64,000 bases of DNA, taken from NCBI GenBank assembly GCA_963668625.2, contig CAXXKA010000001.1:192001-256000 (forward strand), read 5' to 3'. The notes under the pieces are model-generated. The model saw nothing but the letters and a program-made list of their open reading frames with translations. It had not been told where the DNA came from and did not search any database. Source of the stretch: an uncultured candidate division Zixibacteria bacterium. GTDB lineage: Bacteria > Zixibacteria > MSB-5A5 > UBA10806 > 4484-95. This document shows, piece after piece, positions 1 to 64,000 of this stretch (positions are counted from its first letter, which is position 1; every line of letters starts with the position of its first letter). Both the position numbers and the translations under genes were made by a program.

Positions 1-2371
1 GTTAAACGAGATCGATGATCATAACTCCGCCGCCGGTTTCGATGATTTATTCGATAGCATTATGCTCGATTGGCCGTTTAGAAACCTGACTGACTATAAC
101 GACGATGAAACGAAAACCTGGATATTCCGGGCGGAGAACGTTCACGATTTCGCGTTTTCGGCCGCTACCGATTTCGTGCTGGATCGGGCGGTCGTTGATG
201 GCGTAATAGTCGACTGCTACTACAAGAGTAACCACCGGCGTAACTGGAGCCCCCGCGCGATCGATACGGCGGTTGAGGCTATGCGCTATTTCAATAACCT
301 GGTCGGCCCCTATCCGTACGATCATTACACGCTGGTATCCTCGACCGTATACGGCGGCATCGAATACCCGTCACTTTCGATGGTGATAATGTATGGCGGA
401 CGAGATATCGATGACCACGGATTCGAAAACGTGATCGCCCATGAACTGGCACATAACTGGTTTTTCGGAGCGATTGCCTCCAACCAGGCCGAACAGGCTT
501 TCATCGATGAAGGATTTACCACCTACCTGACCACTCGTTTCATCGAGCATAAGTATGGTCGTTACGATAACAACCACAACTATCAGGATAAATGGAAAAA
601 ACGGCTCGTACCTACCGGCGACTATCGTAACGATATGTTCAAGAATTACGCCGAATCGATATATGAAGGCTATCAGGAGAAATCCAATCAGCCCGCCAAC
701 CGTTTTAAAACCATGACAACATATCGCAATGCTACCTATAGTAAACCGACATTGCTCGTGTATCATCTTCAATATATTTTAGGCGATGAGAAATTTAACG
801 AGTTTTTGCATGAGCTATATGCTCGCTATAAATCAAAACATGTTTATCTAGGGGATATCGAAAATTTGGCGACTGAAATTTACGGCGGTAATATACGGTA
901 CTTTTTCAACCAGTGGTATGATGATACCGCGTATCTCGATTTCGGCTTGAACGGAGTTAAACTCAGGTTAGTCAGCGATCACGGCGTAAACTGGTACCAG
1001 GCGGATTTCAAACTCAAACGTTACGGAAAAGCAATATCGCCACTCGATATCGTAGTTAGTTATGAAAACGGTGAAACCGATACGGTCATGATATCGGAAA
1101 GAGTCTGGGCGGACGGTCGCATCAATTATATACACACGGTCAACTTGCCTTTAAAACCGATCCACGCGGAGTTAAATCCCGATTGCCTCATTCCTGATAT
1201 AAACCGAATGAATAATAATTGGAAATGGCCGAAAGCCAGATTCCAATTCGATACGCCGCGCATTTTTTTCGAGGATGCATATATCGAGCATTACCCGGAA
1301 AGCTACACGTTATACCATCAGCCGAAATTCTGGTATAACGAGGTGGATGGCGTCAAGCCGGGATACTCACTCGATGGCTCCTATCTAGGGGTGAAACACG
1401 ATATGGAAGCGCGAATGGATATCGGTACACTGAGCGGTGAGATAGATTATAACATTCATTATGGCGATATACTTTCCATGAAATATCCCACATTGAGATA
1501 TATAGCAAGCGCCTCTAAACGTGATGGCAGATCGAATCAGGGAGTGGACCTGAGCTACCGTATGCCGGTAACCAACCGCACCTCTACTTTCGAGGCTACT
1601 CTGTCGTTGAACCGCCTCAACTTTTTCGACCGGGACTACCTTGTTTCGCCGTATAGCTGGGAGACCGGGGATATCGTGACATTCGAATTGAACCTGAAAA
1701 GACATCGCGATTACTACCGGATGTCTACCGACTATAGGGCGCATCTCATGAGCGCCGCACCCGGCTCGGAATTCAATTTCAACCGTCTGACACTGGCTTT
1801 CGATTTCAGTGGCGAGCTATCGAGGCATGGTAAAGTATTGGTTGGGTTAATGCATGGTTACAGTGAGGGCGAGGTTCCTGTTTCCCATTTGTTCAATAAC
1901 GCCGGCGCCTCGGCTCTGGATTACTACGGCAATAACTGGTATTCCGCGCGGGGAACATTGCCCGGAGCCTGGTACAGGAACGGCCATCTATTTTTGGATG
2001 ATGGTTTTTCTATGCCGGGGTATCTAAATCGGGGAAACTCCGGCAAGAAAAAACTGGCCGCCAGGATAGAACTCGAATTGGCAAACCCGCTTGTTTATTT
2101 CGATCTGACAGGCAACCCGGTAACCGATCAACTGGCGAAAATTACCAACCGTGTATATGTCAATCACGGCGCTATCTGGAATGATGGCGGATTCCCCGGC
2201 TCGGATGATTTCGATGCCGAGGGTGGATTACATTTTCTCTACGAGTTGCCATATTGGGAGAGGCTGTTCGGCGATCAGAAATTACATCTATACCTGCCGT
2301 TATTGGTATCCTCGCCATACCAGGATGAGAACACGTTCAAATTTCGTTGGGCTTTGATGATTGCTCGGTAG
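1..2371 (+). CDS. M1-family zinc aminopeptidase with long C-terminal beta-rich extension (5'-truncated by the window)
   Basis: HELAH zinc motif, downstream IDEG glutamate and GGIEYP exopeptidase motif; frame stays open upstream of ATG 62 to the window edge. Confidence 0.85.
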   Translation, partial: LNEIDDHNSAAGFDDLFDSIMLDWPFRNLTDYNDDETKTWIFRAENVHDFAFSAATDFVLDRAVVDGVIVDCYYKSNHRRNWSPRAIDTAVEAMRYFNNLVGPYPYDHYTLVSSTVYGGIEYPSLSMVIMYGGRDIDDHGFENVIAHELAHNWFFGAIASNQAEQAFIDEGFTTYLTTRFIEHKYGRYDNNHNYQDKWKKRLVPTGDYRNDMFKNYAESIYEGYQEKSNQPANRFKTMTTYRNATYSKPTLLVYHLQYILGDEKFNEFLHELYARYKSKHVYLGDIENLATEIYGGNIRYFFNQWYDDTAYLDFGLNGVKLRLVSDHGVNWYQADFKLKRYGKAISPLDIVVSYENGETDTVMISERVWADGRINYIHTVNLPLKPIHAELNPDCLIPDINRMNNNWKWPKARFQFDTPRIFFEDAYIEHYPESYTLYHQPKFWYNEVDGVKPGYSLDGSYLGVKHDMEARMDIGTLSGEIDYNIHYGDILSMKYPTLRYIASASKRDGRSNQGVDLSYRMPVTNRTSTFEATLSLNRLNFFDRDYLVSPYSWETGDIVTFELNLKRHRDYYRMSTDYRAHLMSAAPGSEFNFNRLTLAFDFSGELSRHGKVLVGLMHGYSEGEVPVSHLFNNAGASALDYYGNNWYSARGTLPGAWYRNGHLFLDDGFSMPGYLNRGNSGKKKLAARIELELANPLVYFDLTGNPVTDQLAKITNRVYVNHGAIWNDGGFPGSDDFDAEGGLHFLYELPYWERLFGDQKLHLYLPLLVSSPYQDENTFKFRWALMIAR

Positions 2372-2465
2372 TTTCTTGTTAGTGTCAAATTGAAATGCTT
2401 TCATTAGATAATTCAGGTCATTAGTGTCCGGTGTTTTTCGGTAATTATTAAATTTCTCCTTGGAA

Positions 2466-2495
2466 TTGTTAGTGAAAGAATTTTTCCGATATAAT
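2466..2495 (+). promoter_or_regulatory. sigma70-like promoter upstream of a structured non-coding region
   Basis: TTGTTA-N18-TATAAT. Confidence 0.4.
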
Positions 2496-3008
2496 TATTA
2501 TATTCAGCGTATTATGCATCCTGATATGTCCTGCCGATGTTAGGCTTAGTTTCCTGGTTTCCAAGCGCTGCCTGGAAGCCTTTTTGAGTCATGTAGAGTG
2601 CGCATTCTACAGGCAAAAAAGCCACATTGCGAAGCAGCGCTTCGCAACGAGATGGAAAGGCCGGACAGTAGTGAATTCAGGTAAAGAAATATAATTGTGA
2701 CAGCCTCTCCGCGTCTGCCATCTTTTATTTACAGCTATGCCGGTTGGGACACCTTCTGGGTAAGCGAGGATATACCCCAACCACAGCCCCGAGGATTCCG
2801 CCCCGCTCATTGCATATAATAGATGTAAAATGTTTTCTTTAATTAGTATCGTCCAGGTCCATTACTTAAAGGAATATACGAAACTCAGTTAATTTTGCCG
2901 GATGGAATTCTTTCCCTCCGGCGGCTTTACTGGAAGAAATCCCTGATTATCCGCCTAATTAGCCTAATCCCGGAAATATAATTATTTGGTTATAAATGCC
3001 GGTGTTTC

Positions 3009-3037
3009 TTGACTAAAACCTGCTAATATATTACAAT
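3009..3037 (+). promoter_or_regulatory. sigma70 promoter of lysS
   Basis: TTGACT-N17-TACAAT, followed by GGAGG SD and TTG start. Confidence 0.7.
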
Positions 3038-3060
3038 TACCATCTTAAATTGGAGGTAAT

Positions 3061-4521
3061 TTGGAACAGATACCGGAACATATTCAACACAGATTGGATA
3101 AGCTTAAAGCGCTAAAAGAGATGGGAGTGAATCCCTATCCTTATCGTTATGATAAAACTCATAATTCAATAACGTTAATAGACGATTTCGAGAAGCTCTC
3201 CGAGGAGGGCTCGAAAGTAAAATATGCCGGGCGGTTGATTAGCCTGAGAGGACACGGCAAAACATTGTTTGCCCACGTCATGGATGACGCCGGCAAGGTG
3301 CAAATTTACGCCCGCAAGGATGCCATGGGGGAGAGTTTCGAGATATTCAAGAAACTCGATATCGGCGATTTCGTCGGGATTGAGGGCACGATGTTCAAAA
3401 CCAAGACCGAGGAGATCACGATAAAGGTTGAAATTGTCGAGATATTGGCGAAATCATTACAGCCATTGCCCGAAAAATATCATGGGCTACAGGATAAAGA
3501 GCTTCGCTACCGTCGGCGTTATCTAGATATGATTGCCAATCCCGAGGTTAAGGATGTTTTTATCAAGCGAGCCATGATTACCAAAGAAATTCGCGATTTC
3601 ATGGATCAACGAGGATTCCTGGAGGTCGAAACCCCGGTACTTCAGCCGATATACGGAGGCGCCGCCGCTCGCCCGTTCGTGACTCATCACAACGCACTGG
3701 ATATCGAGTTATACCTTCGTATTGCAGATGAGCTTTATCTCAAACGCCTGATTATCGGCGGTTTCGAGAAAGTCTACGAGATGGCCAAAGACTTTCGCAA
3801 CGAGGGTATGGACAAAAGCCATAACCCGGAATTCACCATGCTGGAGTTCTACTGGGCTTACGCCGACTACAACGATTTGATGGAGATGCTCGAGGAGATG
3901 TACCGCGAACTGGCGCGTAAAGTAACCGGCTCACTTCAGGTAAAATTCGGAGAACATACTATCGATTTCGAGAAACCGTTCGCCCGCTTGCCGTATTTCC
4001 AGGGCATTAACGAGGCCTGTGGTTGTGATGTGGCTACTCTCGATGAGGCTGCTTTGAAAGAGCTGTGCAAAAAACACGGCATCGATGCTTCGAAATTCAA
4101 AGGTAACGGCGATTACTATGACGCGATGTTCGAGCATTTCGTCGAACCCAAACTTATCCAGCCGACATTCCTGATCGATTTCCCTAAAGAGATTTCACCG
4201 CTGGCTAAGGTTCATCGCGAAAACCCCAAACTGGCCGAGCGATTCGAGCTGTTTATTTGTGGATTCGAATTCGGCAACGCTTTTACCGAGCTTAACGATC
4301 CCCAGGATCAGCGCAACCGTATGGAGGCGCAATCGAAACTGATCGATCGAGGGCATGAGGAAGCGCAGCCGGTGGATGAGGATTTCATATTCGCCATGGA
4401 ACACGGTATGCCGCCGACCGCCGGTTATGGTGTTGGAATAGATCGTGTGGTTATGCTCCTGACTGATTCACTCTCAATCCGAGATATTATTCTTTTCCCA
4501 ACTATGAAACCGGAGGAATAA
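3061..4521 (+). CDS. lysS: Lysine--tRNA ligase (class II)
   Basis: YRRRYLD, FRNEG, HNPEF, GIDR motifs; OB-fold N-terminus. Confidence 0.97.
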   Translation: MEQIPEHIQHRLDKLKALKEMGVNPYPYRYDKTHNSITLIDDFEKLSEEGSKVKYAGRLISLRGHGKTLFAHVMDDAGKVQIYARKDAMGESFEIFKKLDIGDFVGIEGTMFKTKTEEITIKVEIVEILAKSLQPLPEKYHGLQDKELRYRRRYLDMIANPEVKDVFIKRAMITKEIRDFMDQRGFLEVETPVLQPIYGGAAARPFVTHHNALDIELYLRIADELYLKRLIIGGFEKVYEMAKDFRNEGMDKSHNPEFTMLEFYWAYADYNDLMEMLEEMYRELARKVTGSLQVKFGEHTIDFEKPFARLPYFQGINEACGCDVATLDEAALKELCKKHGIDASKFKGNGDYYDAMFEHFVEPKLIQPTFLIDFPKEISPLAKVHRENPKLAERFELFICGFEFGNAFTELNDPQDQRNRMEAQSKLIDRGHEEAQPVDEDFIFAMEHGMPPTAGYGVGIDRVVMLLTDSLSIRDIILFPTMKPEE

Positions 4522-4528
4522 CTACTCC

Positions 4529-5758
4529 ATGTCATTTGAATATAATATTGCCAGACGCTACATGAAATCGCGTTATCGCTATAGTATTGTCTCGGTGATA
4601 ACGCTGATTTCCATTCTCGGCGTGGCTATCGGCTCGGCTGCTTTGATAGTCGTATTGTCGGTGATGAACGGATTCGAGGATGAGATCCGGTCGCGAATTA
4701 TCGGCACCGGCTCGGATATAATCATAACTCACGTCACCGGCGACCCTATTCAGGACTGGCAGCAGTTGATGGATACGATTATGACAGCCGAGGGAGTCAC
4801 CGCGGTTGCGCCAACCGTGCAAAGCAAATGCGCCATTGCCAGCAAATACGAATCCGATGGAATCGTAATTCGGGGGATAGTCCCGGAGATGGAGGATAAA
4901 GTATCCCGGGTGCGTGAATACCTGATCACCGAGAATTTTTCGTTCGATACCTCCGATACCGCGGCGGTCGGAATCTGGCTGGGCGCCGGCGTCGCCGACA
5001 GGCTGGGAATCGGTGTTAACGATAAAGTTAAAGTGTTTTCCTTAAGTGATGCCGTTACCAACCTGACAGGCTTGATGCCCAAAGCCCTGGCCTGTAAAGT
5101 GGCCGGGATATTCGAGACAGGCATGTTCGAGTATGATGCCAACCTGGCCTATATGCCGCTCGAGGCCGCCCAGGACCTGTTCAATCTGGATGGCGCGATC
5201 ACCAACATATCGGTAAAAACATATGATATCTACCAGGCCGATAAAATTGCCATCGAGCTGGATAAGATTATCGGATTCAAATACTATTCTACCGATTGGA
5301 AGATTCTCAATCGCAACATATTCTCCTGGATGGAACTGGAGAAATGGGCGAGTTTCATCACCCTGTCACTGATTATCGCGGTGGCCGCATTCAATATCAT
5401 CTCCTCGCTGATTATGGTGGTGCTGGAGAAAAAACGCGATATCGGAGTATTGATATCGCTGGGCATGACGCCCGCCCGAATCAAAAAGATATTTATCTTC
5501 CAGGGTATAACAATTGGGGCAATAGGCTGTATCGGGGGATGCCTTCTGGGATTTATTCTAAGCTACATTCAGTTAAAATTCGGGATTATTTCGTTGCCTG
5601 AGGAGTATTACTTTATAAAGGATTTACCGGTTAAGATGCAGGTGCTCGATTTCGTGTTCGTGTCGCTGGCCGCGTTTACCTTATCCTTTCTGGCAACGCT
5701 CTATCCGGCTACCCGGGCATCCGGCTTGAATCCGGTTGAGGCAATAAAGTATGAATAG
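4529..5758 (+). CDS. lolE: Lipoprotein-releasing ABC transporter permease LolC/E
   Basis: VLSVMNGF, YPATRAS..NPVEAI motifs; adjacent to lolD. Confidence 0.9.
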   Translation: MSFEYNIARRYMKSRYRYSIVSVITLISILGVAIGSAALIVVLSVMNGFEDEIRSRIIGTGSDIIITHVTGDPIQDWQQLMDTIMTAEGVTAVAPTVQSKCAIASKYESDGIVIRGIVPEMEDKVSRVREYLITENFSFDTSDTAAVGIWLGAGVADRLGIGVNDKVKVFSLSDAVTNLTGLMPKALACKVAGIFETGMFEYDANLAYMPLEAAQDLFNLDGAITNISVKTYDIYQADKIAIELDKIIGFKYYSTDWKILNRNIFSWMELEKWASFITLSLIIAVAAFNIISSLIMVVLEKKRDIGVLISLGMTPARIKKIFIFQGITIGAIGCIGGCLLGFILSYIQLKFGIISLPEEYYFIKDLPVKMQVLDFVFVSLAAFTLSFLATLYPATRASGLNPVEAIKYE

Positions 5759-6464
5759 GTTAAACATGGAAGATCATAATACTCAGAAAATCATTTTATC
5801 TGCCGAGAATATATATAAAAGATACACCTCGGAGGGAGAGAATCTCGAGGTGCTCAGAGGGGCTAACTTGGTTTTGACCACAGGCGAGATGGCGGTACTT
5901 TTGGGCGATTCCGGCACCGGCAAATCTACCATGCTTCATATTCTTGGCACTCTTGATAAACCCGAAAGCGGAAAGGTGATATATAAAGGCATTGATGTTA
6001 CAACATTTGACACCCGAAAACTTGCCCGATTTCGCAACCGGGAGGTTGGTTTTGTCTATCAATTCCACCATTTGCTGCCGGAGTTCAGCGCCCTTGAAAA
6101 CGTTATGATGCCTGGGCTTATTGATGGAATGGACAATAAAAGCGCCGGCGATAGAGCAGCCCGATTACTCGATGACGTTGGCCTCTCTCGTCGTGTGAAA
6201 CATTACCCGAGGCAGCTTTCGGGGGGCGAGGCGCAACGAGTTGCGGTTGCCAGGGCGTTATTTAATAAACCCAGGGTGATATATGCCGATGAACCTACTG
6301 GGAACCTTGACATTAAGACAGGCGACCGTTTAATGGAGCTTTTCGAGAAACTTAACCGCGAGTTGGATCAGACATTTTTGATCGCAACTCATAATCAACG
6401 GCTAAGCGATAGAGCGACCCGGAAGTACGTTATTGAGGATGGAGTAATCGAAAGCATCGCATAA
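5751..6464 (+). CDS. lolD: Lipoprotein-releasing ABC transporter ATPase
   Basis: Walker A GDSGTGKST, GFVYQFHHLLPEF LolD motif, LSGGE. Confidence 0.92.
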   Translation: MNRLNMEDHNTQKIILSAENIYKRYTSEGENLEVLRGANLVLTTGEMAVLLGDSGTGKSTMLHILGTLDKPESGKVIYKGIDVTTFDTRKLARFRNREVGFVYQFHHLLPEFSALENVMMPGLIDGMDNKSAGDRAARLLDDVGLSRRVKHYPRQLSGGEAQRVAVARALFNKPRVIYADEPTGNLDIKTGDRLMELFEKLNRELDQTFLIATHNQRLSDRATRKYVIEDGVIESIA

Positions 6465-6491
6465 ACTTAGCGATACGAAGACAACTGTGGT

Positions 6492-6517
6492 GAAACTGTT
6501 TGACAGCTTTTTAAGTT
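6492..6517 (+). promoter_or_regulatory. Putative ECF-sigma promoter of mcsA-mcsB-clpC
   Basis: GAAAC-N18-GTT, same spacing as the sites upstream of trxA and ccdA. Confidence 0.45.
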
Positions 6518-6538
6518 GTTGATAGCAAGAGGTGTTAC

Positions 6539-7066
6539 ATGCTATGCCAGGATTGTAATAAAAAGGATGCCACGATTCATCTGACACAAATTGTCAATAA
6601 TGAAAAAGTGGTTTTGAATCTTTGTAAGAACTGCGCGGAAAAAAGAGGGTTCCATTCGCCTTTCGAGCAGATGCCGTTCCCTCTGGCCGATATAGTTTCA
6701 GGAATGGTAGGGCCGATGATGCCGGAGAGCAAAGGAAAAAAGAAAAAAGAAGCCAAAGGCAATATGAAATGCCCCAATTGTGGCTTGACTTTCAGCGAAT
6801 TCGGAAAGATTGGCCGACTGGGCTGCCCCAATTGCTACACCGCATTCAAACCGGAACTGTCCAACCTTCTGCGAAGAATTCACGGCTCGGCCGATCATCG
6901 CGGCCAAATAGCTGATACACCAGCCGAGGATGCCAAATATCTCCGCGAGGATCAACGCCTGCGCGAGGAACTTCGCAAAGCCATAGAGGACGAGAATTTC
7001 GAGATGGCCGCCGAGTTGAGAGATCGTATCCGTGAACTTACCGGAAAAGCGAAGGGGGATGATTAA
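6539..7066 (+). CDS. mcsA: Protein-arginine kinase activator McsA
   Basis: CxxC zinc motifs, GRLGCPNCY, C-terminal UVR domain. Confidence 0.93.
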   Translation: MLCQDCNKKDATIHLTQIVNNEKVVLNLCKNCAEKRGFHSPFEQMPFPLADIVSGMVGPMMPESKGKKKKEAKGNMKCPNCGLTFSEFGKIGRLGCPNCYTAFKPELSNLLRRIHGSADHRGQIADTPAEDAKYLREDQRLREELRKAIEDENFEMAAELRDRIRELTGKAKGDD

Positions 7067-7068
7067 TC

Positions 7069-8118
7069 ATGTTTGAGGAAATGGCTAAAAAGCCTGCTGC
7101 CTGGCTGACCGGCGAGGGACCCGGTTCTGAAACCGTACTCTCCTCGAGAATCAGGCTGGCCCGCAATATATCAGAATTCAAATTTCCACCATCCGTGGAT
7201 ACCGATACTCGCGACGAGATAGTGGAGTTCGTCCAGACCTCGTTCGAGGCCGCCAGCATTCTCGATAACGGCGGATTTTTCAAATCCAACGATATCAATT
7301 CTCTCGATAGAAATTTCCTGGTGGAAAGACATCTGATTTCGCCCGAGTTCATGAAAGACGGTGGGATCGGACGCGGCGTATTTATCGATAATTCCGAGCA
7401 GCTTTCGATTATGGTAAACGAGGAGGATCATATTCGACTCCAGGTTATATCATCGGGGCTGTCCATGGATAAGTGCTGGGAGATGGCGCGCAATGTCGAC
7501 TCCAAGCTATCGCATAAGATGGATTTTGCTTATGATGATAAATTCGGCCATCTGACATCCTGTCCTACGAATGTCGGTACCGGCTTAAGGGCCTCGATAC
7601 TCATTCATCTCCCCGGACTGGTGCTTACCCGCGAAATCGAACAGGTGATCAACAAGATTTCGAAAGTCGGTCTGGTAGTTCGCGGTTTCTATGGCGAGGG
7701 CACGGATGTTTTAGGCAACCTGTTCCAGATATCCAACCAGACTACTCTTGGCCGCTCCGAGGAGGAGATCATCGATTCGCTGGCTAAAGTGACCGAACAG
7801 ATTATCGAGTGGGAAACCAACGCCCAGGAGAAAATGATGGAGGATGCCGCCGACCAGATCGAGGATAAGGTATGGCGTTCTTATGGCATACTCAAATACG
7901 CCCGGGTACTCAACTCAGGCGAGGTGATGAATTTACTTTCGGCCTTGAGGTTGGGGATTTCTCTTAAACTGATGGATAAAATTAAATTGAAAGATATCAA
8001 CGAGCTGTTGATTATCACTCAACCGGCGCATTTACAAAAATATTACGATAAAGAGATGGATAATGATGAACGCGATATGGTTCGTGCCGAGCTAGTTCGC
8101 GAACGATTGAATGTTTAG
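7069..8118 (+). CDS. mcsB: Protein-arginine kinase McsB
   Basis: SSRIRLARN, NEEDH, TSCPTNVGTG motifs. Confidence 0.95.
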   Translation: MFEEMAKKPAAWLTGEGPGSETVLSSRIRLARNISEFKFPPSVDTDTRDEIVEFVQTSFEAASILDNGGFFKSNDINSLDRNFLVERHLISPEFMKDGGIGRGVFIDNSEQLSIMVNEEDHIRLQVISSGLSMDKCWEMARNVDSKLSHKMDFAYDDKFGHLTSCPTNVGTGLRASILIHLPGLVLTREIEQVINKISKVGLVVRGFYGEGTDVLGNLFQISNQTTLGRSEEEIIDSLAKVTEQIIEWETNAQEKMMEDAADQIEDKVWRSYGILKYARVLNSGEVMNLLSALRLGISLKLMDKIKLKDINELLIITQPAHLQKYYDKEMDNDERDMVRAELVRERLNV

Positions 8119-8144
8119 CAATATAACTGACTGGGAGATAGATT

Positions 8145-10634
8145 ATGAATGAAATGTTCACTGAAAAAGCTAGACGGGCAATAGAGTATGCTCGTGATGA
8201 GGCCGCCAGGCTAAAACACGATTATATCGGCACCGAGCATTTACTTCTCGGTCTGGTCCGACTCAACGAGGGCAAGTCGATCGATATACTGCAGAATATC
8301 GGTATCGAACTCGGCGAGCTCAAAAAGAGCGTTGAGGATATAGTACAACCCTCGGGCGGTACCATGCAGATGGGTCAGTTGCCGCTTACGGCCCGGGCTA
8401 AAAAAACTTTGGAGATTTCCGGTAACGAGGCCAGAGCGCTTCGTTCTAAAGATATAGATACCGAGCACATACTGCTCGCGCTTTTGAAAGATGAGGAAGG
8501 TGTCGCCGCCCAGGTGCTTTCGATGTATGATATCGATTACAAAGAGGTGTACGAGGAACTGCGCAATATCCAGCAGGGCAAACCCTCATCGTTTGGCAAG
8601 AAACGCAAAAAATCGAAAACCCCGGCGCTCGACCATTTTGGCCGCGACCTGACAGAGCTGGCTCGCAGAAGCAAGCTCGACCCGATCATCGGCAGGGATG
8701 ATGAGATCGATCGTATCATCCAGATACTTTCGCGTCGTAAGAAAAACAATCCCGTGCTTATCGGCGAACCCGGCGTTGGTAAAACCGCCATAGCCGAGGG
8801 CCTGGCCCAGAAAATAGTCGAGGCCAAAGTGCCGCAAATCCTCGAGGATAAGAGGATCGTTACCCTGGATATGGCCTCGCTGGTGGCCGGTACCAAGTAC
8901 CGTGGCCAGTTCGAGGAACGCTTGAAAGCGGTTATGCAGGAGATAATGAACTCACAGGATGTGATTATCTTCATTGATGAGCTTCATACGATTGTCGGAG
9001 CCGGCGGGGCAGAGGGCAGTTTGGATGCCTCTAATATATTCAAACCAGCTTTATCTCGTGGCGAACTCCAGTGTATCGGCGCCACCACCTTGAACGAGTA
9101 CCGCAAGTATATCGAGAAAGACGGCGCGCTGGATAGAAGATTCCAGACTGTCATGGTTAACCCGCCCAGCGCCGAGGATACGGTGGAGATATTGAAAGGC
9201 CTGCGTGAACGCTACGAGGATCATCACAAGGTTAAAATCACCGATGAGGCAATCAAAGCGGCGGTTTCGCTTTCCGATAGATATATTTCGGGTAAATTCC
9301 AACCGGATAAATCCATTGATGTTATAGATGAAACCGGCAGCCGGGCCCATCTGAACGCTTTCACCAAGCCCGATAGTTTCGGCAATCTCGAGGATGAGAT
9401 AATCGAACTGACCAAGCAGAAAGATACCGCCGTAAAATCGCAGGAATTCGAGAAAGCCGCCCATTTGAGAGATCAAATAAAACTCAAAAAAGAACAGCTC
9501 GAAAAAGATAAAAAAGAATGGGAAGAGAAACGCTCCAATAAAAAAGTGGTAATCAAAGAGGATGACATAGCCTCGGTTATCTCCAAGATTACCGGTATTC
9601 CTCTGTTCAAACTCGAGGAGAAGGAATCGAAAAAGTTGCTCAGGATGGAGGAGCAATTGGCCGAGCGTATCGTGGGTCAGGATCAAGCTATCCGTTCGAT
9701 TGCCAAGGCAATCCGCAGAACCCGTGCCGGTTTAAAGGATCCCAGTAAGCCTATCGGTACTTTCATATTCTTAGGCCCTACCGGTGTAGGCAAAACCGAG
9801 TTGGCAAAAACGCTGGCCTCGTTCTTGTTCGAGGATGACGATTCGCTGGTCAGGATCGATATGTCGGAATATATGGAGAAATTCGCGGTATCGCGTCTCA
9901 TAGGCGCGCCTCCCGGATATGTTGGCTATGAGGAGGGCGGTCAGCTTACCGAAAAGGTGAGGCGTAAACCATACTCCGTAGTTCTTCTGGATGAGATCGA
10001 GAAGGCCCATCCTGAGGTATTCAACATCCTTCTGCAGCTTCTGGATGAGGGACAACTTACCGACTCGTTTGGTCGCAAGGTTGATTTCCGTAATACGGTG
10101 GTAATCATGACCTCTAATATGGGTACCCGTCAGGCAAAAGCAGGCAAATCGCTTGGTTTCCAGAAAGCGGATGATAAAACCCAATATGATGGTATGAAAG
10201 ACCGGATCATGGAGGAGGTCAAGAAGACTTTCAATCCCGAACTGGTTAACCGTATCGATGAAATGATTATCTTCCACTCGTTAAGTCGCGAGAATATCAT
10301 GGAGATCATCGGTATTCTTCTTAAAGATGTTGAAACTCGTCTCAGAGAGAAAGATATCATTTTTAATCTTCATGATAGCGCCCGTGATTTCCTGGCCGAT
10401 AAAGGCTTTGATCCCAATTACGGCGCTCGACCGTTGAAACGCTCGATCCAGCGATTCCTGGAGGATCCACTGGCAGAGGAGATTCTGAGGGGAGAGTACT
10501 CCAACGGCTGTAACGTGGAGATATTATTTAACGAGGGCGATGATAATCTATCGTTCAATCTCTCTCCTTTAGAGAAAGTCGATTCCGAGGAGGAGTCCGA
10601 GGAGGAGAACACTGAGGCTGAGAAAACAGTCTAG
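8145..10634 (+). CDS. clpC: ATP-dependent Clp protease ATPase ClpC
   Basis: Clp-N repeats, two AAA+ modules ([16 protein letters not shown]), UVR middle domain. Confidence 0.96.
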
Positions 10635-10659
10635 TAAACTTAAGTAGTGATAGAAATCC

Positions 10660-10689
10660 ATTAAGCCCGCCTCTTCAGGCGGGTTTAAT
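10660..10689. terminator. Intrinsic terminator hairpin after clpC
   Basis: ATTAAGCCCGCC-tcttca-GGCGGGTTTAAT. Confidence 0.65.
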
Positions 10690-10717
10690 ATTGGTTAAAA
10701 ATTTGTGGGTTTAGGAC

Positions 10718-10745
10718 TTGACATTAAGGCCGAAATCATTAAATT
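10718..10745 (+). promoter_or_regulatory. sigma70 promoter of rpmA
   Basis: TTGACA-N16-TAAATT. Confidence 0.55.
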
Positions 10746-10779
10746 AAGGGTCTGAATTTGAGCGAAAGGAAGTTTTTCG

Positions 10780-11031
10780 ATGGCACATAAAAAAGGTGTT
10801 GGATCCTCAAGGAACGGTCGTGATTCGAATGGTCAGCGCAGAGGCGTCAAACGATTCGCCGGTGAGCGTGTAACCGCCGGTAGCATAATCGTCCGCCAGT
10901 GCGGTACCCGTATTTACCCCGGCGATAATGTCGGCATGGGGAAAGACCACACTCTGTTTGCCACCGCCGATGGCGTTGTTAAATTCATCAGAGTTGGCCG
11001 CGACCGCAAGAAAGTATCCATAATAGACTGA
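10780..11031 (+). CDS. rpmA: 50S ribosomal protein L27
   Basis: [16 protein letters not shown] signature. Confidence 0.98.
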
Positions 11032-11094
11032 GTTTATACCCGGTTATCGAGTGTATCCGGGTTCTTTTGTTCTTTATAACAGAAAATTGTAATA

Positions 11095-11742
11095 ATGCCT
11101 GAATTACGCAGCAAAATTCCCAAAAGGATCGGCGTTCTACTCTCGTCTGAGTCCCTTTGGGAAGTTATTTTTTGTTTCCAGGAAGTTGAAAAAAACGGCT
11201 ATATGCGTTTACCGGTGGCTCTCTCGCCTGAGAAAGCCGAGCCTGTTGATGTCGAAAGGCGTTTTGATATTTTACATAAACTCGCCCGCATAGAAATAGT
11301 CGATGCCGACGAGATGAAAACGGGTTCTATCAGTGCTTTATTGATTTGCGCCGGTAAAAACGAGTTCAACTCGCTATGTAATTTCGAGAATAAGGGCGAG
11401 GCGTATGGCATCGATATACATTTACGTTCATTTATCCGCACAGTCTATCGCAAGGGTCTGCCTATCGGCGCTTTCGGTTATTCGGTTCCGCTTCTGGTCA
11501 AAGCGGTACAGGGGATAACCAAGTCCGGCCCGGTAGTCACTGTCGGCAACGATCCCAAGCTCCAATCGGGTATCGAGGCCACCGGCTCCCAGGCGATAAC
11601 CACCCGCCCAACCGAAGTCATAATCGATAATACCAATAAATTAGTTACCTGCGGTGGCCAGCTTTCCTCAACCAGATTAGAGGAGGTCGCCGATGATTGT
11701 AAGAATATGTTCCAAGCGATCTTAGAACTAATAAAAGGATAA
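11095..11742 (+). CDS. ElbB/ES1-like (DJ-1/PfpI superfamily) protein with degenerate active site
   Basis: LARIEI, PIGAF, VTVGND, IIDNTNKLVT segments parallel ElbB; nucleophile-elbow Cys not seen. Confidence 0.6.
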   Translation: MPELRSKIPKRIGVLLSSESLWEVIFCFQEVEKNGYMRLPVALSPEKAEPVDVERRFDILHKLARIEIVDADEMKTGSISALLICAGKNEFNSLCNFENKGEAYGIDIHLRSFIRTVYRKGLPIGAFGYSVPLLVKAVQGITKSGPVVTVGNDPKLQSGIEATGSQAITTRPTEVIIDNTNKLVTCGGQLSSTRLEEVADDCKNMFQAILELIKG

Positions 11743-11746
11743 GCTT

Positions 11747-12586
11747 ATGCGAGAAGTTGATGTCAGGGAGATAACCCGGGCGGTTAAAAAAATGTGTATG
11801 GACGCCAACTACTACCTCGGTGATGATGTCTTGAATGCAATCAAGAAATACGAGGCTACCGAGGAATCGCCGCTGGGAAAAGAGATTTTAAACCAAATTA
11901 TCCAAAACGCTGATATTGCCAAGAACAACCAGATGCCGTTATGTCAGGACACGGGCCTGGTAGCGGTGTTCGCCGAGGTTGGCCAGGAAGTGCATTTCAG
12001 CGATAGTTTCAACGAGGCTATACACGAGGGCGTTCGCCAGGGTTATGGCGAGGGTTACCTTCGTAAATCGGTGGTCGAGGATCCGCTTCGCCGCAAGAAT
12101 ACCGGCGATAACACCCCCTCGATTATTACCACCACACTGGTACCCGGCGACAAGGTGAAAATCACCATATTGCCTAAAGGCGGTGGCTCTGAGAATATGA
12201 GCCGTATCGCTATGCTAAAGCCCGGTGATGGTGAGGAAGGCGCCAAAGATTTCATCGTCGAGACGATTCGTATCGCCGGTGGCAATCCCTGCCCGCCGCT
12301 TATTGTCGGTGTGGGTATCGGCGGCTTGTTCGATAAAGTCGCGCATCTGGCCAAAAAATCGCTTCTGCGCGAGGTCGGCTCGAAACATCCCGACCCATAC
12401 TACGCTGCGATGGAGGAGGAACTCCTCGAGCGAATCAACAATACCGGTGTCGGCCCGCAGGGATTAGGCGGTAGAACCACCGCTTTAGCCGTGCATATCG
12501 AAACTCATCCGTGCCATATCGCAAGTATGCCTGTGGCGGTTAACACTCAATGTCACTCTGCCCGTCATAGAACGGTCATAATTTAG
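11747..12586 (+). CDS. Class I fumarate hydratase, alpha (N-terminal) subunit
   Basis: PLCQDTG, KGGGSEN, GGNPCPP, CHSAR motifs. Confidence 0.92.
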   Translation: MREVDVREITRAVKKMCMDANYYLGDDVLNAIKKYEATEESPLGKEILNQIIQNADIAKNNQMPLCQDTGLVAVFAEVGQEVHFSDSFNEAIHEGVRQGYGEGYLRKSVVEDPLRRKNTGDNTPSIITTTLVPGDKVKITILPKGGGSENMSRIAMLKPGDGEEGAKDFIVETIRIAGGNPCPPLIVGVGIGGLFDKVAHLAKKSLLREVGSKHPDPYYAAMEEELLERINNTGVGPQGLGGRTTALAVHIETHPCHIASMPVAVNTQCHSARHRTVII

Positions 12587-12596
12587 TGAGGTAGCC

Positions 12597-13151
12597 ATGG
12601 ATTATATAAAATTAACGCCTCCGCTAAAAGATGCGGACATAGAACAGTTAAAAGCCGGCGACCGCGTACTCATAAATGGCGTGATGTTCACCGGCAGGGA
12701 TGCCGCTCACAAGAAGATGGTTGATCTGATTGGGAAGGGTGAGAAGATGCCGTTTGATCCGGTCGGCCAGATAATTTACTTCGTCGGCCCGGCTCCGGCA
12801 AAACCGGGGCAGGTGATGAATTCCGCCGGCCCGACAACCTCAGGCAGGATGAACAAGTTTTCCCCGATAGTCATTGGCGCCGGCCTTAAGGGCATGGTTG
12901 GCAAGGGCGAGATGGGCCCCGAGGTGGTAGAGGCCATGAAAAAGAACAAAGCCGTGTACATGGTAGCAGTCGGCGGCGCGGGCGCGCTGATTGCCGACAG
13001 AATCACCAAAGCCGAGGTAGTGGCCTGGGAGGAGTTAGGTCCCGAGGCGTTGCGTCGGTTAGAGGTGAAAGATTTCCCGGCCATAGTAGCCCAGGATTGC
13101 CACGGCGGCAATATCTACATCGAAGGCAGAGAGAAGTACAAGAAAGAGTAA
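12597..13151 (+). CDS. Class I fumarate hydratase, beta (C-terminal) subunit
   Basis: TGRDAAH, GPTTSGRM, GKG motifs. Confidence 0.92.
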   Translation: MDYIKLTPPLKDADIEQLKAGDRVLINGVMFTGRDAAHKKMVDLIGKGEKMPFDPVGQIIYFVGPAPAKPGQVMNSAGPTTSGRMNKFSPIVIGAGLKGMVGKGEMGPEVVEAMKKNKAVYMVAVGGAGALIADRITKAEVVAWEELGPEALRRLEVKDFPAIVAQDCHGGNIYIEGREKYKKE

Positions 13152-13165
13152 CTGATATTCAGCAA

Positions 13166-13193
13166 AGCCGTCGGGAAAGGATTCCCAACGGCT
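13166..13193. repeat. Palindromic hairpin
   Basis: AGCCGTCGGGAA-agga-TTCCCAACGGCT (one mismatch). Confidence 0.5.
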
Positions 13194-13210
13194 CAAGGAA
13201 ATAGATTTTC

Positions 13211-13239
13211 AAAAGGGCGTATTTTGTACGCCCTTTTTT
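13211..13239 (+). terminator. Intrinsic terminator of the rpmA-fumarase operon (likely bidirectional)
   Basis: AAAAGGGCGTA-tttt g-TACGCCC-TTTTTT. Confidence 0.75.
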
Positions 13240-13267
13240 AGTGGTATAATATCAAGCATAGCACCAC

Positions 13268-13320
13268 CTCGTTCCTAAACTGAGTTTAGGAACGGGATTG
13301 TCCGAGAAACTCCAGTTTCT
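13268..13320. repeat. REP-like double palindrome
   Basis: CGTTCCTAAAC-tga-GTTTAGGAACG followed by AGAAACT-cc-AGTTTCT. Confidence 0.6.
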
Positions 13321-13344
13321 AGTATTAGTGGGTTAGTTAAGCCA

Positions 13345-13377
13345 GGTGCCCCATCCCGGTTACTGCAGCGATGGGAT
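13345..13377 (+). repeat. GGTGCCCCATCCC-type palindromic repeat, copy 1
   Basis: Shares its first 13 nt with 62131-62143; CCCATC/GATGGG stem. Confidence 0.5.
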
Positions 13378-13526
13378 AGTTGATTAGCTGCAATCATCCA
13401 AACCCCGCCGCCCCCGGGCAGCACTGGTGTGCTATCCCCACATCCCCTTCTTGTAATTAATCCAAGCACATATCACAAGATTGTTATCGCCGACTGAGAT
13501 GTATAATTACACCAGAAAAATCAAAT

Positions 13527-13554
13527 TGTCATCCCGGCAGGGGGAGCCGGGATC
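13527..13554 (+). repeat. TGTC-ATCCCG-type REP-like palindrome
   Basis: TGTC-ATCCCGGC-aggggga-GCCGGGAT-C. Confidence 0.55.
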
Positions 13555-13619
13555 TAGAAGGGGGGAGGGGGTATTCGCTGTCACATGCCAACCACGTTTG
13601 TAATTACCACCGAGGGTTA

Positions 13620-13646
13620 GTCACGCTCCAAGTGAGCGTGACCTAC
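13620..13646 (-). repeat. GTAG-family REP element
   Basis: Minus strand reads GTAG-GTCACGCTC-acttg-GAGCGTGAC (perfect 9-bp stem). Confidence 0.7.
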
Positions 13647-13660
13647 AAAAATAGCACAAC

Positions 13661-13684
13661 AAAAAAGGCGGCCAAATGGCCGCC
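13661..13684 (-). terminator. Intrinsic terminator of the RNA-binding protein gene
   Basis: Minus strand GGCGGCCA-tt-TGGCCGCC-TTTTTT. Confidence 0.7.
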
Positions 13685-13707
13685 CGCAAATAATCTTCCG
13701 TTTATTA

Positions 13708-14001
13708 TTAGAAACGTCTATTATTGCTGCCTAAGCGATCGCCACCGAAATTTCTGCGGGGCTTGTCGCTGCGAGGCTTAGCCTCATCGATTTTCATGGT
13801 GCGACCCTGATAATCGGTACCGTTCAAGTTTTCCTGTACCTTCGTGGCATCCTCAGGTGAGGACATTTCCACGAAACCGAAGCCTTTACCGTCAATGATA
13901 TTAACTTCTTTTACCGTGCCGTGTTCTGAAAATAACTCTGATAAACCTTCTTTGGTTACATCATAACTGAGATTGCCTACGTAAAGTTTGCTACCTTGCA
14001 T
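13708..14001 (-). CDS. Single RRM-domain RNA-binding protein
   Basis: RNP2 LYVGNL, RNP1 KGFGFVEM, Arg/Gly-rich tail; start moved to ATG 14001 (MQGSKLYV) after AGGA. Confidence 0.93.
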   Translation of the reverse strand: MQGSKLYVGNLSYDVTKEGLSELFSEHGTVKEVNIIDGKGFGFVEMSSPEDATKVQENLNGTDYQGRTMKIDEAKPRSDKPRRNFGGDRLGSNNRRF

Positions 14002-14194
14002 TCTTTCCTGTTCTTTCTTTTCTTTGTTCAAAGTATTCTCTGGGAGAATGAAACAAGATAGCCGTTCTTCTTCTCTTGACTGAATATTAAGAAACAAAAT
14101 TAATTATTATCTAAACTGAATACTTGTTCTCTTTGCCTTTCCACCTCCATTCATATAAATATGATTGTCGTGATTATTAGTTCGTTCAGTATCT

Positions 14195-14223
14195 AATATA
14201 TGCTAAACGTATATGAATAGCAA
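14195..14223 (-). promoter_or_regulatory. Putative sigma70 promoter of the RRM gene (about 190-nt leader)
   Basis: Minus strand TTGCTA-N17-TATATT. Confidence 0.45.
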
Positions 14224-14525
14224 CAAGTTTCATCGATTTGTAAAAAATATTTTACGGGCCGCCCCGACGATAGTTAACTCGATACGGAATATGGGGTAAG
14301 GGGGTGTATTTATTTTAAATAGCAGCGCCTTATCCCGAATATTGCCTGGAACGGGGATAGGCCATCCTCGGCGGTAAGCCAATTAGCCCTGCCGTCCCCG
14401 GCCAGACACGGCGGGGTTGACTCGTCATCCCCCCGACCGGAATGCCAGCTTATATCTTATGCAGACTACGTTTACTCTTTACGGCGCGGGTTCGTTGGGA
14501 GACACGGCTCACCGATCTACACATG

Positions 14526-14555
14526 AAAAAACCGTCCCCCTTATGAGGACGGTTT
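14526..14555 (-). terminator. Intrinsic terminator of the pilin operon
   Basis: Minus strand AAACCGTCC-loop-GGACGG-TTTTTT. Confidence 0.7.
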
Positions 14556-14648
14556 ACCCTTGTAGCGGCCTGGTATTCACCCCCGATACCAGGCCTATTC
14601 CGTGCAACTATCAGCGCGTGAGTTTTCTATGGCCAGATCCAGCCTCCC

Positions 14649-15296
14649 TTAGCGCGACCTGGCGCTCAACTGCGCTTTTCTTTTCGGCCTGGGTTTCGGC
14701 GCGACAGCTTTAGTCGACCGTGTTTTCTCTTTCTTTAATTCAGCGTTCTTTCTTCTCTTGTTGGCCGATACGACCTTGACTGCCAGTATCCCAATGACCG
14801 CGGCTATCGCAAAATACAGCAATGTAGTTTTGCCCTGCGGCGCTACGATGGCTACACTTATCGGCACTTTCTCATCACCCAGCGTGGCTAATATCCTCGA
14901 ACCGGTGGCGACCTGCATGTAGTAGTCGAGTTGATCTCCGGTTAAGGCGGCGCCCAGTATCTTAAACTGGAAGTTGCCCGAGGGTGATTTGCGCATGGCG
15001 CGCTTGTAATAATGATCATCACCATCGAAACGGTAATAGATAATCGGTATACCGTTGCCCAGGTTGTTTATCTGGGCGTCGATGAAGAAATCATCTGTTG
15101 ACTTGATCTGCAACGGAGGATTGTGGATAATCTCCGGCAGAAGTTCTTTCTTTGCCTGTTTCACCTGTACCGTCTGATGGTACGAGTGTTGCGAATATCC
15201 GCCTCGGCCATCAAGGGCTTTCACACCCCAGCCGGTGCCGGCGGTAAAAGCCAGGATGAGCAAGGCCAGAATCCCTGTTTTTGCTAATTTATTCAT
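14649..15296 (-). CDS. Exported protein with C-terminal membrane anchor and basic tail
   Basis: N-terminal signal peptide, beta-rich central domain, TM LLYFAIAAVIGILAV, Lys/Arg-rich tail. Confidence 0.7.
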   Translation of the reverse strand: MNKLAKTGILALLILAFTAGTGWGVKALDGRGGYSQHSYHQTVQVKQAKKELLPEIIHNPPLQIKSTDDFFIDAQINNLGNGIPIIYYRFDGDDHYYKRAMRKSPSGNFQFKILGAALTGDQLDYYMQVATGSRILATLGDEKVPISVAIVAPQGKTTLLYFAIAAVIGILAVKVVSANKRRKNAELKKEKTRSTKAVAPKPRPKRKAQLSARSR

Positions 15297-15313
15297 TATT
15301 CCCCTCCTGAAAA

Positions 15314-17242
15314 TTATCGAACTGATTTATCTTCCCAACTGACAGTTGAGTAAGCCTTGGTTAAAGGCACGTACATGTTCATATCCATTAAGTCCTGGTA
15401 ATTCGAGGACAGTCTCTCATCGTGATTTAACTTTACGTCACCGCTTGTTAAAATCATCGATTCGTTACGAGCCACGACCGAGCCGTTGAACTCGCAGCCG
15501 CCCTGGAACCATCCAGCCAACGCATGGTTGGTGTAGAAAACGCCGTCCATATCGGTAACCGATGAACTGGACATATCGCTGTAGGAACTTACACCGGCCG
15601 GCAGGTTATAGAAATTCGACAGCGAGACATCGAAACCTATATCATCACCGTAACTGTAAGTGCCGCCGTACTGACCGTCACCGTCGATATCCTCGCCGGT
15701 GCCGGCTACGATATGGTAACCGGACGGCACCTGGGCCTCGCCGCCTACGATAGGCAGGTCAACCTGCTGTTGATGACCTTCGTTATCGGCGATATTGACC
15801 GTGAAATAGCCGTCGCTTTCTTTCTGTGAGGCCTGATACGGATTGCTGCTGCTGGTCAGGTCACCGAATACACCATCAACACCGACATCCTCCTGACCGT
15901 TATTACGATAATCACGTAACCATCCGCCGCTACTTGTGATATAATTCTGCCAGCTCGAACTCGTGTGGTTGCCGGCCACGATATTGTTAACGGTCATGAA
16001 AGCGACCATATCAGCATCGGCGTTGTCGGTTTTCCACTGCTCGAGACGGGTTTGATAGGCTTCCGGAGTTTCTGTCGGGTAGTTATAAGTCGGCCGGGCG
16101 GTAAGTTGATTTTTATAAGATACGCCACTTCCCACATATGTATTTCTGCCCACGTAGAACGAACCTTTGCCCTCAACCACGCCGGTAATAGCCAGGTTGT
16201 TGGTTACGGCTACGGTACCCTCGATAATAACCGGGTTTGTGGATGTACCGACCAGGGCCAGATCGCCGCTTTCGCCGGCATTGTCACCAAAGGCGCCGTA
16301 TACCACGACCTCGCTGGATTGCAGTACGCCGTCGCCGTTCGAGTCGATACCGACCTTGCCCTGCGGATTGCCGTAATCGCCATTAGCCAGACCTATATAG
16401 TAAGGATTCAATTCCTGGACGATTCCATCGCCATCGAGGTCAGCCGGATCGTTCAAGTTAGGCATCTCGATAATCGCGCGATCGTTCTCGGCGTTATCCG
16501 TACCGCCGTAGCTATGACGATTAACCGCATCGGAGGCCATACCCTGATAACCCGAACCGCTCGTTGGGAACGTATAGCCACCGGCGTAAATGCCGCCGCC
16601 GTCAATCATCTCACCCGTTACGGGGTCATATCTTGGATTACCGTTACCGGTAAAATATCCCGAAAGAAGGTCGAAATGGCCGTTAGCCCTGACATTACCG
16701 TTAGCTACGGCTCGTCCGGAACTAAAGCCAGACCACCAACCGAAGTGGTTGATAAAATATGCGTAATCGAAAACCTCAGCCGGTAAAATGCCGAATCTCA
16801 TTTTTGCCTGAAGAGTAACTTTCTCGTTACCGCCGGCGGCCGTACCCTCGGCTACGATAGTAACATCGCGGCAATCGATAAACGGCGATTGTGCGCCTGG
16901 ATTTTCTATCTCATCCACATAAACGGTGTAACTGCCCTCGGCGCCTAAGTCGATATCCTGGTAAAACGCCGAATCGCTCAAGTTATCCAGCCAGCCGAAC
17001 GGATTGGTAATAGGGGAGACATTCTCATCATAGAAGTTGCCCCAGATATACTCGTTAATCGCTCGCTCTAGACCGGCCTCGGCTACGTAAAACGTCTGTG
17101 ATCCGCGTTTGTTACTGCCGGATATATCAATACCGGTGTTAGAGTTCATTACCGCGGCTATTCCCAGAAGAGTAATCATCAGAAGTATGGGAAGAACCAC
17201 GATCATGGCCATACCCTTATTGTTATTCAATGATTTTTTCAT
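15314..17242 (-). CDS. PilX-like minor pilin with large C-terminal domain
   Basis: KG|MAMIVVL prepilin-like N-terminus without Glu5, FYVAEAGLERA PilX motif, DxDGDG-like loops; start moved to ATG 17242 after GGGGG SD. Confidence 0.8.
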   Translation of the reverse strand: MKKSLNNNKGMAMIVVLPILLMITLLGIAAVMNSNTGIDISGSNKRGSQTFYVAEAGLERAINEYIWGNFYDENVSPITNPFGWLDNLSDSAFYQDIDLGAEGSYTVYVDEIENPGAQSPFIDCRDVTIVAEGTAAGGNEKVTLQAKMRFGILPAEVFDYAYFINHFGWWSGFSSGRAVANGNVRANGHFDLLSGYFTGNGNPRYDPVTGEMIDGGGIYAGGYTFPTSGSGYQGMASDAVNRHSYGGTDNAENDRAIIEMPNLNDPADLDGDGIVQELNPYYIGLANGDYGNPQGKVGIDSNGDGVLQSSEVVVYGAFGDNAGESGDLALVGTSTNPVIIEGTVAVTNNLAITGVVEGKGSFYVGRNTYVGSGVSYKNQLTARPTYNYPTETPEAYQTRLEQWKTDNADADMVAFMTVNNIVAGNHTSSSWQNYITSSGGWLRDYRNNGQEDVGVDGVFGDLTSSSNPYQASQKESDGYFTVNIADNEGHQQQVDLPIVGGEAQVPSGYHIVAGTGEDIDGDGQYGGTYSYGDDIGFDVSLSNFYNLPAGVSSYSDMSSSSVTDMDGVFYTNHALAGWFQGGCEFNGSVVARNESMILTSGDVKLNHDERLSSNYQDLMDMNMYVPLTKAYSTVSWEDKSVR

Positions 17243-17252
17243 GACTACCCCC

Positions 17253-17651
17253 TTAATTGGCTTTCGTCGTGAAAGTTCTATAATCGACCGACCTCGGTAG
17301 GTCATTGTGATCCACCCAGGTGACGTTTACGTGCAGACGGTAAACACCGCTGGGGACTGTCGCATCCGACTCCGAACCATCAACGGTGGTTACGATATTG
17401 TATTTGTTATTGACATTATTATCGAATTCCATGTAAGGCAGAGGACTGAAATTCGGTGTATTAATCAACGATTCTATCTTGTCCTGGGCGAGCGTGTTGG
17501 CCTCGGTCAATTCGTTGGCAAATGAGTTGGCGTCAATAGTGATGACCATAAGCGGCGCAAGTCCGAGAACACCCACGGCCAGAATCAACATAGCCGCCAT
17601 AACCTCTATCAGGCTCATTCCCTTGTTATTTAATTCCCTCAGTATCTTCAT
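17253..17651 (-). CDS. PilV-like minor pilin
   Basis: KG|MSLIEVMAAMLILAVG N-methylation motif; LAQDKIESL. Confidence 0.85.
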   Translation of the reverse strand: MKILRELNNKGMSLIEVMAAMLILAVGVLGLAPLMVITIDANSFANELTEANTLAQDKIESLINTPNFSPLPYMEFDNNVNNKYNIVTTVDGSESDATVPSGVYRLHVNVTWVDHNDLPRSVDYRTFTTKAN

Positions 17652-17669
17652 GGTAATTAACCTCACTCC

Positions 17670-18200
17670 CTAATTGATATTTCTAAGACTTACTATTTGA
17701 GTAAGCGTTCGTTCGAATTTATGGCCGTTCATAACCTGGTCATCGAATTTTACCGAATTTGCCGTAATACTGACCTCGATTGAACTTGCGCTAACGACAT
17801 CGATTTGCATATCGCTGATCTCATCCGCGTAAATTTCCGAATTACCGTTGACCGCTTTCATCAGCATCGGGTGAAGCGTATCGGATTTATCGACATAGTA
17901 TTTGATTGCCAGTGTATCGCGATTGATTGTCAATGTATCAGCATTACCGGTGAGATCTACTAACTCGTAGGCGCCGACCGTATCGGGTGTATTAAATCCC
18001 GCCATCCTGATCTCGCGGCACAATTCCTGTAATGAGGCTCTGGCGTTCTGCTGCATCTCAGTTATATCTTCCTGTGACATATATTGTTGATTTACTCGTA
18101 CGAAGAAATGGAAGCCTGCCGCAGCCACGATGCTTGTCATCAATGCGACAATCAGCAACTCTATTACAGTCATTCCCTTTTTATTTAAAAGCTTCCTCAT
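17670..18200 (-). CDS. PilW-like minor pilin
   Basis: KG|MTVIELLI; QQNARASLQELCREIRMAGF; C-terminal LRN; AGGAGG SD before ATG 18200. Confidence 0.85.
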   Translation of the reverse strand: MRKLLNKKGMTVIELLIVALMTSIVAAAGFHFFVRVNQQYMSQEDITEMQQNARASLQELCREIRMAGFNTPDTVGAYELVDLTGNADTLTINRDTLAIKYYVDKSDTLHPMLMKAVNGNSEIYADEISDMQIDVVSASSIEVSITANSVKFDDQVMNGHKFERTLTQIVSLRNIN

Positions 18201-18241
18201 TTTTCCTCCTGCTTCGTTAATCATTTCACGATTCTATACTA

Positions 18242-18257
18242 TGCAGATTGTATGCCA
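18242..18257 (-). promoter_or_regulatory. sigma54 (-24/-12) promoter of the pilW-pilV-pilX operon
   Basis: Minus strand TGGCATA-CAAT-CTGCA with exact GG-N10-GC spacing. Confidence 0.65.
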
Positions 18258-18650
18258 ATCCGATTAAACTCTTCCATCATTATGAGACATAAGAATTTAG
18301 GGGGAAGTGGTAAATATTTGAACGCACCCATTTAGCCCTAATATCTTTTTGAACTTTCGTGTATTAAAAACACCCTTGATTATCTAATTGTAGATATAGT
18401 AACAAGATACGCTTTATAAAGGCTATGTTTGTAATATTTTATGAATTCCATCATGTATGGGATTTAGGCCATAAAATTATTCAGTCTTTTACCCTATCTT
18501 ATTTTAGACTTACATTTGTATATGTTAGACATTGCATTTCCTGACAATTTCTTCTAAATGAAAAATAAAGCCTTCCGAATTTAAATAACAAAGATAGTCT
18601 TTGTATGGTTTTTCAGCAAATTGTTAATCATCAAGAATTTTCATCTTTAT

Positions 18651-18695
18651 AGCCCGGTATAGCTCAAGAGGGGCAGCTATATTCGGGCTTTTTTT
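18651..18695 (+). terminator. Orphan intrinsic terminator in a divergent intergenic region
   Basis: AGCCCG-GTATAGCT...AGCTATAT-T-CGGGCT followed by a T run. Confidence 0.55.
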
Positions 18696-18731
18696 ATTGT
18701 TAAATTATTACGTTTTTATCCGATAAATATC

Positions 18732-18759
18732 TTGACACTGTAAATATGTGCAGTATATT
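18732..18759 (+). promoter_or_regulatory. dinB promoter with an SOS-box-like operator as the spacer
   Basis: TTGACA-[CTGTAAATATGTGCAG]-TATATT; the spacer is CTG-N10-CAG. Confidence 0.65.
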
Positions 18760-18770
18760 AATGTTCAGTT

Positions 18771-20006
18771 ATGAGGCCAGTGATTGCGTTAATAGATATG
18801 GATGCCTTTTTAGCCTCGGTTGAGCAGGCGCTAAACCCCGATCTTCTGGGCAAGCCGGTAATAGTAGGCGGAATGCCGGGTACGCGGGGCATAGTGATAT
18901 GCGCCTCTTACGAGGCCAGGCAATTGGGTGTAAAATTCGGACTATCCCTGGCCGAGGCACATCGTAGATTGCCGCAGGCTACCTTTTTAAAAGGCGATAT
19001 CAAGATTTACCGTGATTTCTGGGCGGAGGTTTGCGACATATTCTACGACTATTCGCCGATAATCGAACCTGTTTCTATGGATGAGGCATATGTCGATCTG
19101 ACTGGTTCGTTGACCTTATTCGGTTCGCCCGCAGAATTAGCCGCAAAGATCAAACAGGCTATCTGGGATCGTTTACATATAAGGTGTTCTATAGGCGCGG
19201 GTCGGTCCAAGATGTTTGCCAAGATTGCTTGCGGGATCGCTAAACGCGCCGCCCGAGCCGGCAGGGAGGGAATCATCCTGATAGATGAGGCTGAGGAGTT
19301 ATCGGTACTCGATAAATTAACCGCCGATAAACTTCCTAATATTGGCTACAAAACCCGCGATTTATTGGCTGAATTAGGCGTTTATACGATCAAGCAATTT
19401 CGCGAGATACCATTGCCGGTGTTGATAGAGCTTTTCGGTAAACGGGGTAGGGAGTGGTTCGATAACGCCCGGGGAATCGACAAACGCGAGGTTAAGGCCT
19501 CGTTGACGCCGAAAACCATATCTCGCGAGACAACGTTCAATGCCGATTCGGTAGACCGCGAATTTCTCGAGGGCACGCTTTATTATTTGCTGGAAAGGAT
19601 TTGTTTGGAGTTGCGGCGAATGAAAATCCAGACTCGCCGAATTTCCGTAAAAATCCGCTATGTCGATTATGAGCAAAACGAACTGGCGGCCACGTTAAAG
19701 TCGTATGCCGATAGTGAGCGCGAGATATTCCAAACCGCTAAAAAACTTTTCGATGATATCTATACCCGCAAAGTCGGCATCCGTCATGTGGGAATAACCG
19801 CCACCCGGTTGGTTCCGGCTGTCAAACAATTCGGTTTTTTCGACCAGGAGAAAGATAAATACGCCGGCCTCAATGCCGGGTTGGATAAACTTCGCCGAAA
19901 CTATGGTTACCACGCCGTTTATTTCGGCAGAACCATGCCCTTAAGCGATAAATTCAGAGAGGTTACAGATGGCTACGAGTTACGTACCCCTTCGCTGTCA
20001 CTCTAA
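18771..20006 (+). CDS. dinB: Y-family DNA polymerase IV
   Basis: DMDAF, ASYEAR and SMDEAY catalytic motifs; QFGFF clamp-like motif. Confidence 0.93.
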   Translation: MRPVIALIDMDAFLASVEQALNPDLLGKPVIVGGMPGTRGIVICASYEARQLGVKFGLSLAEAHRRLPQATFLKGDIKIYRDFWAEVCDIFYDYSPIIEPVSMDEAYVDLTGSLTLFGSPAELAAKIKQAIWDRLHIRCSIGAGRSKMFAKIACGIAKRAARAGREGIILIDEAEELSVLDKLTADKLPNIGYKTRDLLAELGVYTIKQFREIPLPVLIELFGKRGREWFDNARGIDKREVKASLTPKTISRETTFNADSVDREFLEGTLYYLLERICLELRRMKIQTRRISVKIRYVDYEQNELAATLKSYADSEREIFQTAKKLFDDIYTRKVGIRHVGITATRLVPAVKQFGFFDQEKDKYAGLNAGLDKLRRNYGYHAVYFGRTMPLSDKFREVTDGYELRTPSLSL

Positions 20007-22974
20007 TTTCTCATTCCTGTACGGGGCAATCGATTTAGACCGGTTGTTGGATACGGCTGTTCAATATAACTGTAGAACGCTGGGGCTGACAGACAATGAC
20101 GGTTTATACGGCCTGGTGGAGTTTTTCAATCGCGCCAAAAAACGCGGGTTAAAACCGATTCTTGGTTGCGAGATACGAACCGAGGTCGGGCTATGCGTGT
20201 TCTTGGCCAAATCGATGGCCGGCTATGGCAATCTATCGCGGCTGTCGACTATCAGGACTCTCGAGGAGCGGATGCCGGGCTTGGATGATATCGAAAAACA
20301 CGCCGAGGGTTTGGTATTGCTCTATCTCGATACGCGTTGTCTTAATCAACTGAAAGAGATTTTTAAAGATGATTTATATCTGGGTTTGGAATCATTTACG
20401 GATTTGGAGACTCGCCTGGCCACTCGCGAACGCGCCCGCCGCGCTGCCGAACTTGATATCAAAACAGTGGCTGCTGACCCGGTATATTTTATCGAGAATA
20501 ATGATATTAAAACGCATCGCGCTCTCTCGGCTATTAAAAATCTGGTAACTATAAGTGAACTGACACCGCGAATGGTCGAGAACAATCAGGCGTTACTTTA
20601 CCCGGCTCACATGATGAAAAAACGCTATGATGAGTATCCCGGGGCTTTAAGTAACACTTTAGAGATTGCCGAAAAATGTGAACTGGAACTTCCCGTTGGC
20701 AAACTTAATTTCCCGGAGTTTTTGGGTTGCGCCCGAACCTCCAATTTCAAATTCCTTAGAGGAAAAGCCGAAAGCGGTCTTCACGAACGATACCCGAAAT
20801 TGAACGGCGAGATTTATTCACGGTTCGAGACTGAACTGGCGGTTATCGGGCAAACCGGTTTCGTTGATTATTTCCTGATTGTCGCCGAGATCGTCGAGTT
20901 CTGTAAAAAACAGGGCATACCGGTGGTGGGACGGGGCTCGGCGGCGTCCTCGGTTATATCATACGCGCTGGGGATCACCGAGGTTGATCCGGTCGAGCAG
21001 GATCTGTATTTCGCCCGTTTCCTGAACGAGGCGCGTTCCGATCCGCCCGATATCGATCTCGACCTGTGCTGGCGCAGGCGGGATGAGGTACTGGAGTTTG
21101 TCTACGAGCGCTATGGCCGGGATCGGGTGGCGATGATCTGTACTTTGAACACCTTCGCCGCTCGCGGGGCGTTTCGCGAACTGGGGAAAATTCACGGTAT
21201 GTCCGGGGATGAGATATCCGATTTCACCAAACGTCTGCCCTGGGGGCATCTCCGCGATTTGCATGAAACCCGCGAACGTTATCCCGAATGCCGTAGCCTG
21301 CCTTTGGATACCGAACCCTACAGGACGATTATCGATATGTCTTACGCTATCGAGGGCTATCCCCGTCACCTTTCCATACATTGCGGCGGTATCGTTGTCT
21401 CGCCCGGTGAACTGCTAGACCTGGTACCGCTGCAGATTTCGGCCAAGGGAATCGCCATAACCCAGTACGATATGCGCTCGATAGCCGAATTGGGGTTGGT
21501 GAAGATCGACCTGCTGGGGCAGCGCGGGCTTTCCACTATAGTGGATGGCGAAAAGTTAGCCGCGCGCAAAACCGGGCAAGCGGTAAAATACGATTTCGAT
21601 GATAAACGAACGTTCGAGCTTTTACGGCAAGGCCGTACTATCGGTGTATTCCAGATCGAATCACCCGGCCTGCGTTCGCTTCTCATAGAGATGCAGCCCA
21701 AAACCATAAACGATATCACTCTGGCGTTGGCGCTTATCCGTCCGGGGGCATCGGAATCCGGCATGAAAAAAATATTTCTGGAACGGCTTTCCGGGAAGCG
21801 GTCGGTGGAGTACCCGCATCCCAATCTCGAGCCGGTGCTGGCCGAGACTATGGGCAACATAATCTATCAGGAGCAGGTACTGCGTTGCGCCGAGGCGTTG
21901 GCCGGTTTCTCGCCCGAGCAGGCCGATTTGCTGCGCCGGTCTATCAGCAAAGGGCGAGACCGAGGGCAATTCAAATCATACGCCCGGCAATTCGTAGCCC
22001 AGGCCGTGGGCAGGGGAGTCCCGCGCGAAAGCGCCAGACAGGTATTCGAGCTTCTGAGCCAGTTCGCCGGTTATGGTTTCTGTAAGGCGCACGCGGCTAC
22101 TTACGCCATATTCAGCTATCGGGGAAGTTTCCTCAAGGCACATTTCCCGGTGGAGTACATGACCGCTATGCTCAACAATTTCGCCGGGTATTATCGGTCG
22201 TATGTTTATGCCGATGAGGCTCGCCGTTATGGAGCGAAACTGCTGCCGCCCTCTGTCGATACACCCTCGAAACTATGCACCACCGATGGTAAAAAGCTAT
22301 CTGTCGGCCTGGCCTTCGTTAAGAATTTATCTGAGGCGACTATGGATAAGATGATACAGAAGCGTGTCGAGGCTCCGTTCGATTCATTGCCGGATTTCCT
22401 GATGCGCGTGCGCCCCTCGATAAACGAGGCCGTCAGCCTTATCAGGGTGGGAGCGTTCGATTACCTGGGGCAAACTCGGCCGGCGCTGCTATGGTATTTG
22501 AAACTTCACGGTGGCAAATTGCTGAAAACCGAATCCGCCACGCCTCTTCTGGGGAGCATGTATCCGCCCGGGCCGGCTTTCGCCCCGAATCTTCCTGATT
22601 ACGATATGAACGAACGCCTGGCCGCCGAACAGGAGATACTCGAGATGGCTGTCTGTTGCCATCCAACAGAGCTGATTCATTCGGCTAACGGCCATGTGAA
22701 ATCGTGTGAACTGCAATATCATCAGGGTAAGAAAGTGAAAATCATCGGGCAGGTAGTGGATCGTAAACGGATAAAGGTGGCCGGCAACAAGCTGATGGTG
22801 TTCCTGACGATGGAGGATGCTTTCGATTACTTCGAGGCGACATTATTCCCTGAGACATACCGAAAATATGGCGAAAGCATTTACCGTAAGCCGCTTCTGG
22901 ATATTCACGGCCGGGTCGAGATGCAGCATGGAGTCGTCTCGATAGTCGTGGAGGATTTACAGCCATGTATCTGA
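19969..22974 (+). CDS. dnaE2: Error-prone DNA polymerase III alpha homolog (DnaE2-like)
   Basis: PHP HSNFSF, GRGSAA, PPDIDLD, KIDLLG, YGFCKAHA; about 1000 aa; coupled to dinB. Confidence 0.85.
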   Translation: MATSYVPLRCHSNFSFLYGAIDLDRLLDTAVQYNCRTLGLTDNDGLYGLVEFFNRAKKRGLKPILGCEIRTEVGLCVFLAKSMAGYGNLSRLSTIRTLEERMPGLDDIEKHAEGLVLLYLDTRCLNQLKEIFKDDLYLGLESFTDLETRLATRERARRAAELDIKTVAADPVYFIENNDIKTHRALSAIKNLVTISELTPRMVENNQALLYPAHMMKKRYDEYPGALSNTLEIAEKCELELPVGKLNFPEFLGCARTSNFKFLRGKAESGLHERYPKLNGEIYSRFETELAVIGQTGFVDYFLIVAEIVEFCKKQGIPVVGRGSAASSVISYALGITEVDPVEQDLYFARFLNEARSDPPDIDLDLCWRRRDEVLEFVYERYGRDRVAMICTLNTFAARGAFRELGKIHGMSGDEISDFTKRLPWGHLRDLHETRERYPECRSLPLDTEPYRTIIDMSYAIEGYPRHLSIHCGGIVVSPGELLDLVPLQISAKGIAITQYDMRSIAELGLVKIDLLGQRGLSTIVDGEKLAARKTGQAVKYDFDDKRTFELLRQGRTIGVFQIESPGLRSLLIEMQPKTINDITLALALIRPGASESGMKKIFLERLSGKRSVEYPHPNLEPVLAETMGNIIYQEQVLRCAEALAGFSPEQADLLRRSISKGRDRGQFKSYARQFVAQAVGRGVPRESARQVFELLSQFAGYGFCKAHAATYAIFSYRGSFLKAHFPVEYMTAMLNNFAGYYRSYVYADEARRYGAKLLPPSVDTPSKLCTTDGKKLSVGLAFVKNLSEATMDKMIQKRVEAPFDSLPDFLMRVRPSINEAVSLIRVGAFDYLGQTRPALLWYLKLHGGKLLKTESATPLLGSMYPPGPAFAPNLPDYDMNERLAAEQEILEMAVCCHPTELIHSANGHVKSCELQYHQGKKVKIIGQVVDRKRIKVAGNKLMVFLTMEDAFDYFEATLFPETYRKYGESIYRKPLLDIHGRVEMQHGVVSIVVEDLQPCI

Positions 22975-23047
22975 TAAACCGTAAGTATCATGGAAAACTT
23001 GCGAAACTCTATAACTTTAAACTAATACCATAAGCAAAGGAGAAACG

Positions 23048-23281
23048 ATGAACAAATTCTGTCTTTCCTGCGGAGCGCCGCTCGATATGCCTGATTTCAA
23101 AGGGCCGGCGGATGATTACTGCAAGTACTGCACTGATGAGTCGGGCAAATTGAAAGCCCGGGATGAGGTAAAACAGGGAGTCGCCGAGTGGTTCAAAGGC
23201 TGGCAGCCGGGTATCGATGATGCCAAAGCGGCCGCCCGAGCCGACCTGTATTTACGTTCGATGCCCGCCTGGGCCGAATAG
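23048..23281 (+). CDS. Small putative zinc-ribbon protein
   Basis: FCLSCGAPL...DYCKYC; AAGGAG SD. Confidence 0.8.
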   Translation: MNKFCLSCGAPLDMPDFKGPADDYCKYCTDESGKLKARDEVKQGVAEWFKGWQPGIDDAKAAARADLYLRSMPAWAE

Positions 23282-23334
23282 TACGACAATAAAATAAAAA
23301 CTCCCCGTATACTTACAACTCGATCACACGGGGG

Positions 23335-23359
23335 AAGGCCCGCTTTTATGGCGGGCTTT
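23335..23359 (+). terminator. Intrinsic terminator
   Basis: AAGGCCCGC-ttttatg-GCGGGCTTT. Confidence 0.6.
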
Positions 23360-23408
23360 CTATTTTAATTCGGTAAACTACCACCGGTTTCTAACCTCTC
23401 AAGATTAC

Positions 23409-23490
23409 GTGGCTGGCAGACATCCTCGTCTGCCGCATTCACCAATTCAAATCTACTGCTAAGGGGCACACGCGGACGTGTGCCGCCCAC
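23409..23490. repeat. Inverted pair of GTGG-type REPs (REPIN-like doublet)
   Basis: GTGG-CT-GGCAGAC-N6-GTCTGCC on +, GTGG-GC-GGCACAC-N6-GTGTGCC on -, 30-nt spacer. Confidence 0.7.
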
Positions 23491-23679
23491 AAAAAGTCTA
23501 TAAGATTAGTTGCAGCTAAGTCTAAAACACTTAATCAACGCGAATCCGAAGGCTCATATACGAATACTTCGCTTTAAGCGCGCACACCGGGTAAAAAGGT
23601 GGTTTTTAGGATCAATAAAAAACGGATGGCGTTTGTTCAACGCAATCCGCTTTGAATAGAATAAATATTCGACAACCTG

Positions 23680-24486
23680 TTATCTCAATATTGTCATCTT
23701 ACGAGTGAGATTTCCCTCCGCCGAGCGTAGCTGGTAAAAATACATTCCCGAAGGCAATTCACTGCCATCGCTGTTTAAACCGTTCCAATGAAATGTATAA
23801 TGCCCCGGTTGGGCATTGGCTATCGAGATAAGTTTTACTCTTTGCCCGAGTATATTGGATACCTCGAAGACTATCTCACCGGGTCGTGATACGAACGCGT
23901 GTATCGAGGTCGACTGGTTAAACGGATTGGGATAGTTTTGTTCGAGCGAAAAAACGTTTGGAAGCTCAGGCATATAGTCGACGCTGTTGAACTCCTCGCC
24001 GGCGTGCAATAATATCTGCTGGTCGGCGCCGACCGAGCGCGTACCCTGCAATCCGGCCCAGAATAAAGTTACCGGCCCGGTATAAGCAGTCGGGGCGGTC
24101 CAGGTAAACGTACCCGAATCTTTATAGGTCGTATTCCAGTGAACTCCCTCCAACTCGTTGGCGGTGCTGTATGTCTCCATGTTCGTGCCGGCAACTATCT
24201 GGCCGGCTATCGAGGAATCCGCATCCGCGCGGATTGAGCAGTTGAACTGGCATATCGCCGAGCCGCCGTCATGATTGACCCTGATAATATATTGCTGACC
24301 GGGAACGTAATTATCCGGGAAACCTTGCACGCTGCAATTTGCCTCGAATGAATTTTGAGCATGGCACGACTGTGCACAAGTACCGTTGGAGGCCGGGGCG
24401 CCGGAAAAACCGGTGAAACTCGGATTCGCTGCCAGGGCGCTACAAATACTTAAAACGAAAAGGATAATCATTAACTTTACTTTCAT
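23680..24486 (-). CDS. Secreted Reeler-like domain protein with T9SS-type/FlgD C-terminal sorting domain
   Basis: Signal peptide, SGAP..TCxxCH, FTWTAP, LEQNYPNPFN, LPSGMYFYQL. Confidence 0.75.
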   Translation of the reverse strand: MKVKLMIILFVLSICSALAANPSFTGFSGAPASNGTCAQSCHAQNSFEANCSVQGFPDNYVPGQQYIIRVNHDGGSAICQFNCSIRADADSSIAGQIVAGTNMETYSTANELEGVHWNTTYKDSGTFTWTAPTAYTGPVTLFWAGLQGTRSVGADQQILLHAGEEFNSVDYMPELPNVFSLEQNYPNPFNQSTSIHAFVSRPGEIVFEVSNILGQRVKLISIANAQPGHYTFHWNGLNSDGSELPSGMYFYQLRSAEGNLTRKMTILR

Positions 24487-24677
24487 AAACTCTCCAGTAG
24501 CGGTTTGTTATTATATGTTCTTTTGATGAATTATCGTCCCAAATCGTTATTTTATAAGAAGAAAAATGTTGCCGAATGCCGATATCTTTACTATAAATTA
24601 AAATAAGCAATAGCTTGAGACTGCAAAAGACATTTGTAATGTCATAAGCATGCTGGATGTAATCTTGTGAGGTAATT

Positions 24678-24998
24678 ATGCCTGCTAAAAAAGCAGCGAA
24701 GAAAACAGCTAAAAAAACCGCCAAGAAAGCGGTGAAGAAAACTACTGAGAAAACAGTGAATACGACCGCGAAGAAAACCGCCAAAGCCGGTAAGACGGTA
24801 GAGTGCGAACATTGCCGAGGTGTAGGAAAATGCACCTATGGTGATCTGTACGATCAAGGTCGTCATCAGGGAGTATTTGCTCAAAACCGCCTGACAAGCT
24901 GCAAAGCTTGCCTGGATGTCGCCGGCAAAACTCCCAATTCGAAGAAGCTGGTAACCTGCAGTTTATGCGGGGGCAGCGGCGAGGTTGATGCTAAGTAG
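24678..24998 (+). CDS. Small basic protein: histone-H1-like AKK repeats plus CxxCxGxG zinc motifs
   Basis: PAKKAAKKTAKKTAKK; CEHCRGVG, CKAC, CSLCGGSG; GAGGT SD. Confidence 0.75.
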   Translation: MPAKKAAKKTAKKTAKKAVKKTTEKTVNTTAKKTAKAGKTVECEHCRGVGKCTYGDLYDQGRHQGVFAQNRLTSCKACLDVAGKTPNSKKLVTCSLCGGSGEVDAK

Positions 24999-25131
24999 CT
25001 GCGCTCGGTTAGAATATTAGAATAACCTCGAACCAGTTATTGCTTGATATTCTTTACATTAACCTTTTATTGTATTATTGCCGATTGATATTCAAGTAAT
25101 GTTACATGGCGAGTTCGCCGGAGGTGTTTAT

Positions 25132-25776
25132 ATGCCGCTTCTATTCAAACGAACGAAAATTATTGAAAAACAAATCGATGAGTTTCTTGATGCCATCAGC
25201 CAGGGCGCTATCGTTTTCAATAGGGGCCTGAAAAATTATCTGGAAAATGACCAGGTGAAATTTCAAACAAGATTGAATACTATAAACGAGCAGGAAAAAA
25301 CCGCCGACAATCTGAGGCGCGAGGTCGAGAACGCGCTGTACTCACACTCGTTAATTCCTGAGCAGCGCGGCGATGTGCTGGGCCTTCTGGAAAACATGGA
25401 TGATGTAATTGATATGCTCAAGGAAGCCCTTACGGTATTCTCGATCGAGTCGCCCGATATTTTTCCCGAATTTCATGACGATTTCCTGGAGCTTGCCGAT
25501 TGTTCCGCCAGTGCAGTCGAATCCGTGGTGCAGGCGGTCAGGGCGTTTTTCACCGATGTCAACTCCGTAAAGAACCATCTGCATAAAGTTTACCTATACG
25601 AAAAAGAGGCGGATAAAATATCATTCACCCTGAAAAGAAAAATATTCAGCGCGAACTCCGATCTCTGTACCAAGATCCATCAAAGATACTTTGCCACCTA
25701 TGTCGATTCCATAGCCGATGTCGCCGAGGGGGCAGCCGATAGGCTTTCCATTTACACTATTAAACGAACAGTTTAA
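25132..25776 (+). CDS. DUF47/PhoU-like phosphate transport regulator
   Basis: EKTADNLRR, EKEADK, IADVAE repeats; next to a PiT gene; GGAGG SD before ATG 25132. Confidence 0.88.
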   Translation: MPLLFKRTKIIEKQIDEFLDAISQGAIVFNRGLKNYLENDQVKFQTRLNTINEQEKTADNLRREVENALYSHSLIPEQRGDVLGLLENMDDVIDMLKEALTVFSIESPDIFPEFHDDFLELADCSASAVESVVQAVRAFFTDVNSVKNHLHKVYLYEKEADKISFTLKRKIFSANSDLCTKIHQRYFATYVDSIADVAEGAADRLSIYTIKRTV

Positions 25777-25793
25777 GTTATACAGGCGGTATT

Positions 25794-26840
25794 TTGTTTA
25801 TTTTTCTACTCTCTAGTGGATTATTTTTAGGCTGGTCTTTAGGCGCTAATGATGCCGCTAATGTATTTGGCACGGCAGTCGGCAGCAAGATGCTGCGATT
25901 TAAAACCGCGGCTTATACCTGCTCGGTGTTTGTCATTCTTGGGGCGGTGATTAGCGGTGGAGGCACCTCCAGCTCAATCAATCATCTAGGTTCTATTCAT
26001 ACTTTAACCGGCTCGTTTCTGGTTGCTTTATCTGCTGCGCTTTCCGTATTCTTGATGTCGAAATTCAAGCTGCCCGTATCAACTTCTCAGGCTCTGATTG
26101 GCGCAATTATCGGTTGGAATATATTTGCCGGAATGCCGGTCAGGGCCGAACAGCTCAGCCCGTTCGTTTCCGCCTGGGTGTTTTCTCCAATACTGGCAGC
26201 AATTTGCGCGATAGTGATTTACCTGATTTTGAAAAAATCTCATGTGGGACGGGGGATACATCTGCTGCGCCTGGATGTTTACACCCGATTGGGATTCGTC
26301 TTAGTCTGTATCATGGGAGCCTACACTCTCGGCGCGAATAATATAGCTAACGTTATGGGCGTTTTTATAAGTGTTAATCCCTTTCACAGCCTTTCTATAG
26401 GGGAGGTTACGTTGTTATCCGACATACAATTACTGTGTTTGGTAGGTGGTTTGGCCATTGCCGCCGGTATTATCACATACTCGAATAAAGTCATCGAGAC
26501 CGTGGGCAAAAACATATTCAGGCTGTCGCCCGGTTCGGGACTGGTAGTGGTTCTTGCCAGCACGATCGTTTTATTTTTGTTCTCCTCGGCTAAATTGGAG
26601 ATATTCCTGGCCTCCCATGGCTTGCCCTCATTACCATTGGTGCCGCTTTCAAGTTCGCAATCAATCGTTGGCGCGATAATCGGTATCGCTATCGTTAAAG
26701 GAGCTCGAGGTATTCGGTACAGGATACTTGCCGAGATCGCGCTCGGCTGGGTGATAACCCCGATCATTGCCGGTTTGATCAGTTTGATCTCTTTATACAT
26801 AGTACAGAATGTATTCGATGTTAAACTCCTGGCTTCTTAA
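25794..26840 (+). CDS. PiT-family inorganic phosphate transporter
   Basis: GANDAAN and GANNIAN signatures, PVSTSQ. Confidence 0.92.
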   Translation: MFIFLLSSGLFLGWSLGANDAANVFGTAVGSKMLRFKTAAYTCSVFVILGAVISGGGTSSSINHLGSIHTLTGSFLVALSAALSVFLMSKFKLPVSTSQALIGAIIGWNIFAGMPVRAEQLSPFVSAWVFSPILAAICAIVIYLILKKSHVGRGIHLLRLDVYTRLGFVLVCIMGAYTLGANNIANVMGVFISVNPFHSLSIGEVTLLSDIQLLCLVGGLAIAAGIITYSNKVIETVGKNIFRLSPGSGLVVVLASTIVLFLFSSAKLEIFLASHGLPSLPLVPLSSSQSIVGAIIGIAIVKGARGIRYRILAEIALGWVITPIIAGLISLISLYIVQNVFDVKLLAS

Positions 26841-27016
26841 AATATTAATCGTTGAGCCAAATCCCCTATCTTTTTATCCCCGGTGTATAGTTTTTATTTG
26901 CCGGCACAAGTATTATCCCGCGTTTTGGAAACACTGCGTAACTTTCCTTGCTTATTGTATTTAAAGCGTGTTCGAGCATCTCCTGTCGAATTCGTTGCTA
27001 TAATCTTACACAGCGG

Positions 27017-27045
27017 TTGACTTAATACTAAAACCAAGATATGTT
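27017..27045 (+). promoter_or_regulatory. sigma70 promoter, probably giving a leaderless tilS mRNA
   Basis: TTGACT-N17-TATGTT, then 7 nt to ATG 27053; no SD. Confidence 0.55.
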
Positions 27046-27052
27046 AGTACCC

Positions 27053-28426
27053 ATGTTCAAAATTTTAGAGAAAACGCGACTGACTATACAACATTATGAT
27101 TTATTGAGGCCGAATGACAATGTCCTGATAGCCTTATCAGGAGGGCCGGATTCTGTCGCGATGTTTCATATTCTAAATCTGTTAGCCCCTGAATACGATC
27201 TGAATATCTCTGCAGTACATATCAACCATCAGCTTCGCAAGGAGGCCGATACCGATCAATTGTTCTGCAGACAACTCTGCAAGGCTTATAGATGTAAATT
27301 TCACTCGCGTAAGGTTGATATAAGTAAACTGGCTAAACGCTTGAAAATCGGAACGGAGCAGGCTGGGAGGGAATACCGTTACGGCTATTTCCGATCATTA
27401 TGTGAAAAATATGGCTATAACAAAATAGCTACCGGTCATACCGCTGATGATTCGGCTGAAACTTTCATTTTGAATCTCATCCGCGGCGCCGATTTAGGTG
27501 GGCTCAGGGGCATACCATCAAAACGCGACAATATTATCAGGCCGTTAATAGATTTCCCCAAAAATGAGTTGTTGGTCTTTTTACGGGAAAATAGACTTTC
27601 CTACAGAATCGATAAGTCGAATCAGGGACTTGATTATAATCGTAATGTGGTTCGCAATATTATTATTCCTGCTATGGCAAAGATTAATCCCGCCGTTTCG
27701 GATCATATTAACAAATCCTCCTCCAGCATTAATAAAAACTACGAATTTATCATGGCGGAAACCGAAAAAGCCTATCAAACCTGCCTTGTCAGTAAGTCTA
27801 AGCGCCAAATTGTACTTGACTTAAAGAAACTACCGGTCTATTATGAAAGTTTAGAGTGCTGGGTCCTGTTAGTAGCGTATTCTCAACTAACAGAATCATT
27901 TACGAGGCCCGGAGCGAATAAATTGGAGAGCGTTTTAAGGCTTACGAGAAATGGTTCAGTTGCTTTCCTTGGCGATGGCGTGGTGGTTTGTTATCATGAT
28001 AACAAACTAATTTTATCTAAGCCATCCAGCCCGCTTAAGCGTATAAAACTTAAGAGGAACAGCATTAATAAGTTAACTCGAACCGAATGGCGTATTAAGA
28101 CGGAGATATCGGAGAGGTACGAATTAGAGGCAATCAAAATCAACAGGGACGAAAGTATTGCCTATTTAGATGATGAACTTTTAGGCGAACTTGAGGTAAG
28201 AAGTCCTGAAAAAGGAGATAAATTCAAGCCGTTGGGATTCAGGGGGACTAAAAAGCTAGCTGATTATCTGAATGATAAAAATGTCCCTCACATAAATAAA
28301 CAATCGGTGCCTGTTATCGTATCGGATGGTAAAATCGTCTGGGTGGCCGGTTTCGGTATTTCCGATGATTGCAAAGTAACTGGAACTACTAAACGAGTTT
28401 TGAAATTACAACTTATTAACGGGTAG
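27053..28426 (+). CDS. tilS: tRNA(Ile)-lysidine synthase
   Basis: SGGPDS PP-loop, TGHTADD, IIRPL, C-terminal domain. Confidence 0.95.
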   Translation: MFKILEKTRLTIQHYDLLRPNDNVLIALSGGPDSVAMFHILNLLAPEYDLNISAVHINHQLRKEADTDQLFCRQLCKAYRCKFHSRKVDISKLAKRLKIGTEQAGREYRYGYFRSLCEKYGYNKIATGHTADDSAETFILNLIRGADLGGLRGIPSKRDNIIRPLIDFPKNELLVFLRENRLSYRIDKSNQGLDYNRNVVRNIIIPAMAKINPAVSDHINKSSSSINKNYEFIMAETEKAYQTCLVSKSKRQIVLDLKKLPVYYESLECWVLLVAYSQLTESFTRPGANKLESVLRLTRNGSVAFLGDGVVVCYHDNKLILSKPSSPLKRIKLKRNSINKLTRTEWRIKTEISERYELEAIKINRDESIAYLDDELLGELEVRSPEKGDKFKPLGFRGTKKLADYLNDKNVPHINKQSVPVIVSDGKIVWVAGFGISDDCKVTGTTKRVLKLQLING

Positions 28427-28433
28427 GCAGAGA

Positions 28434-28964
28434 ATGAAAGTATTGATATCGGAGGAGAAATTAGCCTCGAGGATAAAAGCTTTAGCAAAGAAAATCAGGG
28501 CCGATTACAAAGATGAGGTGCCGATTTTCATTGGTATCCTGAAAGGAAGCTTTCTGTTCATGGCCGACCTGGTACGCGAATTCGGCGAGGATTGTCAACT
28601 CGATTTCATGGCAGTAGCCAGCTACGGCGCAAATAAAAAAGGATCGGGGGTTGTCAGGTTAATTAAAGATATTAATATAAATATCAAGAAGAGACGTGTA
28701 TTGATAGTCGAGGATATAATAGACTCTGGACTGACCTCCACCTATGTGAGGCAGTACTTGAAATTAAGAAAACCGAAATCTATTGATTTCGTTACGTTAT
28801 TGGATAAACCTGACGCCAGGAAGATTAAAATTGACTTGAAATATATAGGCTTTAAAGTGCCCAATAAATTCGTAGTCGGGTATGGACTGGATTATGCAGA
28901 ACGATTCCGTCAATTACCTTACATAGCAGAAATGGAAGATGAAGAAGAGGTAAAGAAACTGTGA
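28434..28964 (+). CDS. hpt: Hypoxanthine phosphoribosyltransferase
   Basis: [20 protein letters not shown]. Confidence 0.96.
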
Positions 28965-30904
28965 GTTTTAATAAATCGAATAAAAACGAACCGCCGCATA
29001 ATGACGGCCCCGGGAGCAAGAAACCACCGGAGAAAGATCCGCAGTTCAAGTGGCAGAAAAGCTTGCGACCGCTTTTATTCTGGGCCGTGATTTTCATGAC
29101 CGGCTTGCTGTTCTACCAGATACTGGCGGGCGGCGATAAAGACCGTCTGACCGTAAACTATTCCGAGTTTCTCGGTGAGGTCGAGCGTGATAATGTCAAT
29201 AAGGTGACATTCGTGGAAAAGGATATAAACGGCGAATTCCGCGAGAATTTCACTAAAACTATCAATGGCCGAGAGGTAAGCGGAATGAATTTCAGAACCC
29301 GCATACCACTCGAGGATCCCGATCTGGTAAAGTTATTGGGAAAACATAATGTCATCATCGAGGCCGAAACCTCCAGCCATTGGGGAGGCCTGCTCATAAC
29401 AGCCTTACCCTGGCTCATACTGGTGTTCTGGATGATGTTCATGCTCCGGCAGATGCAGGGCGGCGGGCCCAAAGGCTTATTCTCGTTCGGTAAATCCAGA
29501 GCCAAACTCCTGACCGGCCAGCGACCTAAAGTAACGTTCAACGATGTTGCCGGTACCGATGAGGCCAAACAGGAGCTTCAGGAGATAATAGAATTTTTGA
29601 AAGACCCGGCTAAGTTCCAAAAACTCGGCGGTAAGATTCCCAAAGGAGCGCTTCTACTTGGTCCTCCCGGATCGGGCAAGACTTTGCTCGCCAGAGCAGT
29701 CGCCGGCGAGGCGGGCGTGCCGTTTTTCTCGATGTCCGGTTCGGATTTCGTCGAGATGTTCGTAGGCGTTGGCGCTTCGCGAGTTAGAGACCTGTTCGAT
29801 CAGGGCAAGAAAAACGCGCCCTGTATTATTTTCATAGATGAGATCGACGCGGTAGGCCGTCATAGAGGAGCCGGTCTGGGCGGCGGTCATGATGAGCGGG
29901 AACAGACATTGAATCAATTACTGGTTGAGATGGATGGTTTCGAATCCAACGAGGGGGTTATTCTCATCGCTGCAACCAATCGTCCCGATGTTTTAGACCC
30001 GGCTTTACTTCGCCCCGGACGTTTCGACCGTCAGATCGTAGTCGACCAACCTGATGTCAAAGGCCGCGAGGGTATTCTTAAAGTACATGTTCGTAAAATC
30101 AACATATCCGATGAGGTGGACTTGAAAATCCTGGCTCGCGGTACGCCGGGACTCTCCGGCGCCGATCTGGCCAACCTCGTCAACGAGGCGGCATTACTGG
30201 CTGCTCGAAAGGAACATGATAAAGTAGTCATGGATGATTTCGAGGAAGCCAAGGATAAGGTCATGATGGGCACCGAGCGTCGTTCTATGGTTATTTCGCC
30301 CGAGGAGAAAAAGATCACCGCCTATCACGAGGCCGGTCACGCCCTGGTGGGCAAACTGATCAAGAACTCCGATCCGATTCACAAGGTGACAATAATACCG
30401 CGTGGTATGGCTCTGGGCGTCACTCATTACCTGCCCGTGGATGAAAGGCACAATTTATCGAAAGAATATCTCGAAACCAAATTGGTGCACCTGATGGGTG
30501 GTCGTGTTGCGGAGACGCTCGTTTTTAACGAACTAACCACCGGCGCAGGCAACGATCTCGAGAGGGCAACGGGCTTGGCGCGCAAGATGGTGTGCAATTG
30601 GGGAATGTCGGAGAAACTGGGGCCGCTCACTTTCGGCAAGAAAGAAGAGCATATTTTCCTGGGTAAGGAGATTTCCCAGCAACGAGATTTCTCCGAACAG
30701 ACGGCGTTAGATATCGACAGCGAGATAAAGAAGATCGTAATCGCGGCTCAAAAACAGGCCGAGGAATTGCTTTCCGGTAATTTAGATAAACTTCATACTC
30801 TAGCCCAGGCATTGCTGGAGCAGGAAATGCTGACCGGCAATCAGATAGATGAAATATTAAAGGAGAACGAGGAAACTGAAAAAATCACAGAAGAAAAAGA
30901 TTGA
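28961..30904 (+). CDS. ftsH: ATP-dependent zinc metalloprotease FtsH
   Basis: Two TMs, [13 protein letters not shown]. Confidence 0.97.
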
Positions 30905-31457
30905 TAAAAAATCTATCGAAGAGGGCGTCAAGCTAATATTAAAGGGTTTGAAGTTAAACGGCGATGAAGAGGGATTGAAAGATACCCCGAGACGTATCGC
31001 AGAGTTCTACGAACAATTCTTTACGGGATTGCAAAGAGACCCGGAGGAAAAGTTAAAACTGTATCGCGCGGAAAACAAGGATGAGATGATTATCGCTCGC
31101 GATATTCATTTCTTCTCCATGTGCGAACATCACTTTTTGCCTTTTTATGGTTATGTGCATATCGCCTATATTCCGGAAAACAACACTATTACGGGTTTTT
31201 CTCGTTTGGTTGATGTTATCGAGACGGTAGCGCGCAAGCCGCAGATACAGGAGCGCATGACTACAGAGATCGCTGAGATTATCATGGATGTGCTTCACCC
31301 AAAAGGCGTGCTCGTTATAGTCGAGGCCGAACAGCTATGCTTGACTATGCGTGGTTTCTCCCAGCCGGGATCGAAAACAGTCAGTTCCGCGATAAGAGGA
31401 ATTTTACGTAAGGATGCCACACGCGCCGAGGCGCTGGCATTGATAAAATCAAAATAG
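30876..31457 (+). CDS. folE: GTP cyclohydrolase I (start probably CTG 30876 or ATT 30900)
   Basis: DTPRR, CEHH, QERMT, LC..RG; conserved N-terminal helix [14 protein letters not shown] lies upstream of the first TTG. Confidence 0.93.
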
Positions 31458-31505
31458 TCCGATACGCAGCCGGCGCTCGCATCATTTTGGGAACTATATA
31501 CTATT

Positions 31506-32327
31506 ATGAATCAACCGTTACGTTCAGAAAACAGGCCTATGGTAATGGGCATATTAAATGTCACGCCCGATTCGTTTTCGGATGGTGGCAAATTTTACCT
31601 TGCCGATAACGCCGTGGCTCAGGCTCATTCGATACAGGAGCAGGGCGCTGATATTATAGATATCGGGGGCGAATCGACTCGACCGGGCGCCGCGGAAGTG
31701 TCGGTTGAGGATGAGATCAGCCGCGTGGTTCCGATTATCGAAACACTGAAAAAAAAACTCAGCATTCCCGTCTCGATCGATACGCGCAAAGCCGAAGTTG
31801 CCGAGAAAGCTTGCCTCGCGGGAGCATCGATCATAAATGATGTTTCGGGATTGGTTAATGATGAGGATATTGCAAAGGTCGCGGCTGAATTCAATACATA
31901 TTTGGTGTTGATGCACATGCGGGGTACCCCCGGCGATATGCAAAGTGATCTTCACTATGATGATTTGATCGGCGAGATTTCAGAATTTCTGGCAGATGCC
32001 GCCCGCAGGGCGATTAATATCGGCGTGGCCGCGGACAAAATCGTGGTCGATCCGGGTATTGGTTTTGGCAAAACTGTCGAACATAATTTTAGTATCATTA
32101 AAAACATTTCAGCTTTCAAAAGGTTGGGTTACCCTGTGTTGATAGGCGCGTCGCGTAAGTCGTTTATCGGTAAAACTCTCGATCTGCCGGTTGACTCGCG
32201 GCTCGAGGGTTCGCTGGCAGCCGCTGTCAGCTCGGCTTATTATGGAGCGGATATTATCAGGGTTCATGATGTTTTACCTACCGTGAGAGCGCTGAAAATA
32301 ACATCCCGGATTCTTGAGGCTGTTTGA
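31506..32327 (+). CDS. folP: Dihydropteroate synthase
   Basis: GILNVTPDSFSDGG, DPGIGFGK, SRK, IIRVHDV. Confidence 0.96.
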   Translation: MNQPLRSENRPMVMGILNVTPDSFSDGGKFYLADNAVAQAHSIQEQGADIIDIGGESTRPGAAEVSVEDEISRVVPIIETLKKKLSIPVSIDTRKAEVAEKACLAGASIINDVSGLVNDEDIAKVAAEFNTYLVLMHMRGTPGDMQSDLHYDDLIGEISEFLADAARRAINIGVAADKIVVDPGIGFGKTVEHNFSIIKNISAFKRLGYPVLIGASRKSFIGKTLDLPVDSRLEGSLAAAVSSAYYGADIIRVHDVLPTVRALKITSRILEAV

Positions 32328-33091
32328 TGACGATTTTTACTATCGGATTTATCGAGTTTACCTTAATCGACATGTTCGATGTACTTTTAGTCGGCTATTT
32401 TTTCTATAGATTCCTGCTGTTACTCAAAGGCGCCAGTTCGATTCAATTATTGGCGGGGCTGGTATCGTTTTTCGCGATTGGCATGATCGCTTACTGGCTC
32501 GAACTTTCGATGGTGACCTGGTTTATCTCGAATATAGCGGCGTTCGGAATTATAGTGGTGGTGATCATATTGCAGCCTGAGATCAGGCGGGCGTTCGCCC
32601 GGTTCGGCCAGAGCGGTATCATTCGCTTGCTTCTGAGAAGCGAATCGAAAAGCGCGGTAGATGAGATCATTCGAGCGGTGGAGAAGCTATCCGATATGCA
32701 TTACGGCGCGTTGATAGTTCTGGAAAATAACTCCAGCTTGACTAACATAGTCGATAGCGGCAAGGAGCTGAACGCTATAGTTTCGCAAGAGTTGTTACAG
32801 AGCATATTCACGCCCTACACTCCTCTTCACGATGGCGCGGTGATAATCAAGGGCGATCAGGTCATAGCCGCAGCCTGTACTTTGCCTCTTTCTCAGAATC
32901 CGGCTTACCATCGCCTGCACGGTATGAGACATAAAGCGGCGGTAGGCGTTACCGAGGAAACCGATGCGTTTGCCGTGGTTGTCAGCGAGGAAACCGGGCA
33001 AATATCCTATGCCAGTAAAGGCAAACTTCATAGGGATATTCGCCTGCAAGAATTGAAATCGATAATCAAAGAACTGTATATAAGTAATTAA
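32327..33091 (+). CDS. cdaA: Membrane-bound diadenylate cyclase (CdaA type)
   Basis: Three TMs, QPEIRR, PLHDGA, GMRHKAA, VSEETG. Confidence 0.9.
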   Translation: MTIFTIGFIEFTLIDMFDVLLVGYFFYRFLLLLKGASSIQLLAGLVSFFAIGMIAYWLELSMVTWFISNIAAFGIIVVVIILQPEIRRAFARFGQSGIIRLLLRSESKSAVDEIIRAVEKLSDMHYGALIVLENNSSLTNIVDSGKELNAIVSQELLQSIFTPYTPLHDGAVIIKGDQVIAAACTLPLSQNPAYHRLHGMRHKAAVGVTEETDAFAVVVSEETGQISYASKGKLHRDIRLQELKSIIKELYISN

Positions 33092-33092
33092 G

Positions 33093-34067
33093 ATGTTTGT
33101 AGATTACGCTGAAATCGAAGTCAAAGCCGGTAATGGCGGAGATGGTCATGTTAGTTTCCGACGGGAGAAATGGGTGCCGCGAGGCGGCCCCGATGGCGGT
33201 GACGGTGGCAAAGGCGGGGATATACTCGTGTATGCCAACGAGAACATGAGCACGCTTCTCGATTTCAAGCATAAGAACATATTCAAAGCCGAACATGGTG
33301 AAAACGGTGGCAAGCGAAATAGATCCGGTAAGAATGGCAGCGATACGCTCATACAGCTTCCGCCCGGTACGATAATTCGCGATGCCGAAACCGGCGAGTT
33401 GGTTATCGATTTGAAGCTGGACTACCAAAAACACGTAGTAGCCAAAGGCGGCAAGGGTGGCAAAGGCAATACTCATTTCAAATCGTCTACCAACCAGACG
33501 CCGCGTCAGGCGAAACCGGGACGACCGGGGCAGCAGCGCAAAGTAGAGCTGGAGCTGAAACTCATCGCCGATGTCGGCCTGGTGGGTTATCCCAACGCCG
33601 GAAAATCCACGTTATTATCGCGTATCTCCGATGCCAGGCCAAAAATCGCCAACTATCCGTTCACCACGCTGGTACCTAATCTTGGTATAGTGAAAACATC
33701 CGAGTTCCGCAATTTCGTGGTTGCCGATATTCCAGGCGTGATCGAAGGCGCTCATTCTGGCAAGGGATTGGGGCTGGAGTTTCTCCGTCACATACAGAGA
33801 ACCTCGGTGCTGGTATTTTTGATCGAGTGTACCGAAGATGATCCTGAGATTTCATATAATATGCTGCGCGCAGAACTCGGATTATTCGATCCCGAACTTC
33901 TGAACAAGCCTACCCTGGTAGGTGTAAACAAGATCGATATATTCGATGAAACATCCAGGAAGAGGTTCGATTCACTACCAGATGACTGGTTTAAAATCTC
34001 GGCAGTCACCGGCGAAAATGTCGATAAGCTGGTAAACCGCGTAACTAATCTCGTTTTTAAAAACTAA
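33093..34067 (+). CDS. obgE: GTPase ObgE/CgtA
   Basis: FRREK..PRGGPDGGDGG, GYPNAGKS, YPFTT, DIPG, NKID. Confidence 0.97.
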   Translation: MFVDYAEIEVKAGNGGDGHVSFRREKWVPRGGPDGGDGGKGGDILVYANENMSTLLDFKHKNIFKAEHGENGGKRNRSGKNGSDTLIQLPPGTIIRDAETGELVIDLKLDYQKHVVAKGGKGGKGNTHFKSSTNQTPRQAKPGRPGQQRKVELELKLIADVGLVGYPNAGKSTLLSRISDARPKIANYPFTTLVPNLGIVKTSEFRNFVVADIPGVIEGAHSGKGLGLEFLRHIQRTSVLVFLIECTEDDPEISYNMLRAELGLFDPELLNKPTLVGVNKIDIFDETSRKRFDSLPDDWFKISAVTGENVDKLVNRVTNLVFKN

Positions 34068-34083
34068 ACTTAAGACCGATGTT

Positions 34084-35182
34084 ATGATTGATACTCGTTT
34101 CGCCTTGATGCTTTCAGGTATCGGAGGTATCGGGCCGGCAAAATATAAGAATCTTATCAAGCATTTCTCCGACTACGATCAGTTGAAAAACAACGGCAAC
34201 TTCGATTTGTTCAGAGAGTGCGGTTTAACCGATACGCTCGTTAATAAATTGATGAATTTCGATGATTGGCGGAAAATCGATCGTCTTATTGAAAAAAACC
34301 AAACGAGAAAATATTAGCGTGATGTGTTTGGGGCAGGATAATTATCCTGAACTACTCTCGCATATTTATTCGCCTCCCACGGTGCTTTATGTTAAAGGCA
34401 ATACCGACCTGTTGCACCGTCCCTCCGTAGCCATAGTTGGCTCGCGTACCCCTACGGCTTACGGTCGCTCGATGGCCGCGAAAATCGCCTCGGGACTGGC
34501 GGCGGCTGGATTGGTAATCGTCTCCGGGCTGGCGACCGGTATCGATTCGGAGGCGCATAAAGCCACTCTCGATATAGGCGGTTATACCGGAGCGATTTTC
34601 GGCAATGGCATTGACGTAATTTATCCCGCCGATAACCGAGAATTGGCTGAAAAGGTATCACAAAGCGGATATTGCCTTTCGGAGTTTCCACTTGGAGCGA
34701 CCCCGGAAAGGCATAATTTCCCTCGGCGCAACCGGATTATCTCGGGCCTGTCGCTGGCGGTGGTGGTGGTCGAGGCGGCCGCTCGTTCTGGGGCACTGGT
34801 CACCGCCGATATAGCCGCAGAACAGGGGAAGGATGTTTTCGCGGTGCCCGGCCCGGCAGACAGCCCCAAGAGCGATGGCACCATTAACCTTATCAGGCAG
34901 GGTGCTTACGTTGCCGCCAACGCCGAGGATATATTGCAAAATTTAGGCTGGGATGTTTCGGCTAAAACGAATGAACCCGATAAAAGCACGATGCCCATTA
35001 ACATAGAACTTGAACTCGACGAACAGAAAGTATGCGATATGATAACATCCGGCCCTTTACATTTCGATGAATTAGTGCGAAATTTAAACTTGCCATCACC
35101 CAAACTATCCACCATCTTGCTGAAACTTGAATTGGCAGGGCTAGTGGTAAAACGGCCCGGTAACTATCTGGCGAGGTCTTGA
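34084..35182 (+). pseudogene. dprA: DNA-processing protein DprA, frameshifted at the A7 tract 34292-34298
   Basis: N-terminal GIGGIGP helix-hairpin part in one frame; AIVGSR, VSGLATGID, FPRRNRIISG, VFAVPG in another; removing one A fuses them. Confidence 0.8.
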
Positions 35183-35183
35183 A

Positions 35184-35450
35184 ATGATATCCAGGGATGT
35201 GACAATAGTAAATAAACTGGGGCTTCACGCTCGACCGGCAGCGCTTCTGGTTAAAACATCAAGCAGATTCAAAGCCGAGATTCTTTTCAAGAAGGGGAAT
35301 CTCGAGGTTAACGGTAAGAGTATAATGGGTGTTATGATGCTGGCGGCGGAACTCGGTTCGGTGATAACAATCACGGCTGACGGTAAAGATGAAGAACAGG
35401 CGGTAGCCGATATAATTAAGGTGTTTGAATCTAAATTCGGTGAAGAGTAG
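35184..35450 (+). CDS. ptsH: Phosphocarrier protein HPr
   Basis: GLHARPAA (His15), KSIMG (Ser46). Confidence 0.96.
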   Translation: MISRDVTIVNKLGLHARPAALLVKTSSRFKAEILFKKGNLEVNGKSIMGVMMLAAELGSVITITADGKDEEQAVADIIKVFESKFGEE

Positions 35451-37244
35451 ATGATACAGAAAATCAAATCGAAATCGCTCGAGGGCGTTGCGGCCTCGCC
35501 GGGAATTATCATCGGCAGGGCGGTGGTGCTCGACAAAGGCCAAATCGACGTAAAACCTGTTTCCATCAATGAATCTCAGGTCGAACGGGAGATTAATGAT
35601 TTCCGAAGGGCTATAGCTCGTGTTCGGGATGATTTGTTGAACCTGTCGGTGGCTGTCGGTAAGCGGTTGGGCAAGGAGTATGCTCATATATTCGAGGCGC
35701 AAGCCATGATAGCCGATGACCCCGTGATGATCGATCGGGTGATCGAACTGACCCGTGAACGCAGAATTCAGATAGCTTACCTGTACTACCAGGAGATAAA
35801 CGCCGTAATCGAACAGCTTTCGCAATCGGATAATCCTTATCTGAAAGAGCGGATTTTAGATATAAACTCGGTCTGTACGCGTCTATTGGGAGTGTTACAG
35901 GGCGTAAAAAAATCGGTTGTCGGGGATGTCGAGGGACCGACCGTAGTGATCGCAAAGTATCTCGCGCCCAGTGATCTACTCGGTTTCTCCGTAAGGAAGC
36001 GTGTTGGATTCGCGCTGGAACTCGGCGGCGTGACCTCACATACCTCATTGCTGGCCAAATCACTCAACCTGCCGGCGATAGTCGGTATCGGCGGTATACT
36101 CGAACATGTAAGCACCGGTGATAAAGTCATCCTCGATGGCTACTCGGGCAAGCTGATTATCCGACCCGAGCCGTCGCTAACGCAAAAGTTTAAAACCAGG
36201 GTGAATTTCCTCAAGGACTTCAACCGTACTGTCGGGCAGATTAAAAGCAAAGAGGCGGTAACCCGCGACGGCCATCAGGTGAAAGTGCTGAACAATATCG
36301 AATTACCCAACGACTCGGCCCGGGTGGCTAAATCGGGAGCCGAGGGGATAGGCCTGTTCAGAACCGAATATCTGTTTATCACCGAAAACAGCATTCCCGA
36401 TTTTGATAAACAATATAAAGCTTACAAATCCATACTGTCAAAAATGGGCGACAAGCCGGTTTTTATTCGTACGTTCGATCTGGGCGGCGATAAATTCATC
36501 GCCGATAAATTGCAGGCTGTCGATCCCAACCCGTTTCTCGGCTGGCGCGCGATAAGGTTCTGTCTGGATAGGCCGGAGCTGTTTAAAACTCAATTGAAAG
36601 CCCTGTTAAAAGCCTCCCGGTTCGGAAATCTACACATAATGTTACCGATGATATCCAACCTGGATGAACTTCGCGAAACGAAGGATTTGCTGGAGCAGTG
36701 TCGAAACGAACTCAAATCCGAACGGGTTGTTTTTAAGGAACATATTCCTCTGGGGATAATGGTCGAGGTACCCTCGGCTGTCGTATTGGCGGAACATCTG
36801 GCGCAGGAGGTTGATTTCTTCTCGATTGGCACCAATGACCTTATTCAATATACCCTGGCAGTCGACCGCACTAACGAGAAGATCACACGGTTGTACCAGA
36901 GTTTCAATCCTGCTGTATTTAAAATGATAAAACAAACCATAGACGCCGGGCATAGGCACAACATTGATGTCGGTATTTGCGGCGAGATGGCATCCAACCC
37001 GCTGGCGGCGATTGTCCTGGCCGGTATGGGGATAGACGAGCTTTCCACCAGCTATCTTTCCACCGGTATGATGAAGTATATTATCAGGAATATCGATATG
37101 AGCAAAGCCGGGGAAATGGCCGAGAAAATCATCGAGATGAAAACCGAATCGCAGGTTACCGAATATCTGAAAACCCAGGTAGATATTTATTTTTCCGAAT
37201 TAACACCGTTGTTTGAATTCATACAAGGAGCGAACCATGGTTGA
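35451..37244 (+). CDS. ptsI: PTS enzyme I
   Basis: TSHT, GLFRTE, NPFLGWRAIR, SIGTNDL, CGE. Confidence 0.96.
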   Translation: MIQKIKSKSLEGVAASPGIIIGRAVVLDKGQIDVKPVSINESQVEREINDFRRAIARVRDDLLNLSVAVGKRLGKEYAHIFEAQAMIADDPVMIDRVIELTRERRIQIAYLYYQEINAVIEQLSQSDNPYLKERILDINSVCTRLLGVLQGVKKSVVGDVEGPTVVIAKYLAPSDLLGFSVRKRVGFALELGGVTSHTSLLAKSLNLPAIVGIGGILEHVSTGDKVILDGYSGKLIIRPEPSLTQKFKTRVNFLKDFNRTVGQIKSKEAVTRDGHQVKVLNNIELPNDSARVAKSGAEGIGLFRTEYLFITENSIPDFDKQYKAYKSILSKMGDKPVFIRTFDLGGDKFIADKLQAVDPNPFLGWRAIRFCLDRPELFKTQLKALLKASRFGNLHIMLPMISNLDELRETKDLLEQCRNELKSERVVFKEHIPLGIMVEVPSAVVLAEHLAQEVDFFSIGTNDLIQYTLAVDRTNEKITRLYQSFNPAVFKMIKQTIDAGHRHNIDVGICGEMASNPLAAIVLAGMGIDELSTSYLSTGMMKYIIRNIDMSKAGEMAEKIIEMKTESQVTEYLKTQVDIYFSELTPLFEFIQGANHG

Positions 37245-38283
37245 TAATGCGTTGAAAAAACATGATCCTGACAAGATGTATGAGAAAATTAACGATTTCT
37301 ACAGGCAATTAAACGAAGGCCTCGAAACAGGCAAGCTGTCTGATCTTCCAAAAATCGAGACCGGCAAAATCAGCAATATCGTATTAGCCGGTATGGGCGG
37401 TTCGGCTATCGGCGGCGAACTGCTGAAAAGTTTCCTGAAAACCGAGCTGAAAACGCCGTTCGTGATTCATCGCAATTACGATCTTCCCGCGATAGTAAAC
37501 GAAAATTCCCTCCTGATTTGCTCTAGCTACTCCGGCGGAACCGAGGAGACTCTTTCCGCGTTCGAAGCCGGGCAAAAGATTGGCTGTAAAATACTATGTA
37601 TTACCACCGGCGGAAAACTCGGCGAGAAAGCCAAAGCCGGCGGATACGATACGATTATCATACCCTCGGGAATGATGCCCCGGGCTGCGCTGGGATATTC
37701 GTTCACACCGCTTCTTATGGCTTTCGGACGAATGGGATTTTGTTGCGACTACTCCGATGATATCAAAGCCTGTGCCAAACATCTGGAGGCCTGGTCATCC
37801 AGCTATTCATTCGAAAGCGATACCAATCGGGCATACGAATTGGCCGAAAAGATTTCAGGCAAGCTGGTCGTCATCTACTCGGGGCCTGATTATATGGACG
37901 CCGTCGGTTTACGGATAAAGGGCCAGATAAACGAAAACGCGAAACAGCACGCTTTCTTTAACGTGTTCCCCGAGTTCAATCATAACGAACTGGTTGGCTG
38001 GGAATATTCTCCGAACATAACTGATAGGTTCATAGTTCTAATTCTTCGAGACCGGGCGGATCATCCGAAAATCGCCAAACGTATGGATGTGGTGAAGAAG
38101 ATAATCGAGAGCAAAGGTATCGAGGCTGTCGAATTGGTATCGGAGGGGGAAACATTGTTGTCACGGATGTTTAACCTGATACAATTCGGGGATTTTGTAT
38201 CATACTACCTGGCCTTGATAAATGGGGTTGATCCTACCCCCATAAATGTAATAGAATACATGAAAAGCAATCTGGAAAAATAA
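37237..38283 (+). CDS. Bifunctional phosphoglucose/phosphomannose isomerase (SIS)
   Basis: GMGGS, SYSGGTEET, ENAK, PEFNHNE; AGGAG SD before ATG 37237. Confidence 0.9.
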   Translation: MVDNALKKHDPDKMYEKINDFYRQLNEGLETGKLSDLPKIETGKISNIVLAGMGGSAIGGELLKSFLKTELKTPFVIHRNYDLPAIVNENSLLICSSYSGGTEETLSAFEAGQKIGCKILCITTGGKLGEKAKAGGYDTIIIPSGMMPRAALGYSFTPLLMAFGRMGFCCDYSDDIKACAKHLEAWSSSYSFESDTNRAYELAEKISGKLVVIYSGPDYMDAVGLRIKGQINENAKQHAFFNVFPEFNHNELVGWEYSPNITDRFIVLILRDRADHPKIAKRMDVVKKIIESKGIEAVELVSEGETLLSRMFNLIQFGDFVSYYLALINGVDPTPINVIEYMKSNLEK

Positions 38284-38296
38284 AATAGGAGTTCAG

Positions 38297-39268
38297 ATGA
38301 AAGCGATCATACCCGCCGCGGGCATAGGCACCAGATTAAGACCTCACACTCATACGGCCCCTAAAGCATTGCTCCATGTTGCCGGAAAACCGATTCTCGG
38401 TCATATCATTGATGAACTCATAGCTTACAATATCCGTGAGATCGTTTTTATAGTCGGATTCCTCGGCGATAAGATTGTCGACTACGTAAAAGAGAATTAC
38501 GATATCAAAGCCAGTTTCATCGAACAAAAAGAACTCAAAGGTTTAGGCTATGCTATCTACCTGGCCAAAGAGCATTTTATCGATGAGCCGATACTGATTA
38601 TACTGGGCGATACGATTTTCGAGATAAACTTGAACGATGTATTAAATTCGGATTACGATTCGATCGGAACTAAAGTGGTTGATGACCCGAGGCGATTCGG
38701 TATCGCGGAAACAGATGGCGATTTCATTACCAGGCTGGTCGAGAAACCCGAGAACCCTACCTCTAATTTAGCTCTGACCGGAATCTACTACATAAAATCG
38801 ACCGAGCTTTTCGCTCGATCTCTAGAGGAATTGATCGTCAAGAAAATTACAACACGGGATGAATACCAGCTAACCGATGCTCTCGGCTTGATGTTGAGAC
38901 ACGGTTGCAAGATGACTACGTTCAATGTCGAGGGGTGGTACGATTGCGGCAAGAAAGAGACATTGCTGGAAACTAATCGTTATCTACTCACTCAGATAAA
39001 AACCGTGAATGGTCATGAAGACGCAATAATTATTCCTCCCGTTTATATCGCCTCCTCGGCCACGGTCACGAATTCCGTTATAGGCCCGTATGTCAGCGTC
39101 GCTGAAAACGCCGTTATCGAGTCGAGTATCGTAAAAGATTCGATCGTATCAACCAAAGCCGAGGTCAGGCATTGTCTATTGGAATCATCATTGATAGGTA
39201 ACAGCTCATCGTACACGGGACATTATCACAAGATGAATTTAGGCGATAGTTCCGAGATCGTATCCTGA
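38297..39268 (+). CDS. Sugar-phosphate nucleotidyltransferase (glucose-1-phosphate thymidylyltransferase-like)
   Basis: PAAGIGTRLRP..PK, EKP, C-terminal hexapeptide repeats. Confidence 0.88.
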   Translation: MKAIIPAAGIGTRLRPHTHTAPKALLHVAGKPILGHIIDELIAYNIREIVFIVGFLGDKIVDYVKENYDIKASFIEQKELKGLGYAIYLAKEHFIDEPILIILGDTIFEINLNDVLNSDYDSIGTKVVDDPRRFGIAETDGDFITRLVEKPENPTSNLALTGIYYIKSTELFARSLEELIVKKITTRDEYQLTDALGLMLRHGCKMTTFNVEGWYDCGKKETLLETNRYLLTQIKTVNGHEDAIIIPPVYIASSATVTNSVIGPYVSVAENAVIESSIVKDSIVSTKAEVRHCLLESSLIGNSSSYTGHYHKMNLGDSSEIVS

Positions 39269-39456
39269 TAAATTGCCTTCAATCTTCATACATTTAATAT
39301 AAATCTAATCGTTTGTACTTGCTTTATTCAATTTAACTTATTAAATTTTGCGAATGATTTAAGGGAGGGGCCCTTATTAATTATGATCCAGAGTAAAACA
39401 CTGAAATAGTTTATTCTTGATAACATACTTTTTGGATAAATAAGAGCGGAGGATAA

Positions 39457-40620
39457 ATGGCAAAAAATAATTTTTTCTTCACTTCGGAATCTGTGACTGA
39501 GGGACATCCCGATAAAGTCTGTGATCAGATTTCCGACGCGGTACTGGATGAGGTATTGAGAAGTGATAAAAAAGGTCGCGTTGCTTGCGAGACTTTTATC
39601 ACTGTCGGCCTGGTAATCGTTGGCGGTGAGATTACCACGAATACTTATGTCGATATCCAGGGCCTGGTGCGACGAGTAGTTAAGGAAATCGGCTATACCG
39701 ATTCCAAGTATGGGTTCAATTATAAAACCTGTGCGATTCTAAACGCTATCGGGATGCAATCTCCCGATATCGCTCAAGGGGTCAATCGCGGCGGCGCCGG
39801 CGACCAGGGCTTGATGATCGGTTTTGCCACCAATCAAACAAAAGAGCTGATGCCCTTGCCGATTATGCTTTCTCATGAGCTCACACAGAAACTCGCAAAG
39901 GTGCGAAAGCGGAAAGTGTTGCCGTATCTCGGTCCCGATGGCAAAGCCCAGGTGACCGTAGAGTTCGAGGATGGTAAACCCAAACGAGTGGATACCGTAC
40001 TGGTATCGTGCCAGCACACCGATGATATTCTCGATAAATCAGGCAAGAAAATTACCAATAAAGCCAAAGAGGAAATTATCGAGAAAGTTATTTTAAGTTC
40101 CGTGCCTAAAAAATATCTCGATAATAAAACCAAATACCTGATCAATCCGACAGGCAAGTTCGTCATCGGCGGCCCGCAGTCCGATACCGGCATGACCGGC
40201 CGCAAGATAATCGTCGATACTTACGGTGGCTCGGCTGCTCACGGCGGCGGCGCTTTCTCCGGTAAGGATCCGACCAAGGTGGACAGGTCAGCCTCGTACA
40301 TGGCCCGCCATGTCGCAAAAAACGTGGTGGCCTCCGGTCTGGCGAAGGTTTGCCATGTTCAATTGGCGTATGCTATCGGCGTTGCCCAGCCGGTCAGCGT
40401 GCTAATCAATACCAGAAATTCCGGCAAAGTTCCGGATAGCCGCTTGACCCAACTGGTCAAGAAACATTTCGACCTGACGCCGCTGGGTATTATCGATTAC
40501 CTGAAACTGCTTAAACCGATTTACAGGAAAACGGCCGCTTACGGACATTTCGGGCGCAGCGAAAAAGAATTCACCTGGGAAAAAACCAATATGGCTAAAA
40601 CGCTATTAAAGGATGCTTAA
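39457..40620 (+). CDS. metK: S-adenosylmethionine synthetase
   Basis: [26 protein letters not shown]. Confidence 0.98.
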
Positions 40621-41878
40621 TATGAAATACGATATCAAAGATATCAAACTGGCCTCGCAAGGTAACCTGAGAATCGAATGGGCGGAAAGATTCATGCCCG
40701 TACTGCGATTGATTCGGGATCGATTTAAAAAGCAAAAACCCCTCAAAGGTGTCAAGATGGCATGTTGTCTTCATGTGACAACCGAAACCGCAAACTTGAT
40801 GATTACCTTGAAAGCCGGCGGCGCCGAGCCTTATCTGTGCGCCTCCAATCCGCTTTCTACCCAGGATGACGTAGCCGCCTCGCTGGTGAAAGACCACAAA
40901 ATCCCGGTGTTCGCGGTCAGAGCAGAAAACAACAAGAAGTACTACAGCCATATCAACAGCTGTTTGGATGCCAACCCGATTATCACCATGGATGACGGCG
41001 CTGATTTAGTCAGCCAGCTTCACAGCAAACGCAAAAAACAGGCTGATACGATCATCGGCGGCACCGAGGAGACTACCACCGGTGTTATCCGCTTGAAAAG
41101 CATGGAGCAAAAAGGCGTGCTGCTTTTCCCGATGGTGGCTGTCAATGATTCTAAAACCAAACATTTCTTCGATAACCGCTATGGTACCGGTCAATCCACC
41201 ATCGACGGTATCCTTCGCGCTACCAACGTACTCTTAGCCGGTTCGACTCTCGTTGTCGCCGGTTACGGCTGGTGCGGCAGAGGACTTGCGGCCAAGGCCA
41301 AGGGTATGGGCGCGGATGTTATCGTGACCGAAATCGATCCGCTTAAAGGTCTCGAGGCTACCATGGATGGTTTCCGGGTGATGCCGATGAATCAGGCTGC
41401 CAAAATCGGTGATATTTTCGTCTCGATTACCGGTGATATCCATGTCATCGATAAAAAGCATTTCGAGTTGATGAAGGATGGCGCAATCGTTGCCAACTCC
41501 GGTCATTTCAATGTCGAGATAAACACGGAAGCGCTCAAGAAGATGTCACGCAAGGTACGCCAGGTTCGTCCCAGTGTCGAGGAGTTCACGGTCAAAGGCG
41601 GCAAACGCATATTCCTCCTGGGTGAGGGACGGCTTATTAATCTCTCGGCCGCCGAGGGACATCCAGCCTCCGTTATGGATATGAGTTTCGCTAACCAGGC
41701 TCTGGGCGCCGAATATATGCTGAATAATGCCGACAAACTTGAGCGTAAAGTCTATCCTGTACCTGCCAAAATAGATGATAATATTGCCATGCTGAAACTC
41801 AGGGCAATGGGTGTTAAAATAGACAAGCTGACGGCCGAACAACAACAATACCTGGCCTCGTGGGAGATCGGCACCTGA
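40613..41878 (+). CDS. ahcY: Adenosylhomocysteinase
   Basis: [29 protein letters not shown]. Confidence 0.97.
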
Positions 41879-41937
41879 TCGCATAACTCGTTCTTGACAG
41901 GCCTCTTAAGCATAGCCAAATTCGCCTCTGAAATATC

Positions 41938-41967
41938 AACCGCGACTGAAACAGTCGCGGTTTTTTT
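41938..41967 (+). terminator. Intrinsic terminator after ahcY
   Basis: AACCGCGACTG-aaa-CAGTCGCGG-TTTTTTT. Confidence 0.8.
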
Positions 41968-42052
41968 CGTCCTTTTATTTAAAGAATATCAAGCGTATTA
42001 AAAATCTTCCGACAATAAATACAGAATTTGAATTTTTAAGGAGGATAATTTG

Positions 42053-42256
42053 ATGCCTACTGGAGTAGTGAAGTGGTTTAACGACAAGAAAGGCTTCGGA
42101 TTCATTAAGCGCGAAGAGGACGACAAAGATGTATTCGTGCATTATTCTGTCATTAAAGAAGAAGGCTATAAATCATTAGCCCAGGGACAACTTGTTGAGT
42201 ACAATTTTATCAAGGGCCCTAAAGGACCTCTGGCTACGGAAGTTAATAAATTATAA
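42053..42256 (+). CDS. Cold-shock domain protein
   Basis: [22 protein letters not shown]; AGGAGG SD. Confidence 0.95.
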
Positions 42257-42303
42257 ATTGTTAAAAATCACTGACTAGATAACTTCGATTATTATTTTGA
42301 GAG

Positions 42304-43389
42304 CTATTTTCGGGCTTTCAAAAACATGAATAAGCCGATTATCAAAAAGATTATATTTCCTATCGTTGCCGCCAGCAATGGCGGTAACGACCCGTCATAA
42401 CCGAACGTTTGGCCGGTTCTTAAAATAATAAAATATATAAAGCTAACGATAACGCTTATACCGAATCCGACAGTTCCACCCGATCGACGGGGATTGGCCG
42501 CCATAGGGATACCCAGGAATATGATGATGAAATTGGCGAACGGAACGCTGAATTTCAGGTATAGTTCCACCATCTCTTTTGAGACATCCTGTTTCATCCA
42601 TTTTTTCATCTCGATAATCTCGAGCAACTCCCAAAAACGAGTTTCCCTGGGATTATCCTGGCGATGTTTCATTACGCGGGGAGTATGGGGTAAGAAGGGT
42701 GTCATCAGCGTATCGTAGGAGGCATATTCGGTCTCGACTCCCGCATCGAATAGCCTTTTGGTAGCTGATATCAGCTCCCAGGTCGAATCTGGCTCTATCC
42801 ATGTCATCCTAACCGCCCGCAATGCTACCTTGACCTCATTTTCCTGGATCTGCTGTATGATAACGTTCTCGCCGTAATTCTGGCGTTCGTTATACAACCG
42901 TGCGAAAACGATCCAGCCATCCTTGCCGGCTTTTATTACATTATGACGAACGCGTCCTATGTTGGTATCACGCTTCTCTATCTGCTCGCGCTTCAACTCC
43001 GATTTTTTCACACTCGCAGGTACGCCTATAACATCGGTGAATACTATAAGCAGCAATGAAATGCAAAAACCGGCTGCAAGTATAGGGAATGACAGGCGGT
43101 ACAACGATAACCCGGTGGCTTTCATAACCTCTAACTCATGATACTTAGCCAGTCCGCCGAAAGTGAACATCGTGGAAAGAAGTACAGAAACCGGCAGGGC
43201 GAGGATGATGATAAATGGTATGAAATAGATATAGTTCAATATAATTACTTGTATCGTGGCGTTGTGATCAATGAATTTATCGATATTCTCGATAAGGTCG
43301 ACTATTATCACTACCACGATAAATGAAAGAAGCGATATAGCTACGAGTTTCAGGAAATTGAATAGAATATATTTATCTACTATTTTCAC
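42304..43389 (-). CDS. lptG: LPS export permease LptG
   Basis: YjgP/YjgQ topology, ELEVMKATGLS; paired with lptF. Confidence 0.88.
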   Translation of the reverse strand: MKIVDKYILFNFLKLVAISLLSFIVVVIIVDLIENIDKFIDHNATIQVIILNYIYFIPFIIILALPVSVLLSTMFTFGGLAKYHELEVMKATGLSLYRLSFPILAAGFCISLLLIVFTDVIGVPASVKKSELKREQIEKRDTNIGRVRHNVIKAGKDGWIVFARLYNERQNYGENVIIQQIQENEVKVALRAVRMTWIEPDSTWELISATKRLFDAGVETEYASYDTLMTPFLPHTPRVMKHRQDNPRETRFWELLEIIEMKKWMKQDVSKEMVELYLKFSVPFANFIIIFLGIPMAANPRRSGGTVGFGISVIVSFIYFIILRTGQTFGYDGSLPPLLAATIGNIIFLIIGLFMFLKARK

Positions 43390-44735
43390 TTTTTCGATCC
43401 CGCGAACAACTGCATTATAAGGTCCATGCCCTCCACCGTGGTGCGCTTGTTAACCACGTAAGTGAGGTAAAAACCGAAAATGCCAATAACGATATTCGGT
43501 AACCACATCGAAAGCGCTCCCGAAAGGTACATCCTGTCGGCAAGCTCCTCGCCGCCTATGAGAAAAGCCCAGTATATGATGAAGAAGAATAGCGACAATC
43601 CGATACTGGTAGCCATACCACCCTTACGGGTCATCACCCCCAGAGGCGCGCCGATGAGTACGAATACTATACAGGCGACCGGGATCGAGAATTTTTTGTG
43701 TATCTCTACGCTTCTCGAATTGACCTGCTTTTCGTAAGTTTTGTGGTTTCGCTGCTCGTATTCTATCTTACTGATTAAATTCTCCAGCTTCGTGATTTCC
43801 TCGATCAGCCCGCCATATACTGATTGAGATCGCTTGTTTTCTTCAACCTCGTTACTGACATTTAAAAGAGTTTCTATATCGGAATTAACCACACTATCGA
43901 TTTTAGCTAATGTGCTGTCGGCTTTTCTCTGGTATTTGCGGTTATACTCCAGCATCATTCCGACTGACATCTCCCTATCGCCGCGCGAACCCTCGGACGA
44001 CCTGACAAGCTCGTTCGACTTTCCCTCTATTGTCATTGTCTGTTTCTTGAAATGTACGCGGCGATAACGCTCGATATCTTCGGGATCGGGCTCGTGTATT
44101 TCCCCGTCGTACAAATCCAGCACCAGCCGCGAGCCATCCGGGGAGAACCTTATCTCGCCGGTCTTTGCCGTGATAGTCCTGGGTGTTTGGGGATCTTTAT
44201 GTTCGAGAATCGTAACATCGCCGATTTCGTTGGTTTCGTTATTCACCTTTCGCACGAGTATGTGGTAGCCGTCGAAGTAATCCAGAAATATGTTTTCCTC
44301 GATACTCCAGGTAGGCTTTTTGCGAGTGATGTCGGACATCAGGAGACGCGCGCGATGATTTGATTCGGGCAGGATTCTATCGTTAAATAGCATCAGAATA
44401 GCGGCTAAAATCATGCCGAATAGTATCCCCGGTTTCATCAGGTTGATAAGCGATACACCGCAGGCTTTGAAAGCTATTACCTCGCTATCCGAGGAGAGAC
44501 GGCCATAGCCCATCAAAGCGGCAATCAGCACCGCCATCGGTACCGAAAGTGCCAGCATCCAGGCTAAGCTGAGCGCGAACACCTCTAGTACTACATTGGC
44601 CGGTAATCCCTTGTTGATTATCTTCTTGAGCACATCGAGGATGAAATCCATCAACAACACGAATGTGATAACTCCCAGGCCGAAAAAAAACGGCCCGACC
44701 AGTTCCTTTATCACGTATTTCCAGATAATTTTCAT
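43386..44735 (-). CDS. lptF: LPS export permease LptF
   Basis: RLSSDSEVIAFKACG, EIHKKFSIP; start at ATG 44735 (MKIIWKY). Confidence 0.88.
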   Translation of the reverse strand: MKIIWKYVIKELVGPFFFGLGVITFVLLMDFILDVLKKIINKGLPANVVLEVFALSLAWMLALSVPMAVLIAALMGYGRLSSDSEVIAFKACGVSLINLMKPGILFGMILAAILMLFNDRILPESNHRARLLMSDITRKKPTWSIEENIFLDYFDGYHILVRKVNNETNEIGDVTILEHKDPQTPRTITAKTGEIRFSPDGSRLVLDLYDGEIHEPDPEDIERYRRVHFKKQTMTIEGKSNELVRSSEGSRGDREMSVGMMLEYNRKYQRKADSTLAKIDSVVNSDIETLLNVSNEVEENKRSQSVYGGLIEEITKLENLISKIEYEQRNHKTYEKQVNSRSVEIHKKFSIPVACIVFVLIGAPLGVMTRKGGMATSIGLSLFFFIIYWAFLIGGEELADRMYLSGALSMWLPNIVIGIFGFYLTYVVNKRTTVEGMDLIMQLFAGSKK

Positions 44736-44742
44736 CCCTGCC

Positions 44743-44771
44743 ATTATATCGGAAGCCTTACTTTTTAACAA
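44743..44771 (-). promoter_or_regulatory. sigma70 promoter, probably giving a leaderless lptF mRNA
   Basis: Minus strand TTGTTA-N17-TATAAT, then 7 nt to ATG. Confidence 0.55.
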
Positions 44772-44889
44772 GGGCTTTCTATCTCTCGTTTTATGATTTA
44801 TAGGCCTATTTTTGAAAAATGTTTTGTTTTTTAGCGCTTTTTTTTGTATGTCTTTAATGAGTTACTAATCATTGAATAGGGGCCACTAT

Positions 44890-45855
44890 ATGAAACAGAC
44901 ATGGATCGAGGAGTTAAGGCCGGGTACGGATGTTAAAGAAAAATTCGTTGTACGGAAAATAGAGGTAAGAGAATACAGCGGTAAAAAATACTTGAGCCTC
45001 GAGTTCGGCGATAAATCCGGACGTATTGGCGGCGTATGCTGGGAGGCCGCCGATGAGTATCATCGTACGATTAAAAACGGCAATGTTGTAACAGTCGAGG
45101 GTAATGTTGGAACATACCGGGAGATGCCGCAAATAACGGTTGTGGCAATGACCCGGGTTGCCCAGAAAGACTACGACCCGCTGGATTATTTACCCCGGGG
45201 GCCGCATGATCCTAACCTGATAATAAAGGAGATCGACCAGATAATCGATGAGGTGCAGGATATACATTTTAAAAGCCTGTTAACCGAGGTATTCAATGAT
45301 GGTATACTGAGGCGGCAGTTTATTTTCTCGCCGGCCGCTAAACTCTGGCATCACTCGTATGTCGGCGGTCTGGCGGAGCATACGTTGAATGTAACCAAAC
45401 TATGTATTATGGTTTGCGAGGTATATAATAATAACGATATCGATAAAGACTTACTAATAGCCGGGGGGCTGTTGCACGATATCGGCAAAGCGGAAACCTA
45501 CTCATTAGACAATTTCTTCGATTACACCGATGACGGCCGCCTGCTGGGCCATATCGTAATTGCTGACCGACTGATCAGCAACAAGATAGCGAGGTTAAGC
45601 GGATTTCCCAAAACCAAACAGAAGTTGATAAGACACCTGGTGCTATCTCATCAAGGAGAATACGAACAGGCATCTCCGGTCTTGCCTCAGACCCTCGAGT
45701 CTAATATATTGTATGTTCTTGATCTTCTGGACTCGCGAGTGGGGGGCATCCTCAAGGTGATGCAAAAATCCAGACAACCGGGACAAAGATGGTCGGGATA
45801 TGTGAAATTGTTAGAGAGGTATTTGTACTTTGGAGACAACCCGAAAGAGGATTAG
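44890..45855 (+). CDS. YhaM/Cbf1-like OB-fold + HD-domain exonuclease
   Basis: PAA..HH...GGLAEH, LLHDIGK, LLGHI. Confidence 0.88.
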   Translation: MKQTWIEELRPGTDVKEKFVVRKIEVREYSGKKYLSLEFGDKSGRIGGVCWEAADEYHRTIKNGNVVTVEGNVGTYREMPQITVVAMTRVAQKDYDPLDYLPRGPHDPNLIIKEIDQIIDEVQDIHFKSLLTEVFNDGILRRQFIFSPAAKLWHHSYVGGLAEHTLNVTKLCIMVCEVYNNNDIDKDLLIAGGLLHDIGKAETYSLDNFFDYTDDGRLLGHIVIADRLISNKIARLSGFPKTKQKLIRHLVLSHQGEYEQASPVLPQTLESNILYVLDLLDSRVGGILKVMQKSRQPGQRWSGYVKLLERYLYFGDNPKED

Positions 45856-47558
<1,703 letters not shown>

Positions 47559-47763
47559 CCTGTTCGGTGAAGATGTTATGATTAAAGAGCTTGAAACGGG
47601 TTTCGGGCAAGCCGGTTAATCGGGCATGATCGAGAACTATTTGAGCTTCTCCGATGTTATATTCAGACAGAAATAGGTAAATGTATTGAAAATTGACTTG
47701 TTTGTTGGGCTGTTTTGTGTTAATTATTAGGCCTTGATGGAAATTAAAAAGAAAGGTGATTGA

Positions 47764-48072
47764 ATGCAATTTTTGTTGTTAATGGCTCAACCCGAGGGCG
47801 GGGGCGGCGGTAATCCTCTTACTATGTTATTACCGTTCGTGCTTATTTTCGTTATTTTCTACTTTTTCATGATTCGCCCTCAACAGAAAAAGCAAAAAGA
47901 GCATCAAGCCATGATTACATCACTTAAAAAAGGTGATAAAGTTGTAACCAGTGGCGGGATGTTCGGCACTATCTGGGGAATCGACGAGAAAGAAAATAAA
48001 GTAGTCTTGAAAGTCGGCGATGATGTTAAAATCGAGTATTTAAAAAGCTCAATAGCAGGTAAGGTGAATTAG
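47764..48072 (+). CDS. yajC: Preprotein translocase subunit YajC
   Basis: FYFFMIRPQQK, GDKVVTSGG. Confidence 0.95.
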   Translation: MQFLLLMAQPEGGGGGNPLTMLLPFVLIFVIFYFFMIRPQQKKQKEHQAMITSLKKGDKVVTSGGMFGTIWGIDEKENKVVLKVGDDVKIEYLKSSIAGKVN

Positions 48073-48073
48073 T

Positions 48074-48592
48074 ATCAGCAAGATTATTCCTATCAGGATT
48101 TACGGTGATGATGTACTCCGGGAGGTCTCGGAGGAGATCGAAAATATAGATGGTGAATTAGTCGACTTGATGAAAGCGACTATTTATACGATGCAAGATA
48201 ACAAGGGTTTGGGGCTGGCCGCCAATCAGGTGGGTATACAAAAACGCTTTTTTGCTATCGATATGTCTTATTTCGATGTTGTCAAGCCACCGATGGTTAT
48301 CGTAAATCCTAAAATCACGGAGCTTTCGGATAACAATATTTTTGGCGAGGAAGGGTGTTTGTCGTTTCCAGGATTATTCCAGGAAATTGAGCGCCCCGAC
48401 AGGGCCATAGTGCAGGGGCTTGATATCGATGGTAACGAGATCACTATCGAGGCAAATGGTTTCGTTGCCCGGGTTATGCAGCACGAGTTCGACCATTTAA
48501 ACGGCAAACTTTTTATCGATCATTTATCCAAAATAAAAAGAAGCTTGATTCGCGGTAAACTGAAGAAGATCAAGGCCGGTGAGTCGGTGTAA
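48074..48592 (+). CDS. def: Peptide deformylase (start probably ATC 48074 or ATT 48068)
   Basis: GLGLAANQ, EGCLS, QHEFDHLNG; IYGDDVLR N-terminus lies upstream of the first TTG. Confidence 0.95.
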   Translation: MSKIIPIRIYGDDVLREVSEEIENIDGELVDLMKATIYTMQDNKGLGLAANQVGIQKRFFAIDMSYFDVVKPPMVIVNPKITELSDNNIFGEEGCLSFPGLFQEIERPDRAIVQGLDIDGNEITIEANGFVARVMQHEFDHLNGKLFIDHLSKIKRSLIRGKLKKIKAGESV

Positions 48593-49521
48593 TGCGATTG
48601 ATATTTATGGGTACGCCCGAGTTCGCTATCAAATCTCTTGAAACGCTTCATCGATCCAAACATGATATCGTTGCAGTAGTTACTGCTCCGGATAAACCGC
48701 GTGGCAGGGGACGGAAAATTATGCCGACCGCTGTAAAAAAAGCGGCTCTGGAGATGGGATTACCCGTTCTGCAGCCGTCAAACCTGAAATCTCAGAAATT
48801 CGTAGACGAGTTGAAGGATTTGAATCCAGATTTAAATGTAGTAGTTGCTTTTAGGATTTTACCGGAGGTTGTTTTTAAATTGCCCAAATATGGTTCAGTG
48901 AACCTTCATGGCTCCTTGCTGCCGAAATACAGAGGAGCGGCGCCGATCAATTGGGCGATTATAAATGGTGAAAAAACTACCGGCGTGACAACCTTTCTGC
49001 TGGATAAGAAAGTCGATACGGGAGCTATTTTGCTGCAGAAAAGCGTTGATATCAGTGCTGTGGATGATGCCGGAACTATCCACGATAAGCTCATGGATAT
49101 CGGCGCGGAATTACTACTGAAAACAGTTGATGGCATCGATGATGGTTCATTAAAACCGGCGACTCAAAACGATATTGAGGCATCACCAGCGCCAAAATTA
49201 ACCCCTGAGACAGGGAAAATTAACTGGAGTGAAAACTCCGAAAAACTTTTTAACCTTATCCGCGGGCTTTCGCCATACCCCGGGGCTTATGGTTATTTAA
49301 AATCTAAGAAGATAATAATACTCAAGTGTGATATAATAGGTGCGGATAATAATAAAAGACACGGTGAAATCATTGAGTCGGATCAGAAAACAGGAATTAC
49401 CGTGGCTTGTGGCGAAGGTGCGCTGAAAATTATTACACTTAAACCCCAGGGCAAGACTGAAATGGGTTCGGCCGAGTATGTAAGAGGCTATCATGTCGAA
49501 GTTGGAGACAGGTTCGAGTAG
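48592..49521 (+). CDS. fmt: Methionyl-tRNA formyltransferase
   Basis: FMGTPEFA, NLHGSLLPKYRGAAP. Confidence 0.97.
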   Translation: MRLIFMGTPEFAIKSLETLHRSKHDIVAVVTAPDKPRGRGRKIMPTAVKKAALEMGLPVLQPSNLKSQKFVDELKDLNPDLNVVVAFRILPEVVFKLPKYGSVNLHGSLLPKYRGAAPINWAIINGEKTTGVTTFLLDKKVDTGAILLQKSVDISAVDDAGTIHDKLMDIGAELLLKTVDGIDDGSLKPATQNDIEASPAPKLTPETGKINWSENSEKLFNLIRGLSPYPGAYGYLKSKKIIILKCDIIGADNNKRHGEIIESDQKTGITVACGEGALKIITLKPQGKTEMGSAEYVRGYHVEVGDRFE

Positions 49522-51082
49522 CAACGGAAAATTAGAAAAAGAAATATATGTAAATGTAACCGAGCATGAAACTCGAATTGCTATAAAAGAAGAAGGCAAA
49601 TTAGTCGAGCTTTATGTGGAACGTCCCGAACAGGAGCGCATAGTCGGTGATATTTACAAAGGCAGGGTTACTGCGGTATTGCCGGGTATTCAAGCCGCTT
49701 TCGTGGATATCGGCCTGGAGAAAGCGGGTTTCCTGCATTTCTCCGATATGTCCGACCATCGAGGCGAATCCGGTATACTTTCGGGTTTGGATGTGTTCGA
49801 TGAGGATGGCGAGGAGATTCCCCAGCGCACCAAGTACAGCAAGAAAACCTCTATAGCGACGGTACTCAAGAAAGATCAGGAGTTGCTGGTGCAGGTTATC
49901 AAAGAGCCGATCACCACCAAAGGCCCGAGATTGACTACCGAGATATCGCTGCCGGGGCGTTATATCGTGATGTTACCGGGCGCTCGTCATATAGGAGTTT
50001 CACGCAAGATATCCTCGTGGAACGAGAAGAAACGATTGAGGAAAACAGCCGGGGAATTTTTACCGGAAAATTTCGGTATGATTATCCGCACTGTAGCAGA
50101 GGGCAGAGATCGCAAGGATTTTGCCGCCGATACGAAACTTCTGACAAAAATGTGGAAGAAAATGAAGCGTAAGGTCGATAGCGCCGAGGTACCATCCCTG
50201 GTACATAAAGATATCGAGCCTACCACCGGCGTCATCCGCGATCTGTTCACTCCCGATGTTTCAAAGGTCGTTATCGATGATAAAAAAGAGTATCGTAAGT
50301 TCTTGTCATACCTGAAAGAGGTCGCGCCTAATCTCAGGAGCCGGGTGGAGCTGTTCAAAGGTGGCAAGCCGCTTTTGGATGAATACGAGATCGAGCCGGA
50401 GATCGAGAAGATGTTCTCCCGTAAAGTCTGGCTCAAGCGCGGCGGCTATATAGTAATAGACCAGACCGAAGCGCTGGTAACGGTCGATGTCAACACCGGC
50501 AGGTTTACCGGCAAGGCCAGGGTGGAGGATGCCATATTCGAAACCAATATCCACGCCGCCCGGGAGATTGCCCGCCAGATAAGATTACGCGATATCGGAG
50601 GTATCCTTATTCTGGATTTCATCGATATGGAGAATAAAGAGCATCGCCGGAAGGTATTCGAGGAGTTCAAAAACGCCTTAAAACGCGACCGCTCTCAGAC
50701 TTATATATCATCAATCTCTGATCTCGGCCTAATCGAGATGACCCGTCAGAGAATTAGGCCATCATTCATGTACACTTTATCCGATCCCTGTCCGGTATGC
50801 TCGGGTGTCGGTAGGGTGCTCTCGAAAGAGTCGGTAGCCATGAAAGTCGAGAGATGGTTCAAACGGGCGACTGCAGCCAGCGGCAAGGAGCATTATCAAC
50901 TGGTGGCCTCGCCCCAGGTGATAGATTTGCTGACCGATGGTATTGGCTCGAGAATTCAGAAAATGGAAAGACAGTTAAAATTAACTATAGATTTGATCCG
51001 CGATACATCCTTACACCCCGAGGAATTTCATGTGATAAATGCCAGGGATGAGCAGGATGTCACCGAGAAGTACAGGATTTAA
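49493..51082 (+). CDS. rng: Ribonuclease E/G family
   Basis: S1 domain, DVNTG, DFIDM, CPVCSG. Confidence 0.9.
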   Translation: MSKLETGSSSNGKLEKEIYVNVTEHETRIAIKEEGKLVELYVERPEQERIVGDIYKGRVTAVLPGIQAAFVDIGLEKAGFLHFSDMSDHRGESGILSGLDVFDEDGEEIPQRTKYSKKTSIATVLKKDQELLVQVIKEPITTKGPRLTTEISLPGRYIVMLPGARHIGVSRKISSWNEKKRLRKTAGEFLPENFGMIIRTVAEGRDRKDFAADTKLLTKMWKKMKRKVDSAEVPSLVHKDIEPTTGVIRDLFTPDVSKVVIDDKKEYRKFLSYLKEVAPNLRSRVELFKGGKPLLDEYEIEPEIEKMFSRKVWLKRGGYIVIDQTEALVTVDVNTGRFTGKARVEDAIFETNIHAAREIARQIRLRDIGGILILDFIDMENKEHRRKVFEEFKNALKRDRSQTYISSISDLGLIEMTRQRIRPSFMYTLSDPCPVCSGVGRVLSKESVAMKVERWFKRATAASGKEHYQLVASPQVIDLLTDGIGSRIQKMERQLKLTIDLIRDTSLHPEEFHVINARDEQDVTEKYRI

Positions 51083-51092
51083 CGAGGTAGTT

Positions 51093-51641
51093 ATGCCGCA
51101 GTACGATTACACACAACATTTGTTAGAGGTAGCCCGCTTGATGGAGCTTTCGGCCAGAACCGCGCCGAAATCGAAAGGCGAGGATTTCATAGAAATAAAG
51201 ATTCTTTCTGATAAGGATATTCCGAAGCTGGCATCGGCCATGCTCAAGTTCGGAGAGGATCGCAAGATGAAGGATTTCGATCGCGATTCCGATAATCTCA
51301 AAAGATCACAGGTCGTCATGCTAATAGGTGTTCATAAGGCCACGACCTTAGGATTAGACTGCGGCGCATGTGGTTTTGATACCTGTAAAGAACTGGAGAA
51401 TGCGGCCAAATCAGAATCGGATTTTCTCGGACCAAACTGCGCATTACGCCAGTTAGATTTCGGAATAGCTTTAGGTTCCGCTGTTAAAACCGCCCAGATG
51501 ATGAATGTGGATAACAGAATTATGTATCGGATCGGAGTTGTAGCCCGTGAGATGGAGCTGGTCGATTGGGATTTTGTTATGGGCATTCCGCTTTCTGCCT
51601 CCGGTAAAAATATCTTTTTTGACCGGGATAAGAAAAAATAG
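51093..51641 (+). CDS. DUF2148-like ferredoxin-containing protein
   Basis: ARTAPK, CGACGFDTC, GIALGSA, VDNRIMY, SGKNIFFDR; GAGGT SD. Confidence 0.8.
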   Translation: MPQYDYTQHLLEVARLMELSARTAPKSKGEDFIEIKILSDKDIPKLASAMLKFGEDRKMKDFDRDSDNLKRSQVVMLIGVHKATTLGLDCGACGFDTCKELENAAKSESDFLGPNCALRQLDFGIALGSAVKTAQMMNVDNRIMYRIGVVAREMELVDWDFVMGIPLSASGKNIFFDRDKKK

Positions 51642-51749
51642 CGCAACATTTTATAGTTTAGAGTGTTAAAAATTGTACTCGGATAGCCAAATGGCTTGAC
51701 CTGAGGCAATTTTGTATATATATATGCGATTTAACTTAAGGAGACGAAG

Positions 51750-52061
51750 ATGCGTGCAATAGTCGAAACAGGGGGAATGCAGTTCCCGGTAGAGGAAAAC
51801 GCTGTTATCCGCGTTCCCAAAATCAATACTGAAATCGGCCAGAAATTTGATTTCGATAAAGTTCTGCTCGTTAGCGGTAATGAATTATTTGCCGTTGGCA
51901 AACCGTACGTTGATGGCGCTACCGTGTCGGCTGAGATAGTTTCTCACGGCAAGGGCGAGAAAGTCATCGTATTCAAATTCAAGAGACGTAGAAAATACCG
52001 TAAAACAACCGGGCACAGACAGCAGTACACTGAAGTCAAAATCTTGAAAATTTCAGCGTAA
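51750..52061 (+). CDS. rplU: 50S ribosomal protein L21
   Basis: AIVETGG, FKRRRKYRKTTGHRQ. Confidence 0.97.
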   Translation: MRAIVETGGMQFPVEENAVIRVPKINTEIGQKFDFDKVLLVSGNELFAVGKPYVDGATVSAEIVSHGKGEKVIVFKFKRRRKYRKTTGHRQQYTEVKILKISA

Positions 52062-52063
52062 TT

Positions 52064-54502
52064 ATGCGAATAGCCGGATTAGTATCTATAGTGATTCTAT
52101 TATTGTCGGTATTCGCATATGCGAATATTGATGATTATTACGGTGAAACCATCCTTTCGGTAAGGCTTTCGGAAACGACTGCCGCTGATAGCTTTCTGGT
52201 ATACAATAGCTCTGGGCTTATACCCGGTAATACTCTTACCGCCGGTAAGGTACAGGATGCAGTAAAGAAAATATTCGCCCTCGGGCTTTTTTCCGATGTC
52301 AGTATTTTAGCGGAAAAGGGTTCTCGCGGGGTTGATATATTAATCGAGGTCCAATCCTATCCTCGTATTTCTAAAATCAAGTTTCGCGGCAACGACAAAA
52401 TCAAATCCAAGAAACTCAGAAAAGAAATTACGGTTAGCGATGGGAGAATTGTCTCGCCCGGCGTTATTAAAAGTAATACCGAACTTATAGAGCGAATCTA
52501 CGAGGATAAAGGCTATCTCAACGCCCGGGTGGAAACAGAAATTACACCCGATGATAAAGAGCCTGAAAAAGCTATCCTGACTTTTAAAATCAAAGAGGGT
52601 CGCAAAGTTAAAATACGGCGGGTGGCTTTTATCAACAACCGTGCTTTCACCGATAAGAAGCTACGCTCTAAAATATCCACCAAGCAGAAATCGCTTTTCA
52701 GATCCGGCAATTTCGATAGGGAAAAATTCCGCGAAGACAAGCAGAAAATTATCGATTTCTATAAAGAAAAAGGCTATATCGACGCTGTTATAACCTCCGA
52801 CAGTATTCTCTACGGCAATCAGGAGACTATGAGGTTCAGGGAATTCTCGGCGGTGCCCGGTGATAATGCCAAGGATATGTATGTTAAGTTCTATGTCGAT
52901 GAGGGTGAGCAATACTATTTCGGTAAATTTAGCTGGGAAGGTAACGAATTATTCAAAGATAGCAAGTTATCCTCGATTTTCAAAGTTAAAGAGGGTGATA
53001 TATACAGCCAGAAAAAATATGATGATATGCTGTTTAAGCTCTACGAACTCTACCAGGATGAGGGCTACTGGTACGTTCAAATAGATGAGCAAAAGAATCC
53101 TCGCGAGCAAACTCTCGATGTTCATTTCAACATTATAGAAGGCAGTCCGGTTTACGTACGCCTGGTCAATATCGAGGGTAACACCAAAACCAAAGATAAA
53201 GTGATTCGTCGCGAGTTGAAAATCAAACCCAATTCGGTATTCAAAAGATCGGTACTCGGCAGGTCAATCCGCGAGGTGATGGTCTTGAATTTCTTTGGCA
53301 ATGTCACCCCCGATTGGAATATATTGGATAACGGTGATATCGACCTGATATTAAAAGTCGAGGAGAAGCCCACCGGCCAATTCCAACTGGGCGCGGGTTA
53401 CTCGGCGGCCGATAAGCTGGTTGGCACGCTTGGCCTGGGGATGCCCAATTTCATGGGCGGTGGTCAAACTGTCTCGTTCAATACCGAATTCGGCGCCAGG
53501 CGTACTACTTTCAGCGTTAGTTATTACGAACCCTGGCTTCTGGATACACCAACCTCATTAGGGACAAGTGTATATTACCAGGAACGCGATTACTATGATT
53601 ATTACGATGAAGGCAGGGCCGGTGGTAGTATCCGTCTGGGCCGCAGGCTTAACTGGCCGGATAACTATTTCAAGGTTTATTCCAGCTACAGCCTCGAAAA
53701 GACAGATTGTTTCAATTTCTCGAATGATTATAAAGAAGCGTATATCGATACTATTAGAAATTTTTACATTTTTGATGGTGATGACTCAACGTTGGTGGCT
53801 GCGGATACTTCCTATGGGGGGGGGCAGGTCGCTTTCGACTGGCCGCTCATATCATCGGTATTATCATTAACCTTAGAGCGCGATTCGAAAAATCTGGCGC
53901 AATTCGCTACGGCAGGTTCTGATATCTGGTGGACCGGCGAGTTAGGTGGCACATTCCTGGGCGGCTATTGGGATTACTTCAAACAGTCGGTTAATTCCGA
54001 ATTCTACTACACGCCATTCTGGAAACTGACATTTACCTTAAAAGCTAAATGGGGGTATATGTTTGGTATCTATAATAAAAATGCTGTGTCTTATTCCGAA
54101 AAGTACACTCCGGGCGGAACCGATCCCGATGGTATCGTTCGCGGTTATGATGATTCTAAAGTAGGGCCTTTATTAGTAGACGGTAGAAACAATGAATACC
54201 CTATCGGTGGCCGAAGTATGGCGGTTTACAATCTTGAACTCGTATTTCCGCTTGTCGAACAGCAGTTTTATCTCTTATTATTTACGGATGCCGGTAACGC
54301 CTGGCTTTCGGCCAAAGAATTAACGAGAAATTTTTACGATCCCTGGGAATTGAAGAAATCGGTTGGGTTCGGATTCAGGGTAGTGGCTCCCATGGTTGGT
54401 ATTATCGGATTCGATTTCGGAATACCATTCAATGATTATAATATTGATGGAAGTAAGAATAGAGGTCTTAAGCCGCATTTCCAAATAGGGCGAGGATTTT
54501 AA
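52064..54502 (+). CDS. bamA: Outer-membrane assembly factor BamA
   Basis: POTRA repeats, GNTKTKDKVIRRE, VRGY motif, C-terminal Phe. Confidence 0.93.
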   Translation: MRIAGLVSIVILLLSVFAYANIDDYYGETILSVRLSETTAADSFLVYNSSGLIPGNTLTAGKVQDAVKKIFALGLFSDVSILAEKGSRGVDILIEVQSYPRISKIKFRGNDKIKSKKLRKEITVSDGRIVSPGVIKSNTELIERIYEDKGYLNARVETEITPDDKEPEKAILTFKIKEGRKVKIRRVAFINNRAFTDKKLRSKISTKQKSLFRSGNFDREKFREDKQKIIDFYKEKGYIDAVITSDSILYGNQETMRFREFSAVPGDNAKDMYVKFYVDEGEQYYFGKFSWEGNELFKDSKLSSIFKVKEGDIYSQKKYDDMLFKLYELYQDEGYWYVQIDEQKNPREQTLDVHFNIIEGSPVYVRLVNIEGNTKTKDKVIRRELKIKPNSVFKRSVLGRSIREVMVLNFFGNVTPDWNILDNGDIDLILKVEEKPTGQFQLGAGYSAADKLVGTLGLGMPNFMGGGQTVSFNTEFGARRTTFSVSYYEPWLLDTPTSLGTSVYYQERDYYDYYDEGRAGGSIRLGRRLNWPDNYFKVYSSYSLEKTDCFNFSNDYKEAYIDTIRNFYIFDGDDSTLVAADTSYGGGQVAFDWPLISSVLSLTLERDSKNLAQFATAGSDIWWTGELGGTFLGGYWDYFKQSVNSEFYYTPFWKLTFTLKAKWGYMFGIYNKNAVSYSEKYTPGGTDPDGIVRGYDDSKVGPLLVDGRNNEYPIGGRSMAVYNLELVFPLVEQQFYLLLFTDAGNAWLSAKELTRNFYDPWELKKSVGFGFRVVAPMVGIIGFDFGIPFNDYNIDGSKNRGLKPHFQIGRGF

Positions 54503-54516
54503 AGGAGAGTTAGAAA

Positions 54517-55035
54517 ATGCGTAACGCCGTTATAGTGTTTTTAATCATGATGTTTTGTTCGGTCGGCTTGTTGGCTGATGACGTTAAAATCGGTTATGTC
54601 GACTCACAACGGATTCGTGCCGAGTACCAGGCATTCCAGGAGGCTCAGGATAAGTTCGATAAGGATGTCGAAACCTGGGACGCGCAGGCACAGGAATTGA
54701 AAGGGCAAGTCGATCTGCTGACTGAAGAGTTGCAGGGGCAGTCGCTGATGCTTTCTCCCGAGAAGAAAAAGGAGAAAGAGGATTTCCTCAAGGCCAAACA
54801 GGATACGCTACAGCAGTTCATGGATGCCACTTACGGCCCCGGCGGAAAAGCCGAACGTCGCCTGGCAGAGCTTTCCAAGCCGGTCAGGGATAAAGTGCTC
54901 GAGGTAATCGAGGAGATATCTATCAAGAACGATTACTGGATCATTTTCGATTCGGGTACGACCAGTATTGCCTATGCCAAAAAGAGCCTGGATATCACCG
55001 ATGAGGTACTGGCCGAGCTTGCTGTTGAAGAATAA
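54517..55035 (+). CDS. skp: Periplasmic chaperone Skp/OmpH
   Basis: KIGYVD, DITDEVL; follows bamA. Confidence 0.9.
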   Translation: MRNAVIVFLIMMFCSVGLLADDVKIGYVDSQRIRAEYQAFQEAQDKFDKDVETWDAQAQELKGQVDLLTEELQGQSLMLSPEKKKEKEDFLKAKQDTLQQFMDATYGPGGKAERRLAELSKPVRDKVLEVIEEISIKNDYWIIFDSGTTSIAYAKKSLDITDEVLAELAVEE

Positions 55036-56048
55036 TGGAATTCAAGCTTTCCGAAATCGCCGAGAAAATCGGCGCGCAGTTAGAGGGCGATGATTTAACC
55101 GTTAAAGGATTATCGGCTATCGATAATCCTTTGCCCGATACTCTAACATACATTTTATCTAAAAAATATCGGAAACTTCTGCCCGAATGTGTTTGCCCGG
55201 CAGTAATCGCTCCGCCGGGGACTAAATCAGATAGACATAGTATACTTATCAAGAATGATCCATACCTGGGATTCGGTCTGGCGATGAGGCTTTTTCATCC
55301 CGACCATTACAGGCCGGAGCCCAAAACCGAACCCTCGGCGTATGTCTCGGATTCTGTTGTACTGGGCAAAAACATTTATATAGGCCATCATGCCGTAATC
55401 GAGGACAACGTAAAGATCGGTGATAACACCGTGATTCACTCCGGCGTTCATGTCGGCCGGGATACCGTAATCGGTTCCGATTGCTATATATATCCCAATG
55501 TCGTTATCATGCATAATATCACGATAGGTAACAGAGTGGCCATTTATGCCACGGCCGTGGTTGGCTCCGACGGTTTCGGTTATGCCAGGAACGGCGCGAT
55601 ATTCGCCAAAATCCCGCAGATTGGCACGGTCGTAATCGAGGATGATGTCGAGATCGGCGCCGGAACGACGATTGACCGGGCGACGATGGGCGAGACCGTG
55701 ATAGGAACCGGCGCGATTCTGGATAACCTGGTGCAGGTTGCGCATAACTGCCGGGTTGGCGCGGGTTCTATTTTATGTGCGCAAGTCGGGCTGGCCGGCA
55801 CTACCACGTTAGGCAAGAATGTTACGCTGGCAGGCCAGGTGGGATTAGCCGGGCATCTCAATGTAGGCGATGGCGTCGTGATCGCGGCTCAATCCGGCGT
55901 ACCCGGAGATATCGAGCCGGGCAAGATAATGTTCGGCACACCGGCCCGTGAGGCTATGCATGCCAAACGTATCGAAGCAATAATAAATCATCTTCCGGAG
56001 TATATTCAAAGGTTACGAAATATTGAAAAGAAAATCGGTAACGACTAA
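55035..56048 (+). CDS. lpxD: UDP-3-O-acylglucosamine N-acyltransferase
   Basis: GSDGFGY, TTIDR, DNLVQVAHN, hexapeptide repeats. Confidence 0.95.
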   Translation: MEFKLSEIAEKIGAQLEGDDLTVKGLSAIDNPLPDTLTYILSKKYRKLLPECVCPAVIAPPGTKSDRHSILIKNDPYLGFGLAMRLFHPDHYRPEPKTEPSAYVSDSVVLGKNIYIGHHAVIEDNVKIGDNTVIHSGVHVGRDTVIGSDCYIYPNVVIMHNITIGNRVAIYATAVVGSDGFGYARNGAIFAKIPQIGTVVIEDDVEIGAGTTIDRATMGETVIGTGAILDNLVQVAHNCRVGAGSILCAQVGLAGTTTLGKNVTLAGQVGLAGHLNVGDGVVIAAQSGVPGDIEPGKIMFGTPAREAMHAKRIEAIINHLPEYIQRLRNIEKKIGND

Positions 56049-56061
56049 TAATTCCGGTAGT

Positions 56062-56087
56062 GGAACTATTAGAAATTATTTATCGTT
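56062..56087 (+). promoter_or_regulatory. Putative ECF-sigma promoter of trxA
   Basis: GGAAC-N17-CGTT. Confidence 0.6.
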
Positions 56088-56130
56088 ATTTTGATTGAAA
56101 GATGTTAATGGACTTACAGGAGGAAAATAG

Positions 56131-56460
56131 ATGTCCGATTTGTTGCAAATAACTGATCAAAACTTCGATTCTGAAGTGTTGAAATCTGATGTTCCGGTCT
56201 TAGTGGATTTTTGGGCTGAATGGTGTGGTCCGTGTAAAATGATTGCCCCGGTAGTCGAGGAATTGGCCGGCGAATATAATGGCAAACTCAAAGTCGGTAA
56301 GCTTGATGTTGACGCTCATGGCTCGATAGCTCAACAATACCGCATACTTTCGATCCCGACCGTTATAATTTTCAAAAACGGCCAGGTTGAATCCCAGATT
56401 GTCGGCGCTGTGCCGAAAAAAGAATTCCAGAAACATATAGATAAGGCTCTGTCGAATTAA
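56131..56460 (+). CDS. trxA: Thioredoxin
   Basis: WCGPC. Confidence 0.97.
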   Translation: MSDLLQITDQNFDSEVLKSDVPVLVDFWAEWCGPCKMIAPVVEELAGEYNGKLKVGKLDVDAHGSIAQQYRILSIPTVIIFKNGQVESQIVGAVPKKEFQKHIDKALSN

Positions 56461-56462
56461 TT

Positions 56463-56873
56463 ATGGATACGTACGCCTCACAGGATGTGATAAAGGATAT
56501 AGTCAAAAACAGTAAAAACATAGCTGTTGTCGGCCTTTCGGATAAACCCGACCGGGCTTCTTACAGTGTGGCCTCTTATCTCAAGAGCAAAGGATATACG
56601 ATAATACCCGTAAACCCTACCAAGACTGAGATACTGGATGAAAAATGCTACCCCGATTTAAAGTCGATTGCCGGTGATATCGATGTCGTGAACGTGTTTC
56701 GCAGAAGCGACGCGGTTATGCCGATAGTCGAGGAAGCGATCGAGGTGGGCGCAAAAGCTGTCTGGATGCAGGAAGGCGTAGTCAATGAGCAGGCTGCCCG
56801 AAAAGCTGAGGAGGCCGGTTTGAAAGTAGTAATGGACAGATGTCTTTTAAAAGAGCATGTACGTTTGAAATAG
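56463..56873 (+). CDS. CoA-binding protein (YccU-like)
   Basis: IAVVGLSDKPDRAS, VWMQEG, MDRC. Confidence 0.9.
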   Translation: MDTYASQDVIKDIVKNSKNIAVVGLSDKPDRASYSVASYLKSKGYTIIPVNPTKTEILDEKCYPDLKSIAGDIDVVNVFRRSDAVMPIVEEAIEVGAKAVWMQEGVVNEQAARKAEEAGLKVVMDRCLLKEHVRLK

Positions 56874-57052
56874 TGAATTTATTGTAGATTTTAAAATCCT
56901 TGCCTGTTTCCGCCACGAATGATTCGTTTTTTGACGGAAACGGGCTTTTTTTTCGAGTTTAATCGTTTTTTTGATAGTATAATAAGCAAAGTAGAAAAGC
57001 TTGTACGTTATTTGCCGATTGTATATAATGAAAACCAAATGGTAGGGACTAA

Positions 57053-57511
57053 ATGAGACCGTACACGAAGATACCGAAAAATCAGGATGTTGAGTTGGAA
57101 TGGACCGGCGGCCTAAAGTTTATCTCGAAGGCGGGCTCCAAGCATGAGATCGTCCTCGATGGTTCACCGGAACACGGCGGCAACGATACCGGGCTGCGGC
57201 CGATGGAGGCGCTGTTATCCTCGCTGGGAAGCTGTACCGGTATGGACCTGGCAACGATTCTGCGAAAGAAACGTCGCGATTTACGAAAACTGAAAGTAAA
57301 ACTTCATGGCGAACGCTCCGGGACACATCCTCATGTTTTTAAAACGATAAGTATGGAGTATAAAATTTGGGGCAGCGATATCACCGACGGTGACGTGCAA
57401 TGGGCGCTCGATTTATCGCTCAAGAAATATTGCTCGGTCGCAGCCATGCTTCAGAAATGCTGCAATATCAATTACAAATGGCGTATTTACAAGAAGGACT
57501 CTAACAACTGA
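57053..57511 (+). CDS. OsmC/YhfA-family protein
   Basis: RPME.LL..LGSC, KYCSV. Confidence 0.88.
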   Translation: MRPYTKIPKNQDVELEWTGGLKFISKAGSKHEIVLDGSPEHGGNDTGLRPMEALLSSLGSCTGMDLATILRKKRRDLRKLKVKLHGERSGTHPHVFKTISMEYKIWGSDITDGDVQWALDLSLKKYCSVAAMLQKCCNINYKWRIYKKDSNN

Positions 57512-58317
57512 TGAGTAACTTTCGTCAAAGCTGGGGGGCAACCGGCGGTGGAATATTGCCACCGGTAATTAAGGCGTTGTTGATATCGAACGCGGCTGTA
57601 TTTCTGCTTTCGTATTTCGCCTATCCGTTTATGACTCGATTTTTCGGCCTGGTCCCGATTGCCGTATGGAGTCAGTTCAGAGTCTGGCAGCTCGCAACAT
57701 ACATGTTTTTACATGGCGGTATTTGGCATATTTTATTCAATATGTTCGTTCTCTGGATGTTCGGTTCCGATCTGGAGCGTACCTGGGGAAGCCGGGAGTT
57801 CTTGAAATACTACATGATTTGCGGTATCGGGGCCGGAATTTTCAACGTGCTCTTCCAGCCGACCTCAACCATACCGATTATCGGCGCCTCGGGCGCAATT
57901 TACGGTGTGCTTGTAGCATTCGCGCTGCTGTTTCCCAATCGTACGGTTTTTATCTATTTCCTTTTCCCGATAAAAGTAAAATACCTGGTTATCATTCTGG
58001 TTGCGGTCGAATTCATCTCCTCGTTAGGCTCATCGAGTGGTGGTGGTGTCGCACACCTGGCTCACCTTGGAGGCGCTGTTGTCGGCTTTATTTATATCAA
58101 AGGTTTTTTACAGGGACGGTCTATCAAATGGAAAATATCCAGCTATTTCCACCGTCAGCGTATGGAACGAATGGCCAGGCAGCATGAGCAGGAAGAGATA
58201 TTAATGCAGGAAGTCGATCGAATACTTGACAAAATTAATCAGGTAGGCTACGATAACCTAACGAAAAAAGAGAAGAAGATTCTGGAAGAAGCTTCCGACA
58301 AACTTTCAAAGAAGTAA
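57511..58317 (+). CDS. Rhomboid intramembrane serine protease
   Basis: FLHG..HILFNM, GASG, AHLGG; C-terminal VDRILDKI tail. Confidence 0.92.
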   Translation: MSNFRQSWGATGGGILPPVIKALLISNAAVFLLSYFAYPFMTRFFGLVPIAVWSQFRVWQLATYMFLHGGIWHILFNMFVLWMFGSDLERTWGSREFLKYYMICGIGAGIFNVLFQPTSTIPIIGASGAIYGVLVAFALLFPNRTVFIYFLFPIKVKYLVIILVAVEFISSLGSSSGGGVAHLAHLGGAVVGFIYIKGFLQGRSIKWKISSYFHRQRMERMARQHEQEEILMQEVDRILDKINQVGYDNLTKKEKKILEEASDKLSKK

Positions 58318-58352
58318 TATTTTATTACGATCTCGATTGACGGGATGAGATC

Positions 58353-59399
58353 ATGAAAAAAATTCTGGTAGTAGAAAATTCACCCACCATAATCAGCGTT
58401 GCCGACTCGTTGCTAAGGACAAAAGGTTATGATGTAACCTGTCTAACCAATGGCGAGAAAGCGCTGGAGTTTGCCCAAACCGAAAAGCCCGACCTGATAT
58501 TGACGGCTATCGGTCTTGATGGTATCGATGGTTTACAGCTTTGTAGTAAGATTACTTCCGGGCCGGTTACCGGTGGTATTCCGGTGGTGTTATTAATTGG
58601 CGATAAAGATGATATCTACGAGGATAAATTCGATGTCAGCGGCGCGAGGGGACGCTTGAAAAAACCATTTTCGCCTAAAGAGCTCGTTTCTATAGTCGCG
58701 AAATTTACCGGCGGAGACAAGATGCGTCCGGCAAAGGTCGTCGATCAAAAGGATGAGACGGGACCCCGATTAACGCCAGTGGATTCGCCCGAGGAGGTTG
58801 GCTCCGCCACGACTAATGTCGCCCGAGATAAATCGGATGCCAGAAGGCATGAGACCGTGTTTAATCTCGAGTGGCAGGATTTGAAAGACGATCCCGATTT
58901 CGAGGTCGAAAGACAGGGAGCCGCCGAAAACGATGATTCGGGATTGGTTATCGATGATGACCAATACGGCCTGGCGAAATTAAACGATGAGATGGTACCG
59001 ATTGCGCCCAATGCCGAGGATGAGGATTATGACTGGTTTATCGGTGAGATGAAAAAAGAAATAGAGAAACCGGAGGATGGGAAGAAACCGGGAGAGCCAG
59101 CCGATAAAACGGCATCTCAGCCTGAACATGCGAAGGCAAAGCAGGATGTTTCTTATGACAATATCGGCAACCCGGCCGCCGGCTCCAAAGATGATGCCAA
59201 GTACCGTCAGTTTTTAGAGCAGTTCAAGAAAGATACCTCCGTACTTACCGCGGCCAAGCCGGATGAGGGATCGGGTGTTGATGTTAACTGGCTCGTCGAT
59301 CGTATTGCCGACAGGTTAGCGCAGAAGATTGTAGAGAAACTCGATAAAGATGAACTTCGCCAGATAATAGGTTCGATGCTTGGCGACATGAAGAAGTAA
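58353..59399 (+). CDS. Atypical receiver-domain protein with long acidic linker
   Basis: KKILVVENS, KPDLILTAI, KPF; phosphoacceptor Asp position occupied by Ala. Confidence 0.75.
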   Translation: MKKILVVENSPTIISVADSLLRTKGYDVTCLTNGEKALEFAQTEKPDLILTAIGLDGIDGLQLCSKITSGPVTGGIPVVLLIGDKDDIYEDKFDVSGARGRLKKPFSPKELVSIVAKFTGGDKMRPAKVVDQKDETGPRLTPVDSPEEVGSATTNVARDKSDARRHETVFNLEWQDLKDDPDFEVERQGAAENDDSGLVIDDDQYGLAKLNDEMVPIAPNAEDEDYDWFIGEMKKEIEKPEDGKKPGEPADKTASQPEHAKAKQDVSYDNIGNPAAGSKDDAKYRQFLEQFKKDTSVLTAAKPDEGSGVDVNWLVDRIADRLAQKIVEKLDKDELRQIIGSMLGDMKK

Positions 59400-59463
59400 C
59401 TTGAATAATATATGTATCCCTACCGATATACTATATTAAACGGATATTAACCTATTGACTAAT

Positions 59464-59489
59464 GGAACTGATGTGTTTTTATTATAGTT
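59464..59489 (+). promoter_or_regulatory. Putative ECF-sigma promoter of ccdA-anti-sigma
   Basis: GGAAC-N18-GTT. Confidence 0.55.
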
Positions 59490-59517
59490 TATTTGAACAT
59501 ACATGTAAGGAGAAGTA

Positions 59518-60243
59518 ATGGGCAATATCACATTGATTACGGCATTTGGAGCGGGACTTCTATCATTTATCTCGCCATGTGTGCTACCTATCGTACCGGG
59601 TTATTTATCATTCATATCAGGTGTCTCGATGGAGGAGATGCAGAAGAAAAACACCGGAGCTATTCGGCGGGTTTTTATCAACTCGCTGTTTTTCGTTCTC
59701 GGTTTTTCGGTGGTATTCATATCTCTAGGCGCGGGCGCCACATTTGTCAGCCAGTTTTTAACCGATTACATGCATATAATAAGCAAAGTTGCCGGCGTGT
59801 TCCTGGTGTTACTGGGCATTCATTTTTTAGGTTTATATAAGATTAAATTTCTTAATTATGAACAACGTTTTCATGTAGGCTCCAAAAAGGTTGGTGTGAT
59901 TGGCTCGTTCTTTGTCGGGTTCGCTTTCGCGTTCGGCTGGACCCCATGTATCGGACCGATACTGGCCGGTATTTTAGCTATTGCCGCCAGCGAGGAGACT
60001 GTCATGCGCGGGATTATACTCCTGGCATTCTATTCGGCCGGTCTGGCTCTCCCGTTTTTAATTACCGCTGTTGCTTTCAACAGCTTCTTATCGGTTTCCG
60101 GAAAGATTAAAAAACATTTTCGCATCGTCGAGATTATCGGCGGCGTGTTGTTGATATTAATAGGTATATTAATCTTCACCGGCTCGCTCGGTTACCTTTC
60201 GGGTTTAATATCCGAGTGGTTTCCCTGGTTAGAGCTCGGTTAA
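59518..60243 (+). CDS. ccdA: CcdA/DsbD-type thiol-disulfide transporter
   Basis: SFISPCVLP, FGWTPCIGPIL. Confidence 0.93.
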   Translation: MGNITLITAFGAGLLSFISPCVLPIVPGYLSFISGVSMEEMQKKNTGAIRRVFINSLFFVLGFSVVFISLGAGATFVSQFLTDYMHIISKVAGVFLVLLGIHFLGLYKIKFLNYEQRFHVGSKKVGVIGSFFVGFAFAFGWTPCIGPILAGILAIAASEETVMRGIILLAFYSAGLALPFLITAVAFNSFLSVSGKIKKHFRIVEIIGGVLLILIGILIFTGSLGYLSGLISEWFPWLELG

Positions 60244-60301
60244 AGATTAATAATCGTAAAGTGTTAAAGGTGAGCATGAAAGAGGGGAAGAAACAAACAT
60301 C

Positions 60302-61102
60302 ATGAGCTGTAAATTCGATGAGAGAATAATTCACCTTTACGCCGACGGAGAATTAGGTGAAACTGCCAGGGCGCGGGTCGAGGAACACCTGAGTATCTGT
60401 GATGATTGCAGGATCAAGTACAAAACTATCATGATAATTCGCCAGGAGTTGGCAACCGCTTGTATCGCCGAAAAAGCTCCCGGCTATCTGGCAACGCGAA
60501 TAAAGGCCAACCTCGATAATATCGATAATACCGAATCGGTTAGTCTGGGGGTGTTCGATCGATTTCGCATGATGCTGATGAATTTCAAAGGCTCGAAAGC
60601 GGCGGCTACGGCATTCGCTTTCGGGCTTGTTTTGATGTTCGTGTTATTTCCGGGAGAGCAGGGATTAAGCAGTATGGCCGGCGAACTGGCGCAGGCTCAT
60701 GTCAGCTATCCCGACAGGGTGAGCGCCATGTCGATCAACTCGGAAAGCAGCGAACAGGTAGGGGCGTTTTTGTCGGGTAATTTGGGAATTGCTGTTAAAT
60801 TACCGCAAAAACTTTCAGGCGATGTACATCTTACCGGCGCTAGAATAGTCGAAATCGACGGTATGAAAGCTGCTCATGCATATTATGCCGATAATGACAT
60901 GCAGTGCTCGTTGTTTATTTTCCAGACGCCCGAATCGGGGAACAAGCCCAAGTACACCATGCGGGCCGCCGATAGGGAATATGAGATCGGTAGTTCCTCG
61001 GATGTCAACTTTATATGCTGGCACGAGGGGCAAATGGCATATGTACTTTGCGGATGCTGTTGTTTCGATAAACTGACTCAATTAGCAACATCCGGCGTCT
61101 GA
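60302..61102 (+). CDS. Zinc-finger (HxxxCxxC) transmembrane anti-sigma factor
   Basis: YADGEL...EEHLSICDDC, one TM, periplasmic domain. Confidence 0.85.
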   Translation: MSCKFDERIIHLYADGELGETARARVEEHLSICDDCRIKYKTIMIIRQELATACIAEKAPGYLATRIKANLDNIDNTESVSLGVFDRFRMMLMNFKGSKAAATAFAFGLVLMFVLFPGEQGLSSMAGELAQAHVSYPDRVSAMSINSESSEQVGAFLSGNLGIAVKLPQKLSGDVHLTGARIVEIDGMKAAHAYYADNDMQCSLFIFQTPESGNKPKYTMRAADREYEIGSSSDVNFICWHEGQMAYVLCGCCCFDKLTQLATSGV

Positions 61103-61186
61103 TTATTTGAAAAATCTTTTCCATACGTATTGATTTTTTACTACGAGTTTCTTACATTGCTATAAATATGAAACTGCTTTAACTGC

Positions 61187-61927
61187 ATGGCGCGGGTGAT
61201 AAATATGAATAATAAATGTATTGTGATATTCGCCAACGATCCTGACAACAGCGATGATCTGAAAGAATTCTATCCGATTTTTGGCAAAAAGAATTCTGCA
61301 TATTTAAGCAGGGCTATGCTTTTCGATACGCTGGCGATGTGCCTTTCATTACCGCGTACGGATGTCATAGTGGCCTATTATCCGGCTAAAACCAAAGCCA
61401 ATTACGAGCGTATGCTGGATGTTTTCAAGCATGAGGAATTTGACAACAAACTCCAAAAGAAAGCCGATACCATAAATTCCGTCCCGCAAAACGGCAACCG
61501 GATCATGAAACGCATCTCCAATGTTTTCGATGAGGCTTTCAAGAAGGGATATAAGCAGGTTGAGATGATTGGAGCGTATGGATTGGCTACCGACCATCAT
61601 CTGCTGAAAGCCGGTTATCTGTTACTCGATGAGAACGATTTCGTTATCGGGCCTTCATTTAGCGGACGGTATTACTTGTTTGGCATGTCGCGGTTTATGC
61701 CTGATGTTTTCGATGGCGTGACCTGGGAGAGTAAAGATTTCTATGTCAAGATTAACGAAAACATCCAAAATATCGGCGCTTCGGTTCAGGAATTGGAGAT
61801 ATCTTACGAGGTTTACACCCCGGATGAGTTAAACCAGTTGATGCTCGATATAGAGCGCTGGCGCAGCCTGGGTGATGAGCGTACAGCTTATCATACGGAA
61901 AGATGCCTGCGCGCGATACAGCAGTAG
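61187..61927 (+). CDS. DUF2064-like (GT-A fold) protein, degenerate
   Basis: IVIFA, PQNG, MIG, VIGP...GRYYLFG pattern of the DUF2064 family. Confidence 0.6.
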   Translation: MARVINMNNKCIVIFANDPDNSDDLKEFYPIFGKKNSAYLSRAMLFDTLAMCLSLPRTDVIVAYYPAKTKANYERMLDVFKHEEFDNKLQKKADTINSVPQNGNRIMKRISNVFDEAFKKGYKQVEMIGAYGLATDHHLLKAGYLLLDENDFVIGPSFSGRYYLFGMSRFMPDVFDGVTWESKDFYVKINENIQNIGASVQELEISYEVYTPDELNQLMLDIERWRSLGDERTAYHTERCLRAIQQ

Positions 61928-62130
61928 TAATCGTTAGTTTCGATCAATTTATATAGATTAGTATATTTAAATACTATTGTGGTTTGGGTATGTTCTCGTG
62001 CCCTAATACATGGCAGTATAGATGTTAAGCAGCAGATGAGTATATCTGCCAGACATAGGATTATCGCGTCAAAACCACAGGGATTTTGACTACTCGAATT
62101 TGGCGGACAGTATAATATTTTAAATTGATT

Positions 62131-62166
62131 GGTGCCCCATCCCCGCCTAAAGCGGGGGTGGGGATG
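62131..62166 (+). repeat. GGTGCCCCATCCC-type palindromic repeat, copy 2
   Basis: CCCCATCCCCGC-ctaaa-GCGGGGGTGGGG, 12-bp stem with one G-U pair. Confidence 0.6.
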
Positions 62167-62344
62167 TTGCCGATCGGCAGGCGGCTGGCGTTTTGACTCT
62201 TTTTAATATGTTGCATCATGTTTAACGCTAAATATCCCGACCGATCCGTTTTTGACTAATTCTTAAGTTTAACCCAAATCACTGCCGATAATTATGTATG
62301 AAAGTGTGAATAAAGTATAAACGTATAAATAGAATCTTATTGTA

Positions 62345-64000
62345 ATGGCAACAGTCCAGATTAATCAAAAGAAAATAGCCAACTTTGAACTTCAGGAGCT
62401 TATTGGCGCCGGAGGTATGGCCAATATCTACCGGGGGACACAGCTTTCCCTGGAACGCCCGGTCGCCATTAAAGTATTACATCAACACCTCACTGTAAAC
62501 GAGGATTTCGTCAATCGTTTCAAGCAGGAGGCGAAACAAGCCGCCATATTGCAGCATCATAATATAGTATCCATAATCGACTATGGCCATCAGGATGGCG
62601 AGTATTTCATCGCCATGGAATATATTGACGGCCAGAATTTAAAAGAGGTACTGACCCGAATCAAGCGTTTCCCGCTTGAGGTTGCCATGTTGATTATCCG
62701 CGAGGTGGCCAACGGTTTGAAATACGCCCACAGCCACGGGCTGATTCATCGTGATATCAAACCGGCTAATATCATGCTTTCAAAAGATGGCCGGGTGGTT
62801 ATCACCGATTTCGGTATTGCTAAAACTTATGGTGACATGTCTATCACCGTAACCGGGCAAACTGTCGGTTCGCCGGCGTATATGTCGCCCGAACAGGCGG
62901 CGGGACGCCCGATAGACCACCGCTGCGATATATTTTCTCTGGGTATCGTATTCTATGAAATAATAACCGGCGAGAAACCATTCAAGGGAGAGACATACCA
63001 GGAGGCGATGACCAGCGTAATCTCGGCCACGCCGGCTAATCCAAGCAGCGTGCGCGTGGATGTTACCCCACCGATGGAAGATATCATGATAAAGCTTTTG
63101 CAGAAGGATATAGAAAGCCGCTTTCAGGACGCGGACGATATCGCCGAATCGCTGGGGGAGCAGTTAAGCAATTATATCATTCCCTCGGAGAAAAAAGTAG
63201 TGGCGGAGTTCGTGAAAAATCCGATACGCACGACCCAGAAATTGAGAAGCGACAGGATATCGAAACATATGGAATCGGCCCTGTATTATGTCAATATCGG
63301 GCATGGCCGTATGTCGGATGCTATCAAGGAATTCGAGAATGTTATCAGGTATGATAAAAACAACAAGCTGGCCAAGCAATACCTGGAGAAATTGAAATCC
63401 GGTCAGATCAATTTCGATAACTCACCGACATCCGCAAAGCATGGTTGGTTATTCTGGGTGATGGTTGTCGTTAGTTCGATTTCGATAATCGCGGCGATGG
63501 TGTTGCTTTCGCTACGTTTCCAGTCATTCGGTTCTGATGATACGACCGAGAATATTGCCGTAGGCGAAAATATCGAAGAACCGGTTGAAGATCAGATCGG
63601 GGAATCCGGCGAGCCATTTATCGAGGATATGACTTACGTGCCGCTGCCGCCGGTGGATGGCCCGAAAGTGCCGGAGGGATATTTCGAGTCTCAAAAACCG
63701 CCGATAGAAAAGTCAACCCAGAAATCGACCGGAAGCTCGAATACTAATACTAAAGCGACTAAGACCGGTACCTCGAAACCGAAACCGAAAGCTAAAGTAC
63801 CATCAAAGCCAAAAATAGATACGAGGTTTAACTATCCGAATCAGGATTTAAAGAAGTTCGGGCTTTTAAGTATAAAAAGCGATCCGCCGGCTAAATTCTC
63901 GGTCGACTTTAATGATTATGGCATGACCGACGGACCTGACATCAAATTAAAACCGGGCCGCCACCTGATAACCATAGAGGCTGCCGGCTATAAAACCGAG
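62345..64000 (+). CDS. Hanks-type Ser/Thr protein kinase with TPR-like segment, TM and PEGA-like domain (3'-truncated; absent from the ORF track)
   Basis: Manual translation: GAGGMANIY, VAIK, HRDIKPAN, DFG, YMSPEQ; TM WLFWVMVVV; GFLSIKSDPP. Confidence 0.92.
   Translation, partial: MATVQINQKKIANFELQELIGAGGMANIYRGTQLSLERPVAIKVLHQHLTVNEDFVNRFKQEAKQAAILQHHNIVSIIDYGHQDGEYFIAMEYIDGQNLKEVLTRIKRFPLEVAMLIIREVANGLKYAHSHGLIHRDIKPANIMLSKDGRVVITDFGIAKTYGDMSITVTGQTVGSPAYMSPEQAAGRPIDHRCDIFSLGIVFYEIITGEKPFKGETYQEAMTSVISATPANPSSVRVDVTPPMEDIMIKLLQKDIESRFQDADDIAESLGEQLSNYIIPSEKKVVAEFVKNPIRTTQKLRSDRISKHMESALYYVNIGHGRMSDAIKEFENVIRYDKNNKLAKQYLEKLKSGQINFDNSPTSAKHGWLFWVMVVVSSISIIAAMVLLSLRFQSFGSDDTTENIAVGENIEEPVEDQIGESGEPFIEDMTYVPLPPVDGPKVPEGYFESQKPPIEKSTQKSTGSSNTNTKATKTGTSKPKPKAKVPSKPKIDTRFNYPNQDLKKFGLLSIKSDPPAKFSVDFNDYGMTDGPDIKLKPGRHLITIEAAGYKTE

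Follow-up and report, generated by a model that had tools for sequence, protein, structure and literature searches.

Three genes in the 64,000-nt stretch of Zixibacteria DNA analysed here (the window), folE, tgt and def, have no canonical start codon at their conserved N-terminus. The positions homologous to the canonical starts of relatives are occupied by near-cognate codons, which are themselves conserved, and the geometry of the junction with the preceding gene is likewise conserved. From these sequence features, we infer that translation of all three genes begins at near-cognate codons, the likely starts being ATT 30900 for folE (with CTG 30876 as an alternative), ATA 46428 for tgt and ATC 48074 for def.

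According to the list of open reading frames and the sequence itself, the stop-to-stop frame of folE spans positions 30861-31457, and its first ATG, GTG or TTG is TTG 30948, at codon 30. The corresponding frame of tgt is 46389-47558, with GTG 46482 at codon 32, and that of def is 48068-48592, with TTG 48167 at codon 34. Alignments to family profiles start well ahead of these codons: position 2 of NF006826 falls on codon 12 of the folE frame and position 1 of both TIGR00063 and PF01227 on codon 19, position 1 of TIGR00430 falls on codon 19 of the tgt frame, and position 2 of NF001159 falls on codon 6 of the def frame. Between the family-typical N-terminus and the first ATG, GTG or TTG downstream of it, 11-28 profile positions are thereby covered in the three genes. 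Profiles and frames thus agree with the initial annotation, which placed the N-termini of the three proteins before the first canonical codon, and each of the candidate codons that it named is found in the sequence (CTG 30876 and ATT 30900 for folE, ATA 46428 for tgt, and ATT 48068 and ATC 48074 for def). Relatives also lack an in-frame ATG, GTG or TTG between the upstream stop and the conserved N-terminus, as seen in 6 of 10 folE loci of the family, in the tgt of, for example, the related genomes G001, G003, G005 and G006, and in the def of G001 and G002.

It is hardly conceivable that ordinary ATG starts are masked at these sites by assembly or sequencing errors. Homopolymer indels do seem to be present elsewhere in the assembly, as recF is split at an A-run and murB has an out-of-frame ATG beside a G-run where relatives have GTG. 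However, the near-cognate codons of the three genes recur unchanged in as many as nine further genomes, each assembled independently. In addition, Logan contigs of the runs X1 and X2, which represent one sample and possibly the source of the assembly, show zero differences at all three start sites, and X4, a run of a different study, yields a contig that spans 47983-48229 and differs at one position, 48057, outside the def start. The initial annotation had named ATG at these positions in raw reads or close relatives as contrary evidence and had asked for an alignment of orthologues; the read-derived contigs match the assembly, and the relatives share the near-cognate codons, with ATT at folE in 10/10 family genomes, ATA at tgt in 8/10, and ATT or ATC at def in 5/10.

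All features described below are on the + strand. At the first junction, ftsH (28961-30904 in the list of open reading frames; Pfam Peptidase_M41, AAA and FtsH_ext) ends with TGA 30902-30904, and the preferred folE start, ATT 30900-30902, overlaps this stop as ATTGA. The proposed folE coding sequence for GTP cyclohydrolase I (30900-31457) matches NCBIfam NF006826 and TIGR00063 and Pfam PF01227. The codon homologous to this ATT in the sister family (within 'ATG GAT AAA') is ATG in 12 of 14 loci and GTG in the other 2. A 5-nt overlap of ftsH and folE, ATTGA or ATTAA, was found in all 3 family loci that the script resolved, and the sister family has ATGGATAA at this junction in 4 of 5 loci. In 4 of 10 family genomes, an in-frame ATG or TTG lies about 10 codons upstream of the ATT. 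The folE start is ambiguous, because a Shine-Dalgarno (SD) sequence accompanies the CTG further upstream and is missing from the ATT (anti-SD duplex, -1.0 kcal/mol). This CTG (30876-30878) is in frame and follows, by 10 nt, an SD-like AAGGAG in the 3′ end of ftsH (30860-30865; -8.7 kcal/mol). It has a counterpart in 8 of 10 family genomes and, unlike the ATT, sits 26 nt inside ftsH.

Upstream of tgt, a flavin-reductase-like ORF (45856-46431 in the list of open reading frames; Pfam Flavin_Reduct) ends with TAG 46429-46431, which ATA 46428-46430 overlaps as ATAG. A GGGAG sequence (46415-46419; -7.4 kcal/mol) is located 8 nt before the ATA, and relatives carry a GGAG-like sequence at the matching position. 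The proposed coding sequence (46428-47558) for tRNA-guanine transglycosylase covers positions 1-364 of the 368 of TIGR00430 and matches Pfam TGT. The two family loci without ATA have ATG, a codon used here in one genus, and the homologous codon of the sister family is TTG in 13/13 loci; outside the phylum, a canonical start is present at the homologous distance in 67/67 scorable loci (80 fetched, from other phyla). ATAA or ATAG, a 4-nt overlap, occurs in 7 of the 8 loci with ATA, the remaining one (G009) having ATGATAA with an adjacent ATG. In G005, the tgt frame contains a TGA one codon ahead of the ATA, and 29 codons without a canonical codon follow.

The def gene follows yajC (47764-48072; Pfam YajC), the TAG stop of which is at 48070-48072. 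The preferred start, ATC 48074-48076, is 1 nt past this stop (TAG-T-ATC), and the alternative, ATT 48068-48070, directly follows the in-frame TGA 48065-48067 that bounds the frame. An AAGGTG sequence within the end of yajC (48061-48066), 7 nt before the ATC, gives a duplex of -8.9 kcal/mol and is conserved in G001, G002, G006 and G009. The proposed coding sequence for peptide deformylase (48074-48592) matches NF001159, TIGR00079 and Pfam Pep_deformylase. It is followed by fmt (48592-49521 in the list of open reading frames), which has an ordinary ATG in a 1-nt overlap with the def stop and position 1 of Formyl_trans_N at residue 1. ATT or ATC is found at a constant distance from the SD sequence in 5/5 genomes of two genera, and TTG, ATG or GTG is used in the other 25 of 30 loci. 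Four of these loci separate stop and start by a 1-nt spacer, and the fifth has ATTAG. The leader peptides of the three proteins are conserved, an example being 'LPI.IYG..VLR' of Def. Because the downstream TTG 48167 and ATG 48170 have moderate SD-like sequences (-6.3 and -5.8 kcal/mol, respectively), an internal start may yield an extra def product.

Duplexes of -7 kcal/mol or lower precede 32% of confident canonical starts versus 6% of interior codons. An SD-like sequence had been claimed for every candidate; this holds for the def ATC, the tgt ATA and the folE CTG, and fails for the folE ATT. Likewise, the claim that the candidates sit at or overlap the upstream stop is borne out for the folE ATT, the tgt ATA and both def codons, with the folE CTG as the exception. 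The gene pairs are co-directional at all three junctions, with a 5-nt overlap at folE, a 4-nt overlap at tgt and a 1-nt spacer or 5-nt overlap at def; the distance from start to upstream stop therefore ranges from -5 to +1 nt, and this geometry is kept in relatives. The folE ATT and the tgt ATA could owe part of their conservation to the upstream gene, whose stop and C-terminus overlap them and impose a constraint. For the + strand, a consensus scan listed no promoter- or terminator-like site at any of the three junctions; its totals were barely above those of shuffles (40 versus 31.5 ± 6.0 and 28 versus 21.2 ± 5.2) and are no evidence of function.

The near-cognate starts are probably sustained by SD pairing together with termination-reinitiation coupling, an arrangement that would set a low output of the enzymes. 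According to this model, all three genes are intact, and the ordinary initiator tRNA would read AUU (or CUG) in folE, AUA in tgt and AUC in def; the genome has one such tRNA, with the anticodon CAU, and no variant initiator tRNA. A ribosome ending ftsH, the flavin-reductase ORF or yajC may re-initiate at the downstream near-cognate codon, which is possible because each start sits at the stop of the preceding co-directional gene, and the SD sequence 7-8 nt upstream may add to re-initiation for tgt and def. The near-cognate codons would have been derived from ATG or TTG starts through small changes. For folE, one G-to-T change would have converted ATGGATAA, with an overlap of 8 nt, to ATTGATAA, with one of 5 nt, so that the start became weak and the stop of ftsH moved forward in a single step. 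The outcome would be three low-abundance enzymes made at a low, upstream-dependent level. We infer that coupling carries initiation and that low expression is its effect. The suggestion of the initial annotation that such starts may be a by-product of translational coupling fits the conserved anatomy of the junctions.

Published accounts of coupling provide a setting for this model. Termination-reinitiation at sites where stop and start overlap (ATGA, TGATG) has been described by Huber et al. (2019, PMC6728339; 2023, PMC10666635), and the distances of -5, -4 and +1 nt between the co-directional genes studied here resemble those of such pairs, and, according to the latter paper, efficient termination-reinitiation requires overlaps or very short distances. 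As stated there, ATT is the sole start codon that can form a 5-nt overlap (ATTGA, ATTAG and ATTAA), and such overlaps are >1000-fold rarer than 4-nt ones. In the Huber papers, 5-nt overlaps are regarded as rare or as potential errors of annotation, whereas ATTGA at ftsH-folE is family-wide here. The ATAA or ATAG of tgt is an AUA version of the ATGA overlap, at which coupling would be expected. AUU, AUA, AUC and CUG initiate weakly with the normal initiator tRNA in the E. coli reporters of Hecht et al. (10.1101/063800, PMC5499595), whereas here such codons are proposed to serve as natural starts, in genes of an essential type and in a lineage that is uncultured. Initiation at ATT is put at about 0.3% of that at ATG in E. 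coli (PMC10666635, citing Hecht et al., 2017), which looks low for essential enzymes unless it is raised by coupling.

Translation might also begin further downstream, at TTG 30948, GTG 46482 and TTG 48167, giving N-terminally shorter proteins and leaving the upstream part of each frame untranslated. Gene callers restricted to ATG, GTG and TTG would make this call, and the def TTG has the moderate SD-like sequence mentioned above. Nevertheless, this reading is very unlikely: the stretches that would be left out correspond to the initial 11-28 positions of the family profiles, their protein sequence is conserved in the family and class, and hexamer coding scores in the leaders are 0.72-1.26 bits per codon, whereas the distribution for the genome has its centre near 0. 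Moreover, the folE TTG (+0.1 kcal/mol) and the tgt GTG (-2.7 kcal/mol) lack an SD sequence, and the first canonical codon shifts among relatives, sometimes to within or past conserved motifs, being beyond PxFMPV in the tgt of G001 and G003 and at codon 65 in the folE of G003. It is even less probable that frameshifting or read-through extends the upstream protein into each enzyme, with no initiation of its own. The folE and tgt frames do reach back 13 codons into the upstream gene before a stop; however, an in-frame stop immediately precedes ATT 48068 of def (TGA) and the ATG of folE in G019 (TAG), and the tgt of G005 has the in-frame TGA one codon ahead of its ATA.

Near-cognate starts are rare in this genome, and their occurrence in folE, tgt and def is more than chance. 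A census compared 459 pairs of orthologues between this genome and a sister genus, and only 4 genes, infC, folE, tgt and def, had no canonical start codon at the N-terminus that is conserved. In the studied genome, position 1 of the IF3_N profile falls 4 codons ahead of the first GTG of infC. A canonical start of infC is absent from 26/28 loci of the class, which mostly have ATA in the arrangement GGAGG, 5-8 nt, ATA; therefore, the classical IF3-sensitive start is in place, and this pattern indicates that AUA is usable as a start codon in the clade. AUU is the start codon of E. coli infC, which encodes IF3, and of pcnB. The three genes resemble infC and pcnB, whose starts are weak, IF3-sensitive and accompanied by an SD sequence, in having an AUN near-cognate start conserved in relatives, a pattern also displayed, with ATA, by the infC of the studied genome and its class. 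They differ in that they encode enzymes and have their proposed starts on an upstream stop, and autoregulation by the gene's own product is inapplicable.

The initial annotation had proposed that the weak starts could form a regulon sensing initiation stringency or formylation status. In such a selected module, reduced IF3 stringency or reduced formylation of the initiator would raise the output from the AUN codons of folE, tgt and def and from the AUA of infC, which would feed back on the supply of formyl donor, on deformylation and on queuosine-tRNA; lower stringency would then yield more GTP cyclohydrolase I (supplying formyl donor and preQ), deformylase and Tgt, restoring the quality of initiation. 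If true, folate, queuosine and deformylation would thereby be connected with the stringency of start-codon choice. IF3 discriminates against AUU, AUA and AUC, and any AUN start is expected to be IF3-responsive. The infC start and the census, in which these four genes are the sole conserved non-canonical cases, point in the same direction, as does the tie between FolD one-carbon metabolism and initiation fidelity reported for E. coli (PMC7949028). The present evidence is, however, not supportive, and we regard the module as unlikely. The changes arose at unequal phylogenetic depths (10/10, 8/10 and 5/10 family genomes for folE, tgt and def), and def stays TTG in genera that have the folE ATT and the tgt ATA. 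The pathway genes fmt, folP, queA, folD and map begin with ATG at the profile N-terminus, and an unrelated gene, for a DUF819 membrane protein, uses CTG as its start. The functional grouping was drawn up after the genes had been seen, and tgt and def are not independent because both belong to one operon. Finally, no shared RNA family was found in the 64,000-nt window, where Rfam finds no RNA element. Weak starts at the end of the preceding gene are an uncommon but known arrangement and probably no special regulatory circuit.

Gene callers confined to ATG, GTG and TTG remove 16 residues from FolE, 18 from Tgt and 31 from Def throughout the family, counted from ATT 30900, ATA 46428 and ATC 48074, and the truncated models will spread into protein databases. 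The ATTGA of ftsH-folE and the ATAA or ATAG of tgt are conserved natural overlaps, the former impossible for canonical codons and the latter with AUA replacing AUG. The folE case illustrates that a single substitution can reduce an overlap from 8 to 5 nt, the cost being a weak start. The three junctions are suited to asking how far termination-reinitiation rescues near-cognate starts.

In folE, tgt and def, the N-terminus typical of the protein family lies upstream of the first canonical start codon (ATG, GTG or TTG), as the initial annotation had stated. Read from stop to stop, the open frames extend over 30861-31457 (folE), 46389-47558 (tgt) and 48068-48592 (def), and their first canonical codons are TTG 30948 (codon 30), GTG 46482 (codon 32) and TTG 48167 (codon 34), respectively. 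In profile alignments, position 2 of NF006826 falls on codon 12 of FolE and position 1 of both TIGR00063 and PF01227 on its codon 19; position 1 of TIGR00430 falls on codon 19 of Tgt, and position 2 of NF001159 on codon 6 of Def. Because the profiles start far 5′ of the first canonical codons, 11-28 family-typical positions are upstream of the canonical start in these genes, whose neighbours comprise ftsH, an ORF matching Flavin_Reduct, yajC, fmt and folP. Each gene was searched for in 30 related genomes belonging to the class, and the proposed near-cognate codons were found to be conserved in orthologues, with ATT of folE in 10/10, ATA of tgt in 8/10 and ATT or ATC of def in 5/10 genomes of the family.

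For folE, 30 loci were compared. All 10 family loci carry AAG/AAA ATT GAT/AAT/GAC, and the sister family has, at the homologous place, ATG GAT AA. (12 of 14 loci) or GTG GAT AA. (2 of 14); in one sister-family genome, G019, an in-frame TAG lies directly 5′ of the ATG. A canonical codon ahead of the conserved core is missing from six of the 10 family loci, whose first ones occur at codons 25-65; in the remaining four, an ATG or TTG stands some 10 codons upstream, right behind an in-frame stop and AGGAG. An upstream CTG, at 30876 in the source genome, is found in eight of the 10 family loci. Homology favours ATT 30900 as the start, whereas the strength of the SD duplex (-8.7 kcal/mol for CTG versus -1.0 kcal/mol for ATT) favours CTG 30876, and we give ATT slightly better odds; whichever of the two is used, the folE start is non-canonical in the source genome. 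The SD-like sequence that had been ascribed to every candidate codon is present at tgt, def and the CTG of folE, but not at its ATT.

The tgt gene has ATA two codons 5′ of a conserved Phe, with a GGAG-like sequence ahead of it, in 8/10 family loci. Both genomes of one family genus have ATG, all 13 sister-family loci have TTG, and in the family genome G009 an ATG immediately precedes the ATA. In G005, an in-frame TGA is located one codon 5′ of the ATA and the next 29 codons include no canonical codon, which pins the start at ATA. Outside the class, 80 loci from other phyla were fetched; in all 67 scorable loci (the 13 that did not match the motif were left unscored) a canonical start is found 24-34 codons before the PxFMPV motif, and the ATA of the source genome lies at this same distance.

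In def, for which 30 loci including that of the source genome were compared, ATT or ATC follows a conserved AAGGTG at a fixed distance of 7-8 nt in the three genomes of the source organism's own genus and the two of a second genus. The codon is ATC 48074 in the source genome, where an in-frame TGA at 48065-48067 bounds the frame, so that the start must fall within the next few codons. The frame runs for 25 codons in G001 and 51 in G002 to the first canonical codon; the sole earlier TTG in G006 encodes the conserved Leu of 'ILP', and G009 has a GTG directly 3′ of its ATC. The remaining 25 loci have TTG, ATG or GTG right before the conserved core LPI.IYG..VLR. Within the gene, a TTG-ATG pair at 48167-48172 is preceded by GGTGA (duplexes of -6.3 and -5.8 kcal/mol) and is a possible internal start, which would give Def minus about 31 residues.

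The proposed starts are located at junctions with the upstream gene. In the three family loci resolved by script, ftsH ends 5 nt past the first base of the folE ATT (ATTGA or ATTAA), and in four of five sister-family loci it ends 8 nt past the ATG (ATGGATAA); the two overlaps indicate that one G-to-T change created both the weak start and the earlier ftsH stop. At tgt, an upstream ORF of 190-191 codons ends 4 nt past the first base of ATA in 7/8 loci, and this ATAA or ATAG junction is the AUA counterpart of the ATGA overlap; the junction in G009 reads ATGATAA. At def, yajC ends 1 nt ahead of ATT or ATC in four loci; in G001 its stop overlaps the start, giving ATTAG. According to PMC10666635, efficient termination-reinitiation requires overlaps or very short distances, and 5-nt overlaps, which are possible with ATT only, are >1000-fold rarer in annotations than 4-nt ones.

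Assembly errors do not account for these starts. Contigs built from two public sequencing runs (X1, spanning 30500-33592 and 40243-48700, and X2, spanning 30500-36103 and 43175-48700) have zero differences from the window at all three start sites, although both runs derive from a single sample, possibly the source of the assembly, and rare variants can be hidden in contigs. A contig of a run from a separate study (X4) spans 47983-48229 and differs from the window at one position, 48057, which is not part of the def start. The comparative evidence is stronger than the read contigs, and relatives and contigs alike match the window. Elsewhere in the source genome (G000), murB (L192:1-927; G000:C1:105147-106073) has an out-of-frame ATG by a G-run at the site of an in-frame GTG in relatives, and recF (L199:1-873; G000:C8:432392-433264) is broken at an A-run. 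Both look like homopolymer indels in the 10-contig assembly, so that frame anomalies seen in a single genome need care and murB is unsafe as an additional near-cognate case.

Such starts are rare in the genome. A purpose-built hexamer-based gene caller identified 3763 ORF genes, of which 3192 are confident and off contig edges; confident starts (n = 1289) comprise 932 ATG, 195 TTG and 162 GTG, with AGGAG or GGAGG upstream. At least 12 free codons precede the first canonical start in 454 of the 3192 genes, and per-codon coding scores of these leaders centre near 0. Only 31 of the 454 score above 0.6 bits per codon, with values of 0.72, 1.26 and 0.88 for the focal genes; where the frame also runs back into the upstream gene (n = 33), seven score at least 0.45, including folE, tgt and def. 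Lineage-wide relaxation of start-codon use is therefore rejected, within the limits of an insensitive screen that missed infC (-0.01). A similarly insensitive screen of 25,793 leader codons revealed no excess of SD sequences (≤ -7 kcal/mol) before ATT (53/959), ATC (39/574) or ATA (64/919) over the 6.7% found overall, and CTG (31/271) is similar to CTC (30/250); a looser earlier test also found nothing. Among the 46 tRNAs found there is one standard initiator (CAU) and no variant initiator.

In tblastn searches of leaders against G001 and G006, in which overlap with the upstream gene is a confounder, all inspected cases are canonical save selD and one ambiguous CTGA/TTG (G000:C1:164422). Among 20 top candidates checked with Pfam, only murB, DUF819 and infC have a profile that begins 5′ of the first canonical codon, most of the 20 being fragments (C-terminal parts of DUF4846 and RecF) or uninformative at the N-terminus. 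A census against the sister-genus genome G006 (781,160 bases, seven contigs) gave 743 source genes with a match, and 459 pairs with identity of at least 45% and an aligned N-terminus were kept. At least five conserved codons lie ahead of the first canonical start in 58 of these; for 48 of the 58, a canonical codon of G006 maps onto the first one of the source genome, def and murB being included by coincidence of a downstream codon, and Pfam indicates that six doubtful pairs do not need a non-canonical start. By inspection and Pfam, true absence of a canonical start at a conserved N-terminus is limited to infC, folE, tgt and def, that is, 3/77 pairs on the syntenic contig (picked because of the focal-gene finding) and 1/382 (infC) on the six others.

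In infC (L187:1465-2001; G000:C6:680274-680810, +), the IF3_N profile starts four codons 5′ of the first GTG, and GGAGG is followed 7 nt on by ATA. A canonical start before the IF3_N domain is absent in 26 of 28 class loci, which mostly have ATA after GGAGG (one ATC, one ATT), so that the AUA start of infC is a trait of the whole class. The gene for a DUF819 membrane protein (L205:1-1185; G000:C10:174546-175730, +) has CTG 6 nt after AAGGAG, away from operon junctions; the homologous start is ATG in the same-genus genome G001 and ATG or TTG in the sister family, and the CTG is a near-cognate start at the species level, in a gene of unrelated function.

Several other genes drew attention during these screens. 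In a secreted-protein gene (G000:C1:164422-165987, +), a CTG lies four codons before the first TTG and shares the sequence CTGA with the upstream stop, and the first canonical codon of G006 maps well within the protein; its CTG is a possible, ambiguous start. A selD-like gene named by eye (G000:C1:154284-155282, +), upstream of the window, continues upstream through an in-frame TGA, which explains its apparent lack of a canonical start; 3′ of it, the sequence is conserved in G001 and G006, and the TGA probably encodes selenocysteine. The genome has a tRNA-Sec (anticodon TCA), and a peroxiredoxin (L194:1-744; G000:C6:586214-586957, -) whose peroxidatic cysteine position is taken by an in-frame TGA (FYPGDFTFV-U-PTE) is likely a selenoprotein. 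A release-factor-2-like ORF recognised by eye (G000:C6:368729-369808, +) has 76 coding-like codons without a start, as expected of the programmed +1 frameshift of prfB. ORFs with Por_Secre_tail (type IX secretion sorting) in L189, L195, L197, L198 and L203 (G000:C8, C6, C1) have long coding-like startless leaders and probably represent pieces of large surface-protein genes, either broken or mis-assembled.

The simplest account of folE, tgt and def is near-cognate initiation by the normal machinery. Ribosomes terminating on the spot would re-initiate, making the weak starts workable; a good SD sequence would add to this at tgt and def, and these low-abundance enzymes, encoded downstream of more abundant proteins (FtsH, YajC), would be made at low levels. 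Of the translational coupling offered as an alternative in the initial annotation, the junction geometry is conserved in relatives, and we infer the coupling itself, as we do initiation at the focal codons and the expression level. The proposal that the AUN starts form a regulon sensing initiation stringency or formylation seems improbable. Discrimination by IF3 against AUN starts is a real property, and it is striking that no conserved cases beyond infC and these three genes were found; in E. coli, FolD has been linked to initiation fidelity (PMC7949028). However, the three events differ in age (folE in 10/10, tgt in 8/10 and def in 5/10 family genomes), def keeping TTG in genera that have ATT in folE and ATA in tgt, and fmt, folP, queA, folD and map start with ATG. 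In addition, tgt and def belong to one operon and so do not count as independent cases, the genes were grouped by function post hoc, and no riboswitch or other Rfam family is found within the window at gathering thresholds. The regulon is thus unsupported, and near-cognate initiation by the normal machinery is preferred.

Near-cognate starts and stop/start coupling are both already known, and the literature mentions the 5-nt ATT overlap as a rare possibility (PMC10666635). The novelty lies in a set of conserved examples from three familiar genes in an uncultured family, together with a clear one-mutation path to the weak start of folE.
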